Of a DNA stretch of 64,000 bases, positions 1-64,000 are shown piece after piece (positions within the stretch are counted from its first letter, which is position 1; each line of letters starts with the position of its first letter). The notes under the pieces are model-generated. The model was not told where the DNA came from. It saw nothing but the letters and a program-made list of their open reading frames with translations, and did not search any database. The stretch covers positions 128,001 through 192,000 of the forward strand of contig CAWCPV010000014.1 in the NCBI GenBank assembly GCA_963797555.1. The letters are read 5' to 3'. Made by a program: the position numbers and the translations under genes. Origin of the DNA: an uncultured Gammaproteobacteria bacterium. GTDB lineage: Bacteria > Pseudomonadota > Gammaproteobacteria > CAWCPV01.

Positions 1-126
1 CCGCAAGAGCGAGAACCCAGGACAAGCAAGGTGGGCTTGCCCTCGGTCTCTGCTATCGCGGGGACGACGAAGGGACTTTTCAACCTGAGCGCATTCGGCG
101 CTAGCCGAACCGGGGGGGATCTGCGA

Positions 127-774
127 ATGGAACGCTGGAGCGAATTGGTCGGGGCGCTGCAAGTAGGCGGCGTGGTGGTATATCCCCTCATGCTTCTGGC
201 GGTGGTCGCCGTCGTCATCGTGATCGAAAAGGCGTTCGTGTTTTCGGTGCGGGCGCGCTTGTCGGCGAATATTGTCGACCTGGTCGAGACCTACGGTTTC
301 CGCTGGGAGGATCTGGCGGGTGAAATCGGCCGGCTCGATGCACGCAATCACTTCGCGCGCTTCTTCCGCGTCATCCTCGACAATCGCGCGCATCCCCCGT
401 GGTGGGTGGAATCGCGCGTCGCCGACGAAGCCAGCCTGATCGAGAAATCCTTGGCGCGCTGGCTGTGGATTCTGGAAACCATCGTCACCGCGGCACCGCT
501 GCTCGGTCTTCTCGGCACCATCACCGGCATGATCCGTTCGTTCAAACTGTTCGGCAGCCAAGGCCTGGTCGATCCAGCCGGAGTCACGGGCGGGGTCGCC
601 GAGGCCCTGATCGCGACCGCGCTGGGCTTGTTCATCGCGCTCATCGCGCTGTTCGCCTTCAATTATTTTTCCTCTCGGCAAGCGCAGATCATGGACGAGA
701 TGGAGCGGCTCGGCACGCGGCTCATCGATCATATCCGGCTCGACGCCCAGGGCGGGGGCCATGAAGCTGCGTAA
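127..774 (+). CDS. exbB: MotA/TolQ/ExbB proton channel protein
   Basis: APLLGLLGTITGMI and GGVAEALIATALGL motifs; followed by exbD and tonB; ATG at 127 chosen within ORF 31..774. Confidence 0.88.
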   Translation: MERWSELVGALQVGGVVVYPLMLLAVVAVVIVIEKAFVFSVRARLSANIVDLVETYGFRWEDLAGEIGRLDARNHFARFFRVILDNRAHPPWWVESRVADEASLIEKSLARWLWILETIVTAAPLLGLLGTITGMIRSFKLFGSQGLVDPAGVTGGVAEALIATALGLFIALIALFAFNYFSSRQAQIMDEMERLGTRLIDHIRLDAQGGGHEAA

Positions 775-1162
775 GCTGCGCCAGCGGCGACGGGGCCGCA
801 TCGAGATCATTCCCATGATCGATGTCATGTTCTTCCTGCTCGCGACCTTCCTGCTTGCCTCGCTCGCCTTGCAGAATCTGCATTCGCTGCGCGTCGATCT
901 GCCGCAAGGGCATGCCGCGCCGAATCAGACCCGAAAATCCGTGACCCTGACCGTGACCAAGGCCGGCGACCTGTTGCTGAACGAGATACCGGTCACGCTA
1001 GACACCCTCGCCGTGGCACTGGAGCCGCTCTTGGGGCCAAGCGACAAGATGATCGTCGTCGCGGCGGACAAGGCGGCGCCGAACGGGGTGGTGGTTCAGG
1101 CCATGCTGCGGGCGCGCGAGACCGGTGCGGAACAATTCGTCTTCGCCATCCGCAAGGAATAA
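761..1162 (+). CDS. exbD: Biopolymer transport protein ExbD/TolR
   Basis: IEIIPMIDVMFFLL transmembrane motif, VDLP, ADK..V motif; overlaps exbB. Confidence 0.9.
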   Translation: MKLRKLRQRRRGRIEIIPMIDVMFFLLATFLLASLALQNLHSLRVDLPQGHAAPNQTRKSVTLTVTKAGDLLLNEIPVTLDTLAVALEPLLGPSDKMIVVAADKAAPNGVVVQAMLRARETGAEQFVFAIRKE

Positions 1163-1164
1163 AC

Positions 1165-1860
1165 GTGCCGGCGGGAAGGTGCGGGTCGGACGGACCGTGG
1201 GGTCGGCTGGTCTGGTCGCTGCCGGCCGCACTCGTCATCACGGCGCTCGGGGTTGCCGGGTTCCTCGATGTCCTGGCTCAGGCACCCCTCCCGCCTGCGC
1301 CCAAGCAGGTCGCGATGTGGATCGTCGAGCTGCCGCCCGAGCCGCCACCACCCCAGGCTCCGCCCGTGAGCGAAACCGCGCCCCCGCCACCCCCAAAAGC
1401 CTTGCCGCCACCACCCCCGGAAAAGCCGGAACCGCCGCGACCGCACCGCACCATTCCCCCCGAGGCGAGGCGGCCGCGACCGCGTCGCGCGATCCGGCAC
1501 GAGGCGACGCGGCCGCGCCACGCAGTACCGCCGGCGGCCGCACCGCCGCCACCGCCGCAGGCAAGCACAACCCGCAACCCGCCGGGCGGCGTCACCATGG
1601 GGGCTCGAGCGCTCTACAAGCCGATCCCGGAAATTCCCGAGGAACTGCGGCATCGCCATCTGAGCCTGGTGGCGATGGCGCGGTTTCGCGTCGCTGCCGA
1701 TGGCAGCGCCGATGTGGGGTTGATACAGACAACGCCCGACCCACGCCTGAACACGGCGCTGATCGCGGCCCTGAAAAAGTGGCGCTTCTTCCCGGCGATG
1801 GCAAACGGGCGTCCGGTCGCCTCGACCATCGACATCCGAATTCCGGTCGAGGTGCAATAG
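1165..1860 (+). CDS. tonB: Energy transducer TonB
   Basis: N-terminal TM, Pro-rich linker, C-terminal TonB_C-like domain (KKWRFFPAMANGRPV). Confidence 0.85.
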   Translation: MPAGRCGSDGPWGRLVWSLPAALVITALGVAGFLDVLAQAPLPPAPKQVAMWIVELPPEPPPPQAPPVSETAPPPPPKALPPPPPEKPEPPRPHRTIPPEARRPRPRRAIRHEATRPRHAVPPAAAPPPPPQASTTRNPPGGVTMGARALYKPIPEIPEELRHRHLSLVAMARFRVAADGSADVGLIQTTPDPRLNTALIAALKKWRFFPAMANGRPVASTIDIRIPVEVQ

Positions 1861-2120
1861 CGTCGGATACGAAGTAGATGGCGTTTCTCGTCTTCATCGG
1901 GAGAGCACGGTGAGAAAAGTGACGATCAATTCTCGGCAGGAGTCCGGGCAGGCAAGGGTGCTGGCGGTTTGCTTCCAGCACACCTCCAATGCCCATCTTT
2001 AGAAGAAGAACCGCGCGTCGACCTTCCCATGGTACAGCTAGAGTATCGTTTCTGAGGCCGGCGGCATTGGGGATTGCGATGCGCATCCACTTGCCACAGG
2101 CAAGCACGGACGGCCGCAGG

Positions 2121-3026
2121 ATGCGGCCTGCTGTCCCCGTGGTAACCCTGTTGGCGCTGGCTGCGGCTCTGGGTGCGGGGGCGCGGGAGAGGGGTGTTGT
2201 GAATCCACCGCCGCTCCCCCCGCTCGTCAATCCGGCAGATCCCACGGTGCCCGCCAAGGAGCTATTCGCTCGCAAGCTCGAACCGGCACATTTGGCCGCG
2301 TAAGCCATCGGAACTTACGCGCGCGGCTGCCTGGCAGGCGCAGTCGCGCTGCCTATGAACGGCAAGACCTGGCAGGTGATGCGCCCATCGCGCAACCGCA
2401 ATTGGGGCCACCCAAGTCTCATCCGCTTCCTCGAACGCTTGGCCGATGCGGTCCCTCGATCGGCGGGCTGGCCGGGGCTTCTCGTGGGCGATTTCCAGCC
2501 GGGGGGGCCGACGCTGACCGGCCATGCCAGCCACCAGATCGGGCTCGATGCGGACATCTGGCTGACACCGATGCCCGACCATCCGCTTTCCCGTGCGGAG
2601 CGCGAAGAGATGTTGGCGACCGACGTCGTCGCCGCCGACGGCAAGGATGTCGACCCGAAGGTCTGGACGCCGGCTCAGGTCGCGGTGATTCGCGCCGCGG
2701 CCCGAGATCCGGATATCGAGCGCATCTTCGTCCACGCCGCCATCAAGAAGGCGCTGTGCCGCGACGCCGGAGCCAATCGCGCGTGGCTGCAAAAGGTACG
2801 TCCGTGGTGGCATCACGAGCGCCACTTCCATGTCCGGCTTCGCTGTCCAGCCGACAGTCCGGACTGTCACGGCCAACGACCGGCACCTGCGGGCGACGGC
2901 TGCGGCAAAGACCTTGACTGGTGGTTTACCGACGCCGTGCTTCATCCTACGCCCCAGCCGCCAAAGCCGCCGCTCAAGATGGCCGATCTGCCGCCAGCAT
3001 GCCGACAGGTGCTCATGGCACCCTGA
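2121..3026 (+). pseudogene. mepA: Penicillin-insensitive murein endopeptidase with in-frame stop at 2301-2303
   Basis: IGTYARGCLAGA, RNRNWGHP, GHASHQIGLDAD and HFHVRLRCP motifs; ORFs 1989..2303 and 2355..3026 share one frame split by TAA. Confidence 0.8.
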
Positions 3027-3207
3027 GGAAGGGGCCGCGAAGTCGGGCTAACGACCCGACCACGGGCCAGATGCGCGCAAGCCGAACCTTTCCTCGGCGT
3101 GGTCCGGCCGGGCGCCGAGTGCGGGATATCCCGCAGTCCTGTGGGAAAGCGCGCAGCCCGCGTGCTTGTCACGCAGTTAACCGCCTGATTGCATGGGCGT
3201 GTTCGTT

Positions 3208-3222
3208 TGGCACGCTGGTTGC
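3208..3222 (+). promoter_or_regulatory. Sigma54 -24/-12 promoter
   Basis: TGGCACGCTGGTTGC matches consensus TGGCACG-N4-TTGC, about 120 bp upstream of the Tat protein. Confidence 0.75.
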
Positions 3223-3340
3223 CTAGCTGCCATGGGGCGGCGCGCACGCCAGGCCGTGGATGGTTCGATCCCTGCCCATCGCTTGGCGCGGCGGGTGCTC
3301 ATGGGGTTCGGGTACTCTTGAAGACAAAGGAGCGGAGCCA

Positions 3341-3694
3341 ATGAACGAGATCGAGAGCGATCGCCGGAAATTCATCCTGAAGGCCTGTGCCGCGGCTGCC
3401 GGATCCGTGCTGGGAGCAGGGATGATCGGGCGAGCGGTGGCAGGCGAGCACGAGAGTGGCGGGGCGATGGGCCACGGTAGCGCCGACGGCTACGTCATGG
3501 ACAGCACGGTCACCAAGCACTGCGCCACCTGCGAATTCTGGGGTGGGCCACGCCGCCTATCGCAAGATCGCAAGAGCATCACCATCACCGGCTTAGGTTG
3601 GTGCAACAACCCGGAGAGCCTGAACTACCAGAAGCTGACGAGCCCGGAGCACGGGCCCATGGACGCCTGGAAGAAGTGGCAGCTTATCGGGTAG
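3341..3694 (+). CDS. Small Tat-exported Cys-containing protein (HiPIP-like motif spacing)
   Basis: DRRKFILK twin-arginine signal, CATCEFW...GWCNNP; AAGGAG/GGAG RBS before ATG 3341. Confidence 0.7.
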   Translation: MNEIESDRRKFILKACAAAAGSVLGAGMIGRAVAGEHESGGAMGHGSADGYVMDSTVTKHCATCEFWGGPRRLSQDRKSITITGLGWCNNPESLNYQKLTSPEHGPMDAWKKWQLIG

Positions 3695-4146
3695 CCTGGT
3701 TCGAGAAGAAGCCAACCGAGCCGCGCATGTCCGCCTCTGGCACATGGGGCGGACAGCGTTGGCGTGACCCCGCATGTCTCGTGCGGACTCGATTCGTCGC
3801 GACCGCCCCCAGGTGCTATCGCCGGTGTTGGAGGTCGGGACCCGTGCCATCTGCGAAGCATCCCGACGTGCGGATCACGCCAGGGGCGAGCGCGCCTCCC
3901 GGCCGGTAGTGGCGACACCACCTCTTAATCCCTTGCCAAGGAGCACCGAACGTGCATTTTGCGCCGCACCAGTCGCGCCTCTCGAGTCAGTCACCCCAAC
4001 AGGCTGATGGTCGAGATTTCCGGTCTTGCATCTTGGCCTCCTCACCAATCCTCCCCCTGCCCGGGGGAGGGGAGGGCAGGGGTGCGGCGACTGACTCGTC
4101 CAGGTCTGCGTGGCGTTGGCAGGTTATTCCGCTAACCGCTCTCCTC

Positions 4147-5082
4147 ATGCCGGCGGCGCTGTTGTTGGGGTTGTCGCCGGTAGCGGCGTGGTCTCACGGA
4201 TTTGCCGGCAAGCGCTTCTTCCCCGCTACACTGGCTACAGACGACCCCTTCGTCAACGACGAAGGTGGCTTTCTGCTGAGTAACATCAAGGAGCCGGGGA
4301 GCGAGGACGAGCCGTCCACCCTCGCCACCGAGATCTCAGCGGAATGGGCGAAGCGCATCACCCCTGACTTCGGTTTGGCCATAGGCGGTGCCTTCCAGCA
4401 CCTCGACCCCAAAGGGGAGCAAACTGTGAGCGGCTTCGGCAATATGGAGCTGGGTGCAAAATACCAGTTCCTAACCAACGCCGAACATGAAGCCATCCTA
4501 TCGGTCGGGGTGGGCGCTGAGGTGGGGGGTACCGGGGCGGAGCGGGTTGGCGCCGATCCGTTCTCTACCGTTTCGCCCACGTTCTTTTTCGGGAAAGGAA
4601 TGGGCGATCTACCGGACTCCGTGAAGATGCTGAGGCCGTTCGCGATCACCGGGGTGTTGGGCGTTGACTTCCCAACGGTTTCGACGGATGAGCAGACCGG
4701 AGAGAAGCCTCCGACCACCTTGAGCTGGGGATTTTCTCTCCAATACAATCTCCAGTACCTGCAATCCTTCGTCCGCGACGTGGGGCTTGGCCCCCCGTTC
4801 AACCGCATGATTCCGCTGGTCGAGTTTCCTATGGAGACTTGCATCAATCGGGCCTGTTCGGGGCAGACGACCGGCTTCGTGGACCCAGGCGTGATCTGGT
4901 TTGGCAAATATATCCAGCTCGGCTTGGAGGCCCAGATCCCGCTCAACTCTCGCACCGGCGACAACGTCGGAGTATTGGTCCAGGTGCATCTGTTTCTCGA
5001 CGATCTCTTCCCCAAGTCCATCGGGCGGCCGTTGTTCGGGGCGTCGGCCCCCAATCCGGCATGGTGGGGCGCCAGCCAGTAG
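4147..5082 (+). CDS. Putative outer-membrane beta-barrel protein upstream of copCD
   Basis: Signal peptide ending AWS-HGFAGKRFFPATL; alternating beta-strand pattern (GNMELGAKYQF, IQLGLEAQIP); start uncertain (ORF opens at 3952). Confidence 0.6.
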   Translation: MPAALLLGLSPVAAWSHGFAGKRFFPATLATDDPFVNDEGGFLLSNIKEPGSEDEPSTLATEISAEWAKRITPDFGLAIGGAFQHLDPKGEQTVSGFGNMELGAKYQFLTNAEHEAILSVGVGAEVGGTGAERVGADPFSTVSPTFFFGKGMGDLPDSVKMLRPFAITGVLGVDFPTVSTDEQTGEKPPTTLSWGFSLQYNLQYLQSFVRDVGLGPPFNRMIPLVEFPMETCINRACSGQTTGFVDPGVIWFGKYIQLGLEAQIPLNSRTGDNVGVLVQVHLFLDDLFPKSIGRPLFGASAPNPAWWGASQ

Positions 5083-5099
5083 CCAGCGCGACGTTGGCA

Positions 5100-5432
5100 A
5101 TGGTACTCGCGGCCCTGTGGCTTCCGAGCGCCTGGGGCCACGCGTTCCTCGACCACGCCGAGCCTGCCGTCGGCGCGCAACTCGCCGCGCCACCCGCTCG
5201 GATCGTGCTTCACTTTGACAGCGAGCTCGAACAGCCATTCTCCGGCTTTCGTTTGGAGGATCCGAGCGGCCACGTGATCGAGCGAAGCGGTGTGCAGAGC
5301 GAGTCGGAGGACGCCACACAGCTCTCGATGCCCTGCCCAGCGCTTGCGCCCGGTACCTACCGCGTCCTCTGGAGCGTCGTCGCGCGGGACGGACACCATA
5401 CCGAAGGTGATTTCAGCTTTACGGTCCGGTAA
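5100..5432 (+). CDS. copC: Copper resistance protein CopC
   Basis: Mature N-terminal HAFLDHAEP, C-terminal YRVLWSVVARDGHHTEGDFSF. Confidence 0.9.
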   Translation: MVLAALWLPSAWGHAFLDHAEPAVGAQLAAPPARIVLHFDSELEQPFSGFRLEDPSGHVIERSGVQSESEDATQLSMPCPALAPGTYRVLWSVVARDGHHTEGDFSFTVR

Positions 5433-5443
5433 GGTCCTATCCC

Positions 5444-6508
5444 GTGCATGACCCACTGCTCCACAGCCTTCCCACCCTTCTGGATCTCTTGGCGCTGGTC
5501 ACGCTGCTGGGTGTCCTGAGCTGCCACTTGTGGGTTCTCCCGCGCGAAGCAGACGTAGAAGGACGGGGAGCCGGCTTCGTAACCTGGGTCGGACTGAGCC
5601 GTCTGCTCGGCTGGGCTCTGGTGCTGTTGACGTTCACGAGCGTTCTCGTGCTGGTGGATCGCACCGTCGAGATGAGCCAGCAGCCCCTGAGCGCTGCGAT
5701 GCCGTTCTTGCCCACCGTCCTCTTCAAGAGTCACTACGGACGGGTCTGGTGGGCCAGGACGGGCGCCGTGCTCGCATTGTGGTTGGGGTGGAGGATGCTG
5801 GTGCGACGGAGGCGACTCGATGTCTCGGCGCTGATGTTCTGCGCCGCGGCGCTCGTGGCATGGACCTACAGCGCGACGGGCCATGCCTCCGATCGGGGCG
5901 ATTTCACCCTGGCCGAGGGGATGGACTGGCTGCATATGCTCGCCGTTTCGGCTTGGGGAGGCAGCATCCTGGCAATCGCCATCGCGGTACGCCCGTCATT
6001 GCCCCTGGAACCGGAGGGACAGCGGGCCTTCATCGCCGATACCGCCGAACGGTTGTCTAGGCTCGCCGGGATCGCCGTAGCGGGAGTCCTGGTGAGCGGG
6101 GTCTACGCTACCGCAATGCGCCTGCACAGCCTCGGCGATCTCTGGACTACACAGTACGGCAAGATCCTGCTCGTCAAGCTATCGTTGGTGCTCGCCATGA
6201 TCGTGCTCGGTGCCACCAACCGCTACTTCTATCTTCCCCGCTTACGCCGGTGGGGCGGGGAGTTGACAGTCCCGACCTACGGGTGGGGTCTATCGGATTT
6301 GGCGCGCAGGCTGCTGCCGAATCTGGGACCGCGCCGGGGGTCCGATGTCGCCCGCCGTTTCCTGCACCGGCTAGCCATTCAAGCGATTCTACTGGTTCTC
6401 GTACTCGCGTGCGTCGCGTTGCTTATCCATACCGCCCCGCCCCACCGGATGACTGTCCCGGCATCGACGCGTCACGGTCTGCAAAACGAGTTTTTCGCGA
6501 GCGCCTGA
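5444..6508 (+). CDS. copD: Copper resistance protein CopD
   Basis: Multi-TM protein with TGHA, WLHMLAVSAWGG and YGKILLVKL motifs; directly after copC. Confidence 0.88.
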   Translation: MHDPLLHSLPTLLDLLALVTLLGVLSCHLWVLPREADVEGRGAGFVTWVGLSRLLGWALVLLTFTSVLVLVDRTVEMSQQPLSAAMPFLPTVLFKSHYGRVWWARTGAVLALWLGWRMLVRRRRLDVSALMFCAAALVAWTYSATGHASDRGDFTLAEGMDWLHMLAVSAWGGSILAIAIAVRPSLPLEPEGQRAFIADTAERLSRLAGIAVAGVLVSGVYATAMRLHSLGDLWTTQYGKILLVKLSLVLAMIVLGATNRYFYLPRLRRWGGELTVPTYGWGLSDLARRLLPNLGPRRGSDVARRFLHRLAIQAILLVLVLACVALLIHTAPPHRMTVPASTRHGLQNEFFASA

Positions 6509-6759
6509 AACGGCGTCCTGTGCACCGTGGCCCGCCCTGGTGCGGCTCGCAGCCCCCGAGCAGCCGGCCCGCGAAACCGGGATGTCCCGGCGCAAGGCCG
6601 GTTCGCCGCCGATGCCCGACCGCGCGCCAGAGAGATCACCAGATGTCGCCAGCGCCGAAAGCCCTCAACCCCGTTCCATTAGACACCCGCTAAAAGGACA
6701 TGAGCCTCCCGCGCGAACCGGACTCCCGCCGTCAGGTCTAACACCCCCTTTTGTCCTCG

Positions 6760-6890
6760 CCACGCCCGGCTCGTCGTTGCCTTTGCGGGCGAGGAATCCG
6801 CCGAGCCGAGAGAAGAGCCGCACCACCGCATTGGGTCGGGGCGGTCTGCGGGGCGCCTTCTTCTTGTTCAGGATGAAGGCTGCCTGCCCC
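6760..6890 (-). mobile_element. IS4-family (IS50/Tn5-like) transposase C-terminal fragment
   Basis: VVRLFSRLGGFLARKGNDEPG resembles the Tn5-type LGG..RK.D..PG motif. Confidence 0.65.
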
Positions 6891-7040
6891 AAGGACCTAT
6901 TGCGGCGCAGCACCGCAACGTCTAATCTTGTGCAAGCGGCGGTCCATCGGCGACGCTCCCGATCCCGACGGAGATGGGACGTGTGCCGGCTCATGCCGGG
7001 AACGGGCGGTAGAGCGCGTGCGGATTAGGGGTATCTTCGC

Positions 7041-8102
7041 ATGGACACGGCAACACTGCTTTGGGTGGATCTGCAGGCAGGCACTTCCGGTAGGGCTCTC
7101 GATCCCTTGGACGTGCCTAACTGGCGCGCGTTCCGCCATGTAGGCTGTGAGGGATTAACGGAGGCCATCCACAGGTCGAATCCGTCGGTGTTGTTCTTCG
7201 AATACGACTACCCTACCCCGCTCGGACTGCGCACGCTGGAACAGATAAGGAAGGCGTTTCCTCAGTTACCCTTGTTCATGGTGACGGAGGAGCATTCCGA
7301 GGACCTCGCCGTCTGGGCCTTCCGTACCGGCGTGCGGGATTTCCTCATCAAGCCTATCGAGGCCAGAGACATCACCTCACGACTGCAAAGACTGCCGGAG
7401 CCTCGTCAATCCAACTCCCCTGCCCGGTCGAACATCCTGCCGCAGCAGTCGATTCCCCCGGCAGCCCGCTATGCGGCTCCGGCGTTGCCGAAAATGACAG
7501 CGCGCGCGGTCCGCTACATGGAGAGCCGCCTGCAGGAACGGATCACTCTGGAACAGATGGCCCTGTTTTGCGGCATGAGCCCGTTCCAGTTGAGCCGCGC
7601 GTTCAAGCGCGAGCACGGCGTGAATTTCAAGGAATTCCTCACCCGACAGCGCGTCGCCAAAGCGATGGAGTTGCTTGCGAATCCTCGCGCTGCGGTGGCC
7701 GATATCGCGTCTGCAGTGGGTTTTTCGGACCCGTCGTATTTCGCCAAGGTGTTTCGACGCCTGGTGGGTCGTTTGCCGTCGGATTACCGGGAGGGCGGGG
7801 CCATCTCGGGGCTCGTCTGTCTCAGCCTCACAGGCTTTTACATTTCGACCAGTTCGCAAGCGTGCTCGCCACGCTCGCTTAGCGCGGCGCGTTGGCTCGG
7901 CCAGGAGGGCTTGGTGGTTGCAGAGCGCTGTCTCAAGCGGCGCTTTCGCGACGGAGATCGCGTTTGCCTGCTCGCGACGCTCGCGTGCCGCGGCGTCGAT
8001 GGGTTCCCCCCGCCCAGTCGCCGGAGCGCCAGCCGCCGCAAGAAACTCCTCCGTGTTTGCAAGAAATTCCTACCACCCGATTTGGGCGTCCCTCTAATCT
8101 GA
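7041..8102 (+). CDS. Response regulator-like receiver domain plus AraC HTH
   Basis: Degenerate REC (AFRTGVRDFLIKP) and AraC HTH (IASAVGFSDPSYFAKVFRRLVG.LPSDYR); tail after about 7800 looks like read-through. Confidence 0.8.
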   Translation: MDTATLLWVDLQAGTSGRALDPLDVPNWRAFRHVGCEGLTEAIHRSNPSVLFFEYDYPTPLGLRTLEQIRKAFPQLPLFMVTEEHSEDLAVWAFRTGVRDFLIKPIEARDITSRLQRLPEPRQSNSPARSNILPQQSIPPAARYAAPALPKMTARAVRYMESRLQERITLEQMALFCGMSPFQLSRAFKREHGVNFKEFLTRQRVAKAMELLANPRAAVADIASAVGFSDPSYFAKVFRRLVGRLPSDYREGGAISGLVCLSLTGFYISTSSQACSPRSLSAARWLGQEGLVVAERCLKRRFRDGDRVCLLATLACRGVDGFPPPSRRSASRRKKLLRVCKKFLPPDLGVPLI

Positions 8103-8450
8103 CTACGCGACCAGCGGGTGAACGGCCTGCCAGTGAGATGGGCGCCGGAGGTCATCCTGCCAGAGAGGTTGCTTTTGGTGTGAGACGAGACTATCGAGAG
8201 GCGAGGGGCGGAACGGACCGTGCCGGGTTAAGCGGCCACCCGGCGGCTATCGAAGGAGGTGTCCTCGTACAGAGTCGGGTAGCAAACCGGCTAATAGCTG
8301 ACCAAGTCCGGGCGAACTGCCGTGACCGCAACGGCCAGACCAGAGGGTCTGGCAGGAAACAGAGGCTCTTCCGACGTAGCCTCGCGGCAGAGGTGATATC
8401 TGAGGCAATGGCTCGGCTGTCGGGACGCGAAGATTGGAGGAGACTGGAGA

Positions 8451-10982
8451 ATGCGCTTTCCAAGACGTACACCCTTGGCCGTAGGCATGGCCGTGACCCT
8501 GGTCAGCGGACTGAGTGCGCCGAGCAGCTTTGCGAAGCCGCTGCCGGGCGGGACGCTAGACCCGCTGACCATCCCGAAGTACGTGACGCCGCTCGTCATC
8601 CCGCCGGTGATGGACAATACGGGCACCGCCAACACTTACGACATCGCGGTGCGGCAGTTCAAGCAGCAGATCCTGCCCGGCGGGATCTGGGCGACGCTGC
8701 CGGGCTGTACGCGCCAGAAGTGCACCTTCCCGGCGACCACGGTGTGGGGCTACGGGCCCAGCGCGGACCCGACGCCTGCGGTGGCGCCGGCGGCCAACTC
8801 GCAGTTCAACTACCCCGCTTACACCATCGAAACCACATCGACCGTACCTGTCAGCGCGCAGTGGCACAATGAACTCGTGGTCAACCCGGATGACTGCTTT
8901 GCCGCCGCGCGTCCGCGGAAGGCGGCGTCCTGCAACTACCTGCCTCACCTGCTGCCGGTCGACCGCTCGCTGCACTGGGCAAACCCAGAGCTACTACCAT
9001 GCATGGACGGTAACACGCCCCCAAATGCGCGGAAGCATACGGATTGCATGCCGGACCCAGCAGATAGTGGAACGCTCCTGCTGCAGCCCTATACCGGGCC
9101 GGTTCCCATGGTCGTTCACGTCCACGGCGCCCATGTGGACGGGAACAGCGACGGCTACCCGGATGCCTGGTGGCTGCCCGCGGCGAACAACATCCCGGCA
9201 GGCTACGCTACCAGCGGCACGCTGTTCTCGGACGCCATCGGCAACAAGACCGGCGCCGAGGGCTATGTCGACTTCCACTACCGCAACGACGGCCCCGCCA
9301 AGACCGACTGGTACCACGACCACAGCCTCGGCATCACCCGCCTCAACGTGTATGCCGGTCCGGCCGGCTTCTGGCTCATCCGCGGCGGGGACTGGGACGG
9401 CGCGACCGTCTATCGGGACGGCGCGACCGTCTATGGGACGAATCGGCCTCAGCCTGCGGTGCTGCCGGGTCCGGCGCCGGCTAGGGGCCAGCGCGTTCTG
9501 GACCTGAATGTTCCGGGAAATGCGGTCCGGAGCAAAATCCGCGAGATCCCGATGGTTATCCAGGACCGCTCGTTCAACGCCAACGGATCGCTCTTCTACC
9601 CGGCGAGCCGCGCCTTCTTCGACGGCTATACGGGGCCGTACGCGGGGTCCAGACCGATCTCCACCGACATCGCCCCGATCTGGAACACCGAGGCCTTCTT
9701 CAACGCCATGGTGGTGAACGGCGTGACTTGGCCGGTGCTGGAGGTGGCGCAGGCCAAGTATCGGTTCCGGCTGTTGGACGGCTGCAACTCGCGTTTCCTG
9801 AACCTGGCCCTGTTCCAGGTGGTCAAGGACAAGAAGAATCCCAAGGCACCCGACAAGCTTGGTGCGGAGCTGCCCTTCTACCAGATCGGTGCCGAGCAGG
9901 GGCAGATGCCCAAGGTGGTGGAGGTCCGCACCGGGTTCGCCACGACGCTGCCGGGTAACGGTACCCTCCCGGTGCCGACCCCGGCAGCCGACCCGGCCCA
10001 GGCCCTGCTGATGGCCTCGGCCGAGCGTGCCGACGTCATCGTGGACTTCAGCGGCCTGCCGAACGGGACCGTGGTGCGCATGATCAACACCGGGCCCGAC
10101 GCCCCCTTCGGCGGCTTCCCGGTCGAGCCCCCGGCCGATCCCTCCACTACCGGCCAAGTCATGCAGTTCGTCGTCAACTCGGCCCTGAACGGCATGAGCC
10201 CGACCGATCCGACGGGCGCCACGCCGGCGACCGCGGTGCAGAACTTGGTGCTGAAGTCCGAGGCCGCCACCAACCCGTTGCCCGCTCCCACCAACACCCG
10301 TCAGGTCTCGCTAAACGAGGAGGTCTCGGGTCAGGTCTGCGTCAAGGTGAACCCGGCCGGCAAGATCAAGGTCCTGCAGGTGCTGCCGCCCCCGCCGCTG
10401 ACCGAGGGCCAGATCCTGGCGGCCTGCGCCGCGGTGAAAGGTGTGCCCATGGGCCCGAAGTCGAACAAGGTCGGCATCGTCGACCTCACGAACACCGCAC
10501 TGCCTGCGGGCATCCCCCTCGACTGGACCGACGAGTCGGGAACCAGCCCGCTGGTGCCGGTGACCTTGACCAGCGGTAGGACCGTCAAGGTGCCGGTTAC
10601 GGAGAACCCCAGGCTGAATGCCGTCGAGGACTGGCAGATCTATAACTTCACCGAGGATGCCCATCCCATACACCTGCATCTGGTGGAGTTCCAGGTCATC
10701 AACCGTGCGGCCATCCCAGGTGTCGTGCCGGCCCCCGTTGTCCCCGTCCCGGCGGTGGCGCCCACCGAGGCGGGATTCAAGGACACGGTGATCGCCTATC
10801 CAGGTCAGATCACCACCATCCGTGCGAAGTTCGACATCGCCGGCCTCTACGTGTGGCACTGCCACATCGTGGAGCATGAGGACAACGAGATGATGCGGCC
10901 CTTCGTGGTGTCGCCACACCGTGGCCGCCGTCGGCCCTGGGCGCAAGATTCACCACACCAACGGAGAACAGCATCCCCATGA
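8451..10982 (+). CDS. Secreted multicopper oxidase (CotA/bilirubin oxidase type)
   Basis: Signal peptide; Cu motifs HVHG, WYHDH, HPIHLH, HCHIVEHEDNEMM; last ~20 codons may be frameshift read-through. Confidence 0.92.
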   Translation: MRFPRRTPLAVGMAVTLVSGLSAPSSFAKPLPGGTLDPLTIPKYVTPLVIPPVMDNTGTANTYDIAVRQFKQQILPGGIWATLPGCTRQKCTFPATTVWGYGPSADPTPAVAPAANSQFNYPAYTIETTSTVPVSAQWHNELVVNPDDCFAAARPRKAASCNYLPHLLPVDRSLHWANPELLPCMDGNTPPNARKHTDCMPDPADSGTLLLQPYTGPVPMVVHVHGAHVDGNSDGYPDAWWLPAANNIPAGYATSGTLFSDAIGNKTGAEGYVDFHYRNDGPAKTDWYHDHSLGITRLNVYAGPAGFWLIRGGDWDGATVYRDGATVYGTNRPQPAVLPGPAPARGQRVLDLNVPGNAVRSKIREIPMVIQDRSFNANGSLFYPASRAFFDGYTGPYAGSRPISTDIAPIWNTEAFFNAMVVNGVTWPVLEVAQAKYRFRLLDGCNSRFLNLALFQVVKDKKNPKAPDKLGAELPFYQIGAEQGQMPKVVEVRTGFATTLPGNGTLPVPTPAADPAQALLMASAERADVIVDFSGLPNGTVVRMINTGPDAPFGGFPVEPPADPSTTGQVMQFVVNSALNGMSPTDPTGATPATAVQNLVLKSEAATNPLPAPTNTRQVSLNEEVSGQVCVKVNPAGKIKVLQVLPPPPLTEGQILAACAAVKGVPMGPKSNKVGIVDLTNTALPAGIPLDWTDESGTSPLVPVTLTSGRTVKVPVTENPRLNAVEDWQIYNFTEDAHPIHLHLVEFQVINRAAIPGVVPAPVVPVPAVAPTEAGFKDTVIAYPGQITTIRAKFDIAGLYVWHCHIVEHEDNEMMRPFVVSPHRGRRRPWAQDSPHQRRTASP

Positions 10983-11713
10983 GACATCTGATCATTGCCC
11001 TGAGCGGTGCCGTCCTTTGCGCGGGCGCCTGGGCGGCGGAGGACAAGCCGCTCGATCCGAAGTCCGACACCGACCGCATCAACTACAGCGTCGGCTACCA
11101 GATCGGTGGCGACTTCAAGCGGCAGGGCGTCGAGCTGAGCCCCGAGGCCATTGTCAAGGGCATCCAGGACGCCATCGCCGGCGGTACGCCCTTGATGAGC
11201 CAGGAAGAGATGCGCCAGACCTTGGTGGATCTGAAGCGCAAGATCGTCGCCGAGCAGCAGCAGAAGGCGCGCGAGGATCTGGCCAGTCGGATCGACGAGG
11301 GCAAGGCGTTCTTGGCGGAGAACGCCCAGAAGGACGGGGTGGTCAGCCTGCCGGACGGGCTGCAGTACAAGGTGCTCCAGGAGGGTACCGGAAAGTCCCC
11401 CGGCCCAACCGATACGGTCACCGTCCAATACAAGGGCACCCTGGTGGACGGCACCGAGTTCGACAGCTCCTACCGGGAGGGCAAGCCGATGAGCTTCCAG
11501 CTCAACGGCGTCATCAAGGGCTGGACCGAGGGCCTGCAGCACATGAAGGAGGGTGGGAAGTACCAGCTCTTCATCCCGCCCGCGCTGGCCTACGGGGAGC
11601 ACGGACCGCTGGCGGACCGCACCCTGATCTTCGATGTGGAGCTGGTGTCGGTGGGAGCGAAGGAAGAGCCCAAGGCGGCGGGCGGCAGGACCCGGCCCGC
11701 GGGCCATCCCTAA
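10979..11713 (+). CDS. FKBP-type peptidyl-prolyl isomerase (Mip/FkpA-like)
   Basis: Signal peptide, FKBP_N (NYSVGYQIG), GLQYKVL, YKGTLVDGTEFDSS, VIKGWTEGL. Confidence 0.92.
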   Translation: MRHLIIALSGAVLCAGAWAAEDKPLDPKSDTDRINYSVGYQIGGDFKRQGVELSPEAIVKGIQDAIAGGTPLMSQEEMRQTLVDLKRKIVAEQQQKAREDLASRIDEGKAFLAENAQKDGVVSLPDGLQYKVLQEGTGKSPGPTDTVTVQYKGTLVDGTEFDSSYREGKPMSFQLNGVIKGWTEGLQHMKEGGKYQLFIPPALAYGEHGPLADRTLIFDVELVSVGAKEEPKAAGGRTRPAGHP

Positions 11714-11844
11714 GCCCCCTGCAGTCGACCGCAGCCGTTCGCGGCGGAGACGACACCCCCGCGCAGGACCTGCCTCAACCCTTGGCCCCCGACACGGGGC
11801 CGAGGGCCGAAGACGGACCCATTGTTCCAGCACTGCACAAAACT

Positions 11845-13518
11845 ATGCAGCCTAGGCAAGCACTTCGGCGAGCGGGCGGTGTCCTTCTGCGGGCCGCCCT
11901 GGCCTGTATTGGCCTCGACACCGCACTGGCCAGTACGGCAGATCCGCAAACCGAGATCGGCCGCCGGATTCTACGAGGAGGGTCTCCTCCCCGACGGCTC
12001 CCCCCTGCGCGGGATCCGACCGCAGGGTTTCGTCCTGGAGGGCCGGCAGGCGGCCTGCACGACGTGCCATCGTCGCAGCGGCCTAGGGTCGATCGAGGGG
12101 ACGATCCTGGTCCCTCCGGTGGCCGAGCGGCTGCTCTTTGCCCCGGCCCCCTCCTTCGGCTACGTCCTCAATCCGCGCGCGGGCAACGTCCCCAGCGACT
12201 CCTGGGCGCGGGCACTGACCCGCGGTGCCTACGACGAGGAGAGGCTCGCTCGCGCCCTGCGCGAGGGCCTGGACCCCGAAGGCAGGTCGCTTACCGCGCC
12301 CATGCCGCGCTATGCGCTCGACAACGACGCCTTGGCTGCTCTGTCGGCCTATTTGCGCCAGCTCTCCGTCGCTCCGAGCCCAGGCGTCGCGGCGGACGGG
12401 CTGCATCTGGCCACCGTGGTGACACCCGACGCGCCAGCCAGCCACGCAGATGCGGTAACGGGTGTGCTGCGGGCGTGGAGCCGCGACACGCGGAGTTCGG
12501 ACTCGGTCTGGCACCTGGAGGTGTGGACGCTGTCAGGACCGCCGGAGACCTGGACGGAGCAGCTCCAGGCGCGCTATCGCCGGCAGCCGGTTTTCGCCCT
12601 TCTTTCCGGGGCGGGCGGCGCCGAGTGGGCGCCCGTGCATCGCTTCTGCGAGGACGCGCACATCCCATGCATTCTGCCCTCGGTGGATGCGGCGCCCGAG
12701 GTAGGGAAGGACTTCTATTCCCTGTATTTCTCTCCGGGTGTGATTCTGGAGGCAAAGATGCTCGCTGGTTACCTGGATGCGGGGGCGAAGCGGGGGGGGT
12801 CTCGTCCGCCCGTCGTTCAGGTGACCTCGGACCCCTCCGGCCGGCGGGCAGCCGAGACGCTGCGGGTGAGCCTTGGCGGCAGCTCCGAGCCGCCAGCCGA
12901 GCGCCGCTACCGGCTGACGGCGCCGACGGCGGCCCTCAACGGACTGTCCGGGAACGATAATCTTGTGCTCTGGCTGCGTCCCGCCGAGCTTGCACAGCTC
13001 GCTGCGAGCTTCCCGGATGGGCCGCCCGCTGGGCGGGTTTTCCTTTCGAGCCTGCTTGCCCCTCCCGAGGCCGTCCAGCTCCCACCGGCGTGGAAGGCGC
13101 GCGTGACCTACGTATCCCTCTTCGATGACCCCGGCTATCAGGGTGAGATCGCCCGGCTTAGGCTCAAGCGCTGGCTCGACATCGCCGGTCTGCACGCGGG
13201 TCCGAGTCTCCGGGTGGAGGCGGATGCCTACGCCGCCTGCTACCTGTTCTCCGCCGCCCTGTCGCAGATTCGCATACAGCAGCTCCGCTGGCAGGCGATG
13301 CCCTTACGGCGCGAGCATCTGATCGAGACCCTGGAGACGGTGGTGAGCAAGTACAGCGACGGCACCGGCATCGTGGACCCCAACAGCCATGTGGCCTTCT
13401 ACGGGCGCATGAGCCTGGCCCCCAGCAGCGCACCGCCGTGCGCGGCGGCGTGCTCCTGCGCTACGCCTCGCCCGACTCCGACGCCCTGGTTCCGGCGGCA
13501 GGTCGCGTCGTGCGCTGA
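11845..13518 (+). CDS. Cytochrome c (CxxCH) fused to periplasmic binding protein-like domain; two frameshifts
   Basis: Signal-like MQPRQALRR... from 11845 shifts near 11970 into ACTTCHRRSGLG and MPRY; a shift near 13420 gives SLAPQQRTAVRGG... with stop at 13516-13518. Confidence 0.65.
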
Positions 13519-13681
13519 CGGCCGAAGGCAGCGCCGGGCAGCACGGATCACGCGAGCAGCAGCTTGCGGCCCAGTGCATCGCCCTGGGCCGGTAGGTCGC
13601 ATCCCCTCGGGCCTGTTTCGCAAGCCTTTGCGATGCCCTCCCTAAAGGGCTCCAAGGCATTGCCCTCATTTCTCCGAAGAC

Positions 13682-14498
13682 CTACTTGCTCGGTTGCGCC
13701 GCGCCCGGCGGCTGGACGGTTGCACGGGGAGCGGCGGGCGCCACTGCCCGCGGCGGCGGGGTGTCGATAGAGACCAGGTCGATCTCGTAGATGAGATCCT
13801 TCTGGCGCAGCATGACGTTGCCCAGAAAGCCCATCTTCGCCGGGACATAGACCCGCCACCGGGCGCCCTCCGGCATCAGCAGCAGAGCGTCCTTGAGCCC
13901 CCGCACCGAGATCGTGGTGATCACCATGCGCGCCGGGCCGCCGTCCGACTCCGTGTTGTCGAACTCGACGCCGTTGGTTAGGGTCCCGCGGTAGCGCACG
14001 GTAACCTTGTCGCCCGGCCGCGGCTGCCGTCCGCTCCCGGCCTTGAGCACCTCGTACTGCACGCCGCTCGGCAGACTGATCACGCCTTTGCGCTTGGCGT
14101 TGAGTGCTCGCCGAAGTCCACGACGAAGGGATGCGGGGCAGATCCCGGTGCGGCCGCTGTCGTCTTGGCCTCCAGCCGCTCAAGAATCGCGCGCATCTCC
14201 TTGGGGGGAAGGCGGGGCGTGGTTCCCGAGAGGGCATCCAGCGCTCCGTGGAAGACCGTCTCGATCCCCACGCCCGTGCCCTGACGCCGGAGCGCGGGAG
14301 ATCGCTGCCGAAGGCGTATCCGACGCTGTAGTTGGCATTGTCCTGCTCCGTTCCGGGGTCGACATCCGTGTCTGCCGCCCATGTGCCGCCCGCGAGGACC
14401 GCGCCGAGGATGACCGCGGCGGTCGTGATCAGACCCGGGAGGCGGGGTGTCGGGCAGCGGTTCGGCCGGATGGTGTGGTTTCGTTGGACTCGGGTCAC
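13682..14498 (-). pseudogene. Second FKBP-type PPIase, frameshifted
   Basis: NYSVGYAFG in the first frame; LPSGVQYEVLKAGSG and YRGTLTNGVEFD in the last frame. Confidence 0.75.
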
Positions 14499-14516
14499 GG
14501 CTGGGTACCTCCCGCC

Positions 14517-15158
14517 TCAGTGGGTGAGCATGCCGCGGGTCTCCTGGACTAGGTCTGCGGCGTTGGCGAAGCCATCGTAGCGCACCCATTGGGCCTTGGG
14601 ATTGGCGTGCAGGAGGGTGAGCGGGGTGTGGTTCATCTTGGCGCCGCGGTAGGCGTCGAATGCCTTCTGCGCGGCGATGCTGTCCTCCAGGCTTCCGGTC
14701 AGGAACGACCATTGGGGGCCGGCGTGGAAGCGCTTGGCATAGGCGGCCAGGGCCTCGGGGGTGTCCTGCTCCGGGTCGATGGAGATGGAGACCATCAGCA
14801 CCCGCCGCGCCTCCTCGCCGAGTCCCGACTGTACCTTCTCGAAGGTCGCGCTCATGACTGGGCAGATGACGGTGCAGGAGGTGTAGATGAAGTTCAGCAG
14901 CACCGGCCGGTCCGTAGCCAGTAGCTCGGGCAGGGAGACCCGTTGTCCGCTCTGGTCGATCAGGGTGACCGCGGGCACCGCGTAGGCGGCGAGGGTCCGA
15001 GTGAACCCCGGGGCGACCTCATGGTGGTAGTGATGGGCATGCTCCCCCTCATGCTCCCCGTGCGCCGCCTCCTCGGCGAGGGCGTTCGGCAGACCGAGGC
15101 AGCAGGTGAGTGCGAGGGCGCTCCGGGCGGACGATAGGAAAAGTTCTCGAAGCGACAC
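14517..15158 (-). CDS. SCO1/SenC copper chaperone with His-rich N-terminus
   Basis: LNFIYTSCTVICP (CxxxC), ISIDPEQDTP, WSFLTG, conserved His (NHT); GGAGG RBS before GTG 15158. Confidence 0.9.
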   Translation of the reverse strand: MSLRELFLSSARSALALTCCLGLPNALAEEAAHGEHEGEHAHHYHHEVAPGFTRTLAAYAVPAVTLIDQSGQRVSLPELLATDRPVLLNFIYTSCTVICPVMSATFEKVQSGLGEEARRVLMVSISIDPEQDTPEALAAYAKRFHAGPQWSFLTGSLEDSIAAQKAFDAYRGAKMNHTPLTLLHANPKAQWVRYDGFANAADLVQETRGMLTH

Positions 15159-15729
15159 GATGATCCTCCGTTGGCGATAGCCTGTTTGGTCGGGAAAGCT
15201 GGATCGCCACCGCAGCGGCGCCGGTGCTTTCCCCGGCGGGGCCTGACAATCCAGCGGTGCAATCCTATTGGGCAGACCCCTGCGGATCAAGGGAAGATCG
15301 CTCCTCCGACCTAGCGCCCGCCGCCCGCTGCTCTCGCCAGGAGGCGGTGAACCGCCCACCCGGGGCAATCAGCTCCGCGTGGCTGCGGGTTTCCGCGGCC
15401 CGCACCTCGTCCTCATCGAATGGGCTCCCTGCTCCCATCGCTACAGCGTGACCCCGGAAGGCTTGCAAACAGCGCTCTTCTTCACCCGCGCTCAGGCCCG
15501 GTTCTTCCGGCTCACCTTCGCCCTCGACGGACCCATCGGCCCCGCTCGCGCCTCGCGTGCTTTCGCCCAGGCTAGCCAGGCGGTGGACCGGCTCATCGAA
15601 GAGGTCAATGTCGCCGCTTGAAAATTTGACTCAAAGATCCAGATTCTATCCCTCTCAAGGACTTCTAGGAGATACCGGAGATAACCGCCATCCGAGCACA
15701 GCCCGCGATGCGTGTCGGCTTAGCGATGC

Positions 15730-15830
15730 CTCTCTTGGTACACCTCGCGGCAGCACCCCTCGGCAAGGGGCACGGCAGCGTTCACGGCGCTCGCCGGGAA
15801 GCCCCCCACCGCAACCCCCAGCCACCCTCC
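15730..15830 (+). repeat. ~100-bp dispersed repeat similar to 40330-40430 (probable IS91-family end remnant)
   Basis: Direct alignment (acctcgcggc..cacccctc.gcaag..gcacggc.gcgttcacg...gggaagc.cccc); the copy at 40.3 kb follows a PAFEFGQTLSW peptide resembling IS91-family transposase C-termini. Confidence 0.55.
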
Positions 15831-15960
15831 TTGGGCCGGCTGGGCCGGCCCTCGGGCTGGCTCCGAAAGCCGGTTGTCGTCACTTACCCGCGGCCAGCCG
15901 TAGGAGGCAAGCCCCCGGGCTCCGCGGTTGCCCTGGGCAGTGGCTGAACGGGCGTCCACC

Positions 15961-16975
15961 TCATCCGCCCGAGACGACTAGCTTTTTCGGTCGTCTATCG
16001 AATGCCACGCGCTTTTCCATCTTAGCGGTCATGTAGACGGTGCCCTGGTCATCCACCAGAATGGCCTCTTCGATTCCCATGTGCTCGGCGATGCGGAGCC
16101 ACTCCTTCGGCCCGGCGATGACCAGGGCCGTTGCCGCGGCGTCGGCGATGGCACCGTTGGAGTGGATGACGCTGGCGGAAATGATGTGCTCGGAGGGCAA
16201 GCCGGTGCATGGGTCGACGATGTGCTGGTAGCGCTTTCCCCGGTATTCGCGATAGCGTTCGTAGTTGCCCGAGGTATGCATGGCCTCCTCCTGTGGGCCG
16301 AGCTCGACGACGGCCAGAACGCCGCTGCCTTGGGGAGCGCGGATGCCGATCCGCCAGCGGCGGTCGCCGTGCCGCCCCATGACCTGCAGGCCGCCCCCAG
16401 CATTGAGAATGGCGTTGCGTACCCCCTCCTGGCGCAGCTTGGCCAGAATCACCTGGCCCGCGTAGCCCTTGGCGATCCCGCCGAAGTCGAGCGCCACTTT
16501 GGGATTGCGCGAGCGCACCACATCGCCTTCGAGGTCAACGTCGTCCATGCCGGCGTGCTCTGCCATGACCGCTGCCACCTGCGCGCGGGTCGGCGGCGGA
16601 CCGGTCGGGGGCTCGTCCTGCTGGAAGCCCCAGAGCGCGAACAGGTGCCCGTCGGCCGGATTGAACAGGTGATCACTGCCGCGGTAGGTCTGCTTGGACA
16701 AGCGGATCAGGTCTGCCACATCCGGAGTCACACCGAACGGCTCACCGCGGGCGATGGCAGCGTTCGAGCTCTGTGACCTCGCTAGGCTTCCAGGCATGCC
16801 AGGTGTTATGCATGCGCTGGAGTTCTTTCTCGACCTGGTCCCCGATCTGCTCTGCCCGATGCGGCTCGACCCCCCACAGAGTGAGCGTCACCAGCGTTCC
16901 AAAGACGTAAATGGTGCGCTCGTAGGAGGACTCCGTCGGGGCCGGTGAGCAACCGACCAGCAAGGCCACGAGCAT
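15961..16975 (-). CDS. apbE: FAD:protein FMN transferase lipoprotein; frameshift near 16780
   Basis: Lipobox LVGC, FGTLVTL, DFGGIAKGY, NAGG, HTSGNYERY, HIVDP.TG, ADAAATAL. Confidence 0.85.
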
Positions 16976-17299
16976 GGCGAGAAGCGGCAGCAAACCGGCC
17001 CGACACTGCGTCCCTCGGCCTCGCCTCTTTGCAAAACAGCCGCCGCGCTGGTCGCGGCGTTCCGCTGGACAAGCGTTGGAGGAACTCATGGGTGCGGTCA
17101 CCGCTAAGTGGACATTATCTATCGGCAGGCATCTGGAGCCGGTGCGGCTCCGGGCAAACTCATCTGAACGTCGGTCCCTTGGGGACTTGCACCCTACTGG
17201 AGCGCGATGATCTGGCCAGTGGGGACCGGGCACCCGTATTCCCGTGCTGATCATCGCGCCGCAGCTGCGCAAGGAATTCGCGGTGGACCGCGAAGTGCC

Positions 17300-18349
17300 T
17301 GGCTCCGCCTCGATCCGCGTCTCGTCAATGCTGCCGTGATGGCCAAGATCCACACGGTGGAATGGACACCGGCGATGCTGCCCCACCAAGCCGCTAACCT
17401 GGCCCTGAATGCGAACTGGTACGGGCTTGCCACCTTTAACTGTTGCGCCCGCGCAAGGAGCGCAAAACGCGCTCTATCCTTAAGATTCGTCAGCCCGAGG
17501 TGGGGGGAGTGGTGGGCAATCCCATCGATCGGCACGGCTCGGCCTTCGGTCTGCTGCCGGACATCCTGGTGCTGCGGTGCAGCGGGACGGGCGAGGTCAT
17601 GGCGCGGATTCCGCTGGCCGAAACCCGCCAGGCCGGATCGGTGAAGCTCACCCGCGCCGTCGCCATGCAGGACCTGCTTTGCTCCTTCGGCAACCAACAC
17701 CCCGGGCAACTGGTGCTGAACAACTATCCGCGCTTCATGCAGGCGCTGAGCATGCCGGGCAACCCCGTGTTCGATCTCGGCGCCGTGGACATCCTGCGCG
17801 CCCGCGAGCGGGGTGTCCCGCGCTACAACGAGCTGCGCCGCCAGCTCGGCCTGAACCCCATCCGCTCGTTCGAGGACCTGACCTGCGACGCGGAGCGGTT
17901 GGCAGCCCTGAAAGCCGTGTACGGCCACGGGCCGGATGCGCTGGAAGATCTGGATCTGCTCATCGGCACTCTGGCCGAGGACGCTCGGGAGCCGCCGGTG
18001 CGCCCGACGGGCTTCGCCTTCGGCGAGACGCTGTTCCAGATCTTTATCCTCAACGCCACCTGTAGGCTGCATGCCGTCGCTTCTATACCGACTGCTACGA
18101 CGAGGAAACTTACACCGCGGAAGGGTTGGACTGGATCGACGACGCCGATCTGAAAACCGTCATTCTACGCCACTACCCCGCACTCGCCTGCAGCGGGCTA
18201 GCGAACGTAAGCAACGCGTTCGAACACTGGGACACCGGGCCGCGCCTGGACCCGCAGCGGCACCCCCTGCGGGCCTGGGATGCCGACCTGCAACCCGATC
18301 CCTGGACTGGCGACACCTTGCTGGGGTCCTTAGGCGACCGACCCATTGA
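17300..18349 (+). pseudogene. Peroxidase-cyclooxygenase superfamily (alpha-dioxygenase-like) remnant
   Basis: RLVNAAVMAKIHTVEWTPA, DLGAVDILRARERGVPRYNELRR, DLDLLIGTLAE and GFAFGETLFQIFIL spread over three frames; N-terminus missing. Confidence 0.75.
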
Positions 18350-18525
18350 CCACGGGCGTGGGGCCGCCAGAAGCGCGCTGACGGCTCGGTGATCACCCAT
18401 CTCCAGCTCGCCGAGGTCTCGCTGGCTCTCCCAGTCTGCGCCAGGATCCCATGGACCCTTTGCAGCGGGAAGGCCGCAGCAATGACACCCAGACTGATGA
18501 AGTCGCCGAGCCGAACCCTTCGAAG

Positions 18526-18592
18526 GAACCGTCAGTCTGCGCGACCACTTCAACGGTCGGCTCCCGACCCTGACCCGCCTGAACGGCCATTC
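18526..18592 (+). repeat. dif-like site A (CGACCC core, interrupted right arm) plus 25-bp leader shared with 21860
   Basis: gaaccgtcagtctgcgcgaccacttcaACGGTCGGCTCC-CGACCC-(tgacccgcc)-TGAACGGCCATtc. Confidence 0.55.
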
Positions 18593-18802
18593 GAGTCGCG
18601 CATTTGTGCGGCGGCAACGGAACTGACATCGGCCGCATCGGCGCTGTCTCTCACCCCGCTGGAGCTGGCCCCCAGTGTGAAGATATCGCCGTGCAGCCAT
18701 CGCGCTGGGGTGTGGACAGCATGGTGAGGGCCCGCAACAGGTGCTGTGAGTACGTCTCGACGTGGGGGCTGAAGAACGACAAACGAGGCAAGGGAGCAGG
18801 CC

Positions 18803-21328
18803 GTGGCATCGGTTCAGATCTTCCTGTCCACCGTGAGTGCGGAGTTCGCGAGCTACCGCGATGCCCTGCGCCGTGACCTCGACCGCCCCAACGTCACGGT
18901 CAAGGTGCAGGAGGACTTCATCGCCACCGGCACCGAGACGCTGGACAAGCTCGACGAGTACATCCGCCAGTGCCATGCCGTGATCCACCTGGTGGGCGAC
19001 ATGACCGGGGCGCTGGCGCAGCCGCCCTCGGTGGCGGCGCTTCGGCAACGCTATGCGGATCTCGCCGAGCGGCTGCCGGTGCTCGGCCTCTTCCTGAGCC
19101 CCGACGCACTCGCCCTCTCCTACACCCAGTGGGAGGCCTGGCTGGCGCTATATCACGCCAAGGTGCTGATCATCGCCGTGCCGCAAGACGGCGCCCCGCG
19201 GGACGAGCGCTACCGGCTGGAGGAGGCACAGCGCGCCGTCCAGCAGGCCCACCTGGCGCGCCTGGCAGAGGTCGAGCGCTACCCGGAGATCCGCTTCGCC
19301 AACGCCGACCGGCTGGCGGTCGACGTGCTGCGCTCCAAGCTGCAGGACATCCTCGCCCTGGCCGGGGCGCTAGCCAAGCCCAACAACCTCCCTTACACCT
19401 CCCTCGGCAGCCTGTTCAAGGGCCGCGAGACGTTCCTCGAAGCCCTGCGCACCGAGTTCCTACGCGAGCCCGCGCGCGCCGTGGTGGTGTACGGGCTGGG
19501 GGGCGTAGGCAAGACCCGCCTCGCCGTCGAGTACGCCTGGCGCCATGCAGCCGAGTACCGGGCGCTGCTCACCGCGCCGGCCGACAGCCCCGAGTCCCTT
19601 AACCGCGGCATCGCCGCCCTGTGCAAGCCGCTCGGGCTCCCCGAGCACGAGGCCCGGGAGGAGGCGGTGCAGGTGGAGGCCGCGCTCCGATGGCTCGGGG
19701 CGCACCCCGGCTGGCTGCTCATTCTGGACAACACCGACACGCGGGAGGCGGTGGCTGCAGTCGAGAATCTGCTGCCCCGGCTCCAGCGCGGACACGCGCT
19801 CATCACCTCGCGCGTAAGCGAGTGGAGCGGGGGCGTCAAGACACGGGATCTCGACGTGCTCGACCCCGACGCGGCGGTGGCCTTCCTGCTGGAGACCACG
19901 GCGGATCGCCGCCGAGTGACCGCCAGCGACGCCCAGGATGCCCGGGCGCTGGCGACCGAGGACCTGGAGGGGCTCGCCCTGGCGCTGGAGCAGGCCGGCG
20001 CCTTCATCAAGCACACTCGTTGCTCGTTCGGGGACTATCGCAGGCGCTGGCGCGCCCGTGAGGAGAAGGTGCGTGCGTGGCACGACGCCCGCCTGATGCA
20101 GCACCCGCGCAGCGTGCTGGTGACCTGGGATGCGAGCCTCGAGCAGCTCGATGGCGCCGCCCGGGCGCTGATGAACCTCCTCTGCTGGCTCGCCCCCGCG
20201 CCGCTGCCGCGTGCCCTTCTGGAGAGCGAGGCCGCCCGGGCCACGCTCGCCCGGGGGGTCGGCTGGCTGCAGGAGGCAGGCGAGGTGCTGGCAGGCGCCG
20301 ACCCGGAAGAGGCCCTGGCCGCGCTCGCCGCCTTCTCCCTGCTGAGGTGGGATGCCGGCAACGAGGCTGTGCGTCTCCACCGCCTGGTGCAGGAGGTCAC
20401 CCGCGAGCGCATCCCCGACGAGCGCCGCGCCGCCTGGCTGGGCGCCGCGCTGGAGCTGGTCGATACCTATCTCCCAGACGACCCGCCGCCCCAGGACGTG
20501 CGCGCCTGGCCCCGCTGGGAGCCCCTGCGCCCCCACGTGGCGGCGGTGGTGGCCGCCGCCGATGCCGCGGGCATCGAGGCGCCGACCGCCCGCCTGATGA
20601 ACGAATTCGGCCTGTTCCTGCAGACCAAGGCCGTATGGGCCGAGGCCGAGCTGCTCATGCGCCGCGCCCTTGCCATCGACGAGGCGAGCCTCGGCCCCGA
20701 ACATCCCGATGTCGCCCGCGACCTCAACAACGTGGCGCTGCTGCTCAAGGCCACAAACCGCCTAGCCGAGGCCGAGCCGCTCATGCGCCGGGTGGTGACC
20801 ATCTTGGAGAAGAGCTTGGGCCGGGAGCACCCGAGCGTCGCCACCGCCCTCAACAATCTGGCGCATCTGTCCAACCGTCCGGCCGAGCCGCTCATGCGCC
20901 GCGCCCTCGCCATCGACGAGGCGAGCCTCGGGTCCGAGCATCCCGATGTCGCCACCGTCCTCAACAACCTGGCGCAGCTGCTCCACGACACCAACCGCCT
21001 AGCCGAGGCCGAGCCGCTCATGCGCCGGGTGGTGACCATCTTGGAGAAGAGCTTGGGCCGGGAGCACCCGAGCGTCGCCACCGCCCTCAACAACCTGGCG
21101 CGGCTGCTTCAGGCCACCAACCGCCTGGCCGAGGCCGAGCCGCTGAGCCGCCGCCACCTGCAGATCCTCCTGCGCTTCACCGCCGACACCGGCCACCCGC
21201 ATCCGAACCTGGATGCGGCCATCCAGAACTATGCGGGCCTGCTGGCGCAGATGGGCCAGGGCCGGGAGGACATTCAGGCCCGGCTCGACGCACTGCCGCG
21301 CGCGTACGGTCTAGCGCGCGGTCGCTGA
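18803..21328 (+). CDS. DUF4062-like effector + NB-ARC STAND NTPase + TPR repeats (bacterial NLR-like protein)
   Basis: IFLSTVSAEF...YTQWE N-domain; Walker A GLGGVGKT; Walker B WLLILDN; GLALALEQAG; LHRLVQ; 42-aa HPDVA..LNNLA TPRs. Confidence 0.88.
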   Translation: MASVQIFLSTVSAEFASYRDALRRDLDRPNVTVKVQEDFIATGTETLDKLDEYIRQCHAVIHLVGDMTGALAQPPSVAALRQRYADLAERLPVLGLFLSPDALALSYTQWEAWLALYHAKVLIIAVPQDGAPRDERYRLEEAQRAVQQAHLARLAEVERYPEIRFANADRLAVDVLRSKLQDILALAGALAKPNNLPYTSLGSLFKGRETFLEALRTEFLREPARAVVVYGLGGVGKTRLAVEYAWRHAAEYRALLTAPADSPESLNRGIAALCKPLGLPEHEAREEAVQVEAALRWLGAHPGWLLILDNTDTREAVAAVENLLPRLQRGHALITSRVSEWSGGVKTRDLDVLDPDAAVAFLLETTADRRRVTASDAQDARALATEDLEGLALALEQAGAFIKHTRCSFGDYRRRWRAREEKVRAWHDARLMQHPRSVLVTWDASLEQLDGAARALMNLLCWLAPAPLPRALLESEAARATLARGVGWLQEAGEVLAGADPEEALAALAAFSLLRWDAGNEAVRLHRLVQEVTRERIPDERRAAWLGAALELVDTYLPDDPPPQDVRAWPRWEPLRPHVAAVVAAADAAGIEAPTARLMNEFGLFLQTKAVWAEAELLMRRALAIDEASLGPEHPDVARDLNNVALLLKATNRLAEAEPLMRRVVTILEKSLGREHPSVATALNNLAHLSNRPAEPLMRRALAIDEASLGSEHPDVATVLNNLAQLLHDTNRLAEAEPLMRRVVTILEKSLGREHPSVATALNNLARLLQATNRLAEAEPLSRRHLQILLRFTADTGHPHPNLDAAIQNYAGLLAQMGQGREDIQARLDALPRAYGLARGR

Positions 21329-21859
21329 CCCATCCTCGCCGAGGCCCCCGAGCGCTGCCGCGATGGGGAGGGCGCGCAGGGGCGTCTGAGGCTCGCGGCA
21401 GCCTAGGAGGGCCGGGCGAGACTGCGCGATCAGCTCCTCGATCTCGGCGTCGATGGCCGGCAGCAGCACAGTTCAGGCAGAACTGCTGCATGCTGTCCGG
21501 GGTGTGCTCGGCGATGTACTTGAGCTTGAGCATGCGGGGTTAGGGCAGGCGCAGGTTGTAGATCGTGGCGACAGTCCTCGCGCCCAGGCGCCTCCCAGGG
21601 ATAGCGCTCGACGGCTACCGGCGCCGGGACCTGCTCCGGCGGCGGGGTCGCCTCGGGCCTGGTCAGGGTGCCGACCCCTCGCATACCTGGACATGTGTAC
21701 GGCACAGCAGCCTCTTTGCGATCCGCGTCCAGAGCGCGCGTGCTGCTGGTGTCCGGTAGGTGGTGGGTTGCTGCCGTTTCACGGCCCGGCTTCGGGGGGC
21801 GGCCAGTCGCCTGCTGTGCATGCTCGGCGTGCGTGGTATGGTCTCCCATGGTGGTTGAG

Positions 21860-21917
21860 GAACCATCAGTGTGCGCGACCACCCGGACGGTCGGTTCACG
21901 ACCCCGAGCGGTCATTC
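21860..21917 (+). repeat. dif-like site B, direct repeat of site A region
   Basis: gaaccatcagtgtgcgcgaccacccggACGGTCGGTTCA-CGACCC-CGAGCGGTCATtc. Confidence 0.6.
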
Positions 21918-22379
21918 AAGAACGCGAAAGTTAGCCGTGGGCGTTTATTAGCCCACGGTTGAAGCTTGAAGCTAGGTCGCCTCAAAATGCGGCTCTGGGA
22001 TAGCCGCTAAGGCCGCGTTCGCCTCCAGGCGCAGGTAATACAGCGGCATCTTCCTGCAAATCCACCGGCGCATCGGTGCACCCAGCACCCCATACACCCG
22101 CCGCGCCGCCTCCGCTCGCACCGGGGACTCGGTTAGCCGCACCTCCCACCGGAGCTCTCCAGCTCCCCCGCGCTCAGGGCACGCCTACGGAACCACCTGC
22201 GCAACCGCTTCGACATCTGCTCCCCCCATCACCTCGCGAACGATGGAGGGCATTGAATCAGCTTCTCGACGCTGTGCCCAGGGGGACCACGAATCTAACC
22301 GCGGGGGGCGTATAACGCCATGGCTACTACCCCGTCGCCGGCGGAGAACGGGTGTGCCAAATGTCACCAGCCAGCCTCG

Positions 22380-23969
22380 TCACGTCCAAAGACTCCATTT
22401 CCCGAAGCCTAGGACCGCCAAGACGATCAGGGCGTTGCTGGTCATGTGGGCGACGACTGCATCACCAATCTCACCGCACCGATAGAGAGCCACGGCAAAG
22501 CCCATGCCCGCAAGGGTTCCGGCAAGCCAGCGGTCATGGAGCAGTCCGAAAAGGACAGATGAGACGACAAACGAAAGCCATGTGAACTGCCCTGGCTGCA
22601 CGTTCTCGAAATTTCTTGCGACCAGCTTCCTGATTAGGTATCCGCGAAACGCGAGTTCCTCTGCGATCGGCACCGTAATCATGGACCCTACGACGCGACA
22701 CGCCACCCAGGCGACTGCAGCCCATTGCGGCAACTCCGCAAGGCCGCGAGTCAGTTCGGCGCCCCCCTGTTCGTTGGGCAGATCGAGAATTAGCCACATC
22801 AGAGACACGCCGACGCCGATCGCCACGCTATGCCAGGATCTTGTCCACCGAATCGGGCCATAGGACGAACGGAAATACCAAAGTGCCACCCCCGTTGTGA
22901 CAACTCCCAGTGGATAGAGAGCCTGGAATCCGCTAGAGAACGCGGCAGTCAGCAGAGTCGTTGCCATCAAGGTCAGTAGTGGAGCGAGTAAGGCGACGGC
23001 CAGCCGCATTCCTTCGTCGACCTGGTCGGCTGCTGCGTTCCCCACAGCGGAGAAGCCGAGCCGGTGTGACAGCCCGACGAGCGCGAGAGCGATAAGGGTA
23101 AACGTGATCCAACCGGCCAGAGAGTGGAACCCGCGGCCTGCAACTTCTGGCGATAGCCAGGCGCCGACCAGGACAAGCGCCGCCACCCGTACGATGTTTG
23201 CCAGCCAAATCGCAACGATGCCGATAGGGTACAGTAGCAATGCCTTCGGAAAGGCAAGATCCCTCCGAAAGAACCAAAGGTAGACCGTCACAAAGACGGC
23301 GATTAGCACGATACCCTCGTAGCCAGAGCAGACGGGCATGATCTCGACCGCGAAGGTATCAGTCCCGAGTAAGTTCTGCGCGGGGACGAATATCGCGTGC
23401 GGATAGATGAGACTCAAGAGTTGGCGACTTGCGAAGAAAGTCAGATCTGTAAAGAATCGCAAGAAGCTCTCTTTCCGAGCGAGTTCGTCGCCGAGCCAGA
23501 GGGCGACACCAGCGCTGGCACCGACCAGCAACGTCATCTTCTCAGCTCGGAGCAGGCGAAGCCACGCCCGGATCGGAGCGACGGCGAGGAGCCACAAGGC
23601 CAAGGCCACACCTCCGGCCGCAAGCCGCGCGGCGAGCCGCCACTCCTGCGGGACGTTGAAAGCCTCACCGAAAGCCTCGCCTGAAGTCCCGAAGACCGAG
23701 AGAGGAATCTGGCTCAAGATAAAAGCGAGTATGTGGCAAACGAGCCACGGCCACCGCCCCCGAAGCCCCTCTGTCTGGAAGGCTGCAACGACGCCTTGCG
23801 AGTGCGGACGAATGGCCAGTACAAAAGCCACCGAAAATCCTACGGCGACCGAGAGGGTGCTCCCCAGCAAATCGGAGCCGAGTTGGTAGCTGAACCAAAG
23901 GATCTCGGCAACGAGGATCGCGGCAAGAGCGATCCACCACCGCATCACGGCCCTTTGGTTCGGTGCCAC
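22380..23969 (-). CDS. xrtE: Exosortase E / CAAX protease fusion (VPEID-CTERM system)
   Basis: Exosortase triad CSGYEG, NIVR, GFHS followed by CPBP motifs EELAFRG, FGLLH, AHMTSN; adjacent APEID-CTERM gene. Confidence 0.88.
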   Translation of the reverse strand: MAPNQRAVMRWWIALAAILVAEILWFSYQLGSDLLGSTLSVAVGFSVAFVLAIRPHSQGVVAAFQTEGLRGRWPWLVCHILAFILSQIPLSVFGTSGEAFGEAFNVPQEWRLAARLAAGGVALALWLLAVAPIRAWLRLLRAEKMTLLVGASAGVALWLGDELARKESFLRFFTDLTFFASRQLLSLIYPHAIFVPAQNLLGTDTFAVEIMPVCSGYEGIVLIAVFVTVYLWFFRRDLAFPKALLLYPIGIVAIWLANIVRVAALVLVGAWLSPEVAGRGFHSLAGWITFTLIALALVGLSHRLGFSAVGNAAADQVDEGMRLAVALLAPLLTLMATTLLTAAFSSGFQALYPLGVVTTGVALWYFRSSYGPIRWTRSWHSVAIGVGVSLMWLILDLPNEQGGAELTRGLAELPQWAAVAWVACRVVGSMITVPIAEELAFRGYLIRKLVARNFENVQPGQFTWLSFVVSSVLFGLLHDRWLAGTLAGMGFAVALYRCGEIGDAVVAHMTSNALIVLAVLGFGKWSLWT

Positions 23970-24205
23970 AGACAGACCAACACGCTTCCGTGACTACGAC
24001 GAGCCACGGAAGGAGCGACAAAGGGCCTCAAGCGAGCCACTGCATGCGGGCCTTCTACAGCGCTGTTAGAGTACGCTCGCGACTTGTCGCGAGGACTAAA
24101 CTCTCTCGCGCGCGGGTCCGCGAGACCGCCACACCACCGACACCCCAGAGTTATAAGAAAACGACGCCCCACCCCCTGGGGCCGATCAGAGATGCCACGG
24201 TATGA

Positions 24206-24439
24206 CTACGGTGTTGTTCGGCGGCGCCGGCGAGATCTTTCTGCGACGAGCACCAAAACCCCGCCCAGAAACGCAAGTGCTTGCGTGCCCGCCCCCACAT
24301 CTATCTCCGGAGCCTCTATTTTCTTGACATGCCCAGGCGCACAGGCGGGAGCGCACAAGCTGATCTCGCTCCTAGCAAATGCAGGCGACGCCGAACTGAT
24401 CGCAAGAACTGCTGCGAGAAGCGTCAGTTGGATTTTCAT
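24206..24439 (-). CDS. VPEID-CTERM sorting domain-containing small protein
   Basis: Signal peptide, APEIDVG motif, TM helix and ERSRRRRR tail; AAGGAG RBS. Confidence 0.88.
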   Translation of the reverse strand: MKIQLTLLAAVLAISSASPAFARSEISLCAPACAPGHVKKIEAPEIDVGAGTQALAFLGGVLVLVAERSRRRRRTTP

Positions 24440-24730
24440 CGTGCCCTCCTTATCCCTGAGTGCAAATAACGACGCGAATTGCCCGTCCCGGCATATCCGT
24501 ACGCGGATATCACGAACTAAGTTCGTATCTATAGACCTCTGCGGTGCCTTTGTCAAGGAGGACGTTCGCACGGCCTGTTCAAGGTTACCAGCGCGATCTT
24601 CAAAGTCTCCGTCTCGGTCACCCCCACGGCTTTTGTGCTGCGCTAGCGAGCCCGCTCCGTTCAGACGGGGTCGGTAATCTCCCACCTAACGATCATTGCG
24701 TCTGGCGCCACCCCAGAGGATGAAAGAAGC

Positions 24731-24935
24731 TGTGGGGTGGGAGACGGCGGGAAGAGGTCGCGCAAGTTTTTGGCGGCTCGACCCCGCAACCTAACGTGAC
24801 CCGCCGGACCGACTCGTACCCCGGATTGCTTCCCTACAGAGCGCACGTTAAACAGGCCGTCGGCGGCTTGCCGCCTTCAGGCTCACTCGGTCCGGCACCC
24901 GCCGTCTCCCATCTCTTGAGTGTATTGCGACGGGA
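24731..24935 (+). ncRNA. Putative bridge/seek RNA in the IS110 5' non-coding end
   Basis: Closing stem GGGAGACGGCGGG (about 24739-24751) / CCCGCCGTCTCCC (24898-24910); internal segments match the reconstructed target (24818-24829) and donor junction (24844-24856). Confidence 0.65.
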
Positions 24936-24941
24936 GACGAC

Positions 24942-26130
24942 ATGGAACTGGTAGCGATCTTCAAGCGTCTCATCGGTCTGGATGTGCATCAGGGGCAAGT
25001 GACCGCCTGTGCCATCCTTGAGGAGGCCGACGGCCAAGTCTACATCGAGCAACGCCAATTCGGTGCCTTCAAGAAAGACCGCCGGGCGTTCGCGGAGTGG
25101 TGCGCGGGATTTCGCCCGGAGGAGGTGGTCATGGAGAGCACCGGCATTTACTGGAAAAGTCCTTACGCAGCCCTAGAAGGCGCACGGCATCCAAGCCAAG
25201 GTGGTCAACGCCCGCCACGTCAAGCAGGTCCCGGGACGCAAGACCGACATCGGCGATGCCCAGTGGCTGGCCATGTTGGCTCGCGCCGCTCTGTTGCGCG
25301 CCTCCTTCGTGCCGAAGGCCAAACTGCGCGAGCTGCGCCTGATCGCCCGGCAGCGACAGAAGCTCGTGGGCTTGGCTGCCTCGGAGAAGAACCGGCTGCA
25401 CAAGGTGCTCACCGATGGTGGCATCCGCCTGGGGGTGGTGGTGAGCGATATCCACGGCCAGTCGGCCCGTGCCATGCTGAAAGCCCTCATCCAGGGGGCT
25501 GCTGCCCACGAGGTCCTCCCCCTGGCCAGCCGCCGGCTGAAGGCGAGCCGCGAGGAGCTGCTCGATGCCCTGCAGGGGGACCTGACCGAGTCTCATCGCT
25601 TCGTCCTCGATGAATTGATGCGCCACATCGAGGAACTCGAAGCCCGCATCGCCCGCTTCGATGCTCGCTTGCTCGAAGGCCTGAAGGAGGAGGCCAACAG
25701 CCTGCTGTTGTTGCAGACCCTACCAGGGGTCAATGTCATCGGTGCCGCCATGCTGCTGGTGGAAATCGGTAGCGACATGAGCGCCTTCGGTCATGCCGAG
25801 CGGCTCGCTTCCTGGGTGGGTATCTGCCCCGGCAACCACGAGTCGGCCGGCAAGCGCCAATCGGGGCGCACCCGCAAGGGCAACCCCTATGTGCGTCGTC
25901 TGCTGTGCGAGTTCGCCCATGCCGCAAGCCGTACCCGCTTGCGCCGCGGCCGCAAACGAGCCATCATCGCTCTGGCCCACAAGATGTTGCGTATCATCTT
26001 CTGCATGCTCTCGCGCGGCCAACACTACCGGGATTCGGCCACTGACTATGAAGCCCTATTTGTGAAACGCAACGCCCCACGCTGGATCAAGGCCCTCAGC
26101 CGCTACGGCTTCCTGCCAGCCGCCGCCTGA
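24942..26130 (+). CDS. IS110-family DEDD recombinase; frameshift near 25185
   Basis: GLDVH, MESTG.YW, KTD..DA (DEDD RuvC-like); C-terminal GICPGNHESAGK serine motif. Confidence 0.9.
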
Positions 26131-26218
26131 ACCCTTCACCCCCTCCTCCTATGGCCCTCATCGGCCAGGCTCCGTCACGCCCAAAAACCGGCTTCTTTCA
26201 CGTTAAAGATTGCCTTGA

Positions 26219-26246
26219 CTGGCCGGCCCTGGCCGATTCCGGTCAC
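26219..26246 (-). repeat. dif-like site F (CGGCCA core on minus strand)
   Basis: CTGGCCGGCCC-TGGCCG-ATTCCGGTCAC; the TGGCCG.TTCCGGTCACTGGA stretch is 20/21 identical to the 47813 site. Confidence 0.55.
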
Positions 26247-26513
26247 TGGACCCAGTAACTGCAGTGAAGCGATTCCCGACGCGCGCGCGTAAGGTATGCC
26301 GTAGAGGAGACGCAAGGGAGGCCAGGCGCGGGCCAGAGGGCGGTGCCGTGGCCGTGGAGGCATCACCCGCGGGAAGCGCGCAGTACGCGGATGGTGTCCT
26401 TTCCGCGGTTTACGGGGAAGCTGGTACTCGTCCTCGACGTGAGGCGGCGGCACCGTGTCGCCGGCCGGACCGGCCGGGGGGGAGGGAAGAATGGTGATCA
26501 GGGCATCGAAGTC

Positions 26514-27062
26514 TCAGCGGCCGTAGGTTGCGGTCAGCGTCGCCTTGGCCAGGGCGTTCGAATTCAGATAGAAACCCACCATCGCGCCGCTGGCATCCTC
26601 TTTAAGAGGCAGTTGATCCACCTTCAATGCATAGACGGTGAAGATATACCGGTGAGGCTTGTCGCCCGCCGGCGGACAGGGCCCCCCGTAACCGTGTTGA
26701 CCGTAGTCGGTCCTGCTTTGCACCGACCCTTTGGGGGCCAACCCGCTCTCCGGCCTGCCCGCATCGGCGGGGAGCATATTCGCGGAAGGCGGGATATTGA
26801 AGACCAGCCAGTGCCACCAGCCGCTGCCCGTCGGTGCGTCGGGATCATAGACCGTCACCGCGAAGCTCTTGGTCTCCTTAGGGGCGTTCTGCCAGTGCAG
26901 CTCCGGCGAGACGTTGCCACCCGTGCAGCCGAAACCGGAGAAAACCTGCTCCATCCCGACCGTGCCCTTGTTTTTGACCACGGGGCTGGTAATTTGAAAC
27001 TCGGCCGCAGATAACTGCCCCGCCATCAGGACGATTACCGCCGCCAACCAGAGTCGAGTCAT
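26514..27062 (-). CDS. YbhB/YbcL family (PEBP, Raf kinase inhibitor-like) periplasmic protein
   Basis: GCTGGNVSP, YDPDAPTGSGWWHW, GPCPP, HRYIFTVYAL; signal peptide. Confidence 0.92.
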   Translation of the reverse strand: MTRLWLAAVIVLMAGQLSAAEFQITSPVVKNKGTVGMEQVFSGFGCTGGNVSPELHWQNAPKETKSFAVTVYDPDAPTGSGWWHWLVFNIPPSANMLPADAGRPESGLAPKGSVQSRTDYGQHGYGGPCPPAGDKPHRYIFTVYALKVDQLPLKEDASGAMVGFYLNSNALAKATLTATYGR

Positions 27063-27206
27063 TGTCTTCTCCTTCTCGAAATCGTTATGTCCGGTATCAG
27101 CCCAGGGATAACATCCCATCCATCGCCCGCGACGAGGCAGGGAAGGTGCCAAGCGCCGAGCCGAGAAGCCAGCGATAGCGCGGCGACGGGCTGCGTGCGG
27201 CCCGGC

Positions 27207-27659
27207 TCAGCCGGCTCGTGCGAGTGCCTCCGCGAGCCGCTCTAAGGCGTCCGTCCAACCCGCCTCATGGAGCGCGTGCCGAGCCTCGGTCTTGAACGGG
27301 CTCTGGTCGAGGACGAGCCTCGTACCTCCGTTCTCGTCGCGGAAGGACAGCGTCACCACCGTCTCTCTGTCGTCGGGATCCGGCTCCTCCCATACGAACG
27401 TGTAGACGAGACGCCGCGGCCACTCGACCTCGTGGAACTCACCGCCCAGGTGGAATGCATCCCCCTCGGGCGGCTGCATGGTGATCCGGTACCGGCCACC
27501 TTGGCGAACGTCAAGCTCAAGGCTTGGGCAGGTGAAACCCGCGGGCCCCCACCACTCCGCGAGCTTGTGCGGCTTGATGCACGCGGAGAAGACCTGCTCG
27601 GGGGACGCCCGCAGAACTTTCTCCAGATGCAGCGTCCGACCACCTGAGTCGCCGCCCAT
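27207..27659 (-). CDS. SRPBCC/AHSA1 domain protein
   Basis: ASPEQVF..., WWGP.GF, DVRQGGRY, RLVYTF, GW..ALERL. Confidence 0.85.
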   Translation of the reverse strand: MGGDSGGRTLHLEKVLRASPEQVFSACIKPHKLAEWWGPAGFTCPSLELDVRQGGRYRITMQPPEGDAFHLGGEFHEVEWPRRLVYTFVWEEPDPDDRETVVTLSFRDENGGTRLVLDQSPFKTEARHALHEAGWTDALERLAEALARAG

Positions 27660-27947
27660 ACCGCGATTATGCGTCCTTCCAGCCGGCAATCCAATGCGTC
27701 CCGCGAGCGTCACGTGTTGCGATCGCCTCCCGCCGCCTTGGTCTCGACGCTCACCACGGTCGCCCGTGGACCGGTGGCCCGTCTGGCGACGGCGGCCGGT
27801 CGGTTGCCTAAAGTGTAGCTACCGCGGGTTGCGTCGCCGCCTTCTCGGCCCCAGTTCCTCGCCCCAACTGTGGTCTTGGGCCAGCCCATTGCGGGGTGAT
27901 CTCATGGGCGCGTATGCTCGGCGAGTGGCATCGTGCGAGGCGCGGCA

Positions 27948-28165
27948 TGGACATCCGCAACGGATTGGTCGGGAGCATCGGCAGCACGGCGCTCATCGAG
28001 CTGAAGACCCTGTCGGACAGGACCGGCTGCACCATCCTGGGCAAGGGACGGCCGGAACGCAGATGACCTCGGCCAACGCCCGCGGTCTACAAGACCGTCA
28101 TCGTCATGCCCGACACCCAGTCGCAGGAAAAGAAGGACCTGCTGCGGCTGTTCGGTATACAGCGA
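27948..28165 (+). pseudogene. Cysteine synthase fragment
   Basis: IGSTALIELKTLSDRTGCTILGK joined to KTVIVMPDTQSQEKKDLLRLFG, with internal deletion. Confidence 0.6.
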
Positions 28166-28178
28166 GCTGCGCCAGTGG

Positions 28179-28400
28179 TTGGGCGAGCAGATTGATTCCT
28201 GGGAGGGCCTCATTCAGCTCGTCGGCCCGGCTTACGGCGCGGAGCCGCCCGAGGTGAACCCCGACTATGGTCGTGTCTCCTACACCCAGTTCGAATTCTT
28301 CTACGCCCAGTGCCAGGGCAAGAAAACCTGGATCATTCTTGCCGGCGAACAGTGCCACCGCGACAAACCGCCCGAGACCGCCGAGGAAACCCATCGACGC
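28179..28400 (+). pseudogene. DUF4062-like domain fragment
   Basis: IDSWEGLIQLVGPAYG...VSYTQFEFFYA parallels the VIHLVG...LSYTQWE part of the gene at 18803. Confidence 0.55.
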
Positions 28401-28456
28401 GAGCTAGCCCAGAGGCAGCTCAGACTCTCAGGAGCGTTCCACGTGGGTAATGCCGG

Positions 28457-29402
28457 ATGATATCTGTTAGCTCGCCGAGGACCGAGGTGCGGATCATCGC
28501 AGCGGGTCTTGAGTTTCCCGAGGGTCCGGTCGCACTGGCGGACGGGTCCGTCCTGGTGACCGAAATCGCTGCAGGCACGCTCGCGAGAGTGTCGCCGAAC
28601 GGTCGTATCGAGCGCATCGCGTATCTCGGCGGTGGACCGAATGGTGCGGCCATCGGGCCCGACGGGGCGGTCTATGTCTGCAACAATGGCGGCAGCTTCT
28701 CGTTCCACCGTCAGGACGGCCTGCTCGTCTTTGGACTCGTGGCACCACCGACCTATTCGGGAGGTAGTGATCGACCGGGTCGATCTTTCGACAGGCGAGG
28801 TCAGCATCCTTTACCGCGCGTGCGGAGATCGTCCGCTGCGCGGTCCCAACGACCTGGTCTTCGACGATACGGGTGGCTTCTGGTTCACCGACCACGGTAT
28901 TCGCACCGAGCGGTCGAGCGATCGCACAGGGGTCTTCTACGCCCAACCCGACGGTTCCAGCATCACCGAGAAGATCTTCCCGCTCGACAGCCCGAACGGC
29001 ATTGCCCTGTCGCCGGACGGCAGCCGTCTCTATGTGGCCGAGACCCAGGTCGGGCGGATCTGGTATTGGGACCTTGATGCTCCCGGCAAGATCGCCACCA
29101 GTGCGGATGGCGAGTTTCACCGGGGAAAGCTTCTCTACGGTGCGCCGGGCTACGCGCTCTTCGATTCGATGAAAGTCGACGGCGATGGATGGATTTGTCA
29201 GGCGACGCTGATCGACGGCGGCATCACGCAGATCTCCCCGGACGGACGAACGGTCGAAACCCTGCCTCTGTCGGACCCGATGATCACCAATCTTTGCTTC
29301 GGTGGCCCCGATCGTCGCACGGCGTTCATCACGTGCTCGGGCACGGGGCATCTTATCGCGGTTGACTGGCCGCGACCTGGCGGGCGGCTGGCATTCCCCT
29401 GA
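28457..29402 (+). CDS. SMP-30/gluconolactonase family protein; frameshift near 28760
   Basis: GLEFPEGP, GPNDLVFD..GG.WFTD, PNGIALSPDG, DSMKVD, TNLCFGG. Confidence 0.85.
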
Positions 29403-29450
29403 CTGCCGGTCGCGAGAAAGTAGCACTTCGGCATTCGAGGTGACGATCCG

Positions 29451-31165
29451 ATGCGAACAGCAGACTATATAGTCTCCGCCATCCGCGACCAGGGGGTGAC
29501 CCACTGTTTCATCGATCTCGGCGGCCTGAACGACAACTTCATGCCGGCGTTGTCCGGAACCAAGGGCATCAGGACGATCGTCGCCGCGTTCGAGGGCGGT
29601 GCGGCCTATATGGCCGACGGCTACGCACGGGCCTCCGGCGGTCTCGGCGTGTGCTTCGGAATCGGCGGGCCGGGCGTTCTCAACATGACCACCGCGCTCG
29701 CCGCGGCAAGGGCGGACCGCACCCCGCTCCTTGCGATCAGCGGCGAGGTGGCACGATCGTGGGAAGGGCATGGGCGGCTTCCAGGATGCGTCCGGCGCCG
29801 GGATCGACGATATCGACGTGCTCAAGCGCATCACCGGGTTGTCGCTATCGGTATCCTCGTGCGCGGTCGTGTCCCATCACCTCCGTCACGCGATCACGTA
29901 TGCCTTTACGCGTCGTTCGCCGGTTCACTTGTCGGTGCCGGTCGACGTGCAGAAGGCGGAGATCGATTCGGCCTGGCAGCCGGTCTCCGAATCGCTGCGA
30001 TCGGCCCCGTTTCGTCGACGAGAATGCGCTCGACCGCGCGGTCGGTCTGCTCAACGCCGCGCGGAAATCAGAAGATTATCGTGCTCGCCGGCCCCGGCGT
30101 GTTGCACGCGCACGGAATCGACGCGCTGCGCGCTTTCGCCGAACGCTTCGATATTCCCGGTCGCAACCACGTTGTCGGGGAAAGGGTTGATCCCCGAAAG
30201 TCATCCGCTCGCGCTCGGCGTGTTCGGTTATGGCGGCTCGCGCTGGGCGATCGACGCGATCCGCTCGGACGAGACGGACATGCTGCTCGTCATCGGCTCC
30301 GGACTGTCCCAACGCGACACGATGCAATGGGACCCGAAGATGCTGCCCTCGAAGGCGCTGATCCAGATCGACGCCGACCCGCTGATCATCGGCCGCACCT
30401 GGGCCGGCGAAGTGGCGGTGGTGGGGAATGCCGGTGAAGCGCTGCAACGCCTGGCGGCCATCAAGGACGCCGCGGGGCTCGAGGCCGGGCGCGCGCAACG
30501 CCAAGCGTTCCTCGCGCAGATCCGCGCCCAAGGGCCATGCCAATACCGGCCGGAAGACACCAAGAGCGACGCCGTACCCATGCACCCGGCGCGGGGTCGT
30601 GGCGGAACTGCGAGCCGCCTTTCCCGACGACGGTGTGTTGTGCGTGGACTCGGGCGCACACCGGGCGTGGTTTGCCGAGTATTGGGATGTTCGCGAGCCG
30701 GGTACCCACTTCTCGCTGACCAACCTCGGCCCGATGGGCGGAGCGGTCCCGCTCGGCATCGGCGCAAAGCTAGCCCGTCCCGAGCGACCGCTGATGGTTG
30801 CCACGGGAGACGGCTGCATGCTGATGCACGGCATGGAGGTGCATACCGCGGCGCGCGAGAAGGTCCCGCTCGTCATCGCGCTGATGAATAACCAGTCCTA
30901 CGGCAACATTTACTATCGCGCTTCGAAGATGGGACCCGGCCCGGAACGGCTCACCGATATTCCCGGCATCGACTGGGTCGCCTTTGCCGGGTCGATGGGT
31001 GGCGAAGGCGAGCGCGTGGAACGGCCCGACGACATCGCCGCGGCCGTCGGCCGGGCGCTCCGCGCCACGGGTCCGTACCTGTTGGATCTCCATACCGACA
31101 AGACCTATCCCACGCCCGTAAATGTCTGGCGGGAACGCCAGCAGGAATGGGAGGACAACGACTGA
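29451..31165 (+). CDS. Thiamine diphosphate-dependent enzyme (acetolactate synthase-like); several frameshifts
   Basis: EGGAAYMADGYARASG, GPG..N, TTLSGKG, QIDADP, ThDP motif GDGCMLM...NN. Confidence 0.82.
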
Positions 31166-31726
31166 TGGCCAGCGTTACCCGATCCCACGGCTACACTGAA
31201 AGGTGCCGAACGCGAGCTGTTCGATCACATGGCGTCCGCACGCGCTCACGCCGAGGGCCGCACGCATCTCGGCGACGTCTACGTGCGTATGTTCAACAAT
31301 CCGGGAGTCACGGCGAAGGTGGGCGCGCTCGGCGAGCATCTACGCTTCCATGGCGTTCTGCCCGACGCCGTGCGCGAGTTGGTGATCCTGCGGTTTTCCG
31401 CCCGGCAGCGGTATGGCTACGAGTGGTCGCATCACCAGCGTCCAGCGAAGCTCGCCGGTCTCGGTCAGGACACGATCGACGCACTGACGGCCGGGCAGAT
31501 ACCCGACACTTTGCCCGACGCCTCGCAGGCGGCCATCGAGGCGGTCGACGCGGTCGTGGCCAAGCGATCGATCCCGGCGGAGGTGCAGCAGCGGTTCGTC
31601 GAGGTCCACGGCAATGCGGGCATCGTCGAGCTCGTCGCGCTTTGCGGCCTCTACGCCATCATGGGCAGTATGGTCACCGCCTTCGATATCGAGATCGAAG
31701 AAGGGTTGCCCGATCCGCCCTTGTGA
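31165..31726 (+). CDS. Carboxymuconolactone decarboxylase/AhpD-like protein; early frameshift
   Basis: RELVILR...YEWSHH and VELVALCGLY; ATG overlaps the upstream stop. Confidence 0.8.
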
Positions 31727-32020
31727 CCCGCACGACCGGCCTCGGCCCGTGGACACGACCGGCAGCGAATGCCTGATCGGCGGCTCGGGGTGCGTGGTCA
31801 CGACCCAGCAGCCGGTGCTGCAGATCCCCGGCAGCGGCAACGTCTACATCGTCGACGGCTCATCGCCGAACCAAAATAACGCCTGGGTCTCGCCGTCCAT
31901 CACCCTGAGCCCCCAGCAGCGACTGCGGCGGCAACAGCCAGCGGCGGGAGCAGCCTGGGAGGAACGGTCAACGCGGGGGCCGGCGGCTCGGCCGGGGCTG
32001 GCCTAGACGACCTTCCAGAG

Positions 32021-32400
32021 GTGGTAGGCGTCGTCAAGGTGTCGAAGGGCACCGTGTCGATCGAGCGCCAGGGTCGCTCGCTGTCCGCGACGGTCGGCAC
32101 GAGAGTGCTCCAGCCCGATCGCATCGTGACCGGCGAGGACGCTTCGGTGGGAGTCGCCTTTACGACAGCCTGTGCTATCGGCTGGTCCCGACAGTGTGCT
32201 CGCGATCGATCGCTTCGCGTTCGACAGCACCACCTACGAGGGGAGGTTCGACGCTTCGTTCAAGCGCGGGACCTTGTTTTCAGTGGTCTCGGGGAAAATC
32301 GTCAGGCGGTCACCTGGCGCGATGAAGGTCCGGACCCGGCTGCGGTGTTGGCAGTGCGCGGGACCGAATTCGCGGTGAAGACCACATCCGTCTGTGGAGG
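32021..32400 (+). pseudogene. FecR-domain protein fragment
   Basis: VGVVKVSKGTV, DRIVTG.DAS, GPDSVLAIDRF, AVLAVRGTEF across frames; no N-terminus. Confidence 0.65.
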
Positions 32401-32408
32401 GGGAGAAA

Positions 32409-32999
32409 GTGAATAGGCTGCTGCTGATTCTGGTCGTGGCTGCGTTCCTAATTTCGGGCTGTGCGCCCCGCGACATGGTGGTGGTGCTGCCCAGCGAGGA
32501 TGGGCACGTCGGCCAACTGCTGGTTACCCAGGACGGTAAGGAGACGGTCCTCGATACCGCGTACGCCTCGTTGAAGACCAGTGGTGAGGGCGGGATGGCG
32601 AGAACATCGTCGAGCCCGAAAGAGGTAAAACAGGCGTTCGGTGCCTCCCTCGCGGCCCAGCCGATGCGTCCGGTCTCGTTCACTGTCTATTTCGTCGAAG
32701 GGTCGGACGAACTGACGCCCGGGTCAATGCACCAAGTGGACGAAATCTTCGCTGAGATTCGCCGGCGTCCAGCACCTGAGGTGACGGTCATTGGGCACAC
32801 CGACCGCGTCGGGTCGGTCGAGGACAATGATGCCCTTTCCCTGAGGAGAGCCGAAAGAGTGCGCAACGACCTCATCACACTCGGTATCCCGGCGGGCGAC
32901 ATCTATGCGGCCGGACGGGGCGAGCGTGAACCCTTCGTGGCGACCGCGGACGAAGTGTCCGAGCCGCGGAACCGGCGCGTAGAGATCAGGGTGCGTTGA
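32409..32999 (+). CDS. OmpA-family peptidoglycan-binding lipoprotein
   Basis: Lipobox ISGC, GHTDRVG, N.ALSLRRA, GRGE, NRRVEI. Confidence 0.9.
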   Translation: MNRLLLILVVAAFLISGCAPRDMVVVLPSEDGHVGQLLVTQDGKETVLDTAYASLKTSGEGGMARTSSSPKEVKQAFGASLAAQPMRPVSFTVYFVEGSDELTPGSMHQVDEIFAEIRRRPAPEVTVIGHTDRVGSVEDNDALSLRRAERVRNDLITLGIPAGDIYAAGRGEREPFVATADEVSEPRNRRVEIRVR

Positions 33000-33242
33000 C
33001 CGTCAGCGCGCCTCGCGGCACGGCGAGCACGGTGAAGTCGTCGCTCGCCTACGTGCCAGCCGCCAATGCGATGACGGTGTCCTGCACCGCCTCGACGAGG
33101 TGGCCGGGATGGTTGTCCTTTGCCCCGAAAGCGCTGCCTCGAACCTTTCACGCCCCAACAGCCGTCCCGAGGAGTCTATGGCTTCGGTAATTCCGAGGCA
33201 GTGCGCTGCTTGGGTGTATGTGCGGTACTGCCATGACCCAGA

Positions 33243-35172
33243 CGGATCTTCAACAGTCCCTGAAGCAGATCCCCGTTCAGACAATGACTTGCGGCGGTCG
33301 CGAGCGGGCGTGGCACCAGGACGCCGCTGACCGAGAGGGGATAGTGGTTCAGGCCAGGACGGTGCCCTCCATGCGGCGCACCGTCGGCGGCAGGGCCACG
33401 CCGACGGCTTGGAAGACCTTGCCGCAGGTGCCCTGGGCTTCAGCCCGCAGGCGAAAGCGCTTGCCTTCGTGCAAGACCTCGGTCTCGGTGAGGGCATCGA
33501 GATCGCGCACGATGTCGTCCCACTCCAAGGACTCGCCACGGGCTTCCAGACGCGCATGGAGATCCTTGCGCAAGATGAGCGCCAGGAACGAGCAGAACAC
33601 GTGACCGCGGATGGTCTCGTCGCAGCGGTGGAAGATGGGCCGGGTGGCGAGCAGCGACTTGGTGGTGCGAAACAGCTCCTCCACCATCCACAGCTACTTG
33701 TACTTCAGTGCCACCTCGGCGGCAGTGAGGTCGGTGTTGGTGCGCAGCACCCACTTGCCGTCGTAGCGCGCTTCGCGGCGCACCGCCTGCTCGTCGATGA
33801 CGAAGCGCTCGCCCTGGCCTGCGAGGTACTTGCGAAAGCCACGGTTGCCGATGAGCGCCTTGTCGCCCTGCTTGAGCTTCTCGCGCAACGCCGCCAGGAT
33901 GGCCGCACGGTCGGCTTCGTCCTTGCGCTTCTGGGCCTCGTTGAGGCAGACCACATAGCGGCGGCCCTCGACGTTGACCTCCTGACCCGCAGGGGGGCAG
34001 GGTCCTGGGCGTGGGCACCGGGTGGATGGACCACGCGATAGCGGCCGGCCCCGGGCCAGGACCTCCTCGCGCACCTCCTTGTGCCGGCACATGCGCGCCC
34101 CCAGGATGTAGCGCCAGCCCTGCGCTTCGAGATCCCCGAGCGTGGGCTGGCTGATCATGCCGCGGTCGGCTACCACGCACAGCTCCCCGATAGCAAAGCG
34201 CGTGCGCAGGCGCTCCACGATGGGCACCAGAGAAGTGACATCGCAGGTGTTGCCTGGCCACAGCTCGCAGCACACCGGCTGGCCTTCTCCGTCCAACACC
34301 GCGCCCACCACCATCTGCTTGAGATCCGGCCGGTGGTCCTTGCTGTGTCCGTACTGACCGAGGCTCTCTCCGCCCGCGCCCTCGAAGTACAAGGAGGTGG
34401 TGTCGAAGAACACACGTCCAGGGTAGTGAACAGGTCGCGGCGGTAGGCGAACAGGTCATCCTCGATGAGGTCCTTGATGCACCGCGGGGCGAACGGTGTG
34501 CGCCCGGCCTGCGCCTCCGCCGGCAGCGCCTCCCCCAGCCAGGCCATGGCCCGGTACAGGTGGTGGAGTCGAGCGCTTCGGTTCCCGGCAGCCGGTACAG
34601 CTCCCGCCAGCGCTCGGCCGCGCAATCCGAGCCCGGTGCGAGCAATCGGTGCAGCACCGTCAGGAACACCGCCCGCTCCACGGGAAAGCCGAACTGCCGC
34701 CGCGCCAGGCGCCGCTGCACCACCGCCTGGCAGCCGGTCTGCGCCCACAGCCGCTCGAAGATGAGCGCCGGCCCCACGCGCTCCGAGCTCACCACCGGCG
34801 TCTCGCCTGCGCCATGGGCATCGAGCATCAGCAGCGCCTCGCTGAAGCGCGCCGCTGAGCGCACCAGAGCGTCCAGCTCACCCGAGACGAGCAGCGTATC
34901 TAACCGCCCTAGTGTAGCCACCACCCGCTGTCGGGAACGCCCGTCTTCCCAGCGGTTCTCGACGACCTGAAGATACACCCGCTGCCCGGACTGTTTGCGG
35001 CGTAAGAACATGGCGGCCTCCCAAGAATGCCACCATGCTTATAGCCATTCATGAACACACAGCAACCTGACATAGCACTATGCGTGGCACCATAAGTCGG
35101 CCGATTTCCGACCGTCCGCCAGTCACATGGCGCCTTGCGGGCCGTCGTACCCCGACGACTGTTGAAGATGGG
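33243..35172 (-). mobile_element. IS1634-family insertion sequence
   Basis: IR ATCTTCAACAGTC (33246-33258) / GACTGTTGAAGAT (35157-35169); CAGA duplication at 33239-33242 and 35174-35177. Confidence 0.82.
33349..35011 (-). CDS. IS1634-family DDE transposase; frameshifted
   Basis: YLQVVENRW, FFDTTSLYFEG, GHSKDHRPDLKQ, VADRGM, VEELFR..KS.L..RPIFH. Confidence 0.88.
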
Positions 35173-35400
35173 GCAGAGCTATACCGGCTGGAGAGGGACG
35201 CCAGGGACGCCCACAGGGGCCTATGGATGCTGCCCGAGGCGCAGCAGAGGGTGGCGCCGTGAGTGGAGGCATCGTGGGCGTTCGGAGCACTGAAATGCCG
35301 GAGGCTTTCGACGCCGCCTGCTCCGGACTCGAATGCGGGGTGACATGGGAGTCGGCGGGGAGAAACTCCCGGAAACTGCTTGGCTCTCTCTTTCATTTCG

Positions 35401-35428
35401 ATGGCGGCTTCCGACCCAGAGCAGCCAT
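35401..35428 (+). repeat. dif-like site C (11-6-11)
   Basis: ATGGCGGCTTC-CGACCC-AGAGCAGCCAT. Confidence 0.7.
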
Positions 35429-35493
35429 TGGGCAGCCGATAGATCCGCCGCTCATCGGCAACAGCCCGCGACAGAGAGGTTGCGCGCCCATTG

Positions 35494-35834
35494 GACCGCC
35501 AGCCGGTCGGCGTTGGCGAAGCGGATCTCCGGGTAGCGCTCGACCTCTGCCAGGCGCGCCTGCTGGACGGCGCGCTGTAAACGAGGCAAGGGAGCAGGCC
35601 GTGGCACCGGTTCAGATCTTCCTGTCCACCGTGAGTGCGGAGTTCGCGAGCTACCGCGATGCCCTGCGCCGTGACCTCGACCGCCCCAACGTCACGGTCA
35701 AGGTGCAGGAGGACTTCATCGCCACCGGCACCGAGACGCTGGACAAGCTCGACGACTACATCCGCCAGTGCCACGCCGTGACCACCTGGTGGGCAACATG
35801 ACCGGGGCGCTGGCGCAGCCGCCCTCGGTGGCGG
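35494..35834. repeat. Scrambled near-identical copy of the 5' part of the NLR-like gene
   Basis: 35579-35834 matches about 18781-19037 (direct); 35494-35578 matches 19228-19321 inverted. Confidence 0.85.
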
Positions 35835-35835
35835 T

Positions 35836-36059
35836 GATACCAACCGCCCACCCACGCCCTTGCCCCTGCTGCGGTGCGCCCATGGTGATCCTCTCGACCT
35901 TCGAGCGCGCTCATGCCCCGCGTGCACCGACTGGAAGATTGCTTTGGACCTGCTGCTTACCGTGGTCGGCGGTAGGCGCCTGATAAGCCTCGGAGGAGGA
36001 AACCGCGGGGGGCGAACGATGAGGCCAGCGCAGGGAGGGGTGCTATGGGGATTTGAATG
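35836..36059. mobile_element. IS91-like transposase C-terminal remnant (+) and element end (-)
   Basis: PCPCCGAPMVILSTFE zinc-ribbon tail; 35931-36059 repeats 46553-46682 and contains oriIS-like CATTCAAATCCCCATAG on the minus strand. Confidence 0.6.
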
Positions 36060-36376
36060 TTGCCGGCTGGTCTTGGAATGTCCCATATCAAGACACAGCC
36101 CGACCCGACCGGTGGGCAGAATATGGGGCGTGTGCGCTGAAGCGCATGCCCTAGCTCTCCGACATCTGGCGAAGCTGGCCCGCTTGGCCGGGCTCACGTC
36201 GTCATCGTTCCAGCCGCCTTGACCTTGGTCGCCGAACCACTGCCTCGACATATTCGTCCCCGCTGGATAGCCCACGGATAGCAAATTACCCGAGCCAACA
36301 GCGACGCTTGGGTCGCAACAACTGTGAGTCAATCTACGAGGAAATGCGTTACTGTCGGAGAGACCCTTCATGGGTC

Positions 36377-38040
36377 CTATCCGTTAGAAACGAGGATCTC
36401 CCGCAGTCTCGCCCAGCTTTCCTCAGGCAAGGTGCTGAGCACCCGCACCAGGCGGGCGTCGCCGCTCTTCAAGACCATGCTCCGAACCTTCGAGGCCATC
36501 TCCTCGCCCTTTTGTACTTCGTGCTCGTCCAGATCCATACCTCGCACGATCGCCTCAGCACGCAGTGCTTCGTCTAACGTGAGGGTAAAGGCGGCACTGA
36601 ACGAGGATCCGCATACTTGGCAGGATGTCGCCATGGCAGGGTTGAGGGACCCGCAGTCGCCGCAGGGCTTGAACTGCCGCTTGGCCGCGGGAAACTCGTA
36701 CCCGCATTGCGGGCAGGTGTTCTTCCCAAGCCCGCATTCATGGCGGCAGATCGGACACCGTTTCATTCGCGGCTCTGTGTCCCCAGTCCGAGCCCCCGGT
36801 GACATCTCGTCCTCGACCCGGCGGGCATACCCTTCCAGGATCTCGAACGAGGGCATAACAACATAGGCGCGCGTGTCATCGTCCGGTCCTGCGGTCCGCA
36901 CGACGCGGCCGATGGCTTGGCGGAGGGCGAGTTCCGTTAGCGCGTGCGGCAGGTACACCAGCACCCGAAGGCGCCGAATATCCACCCCTTCGGAGACCAT
37001 GGCCACCGACACAAGCCAGCGCTTGTCGGTGTTGCGGAACGCCTTGATCTTGGCGTCCGGGTTCGGCATCTGGCTGTGTACCAGCAGCGCCGTATCCCCT
37101 TCGAGGCGCTGGATGAGCGTCACAAAGTACTTGGCCATCTCGATGGACGGGGCGATCACGAGCCCACCTGCTGCTGGCATCCGATACCGTAGCTCCGTGA
37201 GCTTGGCCCCGGCCCATGCCAACATCGTGGCCTGATAACCATTGGCCAGCGGGGTCCTGTTGTCGGCCTCATGCTGTGGCGTGCACGCCAGCCGATAGAA
37301 ATCGAGCACCCGTTGCAGCCCGGGAATGCGGACGAGATCAGGGGGGAGTTCTGCCTTCTGTTTGCCTGAGACCCTGACCGAATGTCCGTCTTCGAGATCG
37401 ACCGTGAAATGACCCTCGTGACGGTGGAACGTCACGGGACGGCAGTAGCCGAGGTCAACCGCCTCTCCATACGTCAGGGTGTAGGTGCCTTCCTCGGGGT
37501 GGGCAATCGCGCCGGTGTCATCGTAGGCAAGCCAGACCGATTGAGCGCCGTCAGACCGGATCGGTGTACCCGTCAGGACCAGGACGAACGCTGCGTCCGC
37601 AAAGGCGCTGTCGGCGCTGTCCCCCACGCGGCCTCAATGGCGGCGTGGTGGTGCTCGTCGCAGATGACCAGCACGCGGGCATGGCGGCACATCGCCTGGA
37701 GGGCATCCTGCAGGCCCTGCACGGCAGCCCAGGTCGCGCAAATGTCGGTGCTCAGGGCGCCGATATCGCCGTCCCGCCCGGTGACCTTGCTCATGAAGCG
37801 TCCGGTGACGCGGCGGAAGTCCTCGGCCCACTGGTTGACCACCTCGGCCCGCGGGGCGATCACGATGACCCGGTCAATCTCGCCGCGCTCAATGAGGGCG
37901 TCGGCAATCGCGCTGGCGCCGATCGTCTTGCCGGAGCCAGGCGCAGCATTGATCAGGAAATGCCGGTCCTGGCGCTGATCGAGCAGCCAATGGAGCGCTT
38001 TCGTGAGTGCATTCTCCTGCCAGGGACGTAGCCGAATCAT
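36377..38040 (-). CDS. SF2 DEAD/DEAH (ResIII-like) helicase with C-terminal double zinc ribbon; frameshift near 37625
   Basis: LRPWQ, AAPGSGKT, DEHHH, LTGTP, SEGVDI, QAIGRVVR; four CxxC pairs near the C-terminus. Confidence 0.85.
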
Positions 38041-38237
38041 TGCTTGGATCCTTTACGCAAGTTACACGTCCTACACAGGGCCTGGCCGTTGGCGACCACC
38101 GTCGCGCCACCGCGGGAGAACGGCACGATGTGGTCCGCATGGAAATCGTCGGTCAATGGCGCGCCGCACCGCTGACATCGACCTCCTGCCACCCAGGCGA
38201 GGATACGGCGTTGGCGATGGCTGAAGCCGCGCCTCAT
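38037..38237 (-). CDS. Small HNH endonuclease
   Basis: CQRC...HADHIVPFSRGG...NGQALCRTCN; ATGA overlaps on both sides. Confidence 0.9.
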   Translation of the reverse strand: MRRGFSHRQRRILAWVAGGRCQRCGAPLTDDFHADHIVPFSRGGATVVANGQALCRTCNLRKGSKQ

Positions 38238-38506
38238 TTGCTTACCCAATACTCGGTGAGCTGAATCTCACGCACCGGGAGATTGGCCGGGGGTTGAAAC
38301 TGGGCGTGCCGATTGACTCGGGCGACCGCGGCGGCATAGGAGACCAGCCCGGATTGGATCACCCAGCCGTCGCGTCGCATGTCCGAGATCACCTTGGTCA
38401 GGCTCGGTACTCCGAACAGCGTCAGGGACTCCAGGTGGGTGATCCGATTTCCTGCGGCCAGATGCTCCTTGACGGCCAGCACCATGCCATGCCGCATCGA
38501 GGTCAT
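38234..38506 (-). CDS. Small winged-helix DNA-binding protein
   Basis: KEHLAAGNRITHLESLTLFG...KVISDMRRDGWVI pattern; ATGA overlaps. Confidence 0.7.
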   Translation of the reverse strand: MTSMRHGMVLAVKEHLAAGNRITHLESLTLFGVPSLTKVISDMRRDGWVIQSGLVSYAAAVARVNRHAQFQPPANLPVREIQLTEYWVSK

Positions 38507-39113
38507 ACCCAGGCCTCCGTGTCCAAGTCCGCCAACGAACGCCCGATGTCGACGCTGTCCCCGTCGTTCTCGCGGTCCCTGCAACTCGTCTCCAGCGCGA
38601 GCACCCGCCAGCCGCCGTCGGCAAACGCGCGGTCGAGCGGCCACATGACGAAGGGCAAGCCACCGGTACGCAGATCGAACTCGGGCTCGTCGAGGGGACC
38701 AGCGAAGAGTTCCACAAGGGATGCTGCGCTCGCCATGATCTGCCGGGGGCTGAAGTCGGCGTCCAGGGAACGCCGGAGTCTCTTGGTACACTGCGAATAT
38801 CTGCTGTGAGCGAGTCAATGTGCTCTCCTGAGGTCCGCCACCCTCAGTGGATCGATGTGCTACCGGGCACGAGCCGGTAGGGCCGAATTCCCCGATCACT
38901 GTCTTCGACCGGTCTAAGCGCCGCAACCGCTTGCGAATTGCCCCCCAATACCCCTCGGAAGACCTTGACCGGATCATCGGTCACGACCAAGCCGAGTTCG
39001 GTCCCCGCATACAGCAGCGCAAACGAGATGCGCGCCGATGGGATTACGTCATCATCCCGCAGGCGCTGGATCAGGGTCCGCAGCCGTTCCATCGGGTTGT
39101 CCTGGGAAAGCAC
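38503..39113 (-). CDS. Hypothetical protein (~200 aa when frameshifts are joined)
   Basis: ORFs 38844..39113 and 38503..38736 bridged by a third frame; stop overlaps the wHTH start. Confidence 0.45.
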
Positions 39114-39166
39114 ATGCTCTTGGTTGCTCGCATCGTCTTGTATGGCGGCTCGCCACCTGATGGATG

Positions 39167-40092
39167 TCAGTCGTACTCAGCGACGGCAGCGAGATGCACC
39201 ACACGGTCCTCGACGGTCAACACTGCCCCAGCGATGTTCATCCCATGCAGCCGCAGGTGCTGCCCTTCCCCGATGACGGAATATGCTTCAACGGGCGTAG
39301 CGGCGACGCGCTGGAGTAGCGAGTGCACCTGATCGAGCGAGACTTCCCCGCGGGGGCCGTCCTCCCCATCGAGCGCATCCAGCGCATACCCCGCCATGAT
39401 CTTGCCGAACAGCTTCTTGAAGGTCTCCGGATGGTCGAAGACCTCGACTCCATTAAGCTGTCCGCGGACGGCAAGGACACGCCGACCTGCTTGGGCTCAG
39501 GTTGCAGGGACGTTCGATAGGCGTCGACGCCCCGACGCCGCTGCTCGTAAAGATCGCTCATCGCTTCGGTCCTCGATCGCGCACGCATGCGCGACGACTT
39601 GGCAGCGATGTCTTGCCAGATCGCCCTCTGGTCAGCCTGGCAGGAGCCGTGATGCCTCAAGTTCTGAGAGACCTGGTGTATCTTTGCCGCACGGGCGCTG
39701 GCATAGAGCGTACGGTCAGCCGACCGAAATTCCTGCGAGACGTACGCCCAGCGGCCCCGTTCAACACATGAGACGGGAATGCGGATCTTCTTGAGGGGAC
39801 CGACCAGGATCGTGAGGTTGACGATTCGGTTCTGACGAGCACCGACCAACTCTTCGCCGTCCACTAGCAACACGGGCTTGTCTGAATAGTTTTCGAACCA
39901 AAGCTCGGGGACGCTGCCGCCTTCCGACACCTCGGTGACCCTGGCGAGGCTCCGCGCCAATGCTTCATCGAGCGTTAGGTAGGAAGCAGGTATATCGGTC
40001 TCGGCAAACAGTGGCACCATAGTCACGGCGCGGAAGGATCGAGGGACGCCGATGCTTAGCCGTTGCAGGACTTCTTTGATTTGGACAACCAT
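39167..40092 (-). CDS. ARPP-1 (DUF6569) family protein; frameshift near 39480
   Basis: YLTLDEAL, VTEVSEGGSVPEL, DGEELVGARQNRIVN, IPVSCVERGRW, C-terminal RVVHLAA; GGAGAGG RBS. Confidence 0.78.
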
Positions 40093-40124
40093 TGTTTCCT
40101 CTCCGATTCGGTACACCACTCCTC

Positions 40125-40141
40125 TGCAGTAGGCGTGCCAA
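40125..40141 (-). promoter_or_regulatory. Sigma54 -24/-12 promoter for the ARPP-1 operon
   Basis: Minus strand TTGGCACGCCTACTGCA, 33 bp upstream of ATG 40092. Confidence 0.65.
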
Positions 40142-40615
40142 TGGCACACGAAAACCGAGGATGTTAAGCATGATCAACGCATTAAGGCCGTTTCGACCTC
40201 CATGGCGTTGACCGGCCTCAGCGACATAGGATAAGATTGTTTGCGAAACAGAATAGGCTTTACGTCCGGCATGGTCTTCGACGCCGCAGCAGCCGAGCCC
40301 GTGCCGGCCTTCGAATTCGGCCAGACCCTCTCCTGGTGGACCTCGCGGCGCCACCCCTCAGCAAGAAGCACGGCGGCGTTCACGCAACTCAGCGGGAAGC
40401 ACCCCAACAGCAGCCCACAAGCAATCCCAGGGCGCAAGGCTGCGCCTGCATCGGGCACCCCGACACGGCCGTTTCGCAGACCGCATCAAATCCTGCCGAG
40501 GACGCGGTCCCGGTGCACGCCCCTGTGCGGCCCGCCGCCCAAGTTGGCAGGCCGCTAGCTTCCTTGCTAGGATTTTTAGGAAGCGCCGAAAAGCAACTTC
40601 CCCCAACGGATTGCG

Positions 40616-41107
40616 ATGAGATTTTCAGCTCTTTCGCTGTTTCTGGGCAGCCTGTCCAGCGCCGCATTGGCGGGTGGTCTGAGCGAGATCGAGCTTCTCG
40701 ACGGAAGCAAGCTGTATGGAGAGATCGTCTCCGTTCGGAAGGACATATACAGGGTAAAGTCTCCCAGTCTCGGTACCATCGACATCGACAGCTCCAAGAT
40801 CCGGCTGATTCGCTTGAAGCCGACTAGCGCGCAAACAGAGGCACAGACCGGGGTATCGACCGGAATCGATTCTGCGCGTCGCTCGGAGATCGAAGTCCTG
40901 CAGAAATCCATGGTGAGCGATCAGGCCACCATGAGTCTGATCACGTCTCTTCAGAACGACCCCGAAGTGCAGGCGCTGTTGAAAGATCCGGCGATCATGT
41001 CTGCAGTGACCTCCGGTGACGTGACGACCCTCATGGCCAATCCCCAGTTTCTCCAGCTCTTGCAGAATCCGAAGATCCAGGAGATCGAGAGGAAGGCCAT
41101 CCGCTGA
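40616..41107 (+). CDS. Secreted hypothetical protein with STI1/DP-like C-terminus
   Basis: Signal peptide; [11 protein letters not shown] beta domain; [12 protein letters not shown]...[11 protein letters not shown]. Confidence 0.7.
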
Positions 41108-41305
41108 AAGTCGCCTCCTCACGCATCATTCCGGCGCTGGATTCGGGATCTCGCGATGCGCAGAGGGTCGCACCGTGGGACCGGAGATGCGCCCTCACAC
41201 TGAAGGCCGCCTGCTTTCTACCTCGCCTGGTCCGGACCCGCATGCGGGGTGACATGGGAGCGGCGGAGAGAAACCCCCGGCACCCGATTGGATCTCTATC
41301 TTTTG

Positions 41306-41333
41306 ATGGCCGCTTCCGACCCACAACGGCCAT
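41306..41333 (+). repeat. dif-like site D (11-6-11)
   Basis: ATGGCCGCTTC-CGACCC-ACAACGGCCAT with perfect 7-bp outer palindrome. Confidence 0.75.
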
Positions 41334-41418
41334 TCGCCTCCGGCACGACATACCAGGTTGGAGAAGGCTGAAGCTTGACCGCTCCCCGCCACAGGACTAC
41401 CTTCCTCCTACGCCACGT

Positions 41419-41437
41419 GCGGTTAAATTTCCTATCC
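41419..41437 (+). mobile_element. oriIS-like terminus of an IS91/ISCR-type element
   Basis: GCGGTTAAATTTCCTATCC resembles the ISCR oriIS GCGTTTGAACTTCCTATAC. Confidence 0.55.
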
Positions 41438-41454
41438 TTCAAGGAGACAATGCC

Positions 41455-42279
41455 ATGCCTATCATCACGACCAAAGACGGCGTTGAGATCTTCTACAAGG
41501 ACTGGGGCAAGGGTCAGCCCATCGTGTTCAGCCATGGGTGGCCGCTGTCGGCAGATGACTGGGACACGCAAATGCTGTTTTTCCTGCGTCACGGCTATCG
41601 CGTCATAGCCCATGACCGCCGTGGCCACGGCCGGTCCACGCAAACGGGCGACGGTCACGACATGGATCATTATGCTGACGATCTTGCGGCGCTTACCGCG
41701 CATCTCGACCTGAAGAATGCCGTGCATGTCGGTCACTCCACCGGCGGCGGCGAGGTGGCGCATTACCTGGGACGGCATGGCGAAAGCCGGGTGGCCAAGG
41801 CGGCGCTCATCAGTGCGGTGCCGCCGCTAATGGTGAAGACAGCGGCCAATCCGGGGGGCCTCCCCAAGGAAGTGTTCGACGGGTTGCAAGCGCAGCTCGC
41901 GGCTAATCGCTCGCAATTCTATCGCGACCTGCCAGCGGGGCCTTTCTATGGCTTCAACCGACCGGGCGTGAACGCCTTAGAGGCAATCATTCAAAACTGG
42001 TGGCGTCAGGCCATGATGGGCGGAGCGAAGGCACACTATGATGGCATCGTTGCCTTCTCACAGACCGACTTCACCGACGATCTCAAGAAGATCACGGTAC
42101 CGGTGCTGGTCATGCACGGGGACGACGATCAGATCGTTCCCTACGCTGATGCCGGGCCGTTGTCAGCGAAGCTACTGAAGAACGGGACGCTGAAGACCTA
42201 CAAGGGCTTTCCGCACGGCATGCCTACCACGCAGGCGGACACGATCAACGCCGACCTGCTCGCGTTCATCAAGGACTGA
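41455..42279 (+). CDS. cpo: Non-heme chloroperoxidase / alpha-beta hydrolase
   Basis: [43 protein letters not shown]. Confidence 0.92.
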
Positions 42280-42390
42280 TTGAGGCCACCATCAGGAAAG
42301 CGGCCACACGCCGCCCTCGGCGAAGGGCGCGGAATCACGAGAGTGCGGGAGGGAAGCGGACACGGTGGCAGCCGGCGTGGCGAGCCCTAA

Positions 42391-42760
42391 TCACGCGGCT
42401 CTCGCCTTCTGCTGGCCTTCCCCTCCGGCTGCACGCCATCGATGAAGGCGATACCGGCGCGAACCAGCGTGAGCAGGCGTGCGCCGTCGAGCCGCCGCCA
42501 CCGCACCTGCGCCATGTCCGGCAGTTTGTGGGCCATCAAAGAGCCCCTTCGTGCGTGAGCAGGCGCCCTTCGTCACGCGCTGCCGCAGCCGCACCGTCGC
42601 GAACGGCATTCGATTACGTAGCTGGTCCGCAGATGCTTCCAGTGCTCAGCGGGGAAGTCGAAGAACGTGAGCAGCACGTCAGCGTCCTTCTCCAGGGTCG
42701 TGACGGCCTTCGGGTACTCTGGGACGTACTCGGTGCCGAACCGCTGTACCGCGTCAGGCG
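42391..42760 (-). mobile_element. IS256-family transposase C-terminal fragment
   Basis: YPKAV..LEKD...LLTFFDFPAEHWKHLRT...FATVRLR. Confidence 0.8.
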
Positions 42761-43072
42761 ATGGCACAGCTCCAAGCGGGGAGATCGGGCAATCCCAGAG
42801 GCAAGCCCAAGGCGCCAAGGACAAACGCACCGGGCTGCGGGCGCTGCTCCAGCCCCATGCCGATGCGTTGGTGAAGAAGGCCGTAGTAATACCGGAATCA
42901 GTGCCCGGATTCGCGCGGAATCCGCAGTCCTCGGCCGCTTCCGGGGACTTCTGCCGAAGCGCAGCGGCCATCGCCGCTATCTGCGCCCGCCCGCGCCTGC
43001 GATCACAGCGTCACGTCTCGCCTCGCTCCACTTCCACTTCGGCAAAGCGACAATCCCCGAACGCCTTCCGCC

Positions 43073-43732
43073 CTATTCGTCCTTGAACCCCACCGCCCAG
43101 TGGCTCCCGTCGCAGAAGGGCTTGTTCTTGGAGGAGCCGCAGCGGCAGAGGGTGTAGTGCTCCAGCGAAGCGCCCTCACCGCGCGCTTGGCCGAGCAGCT
43201 CGATGCCGCCCGTGACTGCGTACGGCCCGTTGCGGGTGGCGGTGACCATCGGCTCGCGGTCCTGGTCCCGGTGCTCCACGCCGCCGACGGAATAGCTGAG
43301 CGCCCCCGAAGGACACCTGCGCACGATCCGGATGATTTCCTCCACCGTGGCACCGTCGGGGTCGATCCAAGGCTCCTCGCCCATGCGGAATACCTGCTTC
43401 AGATGCTCGGTGCAAAACCCCGCGTGAGAGCAGATACCGCGGTTGTCGTGGATGGTGATGCCCCGGCCTGGGTAATCGACCCGTTTGTTTGCGTTTCCGT
43501 CCGTAAGCTTCTTGTCACTGAACCCGTTGATGCTGTGGGTGCCATCGCAAAACGGCTTGTTCTTGGAGCCGCCGCAACGGCAGAGCGCCGCGCCTTTGAC
43601 GTTGGCGCAGGCTTGCCCGTTCCACCTGCGCAGATAGGGCACCGGCGCGGGGTCCAGATCGTACAGCAGATAGTAAGGCCCGTTGGGCACGCAGGCGATC
43701 TTGGGCTTTGCGGGAGCGTCGTCGACACTCAT
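43073..43732 (-). CDS. CDGSH iron-sulfur protein (two CDGSH domains around a ferredoxin-like domain)
   Basis: LCRCGGSKNKPFCDGTH; CSHAGFC...CPSGAL; LCRCGSSKNKPFCDGSH. Confidence 0.9.
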   Translation of the reverse strand: MSVDDAPAKPKIACVPNGPYYLLYDLDPAPVPYLRRWNGQACANVKGAALCRCGGSKNKPFCDGTHSINGFSDKKLTDGNANKRVDYPGRGITIHDNRGICSHAGFCTEHLKQVFRMGEEPWIDPDGATVEEIIRIVRRCPSGALSYSVGGVEHRDQDREPMVTATRNGPYAVTGGIELLGQARGEGASLEHYTLCRCGSSKNKPFCDGSHWAVGFKDE

Positions 43733-43817
43733 GTGCAGTCTCCGTGAGTAGTTCAAGGGATGCCGCCGGTGCTCCGGACGGGCTATCGCGTCTGACGCCA
43801 GCTCTGCAGGCGTGTTT

Positions 43818-44165
43818 TCAGCCCTTGGGCGTAATCTTGCCGGTGAATGACTGGGCTGCGACCTTGCCATCCCGCACGACGAACGTGTCCGTTCCCATCT
43901 CGTACACGTTCTCGGCAGTCTCGGCCGTCCACAGAATGTAGGCATAGTCGCCCTCGACGAACCGCTGCGTCATGCTGAACGTCGCGCCAGGTTTCCCAAA
44001 CTCCGCCAACATCGCTTGGAACAACGACCTAATCGCGTCGGCTCTGAGCGGTCCGTTCGGCGTGAACAGGACGGCACCCGGCGCATAGTCAGATAGGATG
44101 CCCGCGAGGTCGCCTTCGTCAAAACACTTCAAGTGGTGGTCTAGAACCTCTTTCGTCGAAGCCAT
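43818..44165 (-). CDS. NTF2/SnoaL-like protein
   Basis: VLDHHL..F..GDL..ILSDY, AYILW, GTDTFVVRDGK. Confidence 0.85.
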   Translation of the reverse strand: MASTKEVLDHHLKCFDEGDLAGILSDYAPGAVLFTPNGPLRADAIRSLFQAMLAEFGKPGATFSMTQRFVEGDYAYILWTAETAENVYEMGTDTFVVRDGKVAAQSFTGKITPKG

Positions 44166-44307
44166 TTCACGGTCGTCCTGTGTTAGCGGTACCACTTTGC
44201 GGGCTTTCGGGAGAAAACGTCCAGTAGTCAGGATGACTTCTCTGCCATCAGGCGCTTGCGGGTCGCCAAGGAGTGATGATGGGGGACCAAGGCGGACGCA
44301 GCGCGGG

Positions 44308-44775
44308 TCAACGCCGGCCTCCGCCACCATGTCCACCCCCTCCCCAGTGTCCACCACCTCCCCAGTGTCCGCCACCTCCCCAGTGTCCGCCACCTCCCCA
44401 GTGTCCGCCACTGCCCAAGTTTCCACCACCGCCCCAGTGTCCAGCACCACCCAAGGTTCCACCACCACCCCAGTATCCGCCACCGCCCCAGGGTCGACCA
44501 CCACCCCAGTGTCCAGCATCACCCCAGTGTCGGCCACCGCCCCAGTGTCCACCACCGCCCCAGTGTCCACCACCGCCCCAGTGGCCGTAGCCTCCTGGGG
44601 CGAAGACGACGCCGAGGCTCGGCCAGTCGTAGCCATAGTTGTAGAAATAGCCCGGCTCGGAGTACCCATAGTCGGAGTAACCGTAGCCGTCATACGGGCC
44701 AGGTCCGGTGGGGACCGCCACGCATCCGGAAAGAACAGCAGCAACGGTGACCAGCAATATTCGGAGGGGTCTCAT
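44308..44775 (-). CDS. Gly/His/Trp-repeat lipoprotein
   Basis: Lipobox LSGC, Tyr-rich segment, then about 15 GGGGHW-like hexapeptides. Confidence 0.7.
   Translation of the reverse strand: MRPLRILLVTVAAVLSGCVAVPTGPGPYDGYGYSDYGYSEPGYFYNYGYDWPSLGVVFAPGGYGHWGGGGHWGGGGHWGGGRHWGDAGHWGGGRPWGGGGYWGGGGTLGGAGHWGGGGNLGSGGHWGGGGHWGGGGHWGGGGHWGGGGHGGGGRR
44320..44590. repeat. 18-bp tandem repeat (about 15 units)
   Basis: Units of ccccagtgtccrccaccn. Confidence 0.9.
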
Positions 44776-44959
44776 GACAGGCTCCGGGGTTCCAGACTTC
44801 ATATAGAATGCGACACGGACGCAAGGCCGCCGGTTCCATCCCCTCGGTGCAGCAACTTGCCGTTGCGCCAACCGCAGCGCCGCCGACGCCTTGGCCAACA
44901 CCCCGGAGAGATCGGGAGCACGAAGCGAACCTGCGGACACGACGCCTGTCAACGCGGCC

Positions 44960-45331
44960 ATGTCCGCCGGGGGGGGTTGACGATCCGGCTGGAGTGCATC
45001 GACGCCCCGGAACTTCGTCAAAACTCACGACAAGCGCTCGAAGGAGACTTTCGCGAACTTGGTATTCGGTCGTAGCGTCCGGGTAGAAGACCACGGCCGG
45101 GACCGCTACGGTCGGCTGCTCGGGCGGGTGCGCTACCGGGATCTCGACGTGAATCTGGAGCTGGTCAGGGAGGGTGCGGCATGGGTGTATGTGCGGTACT
45201 GCCACGATCCTGAGCTGTACCGGCTGCAGAAGGAGGCCAGGAGGCGCACAGGGGCCTGTGGGGGCTGCCGGAGGCGCAGAGGGTCGCGCCGTGGGAGTGG
45301 AGGCATCATGCGCGGGAGACGCGCTGACTGA
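44960..45331 (+). pseudogene. Thermonuclease (SNase) family gene, frameshifted
   Basis: IRLECIDAPELRQ, DRYGRLLGRV, VNLELVREGAAWVY. Confidence 0.8.
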
Positions 45332-45424
45332 CACCCCTTGCTTCGATCCGCTCACGCGGACTGTGGGTGCTGTGGGAGGCCGGGGGAAAGAAACCGCGGC
45401 GGACCCGATTAGCTCTCTTTTTCG

Positions 45425-45452
45425 ATGACCGCTTCCGACCCACAACCGCCAT
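45425..45452 (+). repeat. dif-like site E (11-6-11)
   Basis: ATGACCGCTTC-CGACCC-ACAACCGCCAT. Confidence 0.7.
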
Positions 45453-45815
45453 TCGCGTCCGGCACGACATCCGCAGAACGGTGGCGGAGCACCCACTCTG
45501 AACCCAAGAAAGTGTGTTCCCGGCGGACATTCAACGACGATAGCTTGACCCGCCCCAAGAGACCGCTGACCCGGACCCTTGCCTTCGCCCGGCGGAATAT
45601 CGGCCGGAGTTGGCCTGCGAGTTGATCAGAGGGTGACTTGGCAGTCCCCAAGGGGCTGCCGGAATACTTCGCCTGCCCAACCCAGATCCTTCTCGACCTG
45701 GCACCCACTTCCTCCCGCACTCTGTGCCCGGCAGAATGTATTAGTATCATGTGATATCCTTATCAATAGGAACCTCCGTCAACGGGAGCAACAAACCTAC
45801 TGGGAGGACACGGTC

Positions 45816-46091
45816 ATGACTACGCTGATTATTGCTGTTGCCACTCTTTTCATCGTCGGTATCGCGTCGTACAGCCTGTTCCGCGACTCTGACCCGTTTG
45901 CCAGCCACCGCAGGGCGATGCACCGCGCCGGGTTTACCTTCGTCAGTTCGGCGCCTAACGCAAGCACAAAGCCCAAGCCCTATGAAGGCGGGGGCCGGGA
46001 GCGTCTGCACGCTGAGGGCTGGGAGCCGAGGACACTGAATCTCACCGACCAAGGGTGGGCGAACCGTCGTCGGAGCAAGGCCGCGATGTAG
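45816..46091 (+). CDS. Small hypothetical membrane-anchored protein
   Basis: GGAGG RBS and N-terminal TM helix. Confidence 0.45.
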   Translation: MTTLIIAVATLFIVGIASYSLFRDSDPFASHRRAMHRAGFTFVSSAPNASTKPKPYEGGGRERLHAEGWEPRTLNLTDQGWANRRRSKAAM

Positions 46092-46552
46092 CGCTCCTTG
46101 CGCCCCGAGAGACCTCGTACCCACCCGTGGCGTGCACGCTCAATGCGGCGCACCAGCGGCTCCTTCGGGAGCCGTTTTTTTTGGGGAGTCAGGCGGTACA
46201 CTGGGTCAGACCGTGAGAAGCCGCTACGAAGTCGTCCACTGCAACTGGTACAACGCCCGACAGAATCGAGTGAGGCAGGAGAAAGGGCAGCCCCGTGTGC
46301 AACATGGGTGAGTTGGTCCCCCTGATCGCGTGGTGGACCGCCTGGGCCGTCGTTCGAGCGGGTGAGCGCCGTCCGTTCCCAGGCACCTCGGGCGGCGGCC
46401 TGTTGCCGGAGGCAGGCGAGGTAGTCTGCGCCAACAGCAGCGTCGGCGGACTTACTGTTGCCACCCGTGAGATCGTCCCGAGCCCCAAATAGCCGCTTCT
46501 GTTAAGGGTTATCAGATGCCTACCGCCGTAGAGGCGATCGAGAGACGCTGCG

Positions 46553-46821
46553 CTGGAAGGTGGCTTTGGAGCTGCTGCTTACCGTGGTCGGCGGTAGGCG
46601 TCTGATAAGCCTCGGGGGAGGAAACCGCGGGGGGCGAACGATGAGGCCGGCAGCGGGAAGGCGCTATGGGGGGATTTGAATGGAACCTATGGGTCGCAGA
46701 GGGGGTGGGTGGGACGGTGCAGGAGAGGTGTGCAGAGTGCTGCGCGCAGGGAGTGGCACCGACGCCACGCCGGCCCGTGGTCGCGGAAGATGTCCGCGAC
46801 CTCCAAGGCCTGCCGCGGCAC
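46553..46821 (-). mobile_element. Internally deleted IS91-like transposase (first ~20 codons) and element end
   Basis: GTG at 46821 gives MPRQALEVADIFRDHGPAWR, a typical IS91-like N-terminus; end repeat 46553-46682 shared with 35931-36059. Confidence 0.7.
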
Positions 46822-46824
46822 AGC

Positions 46825-47713
46825 TCAGGTGCGCGGCGGCTCCTGTGGCGTCAGCCGCTCCAGGGGACTGGTGACCTCACGCAGGGTGCGGGTGGCCACC
46901 CGGGCATAGAGCGCGGTGGTCTCCAGCTTCTTGTGCCCGAGCAGCACCTGGATGACACGGATGTCCTCCCGGTGCTCGAGCAGATGGGTAAGCTATGTCT
47001 GAGAGTATGCAGCGACACCCGCTTGGCGATCCCGGCCTCAGCGGCGGCGGTGTGGCAGGCGCGGTTGAGTTGGCGGGTCGACATCGGATCGAGCGGGTCC
47101 TGGCCGGGGAAGAGCCAGCCGTGGGGCAGCATCTTGCCGTGCACATGCGCCTCACACCACCCTTGGCGCAGCAGCGCGAGCAAGGTCGGGGAGAGCATCA
47201 CGTAGCGGTCCTTGCGCCCCTTGCCTTGTTCAACGCGGATCACCATCCGCTCGCTGTCGATATCGTCGACCTTGAGCGCCACCACCTCCGAGGTGCGCAG
47301 CCCCGCCCCGTAGGCCACCGCCAGCGCCGCCTTGTACTTCAGCCCCGGCGCCGCCTCCAGCAGGCGCATGACCTCCTCGGGGCTTAACACCACCGGGAGT
47401 TTGCGCGGCACTCGCACATGGCTCATCTTCGCCATCAGCTCGCCACGCCCGAGGGTCACCTCGCAGAAAAACCGCAGCGCCGTCACCGCCGCGTTCAGAC
47501 TGATTCGGGAAACACCGCTCTCGGTCAAGTGCAGCTGGTAGCGGCGCAGGTCCTCCGCTGTCGCGGTATCCGGGGAACGCCCAAGAAAGCGCGTGAAGCT
47601 CTTCACCCAGCGGATATAGTGGCTCTGGGTCTTCTCTGCGAGAGCTTGCGCAGGCGCATGTCCTCGATCATGCGCTGACGCAACGGGCTCACCGGTTTAT
47701 GCTCGATACTCAT
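46825..47713 (-). CDS. Tyrosine recombinase with N-terminal SAM-like domain (IS91-associated type); two frameshifts
   Basis: LRQRMIEDMRLR, YGAGLRTSE, QGKGRKDR, HTLRHS, VLLGHKKLETTALY (R-K-H-R-H-Y catalytic set). Confidence 0.88.
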
Positions 47714-47812
47714 GGGTCTGCTCCGACGGCTTCCGGGTGCGCCACTGGGTGTTTCCCGGTAATGCGGTGGATGTCAGCACGGTCGAGCAGATCAAGCGCG
47801 ATCTCGCAGCGA

Positions 47813-47840
47813 GTGACTGTTCTTGGCCGGTTCCGGTCAC
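47813..47840 (-). repeat. dif-like site G, 100 bp upstream of the recombinase
   Basis: Minus strand GTGACCGGAAC-CGGCCA-AGAACAGTCAC; right arm 8/11 identical to the site C right arm. Confidence 0.65.
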
Positions 47841-48257
47841 TGGAGCCGCTGTGGGCAGCGATCCCTGAAGCTGGAGGCGAGAAGGCGGTTTCGAGGCGCC
47901 CCGTGCACGCCCCGTCCCGACGTGGGGGGGCATCCGGGCATACCGGGGGCGGGCATGGGTATGCAGCGCGTAGCCCGAACGGTGGGGTCGGCGTATCGGT
48001 GGTAGCGGAGTTGAGAGCATCCTGGCGACCGCTCGGAGGCGAGGGCTCTCGAACCCGACAGCCTGCGGTCCCCCGCTTGAACAAGGGAAGTCGACTTCAC
48101 AGTGCGATCGGCACCCTGTACAATCGGTCAGCCTTTCGTGAACCGCAGTGTCTCCCTCGCCTTCACCGGGCTTGCGGATGCCGGCCCAGCGCGCGGAGTC
48201 TCGAACATTCCGGAGCAAACTCAAGTCGCCGAGGTGACCTCGTCGGTATCATCCGAG

Positions 48258-48920
48258 ATGGCCGTTGCGCCGCACGACGAGCGGGCCCCGGAGGCGGTCG
48301 AGCCGGTGCCTCTGGAGGTGCAGGACCTGGAATGCGAGCGCGGCGACCGAACCCTGTTCAGCGGGCTAGGTTTTCGGGTCGGGCGCGGAGAGGTCCTCCA
48401 AGTGGAGGGTGCCAATGGCAGCGGCAAGACCAGCTTGCTGCGCATCCTCTGCGGTCTGGCGCTGCCCACGCAGGGCGAGGTGCTCTGGCGGGGGACGGAC
48501 ATCCAGCGCGTCCGCTCCCAATACTTCGCAGATCTCGCCTATTTGGGGCACGTGCCCGGGGTGAAGGAGGATCTGACCCCGCTGGAAAACCTGCGCATGG
48601 CCCGTGTCCTGGGGCGCGCTCGCGATGACCTCTCGCTGGACGAGGCGCTGGAGCGGATGGGGCTTTTCGGCTTCGAGGATGTCCCGGCGCGCACGCTGTC
48701 TGCCGGGCAGCGGCGGCGTGTGGCGCTGGCGCGGCTCCTGGTGCGCCAGGCCGGACTGTGGGTCCTCGACGAGCCGTTTACGGCCCTCGACCGAAAGGGG
48801 CGAGAGAAAGTCGAGAGCATGCTGGCCGATCATACGCAGCGCGGAGGCACGGCGGTCATCAGCACCCACCACGCGATCAACCTCGCTCGCTGCCGTGTCA
48901 CGCATCTGCATCTGGCGTGA
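48258..48920 (+). CDS. ccmA: Heme export ABC ATPase CcmA
   Basis: GANGSGKT, LSAGQRRRVALARL, LDEPF; start could be GTG 48234. Confidence 0.93.
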   Translation: MAVAPHDERAPEAVEPVPLEVQDLECERGDRTLFSGLGFRVGRGEVLQVEGANGSGKTSLLRILCGLALPTQGEVLWRGTDIQRVRSQYFADLAYLGHVPGVKEDLTPLENLRMARVLGRARDDLSLDEALERMGLFGFEDVPARTLSAGQRRRVALARLLVRQAGLWVLDEPFTALDRKGREKVESMLADHTQRGGTAVISTHHAINLARCRVTHLHLA

Positions 48921-49600
48921 ACGAGCCGAAGCTTCTCTCCGCTTTCTTCCTGCTGTTGCAACGGGATCTCACTTTAGCCTTCCGTCACCGCAGCGAGCTG
49001 GCGAATCCGCTCATCTTCTTCGTGATGGTGGTCAGCCTCTTTCCTCTGGGGCTGGGTCCCGAGCAAAGCATCCTGCAGCGCATCGCTCCTGGGGTGATAT
49101 GGGTGGCGGCGCTGCTCGCGGCGCTGCTGTCGCTGGATACTATCTTTCGCTCGGATTTCGAGGACGGGTCCCTGGAGCAGCTATTGCTGAGCCCCCACCC
49201 GGCATCGGCCCTGGTGATCGCCAAGGTGATCGCCCACTGGCTGGTAACCGGTCTGCCGCTCCTGGTGCTGGCGCCCCTGCTCGGTGTCTTGTTCCATTTG
49301 CCCGGCGCGGCCACGGTGACCCTGGTGCTGACCCTGGCGCTGGGGACTCCGGTGCTCAGCCTGGTAGGGGCCATCGGCGTCGCTCTGACCGTGGCGCTGA
49401 AACGCGGCGGGGTGCTGTTGTCATTGCTGCTCCTGCCGTTGTATATTCCGGTATTGATTTTCGCCGCGAGCGCAGTGGATAGCGCGAGCGGCGGTCTTCC
49501 CGCAACGGCACAGCTTTCTTTCCTGGGTGCGCTCCTGGCTCTCTCGCTGACCCTCGCACCGCTGGCGTCGGCCGCGGCTTTACGCATCAGCCTGGGCTGA
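48917..49600 (+). CDS. ccmB: Heme exporter protein CcmB
   Basis: FRSDFEDGSLEQL, LLLLPLYIPVLIF. Confidence 0.95.
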   Translation: MNEPKLLSAFFLLLQRDLTLAFRHRSELANPLIFFVMVVSLFPLGLGPEQSILQRIAPGVIWVAALLAALLSLDTIFRSDFEDGSLEQLLLSPHPASALVIAKVIAHWLVTGLPLLVLAPLLGVLFHLPGAATVTLVLTLALGTPVLSLVGAIGVALTVALKRGGVLLSLLLLPLYIPVLIFAASAVDSASGGLPATAQLSFLGALLALSLTLAPLASAAALRISLG

Positions 49601-49604
49601 GCAC

Positions 49605-50342
49605 ATGTGGCAGTTTTTCCATAGACTGGCGTCGCCCAAGTACTTCTACGACATCTCCGGACGCCTCATACCCTGGTTCGGGGGAGCTGCGCTGCTGCTC
49701 ATGGTGACGGGGTTGTATCTGGGGCTGTTCGTCGCGCCGCCGGACTACCAGCAGGGAGAGAGCTACCGGATTATGTTCATCCACGTGCCGAGCGCGTGGA
49801 TGTCGCTGTTCATCTACGTCGTGATGGCTACAGCCGGCGCTATCGGGCTCATCTGGAAGATCAAGCTCGCCGACGTGATAGCGGCCTCGAGCGCCCCGTT
49901 GGGAGCCTCTTTCACGTTTTTGGCTCTGGTGACCGGCTCCCTGTGGGGCAAGCCCATGTGGGGGACGTACTGGGTGTGGGACGCGCGGCTGACTTCGGAA
50001 CTTATCCTGCTGTTCCTTTACTTAGGATTCATGGCGCTGCAGTCCGCCATCGAGGACAAGCGCACGGCGGCCCGGGCCGGCGCGGTGCTGGCGCTGGTGG
50101 GCGTGGTGAACATTCCCATCATCCACTTCTCGGTGGAGTGGTGGAACACCCTCCATCAAGGCCCCACGGTCACCAAGTTCGGCGCTCCGTCCATCGCCAT
50201 CTCCATGCTGATCCCACTACTGGTGATGGCCGTCGCATTCATGCTCTACTACGCCACCACGGTGCTCATGCGTGCGCGAGGCGAGGTGCTCGATCGCGAG
50301 CGCAGCAGCAGTTGGGTCCAGGAACTGGTCGCGGCGCTGTGA
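49605..50342 (+). CDS. ccmC: Heme exporter protein CcmC
   Basis: HVPSAW, WGKPMWGTYWVWDARLT, WWNTLHQ. Confidence 0.96.
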   Translation: MWQFFHRLASPKYFYDISGRLIPWFGGAALLLMVTGLYLGLFVAPPDYQQGESYRIMFIHVPSAWMSLFIYVVMATAGAIGLIWKIKLADVIAASSAPLGASFTFLALVTGSLWGKPMWGTYWVWDARLTSELILLFLYLGFMALQSAIEDKRTAARAGAVLALVGVVNIPIIHFSVEWWNTLHQGPTVTKFGAPSIAISMLIPLLVMAVAFMLYYATTVLMRARGEVLDRERSSSWVQELVAAL

Positions 50343-50512
50343 CGGCCACGCAGTTCTTCCACATGGGGGGCTACGCCTTCTACGTATGGACGTCCTACGG
50401 ACTGGCCTTCATCGTGCTGCTGATCAACATCCTGTTACCGTGGCGCCACGAACGGCGCCTGCTCAGGGAGATTGCGCGCAAGACGAGGCGCGCTAGGAGG
50501 AGGGTAGAATGA
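50339..50512 (+). CDS. ccmD: Heme exporter protein CcmD
   Basis: [16 protein letters not shown] plus TM helix and basic tail. Confidence 0.92.
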
Positions 50513-50964
50513 CTCCACGGCGGAGACGCATGCTTATCGTAGTGTTCATCGTGACCGGCATCAGCAGTGCGGCGGCGCTGGCGCTCAACGCCTTCCGCCA
50601 GAACCTGTTGTTCTTCTACAGTCCCACCCAGGTGGCGAACGGCGAGGCGCCGCCCGCGCATCTGATCCGCGTCGGCGGCCTGGTGACCAAGGGCAGCTTC
50701 AAACGCGACGGCGACGGCCTCACCGTGCATTTCGTCGTGACCGACACGGCGCACAGCGTTCCGGTCGTTTACAAGGGGATCCTGCCGGACTTGTTCCGGG
50801 AGGGGCAGGGCATCATCGCCCACGGGCGCCTGGACAAGGACGGGGTATTCGTCGCCTCCGAGGTCCTCGCGAAACACGACGAGAACTATATGCCGCCGGA
50901 GGTGGCTTCCGCGCTCAAGACCGCCAGCGCCAGCTCGGCCCACCTTTCGGGAGCCCGGCCATGA
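50509..50964 (+). CDS. ccmE: Heme chaperone CcmE
   Basis: [22 protein letters not shown]. Confidence 0.96.
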
Positions 50965-52949
50965 TCCCGGAGATCGGCCACTTCTCCCTCATGCTGGCAC
51001 TCTGTTTGGCGCTCAGCCAGGCGTTCTTCCCCCTGGCGGGCTGGGCGTGGGGGCTGCCGGGCTGGATGGCGGTGGCGCGGCCCGCCGCGCGGGCTCAGTT
51101 CCTGTTCGTGGCGGTGGCCTTCGCCTGCTTGGCGTACGCATTCGTGACCAATGACTTCTCCGTCGCCTACGTGGCCGAGAACTCCAACAGCGCCCTGCCG
51201 TTGCCCTATCGGCTCGCGGCCATTTGGGGCGCCCACGAAGGCTCGCTATTGCTGTGGACTACGGTGCTGGGGATCTGGACGGTGGCGGTGACGGTGTTCA
51301 GCCGCAGCCTGCCACAAGACTTCGCCGCGCGAGTCATCGGGGTCATGGGGCTGGTCAGTATCGGCTTCCTGTTGTTCATGCTGACGACCTCGAGCCCGTT
51401 CGACCGGCTGGTGCCTGCCGCCCTGGACGGGCGCGACCTCAACCCACTGCTTCAGGACCCCGGCATGACCATGCATCCGCCCATGCTGTACATGGGCTAC
51501 GTCGGCTTCTCGGTGGCGTTCAGCTTCGCCATCGCGGCCTTGCTGGGCGGAGAGCTGGATGCGACTTGGGCGCGCTGGTCCAGGCCCTGGACCAATGTGG
51601 CGTGGATGTTTCTCACCATCGGCATCACCGGGGGTAGCTGGTGGGCGTACAACGAGCTGGGTTGGGGCGGCTGGTGGTTCTGGGATCCGGTGGAGAACGC
51701 CTCGTTCATGCCCTGGCTGGTGGGAACCGCGCTCATGCACTCCCTGGCGGTGACCGAAAAGCGCGGCGCGTTCAAGGCGTGGACCGTGCTGTTGGCCATC
51801 TTCGCCTTCTCTCTCAGCCTGCTTGGCACCTTCCTGGTGCGGTCGGGGGTGCTGGTATCGGTGCACGCCTTTGCGACCGACCCGGCACGGGGCCTCTTCA
51901 TACTGAGCTTTCTCGGGGTCGTGATCGGGGGATCGCTCATCCTGTATGCCTGGCGCGCCCCGGCTGTCTCAGGCGGCGGCAGCTTCGGCATGGTCTCGCG
52001 GGAAACCATGCTGCTCATTAACAACGTGCTGCTGGTGACGGCGGCGACCTCCATCCTGCTCGGAACTCTCTACCCCCTGGTGCTGGACGCCCTCGGGCTC
52101 GGCAAGATATCCGTGGGCCCGCCCTATTTCTCCGGCGTCTTCGTGCCGCTGATGGTGCCTCTCGCCTTGGTGTTGGGGATAGGCCCGCTGTCCCGCTGGA
52201 AGCACAACAACCCGGCGGAGCTGTTGCTCCGGCTGCGCTATGCCTTTGTGACGGCGCTGTTCATCAGCGTGCCTTTCCCGGCCGTGGCGATGGGCGAGTA
52301 CTCCTTCGGGGCGGTGCTCGGCATTGCGTTGGCTGCCTGGGTCATGTTCACCACGCTGCAGAACCTGAGGGCCCGGGTGGCCCAGAAGGAGACGCTGCGG
52401 GCCGGCCTGGCGGCGCTGCCCCGTGGCTTCTACGGGATGACGCTGGCGCATCTCGGGGTAGGTGTCTTCATCGTGGGCGTGACCCTCACCAGCATTTACA
52501 GCGCCGAGAAGGACGTGCGCCTCGCTCCCGGGGAGGCGGTGCAACTCGCCGGTTACAGCTTCAAGTTCGAGGGCGTGCGAGACACGACCGGCCCCAACTA
52601 CACGGCGTCGCGGGGCACCGTGCGCGTGTTCCACGGCGACGACCAGGTCGCCTTGCTGCATCCGGAGAAGCGGGTGTACCGCGTGCAGACAAACCCGATG
52701 ACGGAGTCGGCGATCGACGTGGGTGTGCTGCGGGACCTCTACGTCTCCCTGGGCGAGGACCTGGGCGGCGGGGCTTGGAGCGTGCGCGCGTATTTCAAGC
52801 CCTATATACGGTGGTTATGGTTCGGTCCGCTGCTGATGGCGCTCGGCGGACTCTTGGCGGCGAGCGACCGGCGCTACCGCGTGATGGCGAGAAGAGAGCG
52901 CGAAGCCTTGCGGCAAGGGGTGCCTCACGGTTTGGTCACGCAGGGTTAG
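50961..52949 (+). CDS. ccmF: Cytochrome c heme lyase CcmF
   Basis: [30 protein letters not shown]. Confidence 0.97.
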
Positions 52950-52954
52950 CGGCG

Positions 52955-53488
52955 ATGGTGCGGTACGTCATTCCCCTCGTTCTTTTTGTGGTGCTGGTGG
53001 TGTTCTTGGCCGTGGGGTTGTCTCTCAACCCACGGCTGGTGCCGTCGCCCCTGATCGGCAAGCCTGCGCCGGCCTTCACCTTGCCGGAGGTGCAGGACCC
53101 TGCGAAGACCCTGAGCCGCCAGGACCTGCTCGGCAAGGTATCCCTGCTCAACGTATGGGCCTCCTGGTGCGTGTCCTGCAGGGCGGAGCATCCACTCCTC
53201 ATGGAGATCGCCCGCAGCGGCCAGGTGCAGGTCTATGGGCTGAACTACAAGGATCAGCGGCAGGACGCGCTGCGCTGGCTGCAAAGCTACGGCGACCCCT
53301 ATCTCGCCAGCGCCTTCGACGAGAACGGCCGAGTGGGGATCGACTGGGGGGTGTACGGCACCCCCGAAACATTTGTCGTGGACCGCAAGGGGACCATCCG
53401 TTACAAGGTCATCGGCCCGGTGACCGAGGAGGTCTGGGAGAAGGAGCTCCTGCCGTTGGTCAAGAAGCTGGACGCGGAGTCGGCATGA
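52955..53488 (+). CDS. ccmG: Thiol:disulfide interchange protein CcmG/DsbE
   Basis: NVWASWCVSC, GVYGTPETF. Confidence 0.95.
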   Translation: MVRYVIPLVLFVVLVVFLAVGLSLNPRLVPSPLIGKPAPAFTLPEVQDPAKTLSRQDLLGKVSLLNVWASWCVSCRAEHPLLMEIARSGQVQVYGLNYKDQRQDALRWLQSYGDPYLASAFDENGRVGIDWGVYGTPETFVVDRKGTIRYKVIGPVTEEVWEKELLPLVKKLDAESA

Positions 53489-53961
53489 GGAGGTGGTTGT
53501 TGGTCGGGATGCTCGTGGCCGCGGCGTCCACCACCGTTGCGCTGTGCGACCAGACGCTGTTCCAGTTCAAGGACGAGGCTCAGGAGGAGCGGTTCCGGAG
53601 CCTCACCTCCGAGCTGCGCTGCCTGGTCTGCCAGAACGAGTCGCTGGCCGATTCCCAGGCCAGCCTGGCCGACGACCTGCGGCGCGAGGTCTATGAGAAG
53701 ATGCAGGCCGGGGCGAGCAACAAGGAGATAGTCACCTTCCTCGTCGCCCGCTACGGCGACTTCGTGCTCTATCGTCCGCGCGTCAAGCCGGTCACCTACC
53801 TGCTGTGGTTCGGACCGGCCGCATTCGTCGTGCTGGGCCTGGGAATTCTGCTCTACACGGTGCGTCGTCGGGCCCGCAAGCCCGAGGCCGCGCTGACCGA
53901 GGAGGAGCGGCGGCGTCTTCAACAAGTTCTCGGCGGGGCCGATGAGAAGGGTGGGCCATGA
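53485..53961 (+). CDS. ccmH: Cytochrome c biogenesis protein CcmH
   Basis: LRCLVCQNESLADS, RYGDFVLY. Confidence 0.95.
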   Translation: MRRWLLVGMLVAAASTTVALCDQTLFQFKDEAQEERFRSLTSELRCLVCQNESLADSQASLADDLRREVYEKMQAGASNKEIVTFLVARYGDFVLYRPRVKPVTYLLWFGPAAFVVLGLGILLYTVRRRARKPEAALTEEERRRLQQVLGGADEKGGP

Positions 53962-55670
53962 TTTTGTTTTGGGTCATCGTTGCGGTCATGATCGCCTTGT
54001 CTCTGGCCGCTCTGCTGCCGCCTCTGCTGGGGCGCGGGCGCGATACCGGGATCCCCAGAGACCAGTTGAACATCGCCATCTACAACGAGCGTGTCGCGGA
54101 GCTGGGGGCCGACTTCAGCCGTGGCCACCTGACTCAAGGTCAATACGAGGAGACCAAACGGGAGTTGGAGCGCGAGCTGTTGGCCGACGTCTCCGGCAGC
54201 GCCAAAGGAGCAGCTCCGGTGCGCCCGAGCCGAAGCCCCGTCACCGCCGTGCTGGTTGCGGTCGCAGTGCCCCTGCTCTCGGTCGGGCTGTATCTGAAGC
54301 TCGGCGACCCTCGGCTGCTAGGTGAGCGGGGCCCCGCGGGCTCGCCGACTGAGGCGCAGCGCGCCATGCCCTCCATCTCGGACATGGTCGCCAAGCTGGA
54401 GCGACGCCTGAAAGATGAGCCGAAGGACGCCACGGGCTGGATGATGTTGGGGCGGTCCTACGTCGTGCTGCACCGCTACGGCGAAGCGAGCGATGCTTAT
54501 GCGAAGGCCTACGCGCTCGTGGGGGATGATCCGGCGTTGATGGCTGACTGGGCGGAGGCTGCCGCCCTGGCCAACAACGGTCAGCTCGGCGGCAGGCCCG
54601 CTGAGCTGGTGGACAAGGTGCTGGCGACGCAGCCGGACAACATGAAGGGCTTGTGGCTCGGCGGCATGGCGGCGTTCCAGGCGGGCGACTACAAACACGC
54701 CGCAGAGCGGTGGGGCCGTCTGGCGCCCAAGGTCCCCGCGCAGACCGACGACGGCCGCCTTGTCCGCGACTATCTGGGCCAGGCACGGTCTCACCTTTCG
54801 CCGGAGGAGTTGGCGCGTCTCGCGCCCGAAGGGACGCCGAGCGCCGCGGAGGACGGTACGAGCAAGGCCGGCTTGAAGGTGGAGGTGACCTTTGCTCCAG
54901 CCCTAGCCGGTCGGGTGTCCCCGAATGACACCGTGTTCGTCTTCGCGCGCGCCGCCAGCGGTCCGCGGATGCCGCTCGCGGTCCTGCGCAGCCCTGCGCG
55001 GGACCTGCCGGCCACGGTGACATTGGACGACTCCATGGCCATGGCGCCTGCGTTCAAGCTCTCCAGCTTTCCTCAGGTGGTCGTTGGTGCACGTATCTCC
55101 AAGACGGGCAACGCCACGCCCGAGGCTGGAGACCTGCAGGGCCTGAGCGCCCCTGTCGCCTCCGGGAGCCAAGGGCCGGTGCGGGTGGTGGTGGACCAAG
55201 TGGTCGGCGAGAACAGTAAAGCGATGCCGGAGAGCGCGCCCATCCCGGCCGAGGCGGCGGTTGGGCAGAGCGCGCCGGCGGCTGGGGCGCCGCCGGGTGC
55301 GTCAGAACCCTCGCCCGAAGGGGTCCCTGGCAAGGTGGTGGTGCGTGTGACTCTGGATAGCGCCCTCGCGGGTCGCGTGACGCCCGAGGAGACCGTCTTC
55401 ATCTTCGCGCGCGCCGCCCAGGGGCCGCGCATGCCGCTCGCCATCGCCCGCAAACAGGTGAAAGACTTGCCGGCCACGGTGACTTTGGACGACGCCATGG
55501 CCATGGCGCCGGCCTTCAGGCTCTCGCTGTTTCCGGAGGTCACGGTGGCGGCGCGTGTCTCGCGTGCGGGCAACGCCATGCCTCAGCCCGGTGACCTGGA
55601 AGGGCTGGCGGCGGGCGTGCGGGTGGGCGGTGCGCCCGTGAGTCTCGCCATCGACCACGTCGTGCCGTAG
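53958..55670 (+). CDS. ccmI: Cytochrome c biogenesis protein CcmI/CycH with duplicated C-terminal domain
   Basis: TM-leucine zipper-TM, TPRs, two copies of VF.FARAA.GPRMPLA...LDD.MAM...ARISK.G. Confidence 0.92.
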   Translation: MILFWVIVAVMIALSLAALLPPLLGRGRDTGIPRDQLNIAIYNERVAELGADFSRGHLTQGQYEETKRELERELLADVSGSAKGAAPVRPSRSPVTAVLVAVAVPLLSVGLYLKLGDPRLLGERGPAGSPTEAQRAMPSISDMVAKLERRLKDEPKDATGWMMLGRSYVVLHRYGEASDAYAKAYALVGDDPALMADWAEAAALANNGQLGGRPAELVDKVLATQPDNMKGLWLGGMAAFQAGDYKHAAERWGRLAPKVPAQTDDGRLVRDYLGQARSHLSPEELARLAPEGTPSAAEDGTSKAGLKVEVTFAPALAGRVSPNDTVFVFARAASGPRMPLAVLRSPARDLPATVTLDDSMAMAPAFKLSSFPQVVVGARISKTGNATPEAGDLQGLSAPVASGSQGPVRVVVDQVVGENSKAMPESAPIPAEAAVGQSAPAAGAPPGASEPSPEGVPGKVVVRVTLDSALAGRVTPEETVFIFARAAQGPRMPLAIARKQVKDLPATVTLDDAMAMAPAFRLSLFPEVTVAARVSRAGNAMPQPGDLEGLAAGVRVGGAPVSLAIDHVVP

Positions 55671-56409
55671 CCGGCAGAGGCAGTGAAGGAAAGGGTCGCG
55701 AGCGGCCCGAGCGCAGCGACGAGACAGTCGAGTCGATAGGCGGCGAGGAGCGACCGAATGGCAGGACAGCCATTCGGCACGTCCGCAGGACGCCCCAAAG
55801 GGGTGGCGGTACAGGGAGGTACGCCATGACCACCGCGCAAGGGACGCGCAGCAGAGTCTAATTCACACGCCCTCCGTGCCGGGCTGATCTGGGACCCGCG
55901 ACGCGGTGACTCGCCGGCGGGATGGATTCGCCGTCGCTGTGGCTTGCTCCGGCAAGGTTTCCGGACTACACTGCGCGCGGCCAATAACCGAGCCGTCACG
56001 AAAGGATTGGGCGATGATAACTCAGGTCCACGCTGACCTTCGAGGCGATCCGGGGCCGGGCGCGCTCCCGCCCGATCAGACACGCGTCTTCATTACCTCG
56101 TCCGCGCTTCGCCAGCCCTGAGCCGGCGTGGCGTCCTCTGCTTACGGCGATGGGTCCGGCCCAGGCTATCGTGCGGTATAGAGCTGGCGCCGGCGCGGCC
56201 GGGGACCCGCTCAGGCGTTGCTGCGTCGCTTGCGGTATCGCCCGAGGGCCCACCGGCGGAGCTGCGGGTGCCATCGTGCGCATCACATCGGCGCGCTCTG
56301 CCCCGTCGTGGGGCTCGGGGATGCGGCCGACAAAGCCAGGCGTTGGCGCCGGCGTCTCGCCTGATAGGATTGCGCCGCTGTGGTACCGCGTTTGCAGAGC
56401 ATCTCGGGC

Positions 56410-56973
56410 ATGATGGAACCTGGCCCCGCCGCACCGCCTGTTGCCCCTTACTCTGCTACGGGGAGCGCGGGCGCTCCGCCGACACGGCGGTTCTGGCTTG
56501 CCGTCGGCGGCGTCTACGTCGTCTGGCTGCTGCTGGTGATGTCCCTCGATCCCAGCGAATGGGCTGCGGGCGCCGTGGTCGCCGTCGTGACGGCGCTGCT
56601 CGCCACGCCGCACCTCGCCCTGTTGGATGGCATCAAGCTGAGCCCCAAGCTCCCTTGGCATGTCCTGCGCTATCTCCGGGTGTTTCTTCAGGCTCTGGTG
56701 GAGTCCAACGTCGACATGGCCAGGCGCGTCCTGTCGCCGAGCCTGCCCATTCGGCCGGGGATGGTCGAGGTATTCACGCGCCTGCAGTCCCCCCTCGGGC
56801 GGCTGCTGCTGGCGAACAGCATCACTCTGACTCCCGGGACCCTGTCCGTCGACGTGCTGGAGGACCGCATCCAGGTGCACTGGATAGACATCAGCCCGGG
56901 CGCTGACATGCTGAATGCGACGCGGGCCATCGTGGAGCAGTTCGAGCGGTACCTTCGGGAGTTCCTGGAATGA
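56410..56973 (+). CDS. Mrp-type antiporter subunit E (MbxA-like)
   Basis: SNVDMARRVL, LLANSITLTPGT. Confidence 0.9.
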   Translation: MMEPGPAAPPVAPYSATGSAGAPPTRRFWLAVGGVYVVWLLLVMSLDPSEWAAGAVVAVVTALLATPHLALLDGIKLSPKLPWHVLRYLRVFLQALVESNVDMARRVLSPSLPIRPGMVEVFTRLQSPLGRLLLANSITLTPGTLSVDVLEDRIQVHWIDISPGADMLNATRAIVEQFERYLREFLE

Positions 56974-57230
56974 GTGCCCTGGCGTGGGCGGCCGCGGCCC
57001 TGCTGGGGGTGGCCGTGCTGCTGAGCACGGCGCGGCTGTTCCTCGGCCCGACTACCCCCGATCGCGTCGTGGCGGCAGACACGCTGGCGGTGGTGACCAC
57101 GCCGGCCCTGGCCTGGGTGGCCAGCGTCTTCGCCAATCCGATTTACCTGGACATCGCGCTCGTCTACGGCGCCCTGTCTTTCGTCGTGGTCGTAGCCATC
57201 GCCCGTGCTCTGGAGGGACCGCGGTCGTGA
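56970..57230 (+). CDS. Mrp-type subunit F (MbxB-like)
   Basis: GPTTPDRVVAAD, YLDIALVY. Confidence 0.9.
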   Translation: MSALAWAAAALLGVAVLLSTARLFLGPTTPDRVVAADTLAVVTTPALAWVASVFANPIYLDIALVYGALSFVVVVAIARALEGPRS

Positions 57231-57550
57231 GCGTCGTGGGCGACCTGCTGCTGCTCGTCGGAGCGGTCTTCATGCTGCTCGGTGCGGCGGGGCTGCTGCG
57301 CATGCCGGATGTTTACACCCGCCTGCAGGCGGGCACCAAGGCGGTGACCCTGGGCTCGCTCGCGCTGCTCGGCGGGTTGGCGGTGCATCATCCCGGTTGG
57401 CTGCCGAAGCTCGGTCTGATTGCCGTTTTTGTTCTGCTGACCTCGCCCATAGGGTCTTCCACCATCGCGAGGGCGGCGCGCGTGACCGGGGTGAAGCCTT
57501 GGCAGTTGCCGCAGGATCGCATGTCCCAAAACGGGGAACAGGGCCAATGA
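57227..57550 (+). CDS. Mrp-type subunit G (MbxC-like)
   Basis: GLLRMPDVYTRLQAGTKAVTLG. Confidence 0.9.
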   Translation: MSVVGDLLLLVGAVFMLLGAAGLLRMPDVYTRLQAGTKAVTLGSLALLGGLAVHHPGWLPKLGLIAVFVLLTSPIGSSTIARAARVTGVKPWQLPQDRMSQNGEQGQ

Positions 57551-57804
57551 CCTGGGTCGCTCTGGCCACGGTGGCAGTGATGTTGGCGGCGGCCATCGGG
57601 GTGGTGGTGCTGCCCAGCTACTTGGCCGCAGTGGCGGCCTCTTCGGTGGTGTCCCTGGCACTGTCGGTCCTGTTCGTCGTGCTTCGGGCACCGGACGTCG
57701 CGCTGGCCGAAGCGGCCGTGGGAGCTGGGTTGTCGGGCCTGTTGTTCGCCCTCACGCTGAGGCGCGTTGGGCTTTGGAGACAACGCGAGGAAGACGATGC
57801 GTGA
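57547..57804 (+). CDS. DUF4040 / MbhD-like subunit
   Basis: LRAPDVALAEAAVG. Confidence 0.88.
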   Translation: MTWVALATVAVMLAAAIGVVVLPSYLAAVAASSVVSLALSVLFVVLRAPDVALAEAAVGAGLSGLLFALTLRRVGLWRQREEDDA

Positions 57805-58483
57805 GGTCGCCGGGTTGATCTTCGTCCTGGGGCTGACGCTGCTGCTCACCGGATTGGTAGCCGGTCTGCCCTTCGGGGGTGCGCCCATGGAGGTGGGTCA
57901 GGCGATCGTCCGCGCGGCCCCGGATCAGGTGGGTACCGCCAACATCGTTACCTCGGTGGTGCTCGCTTATCGCGGCCTCGACACTCTGGGCGAGCTGAGC
58001 ATCCTGTTCGTGGCCGCGACCGCGGCCGGGATGGTGCTCGGCAAGCGCCGTCCCCAGGCACCGCGCGACCCTCCGGGTGGGTTCATCCTGCGGACCGCGG
58101 CCGACATGCTGTTCCCGTTTCTGATCGTGCTCGGGGCATACATCATCCTGCACGGGCACCTCACGCCGGGCGGAGGTTTTCAAGGGGGTGCCATTCTCGC
58201 GGCTGCCTTCGTGATCCCCCTCCTGGGGCGGCCTGCTACACCTTTCGACGAGCGGCTTGCGGCCGTGATCGAGGGGCTGGCGGGGGCGGGGTTCATCGCC
58301 TTGGGTCTGCTGGCGCTCTGGTCCGAGGGTTATTTCCTGGCCCCGCTCTTGAGCAAGGGACAGATCGGACACCTGTTCTCCGCGGGGAGCCTCCCGCTGC
58401 TGTATTTGGCGGTGGGGCTCAAGGTGGGCGCGGAGCTGGCGAGTCTGCTGGTGCGCCTGTCCGATGCCGAGGCGTCCGACTGA
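57797..58483 (+). CDS. Mrp-type subunit B (fused MbhE/F-like)
   Basis: NIVTSVVLAYRGLDTLGE, GHLTPGGGFQGG. Confidence 0.9.
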   Translation: MREVAGLIFVLGLTLLLTGLVAGLPFGGAPMEVGQAIVRAAPDQVGTANIVTSVVLAYRGLDTLGELSILFVAATAAGMVLGKRRPQAPRDPPGGFILRTAADMLFPFLIVLGAYIILHGHLTPGGGFQGGAILAAAFVIPLLGRPATPFDERLAAVIEGLAGAGFIALGLLALWSEGYFLAPLLSKGQIGHLFSAGSLPLLYLAVGLKVGAELASLLVRLSDAEASD

Positions 58484-58938
58484 TGCACGCGGCGCTGCGC
58501 GATACCGTGGTGCTGGGTCAGGTCTTCTATGTGGGTGCTCTCGGTCTGGTGCTGCTCGGCATCTTCGCCGTGACGGCGCTGCGGCACGTGGTGAGGGTGA
58601 TCCTCGGTCTGACCCTGCTCGAGTCGGGCGTCAACCTGTTCCTGGTCGCGACCGGCTTCCGGCCTGACGCGGTGGCGCCGATCCTGGTTGGCCAAGCGCC
58701 GCTGGCCGCCATGGTGGACCCCATTCCCCAGGCACTCATCCTGACCGCCATCGTTATCGGCGTGGGGGTGCAGGCGGTGGCGCTAGCCCTTGCCATACGG
58801 GTATACCGCGCCTACGGAACTCTGGATGTGCGCGTGCTGGCCCGGGACCTCGCCTCCGAAGAAGGGGGCGGCGCGGGGGAGGGCGGCTCCGCAGTTCCCC
58901 GACGCGGGCGGCCCGTGTTGCCTGGGGAGGTGTGGTGA
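58483..58938 (+). CDS. Mrp-type subunit C (MbxG-like)
   Basis: DPIPQALILTAIVIG. Confidence 0.9.
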   Translation: MHAALRDTVVLGQVFYVGALGLVLLGIFAVTALRHVVRVILGLTLLESGVNLFLVATGFRPDAVAPILVGQAPLAAMVDPIPQALILTAIVIGVGVQAVALALAIRVYRAYGTLDVRVLARDLASEEGGGAGEGGSAVPRRGRPVLPGEVW

Positions 58939-60407
58939 CCGACCCGGTGCTGATGGTGGCGCTGCCCATCCTCGGGGCATTCCTGTTGCCCCTCGCACAG
59001 CGAGTCAGCCCTTGGGCCGGGCGGCTGTTCGGTCCGCTCTTGCTGGTGCTGGTGGGCGCGGTCGGGTGCCTGCTGTGGGTCGATGTGCAAGGCGGCGGGC
59101 CTTGGGCCGTCGCCGTGGGAGGCTTCGCCGCCCCGCTGGGGATCGTCTTCTACGTCGACACGCTCGGCGTGCTGTTCGCGCTCTTGGTGACGGCCGCCGG
59201 GCTCCTGCTCTGGCCGCTCGGGCTCCACGATCGCTTGCGCGAGGGCACCCTCACCCTGCTGCTGGTCGGCGGAAGCTGCGGATTGGCGCTGTCGGGCGAC
59301 CTGTTCAACCTGTACGTGTTCTATGAGCTGGTAGCCGTGGCTTCTTATGGCATGGCGAGCAGCGGCGGGCGACCTCGCGGTTACGCGGCGGCGGTCCGCT
59401 TCCTGGTGTTGAGCGCACTCGGGTCCGCCCTCGCCTTGCTCGGCATCGCCCTGATATACGGCGCCACCGGCACCCTGAATCTGGCGCAGCTCTCGAGCGT
59501 CGCGGCCGACGCCCTGTCCGGTCCCCTGGGCCTCGGGGCTTTCGCCCTGATGATGGTGGGCTTTGGCGTCAAGGCGGAGCTGTTTCCGGTCAACACCTGG
59601 GTGCCCGAAGTCTACCGCACTGCCCCCGCCCGTGTGTCCGCGTTGCTGGGGGGTGTGGTATCCAAGCTCGCGCTGTTGATCCTGCTGCGCCTGCTGGTGC
59701 TGATCTTCGGACAGTCGCCGGCTCCGCTCCTGCTGCTGGCGGTGGGCGTATTGGGGCTGGCGAGCGGTGAGCTGGCGGCGCTGCGTGCGCCGGACCTGCG
59801 GCGGGTGCTGGCGTACTCCTCCATCGGGCAACTGGGGCTGGCCGCCGTGGGCCTGGCGGTCTCCGGACCGGCGGGGGTAGCGGCCAGCGTCGCCGTGGCG
59901 CTGCACCACTTGGTGGTGAAGCCCGCCCTGTTCCTGTTGACCGACAGCTGGGGTGGTCCCCTGGAGCGGCTGCGCGGCGCCGCGCGAGCGTCCCCCCTTG
60001 GGGCCGGCCTGTTCCTGCTGTTTGCGTTGTCCTTGGTCGGGATTCCGCCGCTGCCCGGTTTCTGGGTCAAGTTTCTGCTGATGTCTGCCCTGATGGGGGC
60101 AGGATCTCCCGCGTACACGGCCGCGCTGATCGTCGTGATGGTGGCTACCGTGGTGGAGGCAGCATACCTGTTCCGCATCGTGCGCCTGCTCTATCAGTCC
60201 GAGGCGCCCGTCCTGCCGGGTCCGGCATCGGTGCAGCTAGCGCCGGCCCTGGCCCTGGGGAGTGCGCTGGTGATGGCGACTTTCCTGGTGACGCCTCTGT
60301 CCGCGGGGCTGTCGCACCTCGCTCGCCAAACGGCCGACGTGTCCGGCTACGTGCAGACGGTGTTCCCCTCCCGTCCACCGGGCTTGGCCCCTTACAACCG
60401 CCCATGA
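58935..60407 (+). CDS. Proton-conducting membrane subunit (MrpD/MbxH-like)
   Basis: DLFNLYVFYE, GFGVKAELFP..W.P, LAYSSI, GIPP..GF. Confidence 0.9.
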   Translation: MTDPVLMVALPILGAFLLPLAQRVSPWAGRLFGPLLLVLVGAVGCLLWVDVQGGGPWAVAVGGFAAPLGIVFYVDTLGVLFALLVTAAGLLLWPLGLHDRLREGTLTLLLVGGSCGLALSGDLFNLYVFYELVAVASYGMASSGGRPRGYAAAVRFLVLSALGSALALLGIALIYGATGTLNLAQLSSVAADALSGPLGLGAFALMMVGFGVKAELFPVNTWVPEVYRTAPARVSALLGGVVSKLALLILLRLLVLIFGQSPAPLLLLAVGVLGLASGELAALRAPDLRRVLAYSSIGQLGLAAVGLAVSGPAGVAASVAVALHHLVVKPALFLLTDSWGGPLERLRGAARASPLGAGLFLLFALSLVGIPPLPGFWVKFLLMSALMGAGSPAYTAALIVVMVATVVEAAYLFRIVRLLYQSEAPVLPGPASVQLAPALALGSALVMATFLVTPLSAGLSHLARQTADVSGYVQTVFPSRPPGLAPYNRP

Positions 60408-62266
60408 CCGCCCTGGATCGCCTCCTGCTTCTCAGCGCCCTGTCCGGCGCCGTGCTGTTCTGGGTCGGTCGGCGGCGCTGGGCGGGGTGGCTGAGCGTGG
60501 GTCTCTACGGCGTTCAGCTCGCCCTGTTGGCGGCCCTGCTGCCGGAGCTAAGCGCCGCGGGCGGTGCCGCGTCCTCGGTCGCTTTTACCGCCTTCGGCAA
60601 TGGAGTGGCGTGGTCGCTTTCGGGATTGGGCTGGTTCTTCGCCCTGCTGACCGTGGGCACGGCGCTGTTCTGCGCATGGTTTTCGGCGGGCGAATGGGGG
60701 CGCCACCAGAGCGGCTTACGTCTGTTTCACGGCAGCCTGGCGCTCAATGTCCTGGCGATGCTGGTGTTGCTGTCCAGCGCCGACCTGCTCAGCCTGTTCA
60801 TCGGCTGGGAGCTGGTGAGCTGGGCGAGCTACCTGATTATGACCCAGCGCGGCGGGGTGGCTGAGCGGGCCGCATTCCGCTACCTCATCTACGCCATGGT
60901 CGGCGCCATGGCCGTGCTGTGCGCCGTGGTACTCGCATACCTGCAGGTCGGCTCCCTGGGCCTAGCCGAGCTGCGCGCGGTCCTTCCCGAGCTTTCCGAC
61001 GGGGTGCTGTGGACGCTGGTGCTGCTGTTCGCCTGCGGCTTCGGCATCAAGATGGCCCTGGTGCCGTTTCACCTCTGGCAGGCCGAAGCCTATGCGGAGA
61101 CGCCGGGCCCGGCCACCGCCTTCGTCAGCGCCATCGCCGCACGCATGGGGCTGTTCGCGTTGCTGCTCGTGCTGATGCAGTTGATCGGCGCCGACCGCCT
61201 GACCCAACTGGCGCTGCCTTTCACCTTCTGGGATGCGCGCGAGCTGCTCGCCTGGGTCGCTGCCGTCACCATGGTGGTGCCGACCTACATCGCCCTCACC
61301 CAGAACGACGCCCGCATGCTGCTCGCCTGGCATGGCATCGGGCAGGGGGGCTACATGCTCCTCGGCGCCTTGGTGGCGACGCCCATGGGCGTGGCCGGCG
61401 GGCTGATGCACGTGTTCAACTACGCGACTTACCAGGCACCGCTGTTCCTTGCGGTGACCGCGGTGGCCTACCGCACCGGGACTGCGGATCTGGACCGGCT
61501 CGGCGGCCTCATCACACGCATGCCGCTGTCCTATGTCGCAATGTTGATGGGCATCATCGGTCTGGCGGGTTTGCCGCCCATGAACGGCTTCGTGTCCAAG
61601 TGGCTCATCTACAAGGCGCTGCTGGATGCCCGCATGCCGCTGCTGTTCGTGGCGGCCGTCGTCGGCACACTGGGGACCATCCTCAGCGTGTACAAGCTCA
61701 TCCACAACACCTTTCTGGGTCAACTGCGGGTCGAGCATGAGCAGGTCCGGGAGGTCCCCTGGAGTATGAGCCTCCCGATGCTGGCCATGGCGGCCATCGC
61801 GTTCATCACCGGGTTCATGCCCGGACTCGCGCTCGATCTCGTGGACGTGGCGCAGCCGGTTCTGGGCGTGGCGCCCCTGCCCCATCACCTTGGCGGCGTC
61901 GACTGGGCCACCGGCAGCCTGAACATGCTCTGGGTCGTGGGGGCGATGCTCGGATCCATCGGCTTCGGAGCACTGGTGTTCTTGATGGGGAACCGCAGCT
62001 ACCGCGTACACCAGTTGGACAATTACGCTGGTGGGCACTTCCTCTCGGCGGAGGTCCGCTACCACTACAGCCACGACTTCTACGCCGGCCTGCTGCGGGT
62101 CATCGGCCCTTGGTTCCGCGGCAGCGTCCTGTGGGCGGAGAGGGGGCTGGTGTCCCTCGCGGATCTCATGGCGTCGGCGATGCATGGCTTTTATCGGGCG
62201 GCTTACACGCCGCTCTATCTCCTGGCGGGTGCCGTACTCGCCCTGTGGTGGATGATGGGGGGCTAG
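60404..62266 (+). CDS. Second proton-conducting subunit (NuoL/MbxH'-like)
   Basis: LFIGWEL, IKMALVPFHLW, GLPPMNGFVSKW. Confidence 0.88.
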   Translation: MTALDRLLLLSALSGAVLFWVGRRRWAGWLSVGLYGVQLALLAALLPELSAAGGAASSVAFTAFGNGVAWSLSGLGWFFALLTVGTALFCAWFSAGEWGRHQSGLRLFHGSLALNVLAMLVLLSSADLLSLFIGWELVSWASYLIMTQRGGVAERAAFRYLIYAMVGAMAVLCAVVLAYLQVGSLGLAELRAVLPELSDGVLWTLVLLFACGFGIKMALVPFHLWQAEAYAETPGPATAFVSAIAARMGLFALLLVLMQLIGADRLTQLALPFTFWDARELLAWVAAVTMVVPTYIALTQNDARMLLAWHGIGQGGYMLLGALVATPMGVAGGLMHVFNYATYQAPLFLAVTAVAYRTGTADLDRLGGLITRMPLSYVAMLMGIIGLAGLPPMNGFVSKWLIYKALLDARMPLLFVAAVVGTLGTILSVYKLIHNTFLGQLRVEHEQVREVPWSMSLPMLAMAAIAFITGFMPGLALDLVDVAQPVLGVAPLPHHLGGVDWATGSLNMLWVVGAMLGSIGFGALVFLMGNRSYRVHQLDNYAGGHFLSAEVRYHYSHDFYAGLLRVIGPWFRGSVLWAERGLVSLADLMASAMHGFYRAAYTPLYLLAGAVLALWWMMGG

Positions 62267-62267
62267 G

Positions 62268-63179
62268 ATGGACTGGGGGCGTTTGGTTCCGCAGCTCGTT
62301 CTCATGCCGCTCATCGCCTTCGGGGTGGGGCTGGTGATGGTGCTCATGATGCGCAAGGTGCGGGCACGCATCGAGCGGCGCATCGGGCCGCCGTTCCTGC
62401 AGCCTATCTACGATATCGCCAAGCTCTACAGCAAGAGGAGTCAGATCTCCCATGGGGCGATGCACGACATCGCCACCATGATGGTGCTGGGTGGGATCAT
62501 CACCACGGTCCTGTTCCTGCCGGTTCCCGGGATGGAGGGTCTGGCGCGCCAAGGAGATCTGCTGACCCTGCTGTACCTCATGATGGTGCCCTCCCTGGGG
62601 ATGGCCCTGGGGGTGGGCCAGTGCGCCAATCCGAACGGATCCATCGGGATCTCCCGCGCCCTCACCGCCATGGCCGCCTACGAGGTGCCCTTCATCATCG
62701 CCGTGGCAGGAGCGTGCATCACGTACGGCACCACCAGTCTGCCGGACATCATCGCGGCTCAGCAGGGGAGCGGCCTGCAGGGGTGGGGCCTGGTCTCCAT
62801 GCCGCTGCTGGCGTTGGCCGCCCTGATTGCGACCCACGGCATGCTGGGCAAGGAGCCCTTCGAGATCTACGTGGCGCCTGCCGAGATCGCGACGGGGCCG
62901 ATGGTGGAGATGAGCGGAAAATACCTCGGAACACTGTTCGTGATGCAGTGTTTCCAGTTGTACACCGTGGGTGTACTCTATGTCGTACTGTTCATGGGCG
63001 GCGGCCGGCACTGGTGGGCTTTGCTGCCCAAGGTGTTCGCTGTGGTGTTCGTCTCGGTGGCGATCACCAACGTCTATCCCCGCTACAAGACCGACGATGT
63101 GGTGCGCTGGATGTGGAAATGGCCCACGGCCATCGCCCTCCTGGGACTCGCCTTCGTGATGTTCAGAACAGGCCAGTGA
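62268..63179 (+). CDS. NuoH/MbxM-like membrane subunit
   Basis: RKVRARIERRIGPP..QP.YD..KL, PFEI..A..EI..G...E.SG, YPRYK. Confidence 0.9.
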   Translation: MDWGRLVPQLVLMPLIAFGVGLVMVLMMRKVRARIERRIGPPFLQPIYDIAKLYSKRSQISHGAMHDIATMMVLGGIITTVLFLPVPGMEGLARQGDLLTLLYLMMVPSLGMALGVGQCANPNGSIGISRALTAMAAYEVPFIIAVAGACITYGTTSLPDIIAAQQGSGLQGWGLVSMPLLALAALIATHGMLGKEPFEIYVAPAEIATGPMVEMSGKYLGTLFVMQCFQLYTVGVLYVVLFMGGGRHWWALLPKVFAVVFVSVAITNVYPRYKTDDVVRWMWKWPTAIALLGLAFVMFRTGQ

Positions 63180-63249
63180 TCGAGAGCCGCGTTCCTGGCT
63201 GCTCGGACCCTGGAGGGTGCCATAGCGGCGCGCGGCGTGAGGTGGATCC

Positions 63250-64000
63250 ATGAGCGTGAGCGCCAAGATGATACCCGTGTACCGCGACCCCGATACGGAC
63301 ATCGCCTGCCGGCAGGTGGACCGGGATGAGCGCTCTGCGTTGCGCAAGGTTCTGGATCGCATCGCCGATCACTGCCGCGCCCGCTCCCTGTTCGTGCTGC
63401 ACTACTGCACGGGTTGCGGGGCCATCGAGCTGCCGCCGTCCATGACCTCGCGCTTCGACTTGGAGCGCATCGGTATGCAGCCGATGGTAACGCCGCGTCA
63501 GGCGGACGTCCTGCTCATCACCGGGTACCTGTCGGTGAAGACCTTGAAGCGGGTCATTCTGACCTACGAGCAGATGCAGGCGCCGAAGTACGTGATAGGC
63601 TTCGGGTCGTGCACCATCAACGGGGGCATGTACTGGCACAGCTATGCGACCATCAAGCAGCTCGACCACTACATGCCCGTCGACATGTACATCGCCGGCT
63701 GCATGCCGCGTCCGGAGGCCATCCAGCAGGGCTTCCTGCAGCTCATGGAGAACATCGACGCCGGCCATGCCCGCGCCTGGGAGGACTATTACCGGCGCTA
63801 CGACAACTACCTGGCGAACCAGCAGTACCTGTTCGGCAAAGACTTCCACACCCCTACGGACGTGGTGGGGGAGGCGAAGCGCTACCGGTTGCTGGGCGAT
63901 CAGACGCTAGGGGTGCACACCGCGCTGCTGGAAAAGTACGCCGCCTACCATGAAGAGCTGGGCGTGCGTATCCCGGCACCCCGCGAGGAGGAGAAGGTCC
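63250..64000 (+). CDS. NuoB/MbxJ-like Fe-S subunit (runs off window end)
   Basis: Open frame from ATG 63250: YCTGCGAIELPP, RQADVLLITGY, GSCTINGG, IAGCMPRPE; absent from the ORF track because it has no stop in the window. Confidence 0.9.
   Translation, partial: MSVSAKMIPVYRDPDTDIACRQVDRDERSALRKVLDRIADHCRARSLFVLHYCTGCGAIELPPSMTSRFDLERIGMQPMVTPRQADVLLITGYLSVKTLKRVILTYEQMQAPKYVIGFGSCTINGGMYWHSYATIKQLDHYMPVDMYIAGCMPRPEAIQQGFLQLMENIDAGHARAWEDYYRRYDNYLANQQYLFGKDFHTPTDVVGEAKRYRLLGDQTLGVHTALLEKYAAYHEELGVRIPAPREEEKV

Follow-up and report, generated by a model that had tools for sequence, protein, structure and literature searches.

Between 18.4 and 47.8 kb of the window (the whole 64,000-nt stretch of DNA analysed here), short imperfect palindromes lie scattered among accessory genes. 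The first-pass annotation took them for recombination sites delimiting the cassettes of an integron-like or plasmid dif (pdif)-like system, served by a recombinase encoded beside one of them. Which enzymes use these sites, and does the DNA between them move as cassettes? Here, we report that the palindromes lie in a patchwork of mobile DNA that has decayed, and do not mark out a functioning cassette system of the integron kind. With modest confidence, we favour the reading that they are tyrosine-recombinase-type core sites that are also homing targets of integrase-bearing IS91 elements, the window being a graveyard at such sites. Of the earlier interpretation, the site anatomy, the breakpoints and the link to a recombinase stand, but the intI role, the cassettes and the assignment to integrons or pdif modules do not; the homing of IS91-type elements, joined to a unit consisting only of a short recombinase gene, int′, is added by the present analysis.

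A family of two-arm sites with breakpoints at the spacer

Sites C, D and E have exactly the sequences first quoted for them and, as proposed, the anatomy of tyrosine-recombinase core sites, with inverted arms around an asymmetric 6-bp spacer (on the minus strand of D, ATGGCCGTTGT-GGGTCG-GAAGCGGCCAT). The description of seven such palindromes holds in part. A and B are indeed looser copies, but not 11-6-11 palindromes: each consists of a hairpin (GGTCG-loop-CGACC) and then a right arm of the ..ACGG(C/T)CAT type, and A is a looser int′-type site. F and G do lie in the opposite orientation to the co-oriented A to E, but resemble the family only loosely; both contain TGGCCG.TTCCGGTCAC, which also occurs at two other loci. 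An eighth member, a half-site adjoining a transposon end, had been overlooked (Table 1).

Table 1 Sites and mobile-element remnants in the window
Feature	Position	Strand	Description
int′ leader and 5′ end remnant	18524..18552	−	Adjoins site A (left flank L3); 78% to C18:38368-38472
Site A	18553..18593 (about)	+	GGTCGG-CTC-CCGACC hairpin, extended spacer, right arm GAACGGCCATTCG
int′ leader and 5′ end remnant	21797..21885	−	Adjoins site B (L3); 83% to C6:84173-84285, 82.7% to C18:38331-38428
Site B	21886..21919 (about)	+	GGTCG-GTTCA-CGACC hairpin and right arm GAGCGGTCATTCA
IS110-family insertion sequence	24684..26208	+	Near-identical copies on C3, C5, C10, C14, C16
Site F	26219..26250	−	Divergent relative; TGGCCG-type spacer on + strand
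Site C	35401..35428	+	Full palindrome ATGGCGGCTTC-CGACCC-AGAGCAGCCAT; left flank L1 with nuclease 3′ fragment from 35176, right flank R_d
Fragment of oriIS-side end module	35931..36077	−	Second, isolated
Site D	41306..41333	+	Full palindrome; left flank L1 from about 41158, right flank short R_a, to 41351
Site E	45425..45452	+	Full site, arms incompletely complementary; left flank L1 with nuclease fragment 45008-45331, right flank R_a to about 45545
Half-site (left arm)	46489..46499	+	ATAGCCGCTTC; adjoins oriIS-side end of IS91-type element
oriIS-side end module	46500..46753	−	Transposase-distal end of family-Y IS91-type element
Integrase pseudogene	46828..47713	−	In-frame TAG and N-terminal frameshift
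Site G	47813..47840	−	Divergent relative; + strand GTGACTGTTCT-TGGCCG-GTTCCGGTCAC

A degenerate 28-mer derived from D and E matched the window twice at ≤3 mismatches and none of 100 shuffles. Across the assembly (20 contigs, 84.6% complete, 65% G+C), a right-half pattern found 17 sites and a stricter pattern 12, each against 0 in the reversed-genome control; B, C, D and E match the genome pattern, and A was picked up by inspection and BLAST. With C, D and E as seeds, an nhmmer model gave 18 genome matches at E ≤ 1, these three included. The family thus numbers roughly 17–20 copies, confined to mobile-DNA-rich stretches of seven contigs, with none at 1–18000 or 48000–64000 of the window. A loose consensus was not enriched in the genome (44 matches versus 46 in the control at ≤2 mismatches, 476 versus 525 at ≤3), and matches to a matrix built from the flanks of foreign transposon copies were, for scores up to 12, about equally frequent in genome and control (A and B score low with it, at 4.6 and 8.6). 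Site membership therefore rests on homology between copies and, because these are related to one another, the many sites are not independent observations. Changes in the arms are non-compensatory and hairpin energies differ between sites (−7, −7.2 and −2 kcal/mol), a pattern that suits half-sites bound by protein in duplex DNA better than folding.

Breakpoints fall where the first reading had proposed to look for them, at the 6-bp spacer: homology between copies switches at CGACCC. Copies variously retain the left module, the right module or both, and the flanks occur in several combinations (L1 with R_a, R_c and R_d; L2 with R_c and R′; L3 with R_b and R_a; a transposon end with R′ and R_b). 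An empty site (C9:262132) consists of L2, the full site and R′; in its occupied counterpart (C5:280296), TGACCCA... and R′ come after the transposon end. The 3847 bp common to these loci (99.35% identity) begin exactly at GACCCA.

A broken IS91-family element and its integrase

The SAM-like recombinase, cast earlier as an intI-like platform gene, is instead the broken integrase of an IS91-family rolling-circle transposon, 98.7% identical to a twin on contig C7 and 90% to an intact copy on C5. The Y2 transposase gene between its end module and the integrase has been deleted, and this copy has also lost its terIS end. Its relatives (599 candidate stretches, 548 confirmed, 80 kept) belong to elements that join int to Y2_Tnp/Zn_Tnp_IS91: the downstream open reading frames were IS91 transposases in all three cases tested, and RefSeq annotation gives the same pairing. 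The genome itself holds five integrase and transposase pairs plus two truncated copies. Site G does lie about 100 bp from the integrase start codon (47711–47713), but the attI role suggested by this position falls away. The pseudogene matches its intact paralogues only as far as 47724; its native upstream region has thus been replaced, and G is not its attI but sits there through rearrangement. G starts 8 bp past a fragment of an IS4/IS1634-like transposase gene (47724–47805); site F, similarly, lies 11 bp past the end of the IS110-family element.

Family-Y copies on C5 and C7 (intact or twin) are inserted in the site at 2 nt past the spacer, and their junctions, like that of the window remnant, are within the site and lack a duplication. 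Among 57 unique foreign flanks, the consensus beside the element end is G.CcGcT....gGcCA.a, with C at position −4 in 57/57. Although three Bradyrhizobium copies do not differ over 1500 nt (100% identity), just 9–10 of 19 flank bases are common to them; the flank motif thus comes from the target. Compared with the foreign flanks, the int′-type half-site fits in one register only (mean 6.3 mismatches, versus 9.9–11.8 at the 11 others tested), in which 17/56 flanks have ≤5 mismatches, versus 0–1 at other registers and a shuffled fraction of 0.002. A test for palindromy between the flanks on either side of foreign transposon copies was negative (6.87, versus 6.81 for mismatched pairs and 6.6 for shuffled flanks). 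The transposon junctions have no common overlap sequence, and insertion therefore looks like HUH rather than tyrosine-recombinase chemistry.

Short recombinases bracketed by the site

The association of the sites with tyrosine recombinase genes holds here and in other genomes. A second such recombinase is int′, a protein of about 209 amino acids that consists of the catalytic domain only (PF00589 only). In the window, 5′ remnants alone survive, at A and B; an intact copy on contig C18 has an upstream site only (at ≤3 mismatches). In other genomes, the same site (ATGNCCGCTTN-GGGTCG/TGGCCG-...) flanks int′ on both sides, and in two loci (L109 and L110) the layout is site, about 100 nt, gene, about 35–150 nt, inverted site. 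We surveyed 34 int′ loci for the half-site at ≤3 mismatches (33 matches in 117 kb in total). It lies upstream on the same strand in 8/34, inverted just past the stop codon in 7/34, at both positions in three and at neither in 22. The upstream half-site is 94–133 nt from where the gene alignment starts, except at two of the eight loci, which align from elsewhere in the protein (37 and 234 nt); pMOL30 has no clean site. Many int′ homologues are on contigs of 0.7–1.0 kb. In one genome (G421), int′ is followed by six full sites spread over less than 2.5 kb, delimiting four to five single-ORF units, with eight half-site matches versus 0.8 in shuffles. A cassette-like arrangement of sites, not borne out in the window, is seen beside the short recombinase in this one other genome. 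Inverted repeats reportedly also flank the Z/fun locus of phage P2, in work attributed to Nilsson and colleagues (2004).

Could the sites be insertion targets of IS91-type (HUH) elements only, with no tyrosine recombinase ever acting there? The left arm would then end in the pyrimidine-rich tetranucleotide that the transposase recognizes, perhaps as part of an extruded hairpin, and reassortment would arise from one-ended (read-through) transposition, from deletions and from homologous recombination among copies of the transposon. The lack of a common overlap at the junctions agrees with this, as do the flank ...CCGCT(T/C)(C/T)T beside the oriIS end in most of 15 complete copies examined and a 534-bp derivative with both end types between two right modules (C14:69152-69685). 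So do two accounts of the IS91 family, which describe no target duplication, a tetranucleotide needed next to oriIS and frequent carriage of adjacent DNA (PMC13181058, PMC5714925). The proposal leaves unexplained, however, a site that brackets int′, or is arrayed beside it, with no IS91 element nearby, and the combinations of L1, L2 and L3 with R_a, R_b and R_c that lack a transposon end; furthermore, 4 nt suffice for canonical IS91, yet about 17 nt are conserved here. We consider it unlikely, though the most serious of the alternatives.

If the sites are instead recombinase core sites that double as homing targets, two kinds of small mobile element would use them. The int′ unit, widespread and encoding int′ alone, may recombine DNA at the spacer and so join or exchange what lies left and right of the site. 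IS91-family rolling-circle transposons with an extra Xer/IntI-like integrase would home to the same core, inserting their terIS (integrase-side) end 2 nt past the spacer without target duplication. With two kinds of element using the site, the block at 18.4–47.8 kb would be a zone of accretion and a graveyard, built by repeated insertion and recombination at the sites and then decayed. Binding and cleavage of the site by int′ or the IS91 integrase is our inference, as is the origin of the reassorted flanks in site-to-site recombination.

Duplication, cassettes and known systems

A second alternative is that C, D and E go back to the duplication of a single segment into three copies, in which the palindrome is an incidental operator or weak terminator, a nuclease 3′ end and its downstream sequence having spread with plasmid or island remnants and the proximity of mobile elements being coincidental. 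The caveat raised at the outset about shared flanks is well founded: C, D and E have up to about 350 bp in common on the left, comprising the 3′ end of a staphylococcal-nuclease gene (PF00565) and about 95 bp, and 20–140 bp on the right, and nuclease fragments accompany four L1 copies. Five L1 copies, however, have no nuclease part, a nuclease copy on contig C17 has no site, and the left partners of right-half copies are of six unrelated kinds. Transposon ends lie exactly in the site and flank breakpoints at the spacer, the same 21-mer is present in two unrelated metagenome contigs (one A+T-rich), and none of eight terminators predicted in 35000–46000 (shuffle mean 6.6) is at C, D or E. Duplication as the whole explanation is therefore improbable.

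An integron (attI/attC, IntI) or XerC/XerD pdif-module system, as first suggested, is more doubtful still. The 11-6-11 geometry and the co-orientation of A to E would suit it, and in NCBIfam the IS91-associated integrase comes closest to ‘integron integrase’ and Xer. None of these models reaches its cut-off, however (TIGR02249, 175.4 bits in two stretches, cut-off 265; XerC and XerD models, 151–158 bits, cut-offs 330–335), int′ scores even lower, and a canonical dif-like site lies elsewhere (C14:267913-267940). The arms, as annotated, are unlike attC boxes, with no GTTRRRY-type boxes by eye. The stretches A–B, C–D and D–E are not cassettes but multi-gene mosaics of pseudogenes, insertion-sequence pieces and duplicated fragments on both strands, and site orientation does not alternate. 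In metagenome contigs, the only material searched, we saw neither recombination products nor circles, alternative junctions, or excised or rejoined forms, and so their absence does not count against them. Equally far-fetched are REP/BIME-like palindromes spread by a RAYT (Y1 HUH) transposase: the sites do form dispersed palindromes between genes, Y1_Tnp has 33 matches in the genome, and an IS110-family element, of a family that targets REPs, lies beside F, but the copies are too few and too confined, the nearest Y1_Tnp match is 6–10 kb from any site by coordinate comparison, flanks reassort at a fixed point and the sites are associated with tyrosine recombinases.

Among the closest known systems is an IS91/ISCR subgroup with an upstream integrase gene, known from ISfinder but not found in the literature searched. 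Relatives of the window integrase likewise have Y2_Tnp and Zn_Tnp_IS91 directly downstream. At terIS, the elements here also have a subterminal palindrome with GTCC or GTTC after it, and they lack a target duplication, as described for IS91, IS801 and IS1294 (PMC13181058); their target, in contrast, extends beyond a tetranucleotide to a motif conserved over about 17 nt that has two inverted arms. Integrons resemble the present system in having a recombinase gene beside the first site, to which G421 adds an array of sites separating single ORFs. They differ in that the recombinases here lack the IntI-specific domain, the sites are short palindromes of double-stranded type rather than 57–141-nt attC hairpins, and the window modules are large and mixed. 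The Acinetobacter pdif modules moved by XerC/XerD are reported similarly to have two-arm sites of about 28 bp with a 6-bp spacer that punctuate accessory DNA and at which flanks are exchanged (PMC6449649, PMC7399989, PMC13141974); unlike these, the arms here do not match dif, the recombinases are not XerC/XerD, the sites are co-oriented rather than alternating and the setting is chromosomal. IS1202-family elements of the ISAjo2 group are reported to insert next to pdif/dif sites (PMC10132070); they, too, home to a tyrosine-recombinase binding site, with orientation and distance (a few bases) both fixed, whereas here the chemistry is that of an HUH transposase, the site is different and the homing element bears its own recombinase.

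Site family and flanking modules

Sites C, D and E carry exactly the letters quoted in the first-pass annotation, and they belong to a family of about 17–20 copies in the source genome, a fragmented 5.35-Mb assembly of 20 contigs (84.6% complete) in which the window is C14:128001-192000 (C-numbers denote contigs). A degenerate 28-mer derived from D and E matched the window twice at ≤3 mismatches, compared with no match in 100 shuffles. Genome-wide, a spacer plus right-arm pattern was found at 17 places and a stricter version at 12, against 0 for either in the reversed genome; its matches in the window were B, C, D and E, with none outside 18–48 kb, and site A was recognized by eye and by BLAST. 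An nhmmer model built from C, D and E returned 18 genome matches at E ≤ 1, including the three seeds, on contigs C2, C4, C5, C6, C7, C9, C14 and C18. The copies are related to one another, and so are not independent. A loose half-site consensus was not enriched in this G+C-rich genome, being as frequent in the control, and membership of the family therefore rests on homology among copies. Neither A nor B is an 11-6-11 palindrome; in each, the left part forms a hairpin with the spacer (GGTCG-loop-CGACC), ahead of a right arm. F and G are alike to one another and to two other loci, and bear only a loose likeness to the family.

The earlier caution that C, D and E share flanking sequence holds. 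They have in common a left module, L1, of up to ~350 bp (made up of a PF00565 nuclease gene 3′ end and a further ~95 bp) and 20–140 bp of a right module. Aligned in register, the copies show L1 with the right module, L1 alone, or the right module alone behind unrelated left sequence, and the flanks always switch at or beside CGACCC. Among the 20 tabulated sites, left flanks fall into three or four types (L1, L2, L3 and transposon ends) and right flanks into several (R_a, R_b, R_c, R_d and R′); the pairings are L1 with R_a, R_c or R_d; L2 with R_c or R′; L3 with R_b or R_a; and transposon ends with R′, R_b or R_a. We rejected the possibility that the right module is a long insertion sequence, as the right flanks are alike for only 70–150 bp, two duplicated segments excepted.

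Beyond this genome, the motif occurs once in one of 40 genomes of the same class, a set that includes no close relatives. When metagenomes were scanned for a 21-mer taken from the site, only two contigs matched; both place the motif in foreign sequence, A+T-rich in one case. One metagenome contig (L101) opens with a 26-nt core, GTGTTCCGACCCACAACGGCCATTCG, and is otherwise A+T-rich over its 1.1 kb, a case of a G+C-rich site inside foreign low-G+C DNA. Public sequencing runs contain no more than 0.20 of the sampled words. Reads joining sites had been proposed as a check; contigs of four marsh-metagenome runs, compared with 30001-49000, contained no joint at C, D or E, although contigs cannot show the absence of variants, and one 373-nt contig spans D unchanged. 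High depth over 46.5–47.75 kb in the marsh metagenomes reflects integrase copies of many organisms.

Coordinates of the sites and associated features (window positions unless a contig is named)
Feature	Position	Strand	Remark
IS4/IS1634-like fragment	18365-18416		left end of block
Site A	~18553	+	L3 on left
NLR-like 5′ part	18781-19037		98-99% identical to 35579-35834
NLR-like gene	18803-21328		DUF4062-AAA-TPR
Site B	~21886	+	L3 on left
Dispersed repeat	22064-22332		just right of B
Site F	26219		
Thiamine-pyrophosphate enzyme	29451-31165		apparently split
Site C	35401	+	L1 on left
NLR-like 5′ part, second copy	35579-35834		beside C
oriIS-side module, stray second piece	35931-36077		
ResIII/helicase-C gene	36377-38040		apparently split into adjacent ORFs
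Site D	41306	+	L1 on left
Repeat-bearing ORF	43818-44744	-	
Repeat-bearing ORF	44098-45075	+	
Tandem 18-bp repeats	44278-44635		
Site E	45425	+	L1 on left
Half-site	46489-46500	+	left arm ATAGCCGCTTCT
IS91 family Y, window copy	46500-46753		coordinates are of the surviving oriIS-side end module; transposase deleted
Recombinase ORF	46851-47606		
Recombinase start codon	47711-47713		
IS4/IS1634-like fragment	47724-47805		right end of block
Site G	47813	-	
IS91 family Y, full copy	C7		
IS91 family Y	C5		transposase truncated
IS91 family X	C4 (two), C17, C18		four copies
Empty site	C9:262132		L2 + full site + R′
Occupied counterpart	C5:280296		transposon end, then TGACCCACAACGG... and R′
Miniature-like derivative	C14:69152-69685		534 bp
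Canonical dif-like site	C14:267913-267940		CATACGTATAATGTATATTATGTTAAAT
Intact int′	C18:37715-38392		226-aa ORF
L3-plus-site remnants	C6, C16, C14:455660		C16 with R_a
NLR-like 5′ part, third copy	C2:186403-186682		
19-mer ATGACGGTTATGCGCCGAT	G000:C18:40776, C14:409825		two of ~22 copies
int′ site array, L165	G421:C17:382000-385200		unrelated genome
Site core, L101	1-60		metagenome contig

Integrase-bearing IS91 transposons at the sites

The recombinase beside G is a dead IS91-associated integrase. It combines PF00589 with a SAM-like N-domain (PF13495), has an in-frame TAG and an N-terminal frameshift, and shares 98.7% identity with its C7 twin and 90% with an intact copy (302 aa) on C5. With the intact protein as query, a search covering a single genome from each species yielded 599 candidate stretches, 548 of them confirmed and 80 kept, with identities of 57–76%; many lie on contigs of only 2.2–3.0 kb or are multicopy within a genome. 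In all three relatives examined the next ORF is a Y2_Tnp/Zn_Tnp_IS91 transposase, and RefSeq labels such a pair ‘site-specific integrase’ followed by ‘IS91 family transposase’. The transposase of the C7 twin scores 220.6 bits for PF04986 and 119 bits for PF14319 (Y2 HUH and N-terminal zinc-binding domains, respectively). The window copy has lost this transposase, its homology to C7 ending at 46759, inside the zinc domain. On the other side, homology of the region upstream of the recombinase to C5 and C7 ends at 47724, where the fragment of an IS4/IS1634-like transposase gene begins, so that G adjoins the recombinase only through rearrangement; the resemblance to attI beside intI drawn in the first-pass annotation is thus accidental.

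These rolling-circle (HUH) transposons with an extra integrase form two families in the genome, X and Y. Their integrase-side end reads ...CCGCGTAAGCGGTTTAGTTC in all four copies of X, with four different flanks, and ...CCGCGCGAGCGGTTTAGTCC in family Y (C5, C7). Outside the family-Y end, both copies have TC and then (C/T)GACC(C)A.AACGGCCATTCG, which is the spacer and right arm of the site. The opposite element end (GTTAAGGGTTATCAG...) abuts left arms, at the half-site in the window and at GTCCGCATTT in C7. The empty site on C9 and its occupied counterpart on C5 have 3847 bp in common at 99.35% identity, beginning exactly at GACCCA.

According to PMC13181058, IS91-family elements insert without target duplication; their terIS end, upstream of the transposase, carries a cleavage tetranucleotide (CTCG or GTTC) along with a subterminal palindrome, and the target tetranucleotide adjoins oriIS. 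The IS91 elements here likewise have the subterminal palindrome and tetranucleotide without duplication, and none was found at two C7 junctions. The transposon junctions lack a shared overlap, and the insertion itself therefore looks like HUH chemistry. In fifteen complete copies the tetranucleotide next to oriIS varies (TTTT, TCCT, TTCT, ATTT, TCTT, GTTC, CTTC and others), making the target pyrimidine-rich with no single tetranucleotide. Outside the window, the miniature-like derivative combines an IS91-type oriIS-side module with a terIS-like hairpin (GGCCGAAAGGCC) at its opposite end, and two inverted right modules from the site family flank it.

Copies of these elements in other genomes point to a target motif. 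Fifty-seven unique flanks, compared over 19 nt outward from the integrase-side end, give the consensus G.CcGcT....gGcCA.a, with C at position -4 in 57/57. On the minus strand (ATGGCCGTTGTGGGTCGGA), C, D and E score 13.9, 12.4 and 11.2, respectively, against the matrix of these flanks; its training flanks have a median of 8.8, and a score of 12 is reached at a fraction of 2e-5 of control positions. A scan of the genome with this foreign-flank matrix gave no enrichment up to score 12; an excess at score 14 was inflated by a 19-mer present ~22 times, presumably inside a multicopy insertion sequence. The motif could have been brought along by the transposon, but three Bradyrhizobium copies, 100% identical over their first 1500 nt, have only 9–10/19 flank bases in common, which rules this out and indicates that the motif is chosen in the target. 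A crude score for palindromy of the two flanks of foreign copies was no different from that of mismatched or shuffled pairs.

The int′ recombinase and its sites

The left module L3 (AGGAACC.TCAGT.TGCGCGACCAC), present at A and B, corresponds to the leader and 5′ end of int′, a short tyrosine recombinase gene encoding a catalytic domain only. The window holds 5′ remnants of it, and the sole intact copy in the genome (PF00589 alone) has a site 18 bp before the ORF. The minus strand of D is the full consensus of int′ sites, ATGNNCGCTTN-GGGTCG-NNAAGCGNNCAT. Homologues of int′ are 208–213 aa long, align from residue ~25 and have weak Xer- or FimE-like matches only in NCBIfam. They were found in 21/400 genomes of the class at E ≤ 1e-20 (a count that includes two unpublished genomes) and in 49/401 genomes of the phylum at E ≤ 1e-40, ~12% of the Pseudomonadota sampled; a protein search gave at least 8000 matches, mostly of 208 aa, many on contigs of 0.7–1.0 kb.

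We searched 34 int′ loci (117,402 bases) for the half-site ATGNCCGCTTNGGGTCG at ≤3 mismatches and obtained 33 matches in all. In eight loci the half-site is on the gene’s strand and precedes the aligned part by 94–133 nt (by 37 and 234 nt in two of the eight, in which the alignment begins elsewhere in the protein), and in seven an inverted half-site just after the stop codon mostly has the TGGCCG spacer seen in G. Three loci have both half-sites, 12 at least one and 22 neither; the genome’s own intact copy has the upstream site only. Two loci (L109 and L110) have a site, the gene and an inverted site together spanning 0.76–0.87 kb among housekeeping genes. The pMOL30 homologue has no clean site near the gene at ≤3 mismatches, and two congeneric species (G421 and G436) share no synteny at int′ outside the gene.

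The G421 locus, in a genome of 48% G+C, consists of a 213-aa int′ gene followed by six full sites in 2.5 kb. The sites, GAATG(T/A)C(C/T)GCTTT-spacer-GAAGCAGTCATTC, are G+C-rich 33-bp palindromes that separate four or five single ORFs, none with a Pfam match at gathering score and one with a weak TPR match below the cut-off. The array ends at a core lpdA-like (dihydrolipoyl-dehydrogenase-like) gene, and a 491-aa second integrase gene lies alongside. This region has 8 half-site matches against 0.8 in shuffles; the other nine int′ regions (15–20 kb) have 1–7 against 0.0–1.5, the count at one locus (L171) being not above its shuffles.

Of the registers tested, a single one lets the int′-derived half-site fit the flanks of foreign integrase-bearing IS91 copies: the half-site then stops 2 nt short of the element end, with a mean of 6.3 mismatches compared with 9.9–11.8 at the eleven other registers tested. 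In the fitting register, 10/56 flanks have ≤3 mismatches and 17/56 have ≤5 (shuffled fraction at ≤5, 0.002), against 0–1 in other registers. This one-register fit indicates that integrase-bearing IS91 elements home in fixed orientation to int′-type sites, and it suggests a function for their integrase gene. We know of no function assigned to that gene, and our literature search found no paper on target preference or integrase function of these elements. The nearest precedent found for site homing, which the behaviour here resembles, is the IS1202 family, described in PMC10132070 as inserting a few bases from pdif/dif sites.

A possible module-exchange system and its alternatives

Recombination is a candidate role for the sites. 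It is possible, although we regard it as doubtful, that the site, int′ and the integrase-bearing IS91 elements make up one undescribed, widespread module-exchange system. In such a system, int′ would swap DNA modules at 28–33-bp sites with GGGTCG/TGGCCG spacers in chromosomes, plasmids and islands across Pseudomonadota, and the accessory integrase of the IS91 subgroup would read the same site and steer the rolling-circle transposon into it. A tyrosine recombinase would then serve as targeting factor for a different transposition chemistry. If the sites are crossover points, they would offer bacteria another way to shuffle accessory genes, alongside integrons and the dif modules of Acinetobacter, and one that uses a very small recombinase. 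For the window itself the yield is more modest: the findings account for the patchwork of the 29-kb accessory block and identify the recombinase beside G as a dead transposon gene.

The first-pass annotation had proposed an integron- or pdif-like cassette system; its reading of recombinase-type sites that mark junctions stands, and its particulars do not. The G421 units are single ORFs as in integron cassettes, but are bounded by 33-bp palindromes. Integron cassettes are mostly single promoterless ORFs ending in an attC that has conserved outer boxes; unlike these, the intervals between sites in the window, which had been taken for cassettes, span 3–13 kb and contain several genes on both strands together with IS and gene fragments. 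No GTTRRRY boxes were seen by eye at the sites. Against a cut-off of 265 for the integron integrase model TIGR02249, the intact C5 paralogue scores 175.4 bits in two stretches, the window pseudogene 108.3 and an int′ homologue 24.5, and the IntI-specific extra domain is absent; with XerC and XerD models the scores are 151–158 bits against cut-offs of 330–335. We therefore rejected integron and XerCD sites. Modules of the pdif type are flanked by sites of opposite orientation, whereas A–E, like the half-site at 46489, lie on the plus strand. The chromosome’s own dif is likewise rejected, as a search with the dif shape found a canonical dif-like site elsewhere (...CGTATAA-TGTATA-TTATGTTAAAT), the sole such match in the assembly.

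Repeats of the REP/RAYT type fit poorly, given the few copies and the absence of an adjacent Y1 gene: comparing coordinates, though not systematically, placed none of the genome’s 33 Y1_Tnp matches within ~6 kb of a site. An intrinsic terminator or structured RNA failed on stable hairpin and T-run, compensation and Rfam matches alike. No terminator was predicted at C, D or E; folding energies of the three are -7, -7.2 and -2 kcal/mol (z-scores -1.7, -2.6 and 0.05), so stability of the hairpin varies between sites, and changes in one arm are not compensated in the other; Rfam gave nothing at gathering score in the window and chance-level matches only in 45000-46800. A tRNA or tmRNA 3′ end as att core is rejected, the window having no such gene. 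For 10 module proteins PADLOC gave only weak helicase-level matches, which provides no basis for calling the modules defence systems.

The 18.4–47.8-kb block is a decayed accretion zone, where an IS110 element, IS4-like fragments, a duplicated NLR-like piece and split genes are also present. The IS4/IS1634-like fragments that bracket it are colinear parts of one 1.95-kb element; in the intact copies on C16 and C5, with a 573-aa ORF, they are 695 bp apart versus 29.3 kb here. The thiamine-pyrophosphate enzyme has its N-terminal domain in one ORF, which also has a faint below-threshold match to the middle domain, and its C domain in the next; this gene and the split helicase gene are consistent with decay of the region. 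The dispersed repeat beside B, ~230–270 bp long, has at least 12 copies on many contigs at 80–82% identity. Between D and E, fourteen to fifteen tandem 18-bp units (CCACCACC.CCCCAGTGT-like) lie in overlapping long ORFs on both strands, the plus-strand one without a Pfam match, and would encode a Gly- or Pro-rich repeat protein.

What the first reader, a model, noticed from the sequence alone, without database searches (positions are those of the whole stretch)
24710..26214. IS110 element whose 5' non-coding end spells out both its target and its donor junction (bridge-RNA guides), with an unusual IR plus 5'-NCR layout
Seen: removing the element at the duplicated AGA core reconstructs target ACCCC-AGA-TTGC and circle junction CACGTTAA-AGA-GG. 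The upstream non-coding region contains ACCCC-GGA-TTGC (24818-24829, 11/12) and CACGTTAA-ACA-GG (24844-24856, 12/13), each mismatched only in the core. It also holds reverse-complement segments GCAACCT (24786-24792, ~target) and TAACGTGA (24792-24799, donor), all inside a 13-bp closing stem. Known: IS110/IS1111 recombinases use bridge/seek RNAs with guides to both strands of target and donor; subterminal IRs usually go with a downstream NCR (IS1111). Inference: here IRs coexist with an upstream NCR, guides span the core contiguously, and the guide order is interleaved (target', donor', target, donor). This may be a distinct bridge-RNA architecture.
Basis: partly seen in the sequence, partly recalled or inferred. 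Interest (0 to 1): 0.8.

Follow-up and report, generated by a model that had tools for sequence, protein, structure and literature searches.

The report
IS110 insertion sequence with bridge RNA

Summary
The element is an IS110-family insertion sequence, but its true limits are window 24687-26205 (TA core at both junctions), not 24715-26209. Other copies in the same genome share sequence from 24685 on, and an empty site in an ISL3 transposase gene fixes the junctions. ACCCCGGATTGC (24818-24829) is near-invariant in relatives with unrelated flanks, so it is not a guide. Two guides are real. AACC-TA-A (24788-24794) covaries with the left flank: -1 matches in 123 of 126 insertions, -2 in 102 of 126. 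CACGT-TA-A (24844-24851) covaries with the right end: -1 in 120 of 123, -2 to -4 in 123 of 123. The closing stem and two inner helices show compensatory changes. The donor module is nested inside the target module. The 3' sides of both loops are only 1 and 4 nt, and right flanks are unconstrained beyond +1/+2. I found no right-side guides. The 10-bp inverted repeat is real. This copy's transposase gene carries a frameshift and a 33-bp deletion. Verdict: known kind, modestly variant architecture; no RNA data.

The parts
24687..24688 (+). Left copy of the TA core. With the following A it reads TAA, as at the right junction. The left target half ACC lies at 24684-86.
   Evidence: Empty site versus filled site. 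Left-end alignment of 12 copies. Five relatives whose right end is followed by TA then a non-A base.
24689..26203 (+). Body of the IS110-family element. It is 1517 bp counting one TA. Full-length sister copies are 34 bp longer.
24689..24701 (+). Conserved left terminus (right-donor side), ACG-NN-CAT-KG-type. The first three bases, ACG, match the bases that follow the core in the target guide.
   Evidence: Alignment A1. RD+3 matches the guide in 132 of 132 insertions, including 3 A:A cases.
24708..24740 (+). Possible 5' hairpin, CCACCCCA / TGGGGTGG. It is weakly supported. Its C-run is invariant while the G-run is not.
   Evidence: Helix 1: 77% of cells paired, 1 of 8 pairs with a double change.
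24721..24730 (+). Left arm of the inverted repeat (TGAAAGAAGC). It starts 32 nt inside the left end, in the loop of the possible hairpin.
   Evidence: Antisense 6-mer match to the right end in 27-28 of 29 families. Permutation 0 of 10000.
24738..24751 (+). P1 5' strand, the closing stem of the RNA. It pairs with 24898-24911.
   Evidence: (7 of 9 counted pairs change on both sides).
24756..24778 (+). P2 hairpin with a U-rich loop. It has many G-U pairs, which argues for a + strand RNA.
24788..24796 (+). Left target guide: AACC (positions -4 to -1), TA core (24792-93), then ACG. [quoted passage not shown]
   Evidence: MI scan. Permutations 0 of 10000. Matches at -1 in 123 of 126, -2 in 102 of 126, -3 in 56 of 126, -4 in 32 of 126.
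24803..24812 (+). P3 5' strand. It pairs with 24887-24896 and encloses the donor module.
   Evidence: (4 of 9 pairs change on both sides).
24818..24829 (+). It is probably a structural or protein-contact element.
   Evidence: invariant or at least 90% conserved columns. (61 of 65 identical).
24844..24851 (+). Left donor guide: CACGT (positions -5 to -1), TA core (24849-50), then A. It has the same sense as the right end.
   Evidence: Matches at -1 in 120 of 123; -2, -3 and -4 in 123 of 123; -5 in 91 of 123.
24856..24882 (+). P6 stem-loop of the donor module.
   Evidence: (6 of 10 pairs change on both sides).
24883..24897 (+). 3' sides of the two loops. TCAC (24883-86) precedes the P3 3' strand (24887-96). 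A single A (24897) precedes the P1 3' strand. Both are too short for IS621-type right guides.
24898..24911 (+). P1 3' strand.
24942..26130 (+). DEDD / Transposase_20 recombinase gene, broken in this copy. It carries an extra A at 25177-78 (frameshift) and an in-frame 33-bp deletion after 25939.
26191..26200 (+). Right arm of the inverted repeat (GCTTCTTTCA).
26199..26205 (+). Right terminus CACGT (left-donor side) plus the right copy of the TA core. The flank starts at 26206 (AAG...).

Best explanation
Window 24687-26205 is a defective copy of an IS110-group insertion sequence.

Its 5' non-coding region encodes a bridge-type guide RNA of about 175 nt on the + strand. The RNA is closed by stem P1 (24738-51 with 24898-911).

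One single-stranded segment (24788-94, AACC-TA-A) has the sense of the target's left half plus core. It would pair with the target's bottom strand. A second segment (24844-51, CACGT-TA-A) has the sense of the element's own right end plus core. [quoted passage not shown]

The DEDD/Ser recombinase then exchanges strands at the TA. The resulting insertions read xCC|TA|element|TA|A.. and carry no longer duplication.

Shown here:
- the boundaries and the core;
- the helices;
- covariation of both guides with the left flank and with the right end.

Inferred:
- that the region is transcribed;
- which DNA strand each guide pairs with;
- the chemistry, taken from IS621.

In this clade the donor module sits inside the target module, and only the two 5'-side guides are visible. 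Target choice therefore rests on about 5-6 bp.

This copy cannot make its own recombinase. The only copy found with an intact 406-aa reading frame has lost most of its RNA region, so any mobility would need supply in trans.
For: Family:
- Pfam DEDD_Tnp_IS110 and Transposase_20 on the two reading-frame pieces.
- The intact 406-aa relative scores 290.8 bits against NCBIfam NF033542, 'IS110 family RNA-guided transposase', cutoff 140.
- Weak matches to the solved ISCro4 and IS621 transposases. Only the printed ISCro4 alignment was read: acidic residues of three conserved N-terminal motifs and a C-terminal ES align; I did not map them to the named catalytic positions.

Boundaries:
-.

Structure:
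- 92.6% of cells paired, against 34.6-44.2% when the partners are slid.
- 20 pairs change on both sides, 0 of 500 shuffles reach that.
- G-U pairs favour the + strand.

Guides:
- The top mutual-information signals are the diagonals LT-1/-2/-3 with 24791/90/89, and LD-1/-2 with 24848/47.
- Family-level permutations: 0 of 10000, with 26 and 29 families.
- Independent metagenome replicate: LT-1 in 59 of 61, LT-2 in 56 of 61, LD-1 in 54 of 55, LD-2 to -4 in 55 of 55, 0 of 10000.
- Guide letters vary and are tracked by the DNA: C or T at LT-1; T, C or G at LD-1; G or A at LD-2.

Published scheme:
- The 5' side of each IS621 loop pairs with the bottom strand and includes the core (passages of PMC11208160).
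Against: - No RNA evidence was available. No RNA run was listed.
- No sigma-70-like promoter was found in the linear element or across the modelled end-to-end junction.
- No Rfam family matches the region.
- The right-end detector was a degenerate pattern, so unusual right ends were not scored. 7 of 72 genome-set loci and 6 of 65 scored metagenome loci had none.
- LT-3 matches in only 56 of 126 and LT-4 is at chance (32 of 126), so the target guide is very short.
- Related sequences are not independent, which inflates permutation significance.
- One diverged copy in the same genome (L008) has a donor guide (CACAT) that does not match its own right end (CACGC).
Confidence: 0.85

Rival explanations
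1. The element runs from 24715/24718 to 26209 with an AGA core. ACCCCGGATTGC and GCAACCT guide the target. CACGTTAA-ACA-GG and TAACGTGA guide the donor, in interleaved order.
For: The quoted strings are present. In this one copy the right flank happens to start ..AG ATTGC.
Against: - 12 of 12 sister copies with a left end extend about 30 bp further left, with unrelated flanks.
- The empty site is ..CC TAA AG...
- 0 of 6 other right flanks carry ATTGC.
- ACCCCGGATTGC is near-invariant whatever the flanks.
- TAACGTGA does not follow changes of the right end.
Confidence: 0.02
2. The internal copies of end-like sequence are DNA sites bound by the recombinase, not RNA guides. The conserved helices would then serve something else, such as translation control of the recombinase gene.
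For: - No RNA data and no promoter were found.
- The 10-bp inverted repeat looks like a protein or DNA-level site.
- Much of the region is sequence-invariant.
Against: - Segment 24788-91 tracks the host flank, which a site inside the element has no reason to do.
- The helices show compensatory changes with G-U pairs on the + strand.
- The protein family is one shown experimentally to use such RNAs (PMC11208160 and PMC11187229: passages and sections read).
Confidence: 0.06
3. The RNA is a full four-guide bridge RNA of the IS621 type. Its right target and right donor guides exist but were missed, for example because they are very short, use wobble pairs, or lie in the P2 loop or the 3' non-coding end.
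For: - RT+1 is A in 110 of 113 insertions.
- RT+2 shows a weak link to the base after the core in the donor guide: A in 49 of 104, G in 4 of 6, T in 2 of 3.
- The left terminus is conserved, so a constant right donor guide could not be seen by covariation.
Against: - In the covariation-supported fold the 3' sides of the loops are 1 nt and 4 nt.
- No antisense 6-mer to core plus left terminus recurs across families except through the palindrome of CACGT-type ends.
- No RT signal appears among the 45 top pairs of the mutual-information scan with a sense or antisense match above 0.33.
- RT+3 and RT+4 are at chance.
Confidence: 0.3

Closest known systems
IS621 and its bridge RNA (IS110 group). Sources: PMC11208160 and PMC11208158, passages and named sections read.
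   Same: - DEDD plus Ser recombinase.
- The long non-coding region lies upstream of the gene.
- A structured RNA of about 175 nt.
- The 5'-side guides have the sense of left target plus core and of left donor plus core.
- A dinucleotide core is shared by target and donor.
- Target guide comes before donor guide.
   Different: - IS621 has two tandem modules, each made of stem, left guide, stem-loop and right guide, plus handshake bases.
- Here the donor module is nested inside the target module.
- No right guides were found.
- The core is TA rather than CT.
- The target guide is effectively 2-3 nt plus the core.
- The recombinase has 406 aa, against the 328-aa IS621 chain in the PDB, and is only weakly similar (E 8.6e-08).
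ISEc21 seekRNA (IS110 type). Source: PMC11187229, abstract and sections 6 and 12 read.
   Same: - The upstream non-coding region determines the target.
- Insertion occurs without duplication.
- Some targets lie inside other insertion sequences' transposase genes. Here copy L002 sits in an ISL3 gene.
   Different: - The ISEc21 RNA carries matches to both strands of a longer target.
- Here only a sense-strand left-half match is seen.
- Insertion sites are diverse.
IS1111 group (for example IS4321/IS5075, named from the papers' reference lists). Features as described in PMC11187229 section 6 and PMC11208160 section 12.
   Same: A subterminal inverted repeat within the 7-17 bp range. Here it is 10 bp.
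   Different: - In IS1111 the guide RNA lies downstream of the gene and the recombinase has 330-350 aa.
- Here the guides lie upstream, the 3' non-coding end is only 73 nt, the recombinase has 406 aa, and the left repeat arm starts 32 nt inside the end.

Membership tests
IS110 family (DEDD recombinase insertion sequences) | N-terminal RuvC-like DEDD domain (PF01548) | tested here: met
   E 4.9e-08 on piece 1 and 1.7e-13 on piece 2. In one search acidic residues of three conserved N-terminal motifs align between relative L021 and ISCro4.
IS110 family (DEDD recombinase insertion sequences) | C-terminal Transposase_20 domain with the G--P----S motif | tested here: met
   PF02371, E 1.6e-22. GICPGNHESAGK is present in the translation. 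Its ES aligns with the ES of ISCro4 for relative L021.
IS110 family (DEDD recombinase insertion sequences) | Curated whole-protein model | tested here: met
   NF033542: 290.8 bits against a cutoff of 140, for the intact relative L021. The window's own gene was not scored whole because it is frameshifted.
IS110 family (DEDD recombinase insertion sequences) | Site-directed insertion with a short shared core and no longer duplication | tested here: met
   Comparison of empty and filled site.
IS110 family (DEDD recombinase insertion sequences) | Intact recombinase gene in this copy | tested here: not met
   Extra A at 25177-78 in 5 of 7 copies, including this one. 33-bp deletion in this copy.
IS621-type bridge RNA | Conserved structured RNA in the left end | tested here: met
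   helices P1, P3 and P6 carry 7, 4 and 6 pairs changed on both sides.
IS621-type bridge RNA | Left target guide covaries with the left flank | tested here: met
IS621-type bridge RNA | Left donor guide covaries with the right end of the element | tested here: met
IS621-type bridge RNA | Right target guide on the 3' side of the target loop, with a specified right target half | tested here: not met
   The 3' side is 1 nt. RT is unconstrained beyond +1/+2 in 113 insertions.
IS621-type bridge RNA | Right donor guide on the 3' side of the donor loop | tested here: inconclusive
   The 3' side is 4 nt and does not complement core plus left terminus. The left terminus is too conserved for a covariation test.
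IS621-type bridge RNA | Two tandem modules joined by a linker | tested here: not met
   The fold is nested: P1[P2, guide, P3[.., guide, P6]]. Tandem modules in IS621 are described.
IS621-type bridge RNA | The RNA is made and binds the recombinase | not testable with these tools
   No RNA holder was listed.
IS1111 group | Subterminal inverted repeats of 7-17 bp | tested here: met
   10 bp, 24721-30 with 26191-200. The left arm is unusually far inside the end.
IS1111 group | Guide RNA in a long downstream non-coding region; recombinase of 330-350 aa | tested here: not met
   The guides lie upstream. The downstream region is 73 nt. The recombinase has 406 aa.

The most novel reading that the evidence does not exclude
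This clade uses a minimal two-guide bridge RNA.

Each guide is a bottom-strand binder that runs across the core into the partner's right side. The first covers left target, TA and ACG of the left terminus. The second covers left donor, TA and A(A) of the right flank. Each guide therefore matches a product junction better than its substrate.

There are no right target or right donor guides. The donor module is nested in the target module. A 10-bp repeat links an internal left-end loop to the right end.

This would amount to a handshake on the opposite strand from IS621, and a natural RNA-guided recombinase with only a 5-6 bp target.
Probability: 0.3. Interest if true: 0.6.

Novelty: new variant of a known kind. 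Interest (0 to 1): 0.35.

Why it matters
The general mechanism, RNA-guided recombination by IS110 elements, has been known since 2024. The element itself is therefore ordinary.

What may be useful is the corrected anatomy of this clade:
- It has a nested fold supported by covariation.
- It shows only left-side guides.
- It has a very short target, which fits its many scattered copies (27 loci from one Methylomarinum genome record).

If the two-guide reading holds, it gives a natural example of half-site recognition. That topic is now discussed for IS621 off-target activity (abstract of 10.64898/2026.08.31.748434). It would also give a small scaffold for asking which guide contacts are dispensable.

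Tried and rejected
1. Rfam search of 24300-26600 at E up to 10. It gave 5 weak matches, all E 1.9 or more and none inside 24687-24941. No family was found.

2. Public RNA runs. No RNA holder was listed.

3. Sigma-70 scan. 0 sites in 24500-26400. No conserved promoter across modelled right-end/left-end junctions in 29 families; only 7 families gave scattered 8-of-12 hits at differing places.

4. Empty site for the window copy. The left flank was found in 0 of 40 other genomes searched, all of which are only same-class relatives.

5. Pairing of segment 24792-98 with 24844-50 as an RNA helix. Rejected, because CACAT, CACGC and ATGT variants of the second segment are not compensated in the first.

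6. TAACGTGA as an antisense donor guide. Rejected: only 13-14 of 29 families show the match, and these are the CACGT-type ends, where the junction is palindromic.

7. P2-loop CGCAA as antisense to the left terminus TTGCG. Seen in only 4 of 29 families, with no covariation.

8. The 5' hairpin 24708-40. It is weak: 77% paired.

9. The variable 4-nt 3' side (24883-86) as a guide. No consistent match to any flank was seen by eye, and the best mutual-information value (LT-2, 0.59) had a same-base fraction of only 0.48.

10. Naming the element. The best plasmid hit was an unannotated 66.5% match; the rest were 43.5% or less and labelled only 'IS110 family transposase'.

11. Literature. The listings, and the passages read, showed no description of a nested two-guide bridge RNA. 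Supplementary tables are closed, and those of PMC11208160 may well cover this clade.

Full report
WHAT IS AT THE COORDINATES

The region holds two overlapping reading-frame pieces, 24942-25613 and 25201-26130. They carry the DEDD_Tnp_IS110 and Transposase_20 domains. It is therefore an IS110-family element with a broken recombinase gene.

TRUE BOUNDARIES

A search of the window's own genome found 36 matching places. The long copies start at query positions 31-37 and end at 1557-1559. These correspond to about window 24680-24686 and 26206-26208.

In the end alignment, 12 of 12 copies that keep a left end share ..CTAACG.. followed by the whole stretch through 24710-24717. Their upstream DNA is unrelated. 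7 copies keep a right end, which finishes CACG(T/C)TAA.

Copy L002 interrupts an ISL3-family transposase gene (Pfam). Many uninterrupted copies of that gene exist in the genome. Of 9 printed, 5 read ..CATCTGCC TAA AGCCACGG.. at the insertion point. The other 4 belong to a diverged subtype that lacks the TAA.

The filled site reads ..CTGCC TAA CGATC ... CACGT TAA AGCC... The element therefore sits between two copies of TA(A). The left copy is at 24687-88 and the right copy at 26204-05.

Five relatives have TA followed by a non-A base at the right junction. The shared core is therefore TA, with A usual at +1.

The ATTGC half is a coincidence of this one flank, seen in 0 of 6 other right flanks.

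RELATIVES

A scan of genome records gave 79 loci at 72-81% protein identity. They include 8 loci from one Aromatoleum genome, 27 from one Methylomarinum genome record and 6 from one Nitrosomonas assembly. A scan of metagenome contigs gave 80 more. The non-coding regions align from the TA onward.

THE TWO GUIDES

In the table, the five bases before TAA in segment b (window 24844-48) follow the five bases before the terminal TA of each element:
- CACGT with CACGT;
- CACAT with CACAT;
- CACGC with CACGC;
- (A)ATGT with (C)ATGT.

The bases before TAA in segment a (window 24788-91) follow the left flank. Examples are GC, CC, ATC, TTC, GGT, GCT, TGT, ACCC and GCC.

In a mutual-information scan of every non-coding column against every flank position, five of the ten highest-scoring pairs are these sense-strand diagonals. 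The other five have low same- or complement-base fractions.

Shuffling guides among families gave 0 of 10000 shuffles as good as observed:
- left target: 26 families, 2.63 of 4 matches against 1.58 when shuffled;
- left donor: 29 families, 4.81 of 5 against 4.01.

The metagenome set replicated this:

| Position | Matches |
|---|---|
| LT-1 | 59 of 61 |
| LT-2 | 56 of 61 |
| LT-3 | 28 of 61 |
| LT-4 | 14 of 61 |
| LD-1 | 54 of 55 |
| LD-2 to LD-4 | 55 of 55 |
| LD-5 | 49 of 55 |

Pooled over both sets:

| Position | Matches |
|---|---|
| LT-1 | 123 of 126 |
| LT-2 | 102 of 126 |
| LT-3 | 56 of 126 |
| LT-4 | 32 of 126 |
| LD-1 | 120 of 123 |
| LD-2 to LD-4 | 123 of 123 |

Caveats:
- Right ends were located with a degenerate pattern. 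7 of 72 genome-set loci and 6 of 65 scored metagenome loci had no scored right end.
- 13 metagenome loci with fewer than 275 nt upstream were left out, and one more (L110) gave no alignable non-coding region.
- Related sequences are not independent.

WHAT IS NOT A GUIDE

ACCCCGGATTGC (24818-29). All 12 positions are invariant or at least 90% conserved in 32 non-coding regions with unrelated flanks. The string is identical in 61 of 65 metagenome copies. It is one of three conserved ACCCC(G) motifs; the others are near 24709 and 24781.

TAACGTGA. It complements the right end only where that end is CACGT, because the junction is then a palindrome. The antisense match is present in 13-14 of 29 families and does not follow CACAT, CACGC or CATGT ends.

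The ACG after the core in segment a. It equals the first three bases of the left terminus in 130-132 of 132 insertions. The three insertions whose terminus begins ACA have ACA in the guide as well (L163, L167, L172). This is one or two evolutionary events, so it is only suggestive.

STRUCTURE

RNAalifold on 32 sequences and pair counts support three helices:
- P1, 24738-51 with 24898-911: 7 of 9 counted pairs change on both sides.
- P3, 24803-12 with 24887-96: 4 of 9.
- P6, 24856-67 with 24870-82: 6 of 10.

Overall, 92.6% of cells are paired, against 34.6-44.2% when the partners are slid. Many G-U pairs favour a + strand RNA.

The target guide lies in the loop between P1/P2 and P3. The donor guide lies in the loop inside P3, before P6. 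The donor module is thus nested in the target module. IS621 instead has two tandem modules, each with a left and a right guide.

The 3' sides of the two loops are one base (24897) and four bases (24883-86).

THE RIGHT HALF OF THE TARGET

Among 113 unique insertions, RT+1 is A in 110. RT+2 is A in 49 of the 104 whose donor guide has A there, G in 4 of 6 with G, and T in 2 of 3 with T. RT+3 and RT+4 are at chance.

I found no segment that complements core plus right flank or core plus left terminus. The effective target is therefore about xYY-TA-A. This fits the scattered insertion sites and the high copy numbers.

Whether right-side guides are truly absent is the main open point.

THE INVERTED REPEAT

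TGAAAGAAGC (24721-30) and GCTTCTTTCA (26191-200) are complementary. The core TGAAAG recurs in 28 of 29 families. The five positions after TGAAA match more often than in shuffles: 3.59 against 2.93, 0 of 10000. The clearest change is GAAATG at both ends in the two Methylomarinum-type families (L073, L075).

Its role is unknown. It could be a protein site, a DNA hairpin in a single-stranded circle, or an RNA-loop contact.

By published descriptions, such repeats go with IS1111-type elements. IS110-type elements have repeats that are absent, short or imperfect, or of 2-3 bp, with some exceptions noted. The combination seen here is unusual but not unheard of.

STATE OF THIS COPY

Compared with sister copy L002, the non-coding region is identical. 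The gene has two substitutions and a 33-bp in-frame deletion after 25939. The 3' end lacks one base at 26144.

Five of the 7 copies that cover the site carry an extra A at window 25177-78, which splits the reading frame. The two copies without it are both on contig C3:
- One has an intact 406-aa frame but has lost the left end and most of the RNA region.
- The other has a 395-aa frame and an RNA region split by an insertion of about 2.5 kb whose product has rve and Mu-transposase domains.

In this assembly (84.6% complete) no copy pairs an intact RNA region with an intact gene. Relatives such as L021 have an uninterrupted 406-aa gene.

COMPARISON AND VERDICT

The element works like a bridge-RNA or seekRNA insertion sequence of the IS110 group. 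By protein family it is a member.

Its RNA does not meet three defining features of the IS621 architecture: tandem modules, a right target guide and a right donor guide.

It is an IS110 element whose 5' end encodes its guides, and the layout is somewhat unusual. The specific anatomy proposed is wrong.

Not tested:
- Expression: no RNA run was listed.
- Promoter: none was found.

Noticed in passing
G000 contigs C5, C10, C14 (two copies), C16 versus C3; window 25177-78: 5 of 7 copies share the same extra A that frameshifts the recombinase gene. The only intact 406-aa gene sits in a copy that has lost its left end and most of its guide-RNA region. This suggests that RNA-bearing defective copies spread with recombinase supplied in trans, or that an intact master copy is missing from this 84.6%-complete assembly.
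   Followed up: partly
L002 flanks; about 35 places in G000: An ISL3-family insertion sequence is present in roughly 35 or more copies, in at least two subtypes. Only the subtype whose gene reads CC TAA AG at one codon position carries the IS110 insertion.
   Followed up: partly
G000 C3:304053-306513 (L016/L006): An insertion of about 2.5 kb encodes a protein with rve and Mu-transposase C-terminal domains. It splits the P6 stem region of another copy of the element, with GCCGTC on both sides.
   Followed up: partly
L173:1-60: In one metagenome contig the left flank of the element is the right end of the same element type (..TTTCACAT TA ACGG..). This is a head-to-tail junction, as expected for a circle or a tandem dimer.
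   Followed up: no
L091 right flank: Two Methylomarinum copies lie head to tail, separated only by TA-AGC-TA. The GC between them matches that family's target guide.
   Followed up: no
window 24709-14, 24781-86, 24818-24: Three conserved ACCCC(G) motifs occur in the non-coding region. The first is invariant even where its supposed pairing partner varies. Their function is unknown.
   Followed up: partly
window 26233-26281: About 50 nt of the right flank recur at 85-88% identity on contigs C14 (about 400437) and C13 (about 3104). This is a small unexplained repeat.
   Followed up: no
L004 right flank; G000 C3:677483-677589, C3:814009-814114, C4:725856-725962: The right flank of copy L004 is the start of a repeat of about 107 nt. 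Its other three copies are each preceded by (A)(A/T)CC TAA A, a ready-made target motif.
   Followed up: partly

Follow-up and report, generated by a model that had tools for sequence, protein, structure and literature searches.

A probably decaying orphan copy of a mobile HNH-helicase cassette in an uncultured gammaproteobacterium, with intact relatives as candidate sigma54-driven anti-phage modules

What is the role of a compact set of nuclease and helicase genes that lies behind a sigma54-type promoter, and is the copy described here still functional? The locus is situated in a 64-kb stretch of DNA from an uncultured gammaproteobacterium, in the following called the window. It comprises six co-directional genes on the minus strand, coding for an ARPP-1 domain protein, the small proteins unkA and unkB, a winged-helix protein (wHTH), an HNH nuclease and a double-zinc-ribbon SF2 helicase (Table 1). 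A sequence-only reading of the same DNA had recognized the common direction and counted five genes, as its single 'unknown' gene combines unkA and unkB. The ATGA overlaps that it placed at 38503-38506, 38234-38237 and 38037-38040 were read directly. Elsewhere in the window, the genes for a TPP enzyme, an IS110 element and an IS4-like transposase are split, as is that for a PspF-like activator just outside.

Table 1 Coordinates of the cassette genes, the promoter and the flanking repeats in the window
Feature	Position	Strand	Basis and remarks
Sigma54-type promoter TGGCACGCCTACTGCA	40125..40140	-	-24 GG / -12 GC; 33 nt upstream of the ARPP-1 ATG
ARPP-1 gene (PF20208)	39167..40092	-	Pfam; broken by a 1-nt deletion near 39479; variable accessory
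unkA, small protein	38844..39113	-	89 aa, C-terminal ...SIH; no known family
unkB, small helical protein	38503..38818	-	TTG start; no known family; one extra base near 38779
Winged-helix protein (HTH_39)	38234..38506	-	Pfam 1.6e-4, 21.9 bits vs cut-off 21.3; intact
Minimal HNH nuclease	38037..38237	-	66 aa; two CxxC pairs and DH..N..N; intact
SF2 (DEHH-box) helicase	36377..38040	-	Two zinc ribbons, C-terminal helical tail; 1-nt deletion in the G5 run 37621-37625
Dispersed repeat copy (probably site C of the sequence-only reading)	35294..35429	+	Repeat comparison
Dispersed repeat copy (probably site D of the sequence-only reading)	41203..41334	+	Repeat comparison

To place the locus among its relatives, 14 close genome loci and 80 metagenome loci, the latter kept from 339 metagenome relatives, were surveyed. 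The core of unkB, wHTH, HNH and helicase recurred in 13 of the 14 genome loci and in the 80 metagenome loci. Its occurrence among alpha-, beta- and gammaproteobacteria is patchy, with identities of 61-90%, and includes the cultured isolates Halioglobus, Mesorhizobium and Parablastomonas. The constant core of this mobile cassette is unkB, wHTH, HNH and the SF2 DEHH double-zinc-ribbon helicase. The expectation that wHTH, HNH and ARPP-1 would be conserved around the helicase held for wHTH (13/14 genome and 70/70 metagenome loci) and for HNH (10/14 and 64/74, absent in 4/14 and 10/74), and failed for ARPP-1, which was present in only one of the 14 genome loci and two of the 80 metagenome loci. Viral contigs contained no relatives and a phage collection yielded two weak records. 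In PADLOC-DB 2.0.0, no system model was matched full-length by the cassette proteins; partial matches were confined to helicase motifs and HNH, ARPP-1, unkA and unkB had no match, and wHTH gave one weak partial match (E 0.003). This agrees with the sequence-only reading, which did not recognize the combination as a named system. The cassette appears undescribed in the literature searched and in PADLOC 2.0.

The DNA ahead of the first gene carries a -24 TGGCAC and a -12 TTGCW element at a spacing of 5 nt, the arrangement of a sigma54 promoter. It is the sole match to TGGCACN5YTGCW in the 64-kb window, against an expected count of 0.14, and at least one match occurred in 13 of 100 shuffles. Weak on its motif alone, the window promoter is strongly backed because its position is conserved in relatives: the same element precedes the first cassette gene in 10 of the 14 genome loci and lies between activator and cassette in all 15 metagenome loci with an activator match. 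Of the 33 promoter sites compared, 31 have a C at position 6 and all have a purine at position 7; the strict pattern was found in only 19 of 60 metagenome loci. The minus strand showed no sigma70-like site between 35900 and 40600. The sigma54 promoter predicted by the sequence-only reading is, judged by this conservation, real. When the DNA ahead of the promoters was searched for a common enhancer motif, just generic AT-rich words emerged (16/21 loci vs 9/21 in shuffles); the AT-rich tract of the relatives' promoter regions is absent in the window, and no enhancer site is claimed.

The sequence-only reading had also set the locus between two sites, C and D, which probably correspond to two direct repeats that are 83-85% alike. 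An excisable unit bounded by these repeats was considered and rejected, since the pair is part of a dispersed family with about 8 copies and does not mark the ends of this locus specifically.

The genes upstream of the core occupy a variable 5' slot, which is empty or filled by unkA or by ARPP-1 plus unkA. The ARPP-1 gene in the window matched its Pfam model with an N-terminal piece (9.8e-71) and a C-terminal piece (5.7e-9), with a score of 238.9 bits vs a cut-off of 27. When read through the break with an X, the protein aligned over its full length with those of L009, L055 and L058. The domain is full-length with the motifs PVSCVE.GRW and ARQNR and the conserved Cys and Gln, in a frameshifted gene. 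ARPP-1 opens the sigma54 cassette in the window, in L009, L055 and L058 and in a relative from sequencing run X3. It is an occasional add-on outside the conserved set, of which the sequence-only reading had made it a member. The conserved Cys and Gln are shared with the ARPP-1 domains of ARG-centred ARPP systems, in which nucleases, helicases and a WYL regulator have been described next to ARPP (Iyer et al. 2022, PMC9503650). In contrast to these systems, the window locus has no ARG, Macro or NADAR partner.

The small protein unkA had no match in Pfam, NCBIfam, PHROG or PADLOC. Homologues that share its motifs and end in [ST][ILV]H occupy the first slot in L001, L002, L009, L058, L059, L062, L064, L065, L070 and L071. 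By comparison, unkB belongs to the core and was detected in 13 of the 14 genome loci and 60 of 65 metagenome loci; its homologues form 51 clusters in a set of 5.8 billion proteins, none with a Pfam domain. An AF2 model of unkB is all-helical (pLDDT 79.6, pTM 0.41), and fold searches with Foldseek against pdb, with VIA wide (best Z 5.6, helical hairpin only) and in the ESM Atlas (best score 0.78) gave no usable match.

The HNH protein matched PF01844 (2e-14, 53.9 bits vs cut-off 21.4), and the residues CQRC..DH..N..CRTCN were read in the sequence, in keeping with a beta-beta-alpha-Me motif that has its catalytic His and Asn and its zinc-binding Cys pairs. The sequence-only reading had regarded nuclease and helicase as a pair. 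HNH and helicase are fused in frame in 6 of 10 genome loci and 27 of 66 metagenome loci, which indicates that the two work together (33/76 loci overall). Of the members of the wider family with an N-terminal extension, 18 were sampled, and in 17 of them HNH again lies ahead of the helicase. The helicase matched ResIII (3e-20) and Helicase_C (1.1e-7). Its DZR match of 19.6 bits is below the cut-off of 27.3, yet the sequence shows two CxxC..CxxC ribbons, which relatives keep without change. Compared with A1, motifs I (GxGKT), II (DEHH), III (TGTP) and VI (QxxGRxxR) and all 8 Cys are kept; in the window they are not in one open frame owing to the break in the G5 run, and the relatives are intact. 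A complex prediction for the helicase (A1) with the wHTH (A4) scored 0.00 vs a mark of 0.32; run without controls, it counts neither way.

The nearest solved relatives of the helicase are RadD (4e-7), LlaGI/LlaBIII and XPB, and its partial PADLOC matches were to PbeA, Cas3 and DinG (best 48 bits over about 80 residues). Cas3, Hachiman HamAB and LlaGI are helicase-nuclease defence effectors. The cassette resembles the Cas3 HD-helicase, Hachiman HamAB and the type ISP enzyme LlaGI in joining an SF2 translocase with a nuclease, sometimes in one polypeptide, and in its profile similarity to LlaGI/LlaBIII. It differs from them in its minimal HNH, an obligatory wHTH with two small proteins, and the lack of a methyltransferase or guide.

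A divergent CARF-AAA+-HTH activator of RtcR-like architecture was located upstream of the cassette in 9 of the 14 genome loci and in 11 of the 35 metagenome loci with at least 2.2 kb of upstream sequence; the other 24 carry the cassette without an adjacent activator. Sigma54 control is not universal for the cassette, given these 11 of 35 loci and the limited occurrence of the strict promoter pattern. The relatives' activators matched Sigma54_activat (1e-65 to 1e-71) and HTH_8, and GAFTGA is visible in their sequences. The N-terminal domain was modelled with a pLDDT of 83.6 and a pTM of 0.82. A Foldseek search with this model retrieved CARF proteins as best matches (Csm6 at 7e-7, Can2, Card1, Cad1) and 34 chains at E <= 1e-3. 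The link to CARF comes from this fold search alone, as a sequence profile of the domain against the PDB gave nothing at E < 0.2; the Pfam RtcR model scored 19 bits, below its cut-off of 23.1. As modelled, the relatives' activator is a protein with a CARF fold, an NtrC-type AAA+ domain and a C-terminal HTH. A second sigma54 promoter follows the activator stop codon in 4 of 9 genome and 5 of 11 metagenome loci.

On the far side of the activator, genes were found for a type I REase (2e-267), HsdM/S, NsnB/OLD-like ATPases and a Druantia-like DruE helicase (3e-174). This cargo varies between type I R-M with DruE, type I R-M with ATPases, and a protein of ~1900 aa. Loci without activator adjoin caspase, CHAT, WYL, HsdS, VWA-kinase and Fic/NYN genes, and some loci adjoin the housekeeping genes RNR, Asd and CutC. 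RtcR-like CARF-sigma54 activators were noted beside R-M systems in 2014 (Makarova et al. 2014, PMC4012209), and RtcR homologues are described as leading defence superoperons with type II/III-A CoCoNuT, type I R-M and Druantia III (Bell et al. 2024, PMC11090510). These accounts provide a precedent, contrary to the expectation of the sequence-only reading that a defence system would not usually be under sigma54. The loci L042, L043 and C3, the last from the genome of the window itself, match the superoperons as outlined there, in that an RtcR-like activator leads a set of DruE, OLD-like ATPases and type I R-M genes. In our loci, neither McrBC nor CoCoNuT genes were identified. The passages on RtcR superoperons do not mention a divergent unkB-wHTH-HNH-helicase operon, and the term 'HNH' does not occur in the text of PMC11090510. 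The activator is also comparable with the RtcR-RtcBA regulon of E. coli and Salmonella, in which a CARF-AAA+-HTH protein activates the neighbouring sigma54 promoter of genes for nucleic-acid enzymes. The cassette differs from this regulon in its HNH and helicase cargo without RtcA or RtcB, domains that were absent among the neighbours scanned, and in the window no activator adjoins it.

On balance we lean towards the view that the window holds a decaying orphan of a mobile cassette whose intact relatives would form a CARF-activator-driven, sigma54-dependent HNH-helicase module against phages. The cassette is most likely an inducible anti-phage module because elsewhere it adjoins a ligand-sensing sigma54 activator and restriction genes; the putative defence role is argued from gene neighbourhoods and domain content. 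Weighing against this view are the housekeeping neighbours of some loci, the loci that lack HNH or an adjacent activator, the repair helicase RadD as the nearest solved relative and the failure to find rpoN in the assembly. Many intact relatives would transcribe the cassette from its sigma54 promoter under the divergent activator, which often may fire the second promoter into the restriction and defence genes on its other side. By analogy with RtcR, a nucleotide or RNA-fragment signal from infection or nucleic-acid damage may bind the CARF domain. The AAA+ ring would then open the sigma54 promoter complex, a step established for such activators. The resulting burst of HNH-helicase is predicted to act as an ATP-driven translocase-nuclease, with the pairing evident from the fusions and DNA as the presumed substrate. 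The wHTH together with unkA and unkB may serve as DNA-binding, adaptor or restraining subunits.

The copy in the window looks like a decaying orphan, a pseudogenised relic. As stated in the sequence-only reading, three genes are frameshifted. These are ARPP-1, unkB and the helicase, and in each a single base is the cause (Table 1). What that reading missed is the loss of the activator, of which no remnant was present within 1.3 kb upstream of the cassette. With the adjacent activator gone and three genes frameshifted, the window copy is very probably silent and non-functional. The copies in L009 and L014 are decaying as well. A search of the genome with an activator query returned 14 matches, and a frameshifted RtcR-like paralogue is located on contig C3. 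A bEBP fragment at C14:122996-123677 was considered as the lost activator and rejected, since it lacks a CARF domain and resembles PspF. The rpoN gene was not found in the 84.6%-complete assembly, and neither was rpoB; 10 of 12 class-level relatives possess rpoN.

The frameshifts could instead be assembly errors, with an intact and functional copy in the cell. The other split genes in and beside the window would fit this explanation, as would the position of the helicase lesion in a homopolymer and the incompleteness of the assembly. We consider it unlikely: the ARPP-1 lesion recurs in run X1, on a 152-nt contig that matches the window exactly and may come from the same sample, nine of the 14 activator matches are uninterrupted sigma54-activator genes, and the lack of an adjacent activator would stand in any case. 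Run X3 contains a ~92%-identical relative that has an extra G after 39479 and no ARPP-1 lesion. The runs covered small shares of the region (0.12, 0.06 and 0.05) and, among the three frameshift sites, only that of ARPP-1. A somewhat better, although still rather low, chance is given to stress-induced nucleic-acid repair, in which a RadD/XPB-like helicase and the HNH, switched on through CARF and sigma54, would act on damaged DNA such as stalled forks or cross-links. XPB pairs with a nuclease. RadD and XPB/Rad25 have the closest solved helicase cores, RadD also carries a zinc ribbon after RecA2, the NCBIfam RadD model gives weak matches, RtcR as the architectural model of the activator is described as governing a repair operon, and an SbcB-like exonuclease is encoded downstream in L007 and L012. 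However, the helicase is far below the family cut-offs (24.7 and 19.5 bits vs 720 for the RadD model NF053632 of NCBIfam), and genomic context and regulation differ from those of RadD and XPB. The patchy, HGT-like distribution, the variable 5' slot, and restriction, Druantia-like, caspase, CHAT and WYL neighbours in place of repair genes also speak against it, as do the decaying copies in the window, L009 and L014, which are unexpected of housekeeping repair.

Two further explanations assign the cassette to the activator or to mobile DNA. It might be a sensing or feedback arm of the activator instead of an effector, in which the HNH-helicase, with its wHTH and small partners, would cut invading or damaged nucleic acid into the CARF ligand, or cassette proteins would dock on the CARF domain, and so gate the far-side restriction genes. 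Beside this activator clade the cassette is constant and the far-side cargo variable, sigma54 promoters occur on both sides of the activator, and binding of RtcAB to the RtcR CARF domain is described as a precedent (PMC9650030). If true, the arm would be the counterpart, at the level of transcription, of cyclic-oligoadenylate signalling in type III CRISPR, and the activator would fire the sigma54 promoters on its two sides and switch on whole restriction superoperons. The 24 activator-less metagenome loci speak against it, since the cassette must work independently of an activator there, and we regard such an arm as quite improbable. Least probable, with only a slim chance, is a function in replication, transfer or maintenance of a mobile element, as for a helicase and HNH of a plasmid, ICE or prophage. 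Homologues of ~30% identity on 66 plasmid records, one of them beside integrases on a Pseudomonas megaplasmid, weak PHROG 'DNA helicase' matches and a serine recombinase near L044 are in line with it. Against it stand the near absence of viral and phage relatives, the lack of a close relative on plasmids (all 66 records <60% identity), and the lack of replication initiator, relaxase and partition genes conserved alongside.

An inducible anti-phage module remains the preferred role for the intact cassette. The observations of the sequence-only reading are partly confirmed and its interpretation is partly supported, with a nucleic-acid-targeting conflict module as the best reading. The cassette is a compact and frequent partner of one clade of RtcR-like activators and a candidate helicase-nuclease defence family beyond PADLOC 2.0. 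It adds two new small-protein families, unkA and unkB, and shows the enigmatic ARPP-1 domain in a new context, and its cultured carriers make the proposed sigma54-inducible immunity directly testable.

The minus strand of the window carries six co-directional genes between 40140 and 36377 (Table). The sequence-only reading had counted a single unknown gene where there are two, unkA and unkB, both encoding small proteins of no known family. Most of its domain calls were borne out by Pfam; the double zinc ribbon of the helicase stayed under the cut-off, yet two CxxC..CxxC pairs are evident and invariant among relatives. The three ATGA overlaps are present as described, and the frameshifts reported for three genes were confirmed as single-base changes that break ARPP-1, unkB and the helicase.

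Features of the cassette, its surroundings and related loci (window positions unless a contig or locus is named)
Feature	Position	Strand	Remarks
sigma54-type promoter	40125-40140	-	TGGCACGCCTACTGCA
ARPP-1	40092-39167	-	Pfam 9.8e-71 and 5.7e-9 (two pieces); break near 39479
unkA	39113-38844	-
unkB	38818-38503	-	TTG at 38818; break near 38779, initial 13 codons in different frame
winged-helix protein (wHTH)	38506-38234	-	Pfam HTH_39, slightly above cut-off
HNH nuclease	38237-38037	-	66 aa; Pfam HNH 2e-14
SF2 helicase	38040-36377	-	Pfam ResIII 3e-20, Helicase_C 1.1e-7; break within G5 run 37621-37625
IS110-family transposase	24942-26127	+	two frames
thiamine-pyrophosphate enzyme	29451-31162	+	N, M, C domains in three overlapping ORFs, different frames
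IS4-like DDE transposase	33443-35011	-	two frames
dispersed repeat copies	35294-35429, 41203-41334		flank cassette, 5909 nt apart
tyrosine integrase fragment	46854-47606	-	Phage_integrase 2.2e-25
ccm cytochrome-c maturation operon	48.1-55.7 kb		intact
PspF-like sigma54 activator	C14:122996-123677 (L128:4996-5677)		no CARF domain; three frames; 4.3 kb before window
RtcR-like CARF-sigma54 paralogue	C3:1012347-1013859	-	63% identical to activator of L001; split by frameshift
sigma54-type promoter past paralogue stop	C3:1012346
IS element/IS-like ORFs, PLD-helicase fragments	L127 (C3:1004000-1014000)		outside window
~1900-aa + ~342-aa proteins after activator	L044:12975-19738, L045:121-6836, L046:1179-6884		conserved; Parablastomonas, two Mesorhizobium genomes
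WYL-WCX regulator	L118:1014-1970		upstream of activator-less cassette

Scanning a single genome for each species yielded 14 close loci (helicase 61-76% identical) from alpha-, beta- and gammaproteobacteria, including Thiobacillus, Halioglobus, Competibacteraceae, Mesorhizobium, Parablastomonas and several MAGs. wHTH and unkB each recurred in 13 of these and HNH in 10, with ARPP-1 in one only (L009). Among 339 metagenomic relatives 80 loci were kept, and where the flank sufficed wHTH was found in 70/70, HNH in 64/74 and unkB in 60/65. Viral contigs contained no relatives, a phage collection gave two weak records, and plasmids held relatives at ~30% identity only. Of the loci with HNH, 6 of 10 from genomes and 27 of 66 from metagenomes encode it as an in-frame fusion with the helicase. 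Among 1.84 billion representatives, a profile search returned 1116 clusters at E ≤ 1e-30; Pfam HNH lay in the N-terminal extension of 17 of the 18 sampled clusters that have one and in none of five sampled clusters lacking it. The split pair of the window thus represents one variant of an HNH-helicase architecture that is widespread; judging from the fusions, its two parts act together.

The sigma54 promoter claimed earlier is the sole match to TGGCACN5YTGCW within the 64-kb window. With 0.14 matches expected and at least one match in 13 of 100 shuffles, it is weak taken by itself, and the call stands because relatives give decisive support. No sigma70-like site was found on the cassette strand between 35900 and 40600. 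A TGGCAC-N5-YTGC element lies directly upstream of the first cassette gene in 10/14 genome loci, the strict pattern occurs in 19 of 60 metagenome loci with enough flank, and in all 15 metagenome loci with any activator match the promoter sits between activator and cassette. Across 33 promoters compared, the positions left free by the search pattern agree with the sigma54 consensus (C at position 6 in 31, a purine at position 7 in 33, A/T at position 16 in 31).

The activator is encoded by a divergent upstream gene with Sigma54_activat (~1e-65 to 1e-71) and HTH_8 domains in nine of the 14 genome loci, whole in L001, L004, L007, L011 and L012, incomplete or split in L002, L003, L009 and L010; 11 of 35 metagenome loci with enough flank also carry it. 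Its N-terminal 175 residues were modelled with AlphaFold from seven sequences (pLDDT 83.6, pTM 0.82). Foldseek returned 34 chains at E ≤ 1e-3, the best being CARF proteins, namely Csm6 (7e-7) followed by Can2, Card1, Cad1, Cami1 and a ring nuclease; given these fold matches, the architecture is CARF-AAA+-HTH, like that of RtcR. The Pfam RtcR model scored under its cut-off, and neither rtcA nor rtcB was found near activators in the scanned neighbourhoods. Directly past the activator stop codon a second sigma54-type promoter occurs in 4/9 genome and 5/11 metagenome loci.

The slot directly behind the cassette promoter is variable, being empty or filled by unkA, by ARPP-1 plus unkA, or by another small protein. 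Members of the unkA family (90-120 aa) have motifs in common and end in [ST][ILV]H. ARPP-1 and unkA occur together in the window, L009 and L058; L055 has ARPP-1 and a short gap before unkB without an unkA-like ORF, and a relative in sequencing run X3 has ARPP-1, the coverage there excluding the unkA region. A different, conserved protein of 93-115 aa without Pfam match takes the first slot, directly upstream of unkB, in nine activator-less loci (L077, L085, L086, L087, L088, L097, L104, L105, L108); it often adjoins caspase, CHAT or ECF-sigma genes. unkB, with 51 clusters in a set of 5.8 billion proteins and no Pfam domain among them, is predicted to be all-helical, and fold searches gave no match.

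On the far side of the activator, one relative (L042) encodes HsdR-HsdM-HsdS, an NsnB/OLD-like ATPase, two unknown proteins and a DruE helicase (3e-174), another (L043) DUF4145-HsdR (2e-267), HsdM, HsdS and more ATPases. The ~1900-aa and ~342-aa proteins following the activator in three loci had no PADLOC match and are candidate unknown defence genes; the larger shows a weak AAA_22 match in two loci and none in L045. Cassettes lacking the activator adjoin caspase/Sel1, CHAT, ECF sigma/anti-sigma, VWA plus kinase, ThiF/Fic/NYN, HsdS-AAA, WYL-WCX regulator or SprT-like genes, and occasionally housekeeping genes. The cassette is therefore a self-contained unit that moves horizontally, and its sigma54 control is frequent and not obligatory. 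The WYL-WCX protein of L118 may be an alternative defence-type regulator.

Within 1.3 kb upstream of the window cassette no trace of an activator was found, and the AT-rich tract of relatives is missing. The same genome holds an RtcR-like paralogue on contig C3, where the promoter past its stop is followed by a 626-aa NsnB/PDC-M55A-like ATPase (NsnB-like 1e-39); this locus looks like a degraded defence superoperon. Neither rpoN nor rpoB was found in the 84.6%-complete assembly, and rpoN is present in 10 of 12 class-level relatives. Among the three lesions, sequencing runs covered the ARPP-1 site only: a 152-nt contig from run X1, possibly the source sample, shows full identity to the window, lesion included, and in the ~92% identical relative of X3 an extra G restores the frame. 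The genome has nine further sigma54-activator genes with unbroken frames, which argues against uniform assembly noise. Other accessory genes of the window, a TPP enzyme and IS110 and IS4-like transposases, are also split, the TPP enzyme apparently by two frameshifts. A dispersed repeat family (~140-200 nt, ~8 copies, 72-83% identity) occurs in the window and on C14, C9, C2 and C18. The integrase fragment directly before the ccm operon may mark the edge of a mosaic, IS-rich island holding the cassette. Sigma54 promoters without their activator are silent, so the simplest reading is an orphaned cassette drifting into pseudogenes; the window copy is a relic.

RtcR-like CARF-NtrC proteins unlinked to Rtc often adjoin R-M systems (Makarova et al. 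2014, PMC4012209), and RtcR homologues head superoperons of type I R-M, Druantia III and CoCoNuT genes, with RNA fragments bearing cyclic-phosphate ends as proposed signal (Bell et al. 2024, PMC11090510). Control of defence by sigma54 is thus already known. The text passages compared from both papers make no mention of a divergent unkB-wHTH-HNH-helicase operon, and 'HNH' does not occur in the text of the latter. ARPP belongs to ARG-centred conflict systems, in which it is predicted to be an enzyme acting on sugars (Iyer et al. 2022, PMC9503650); the passages compared from that paper do not mention ARPP-1 in a sigma54 cassette. Full-text literature searches found no description of the operon, and PADLOC 2.0.0, run as the sequence-only reading had proposed, has no model covering it.

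RadD (4e-7), type ISP LlaGI/LlaBIII and XPB/Rad25 come nearest among solved helicases, each far under any family cut-off. Two rival readings stay in play: a repair role of the cassette is unlikely, and one in sensing or feedback is more doubtful still. We lean towards an inducible effector directed against phages or plasmids. As a helicase-nuclease module of the RtcR-like/sigma54 defence neighbourhood, the cassette is real and conserved, and it is apparently new to the literature.
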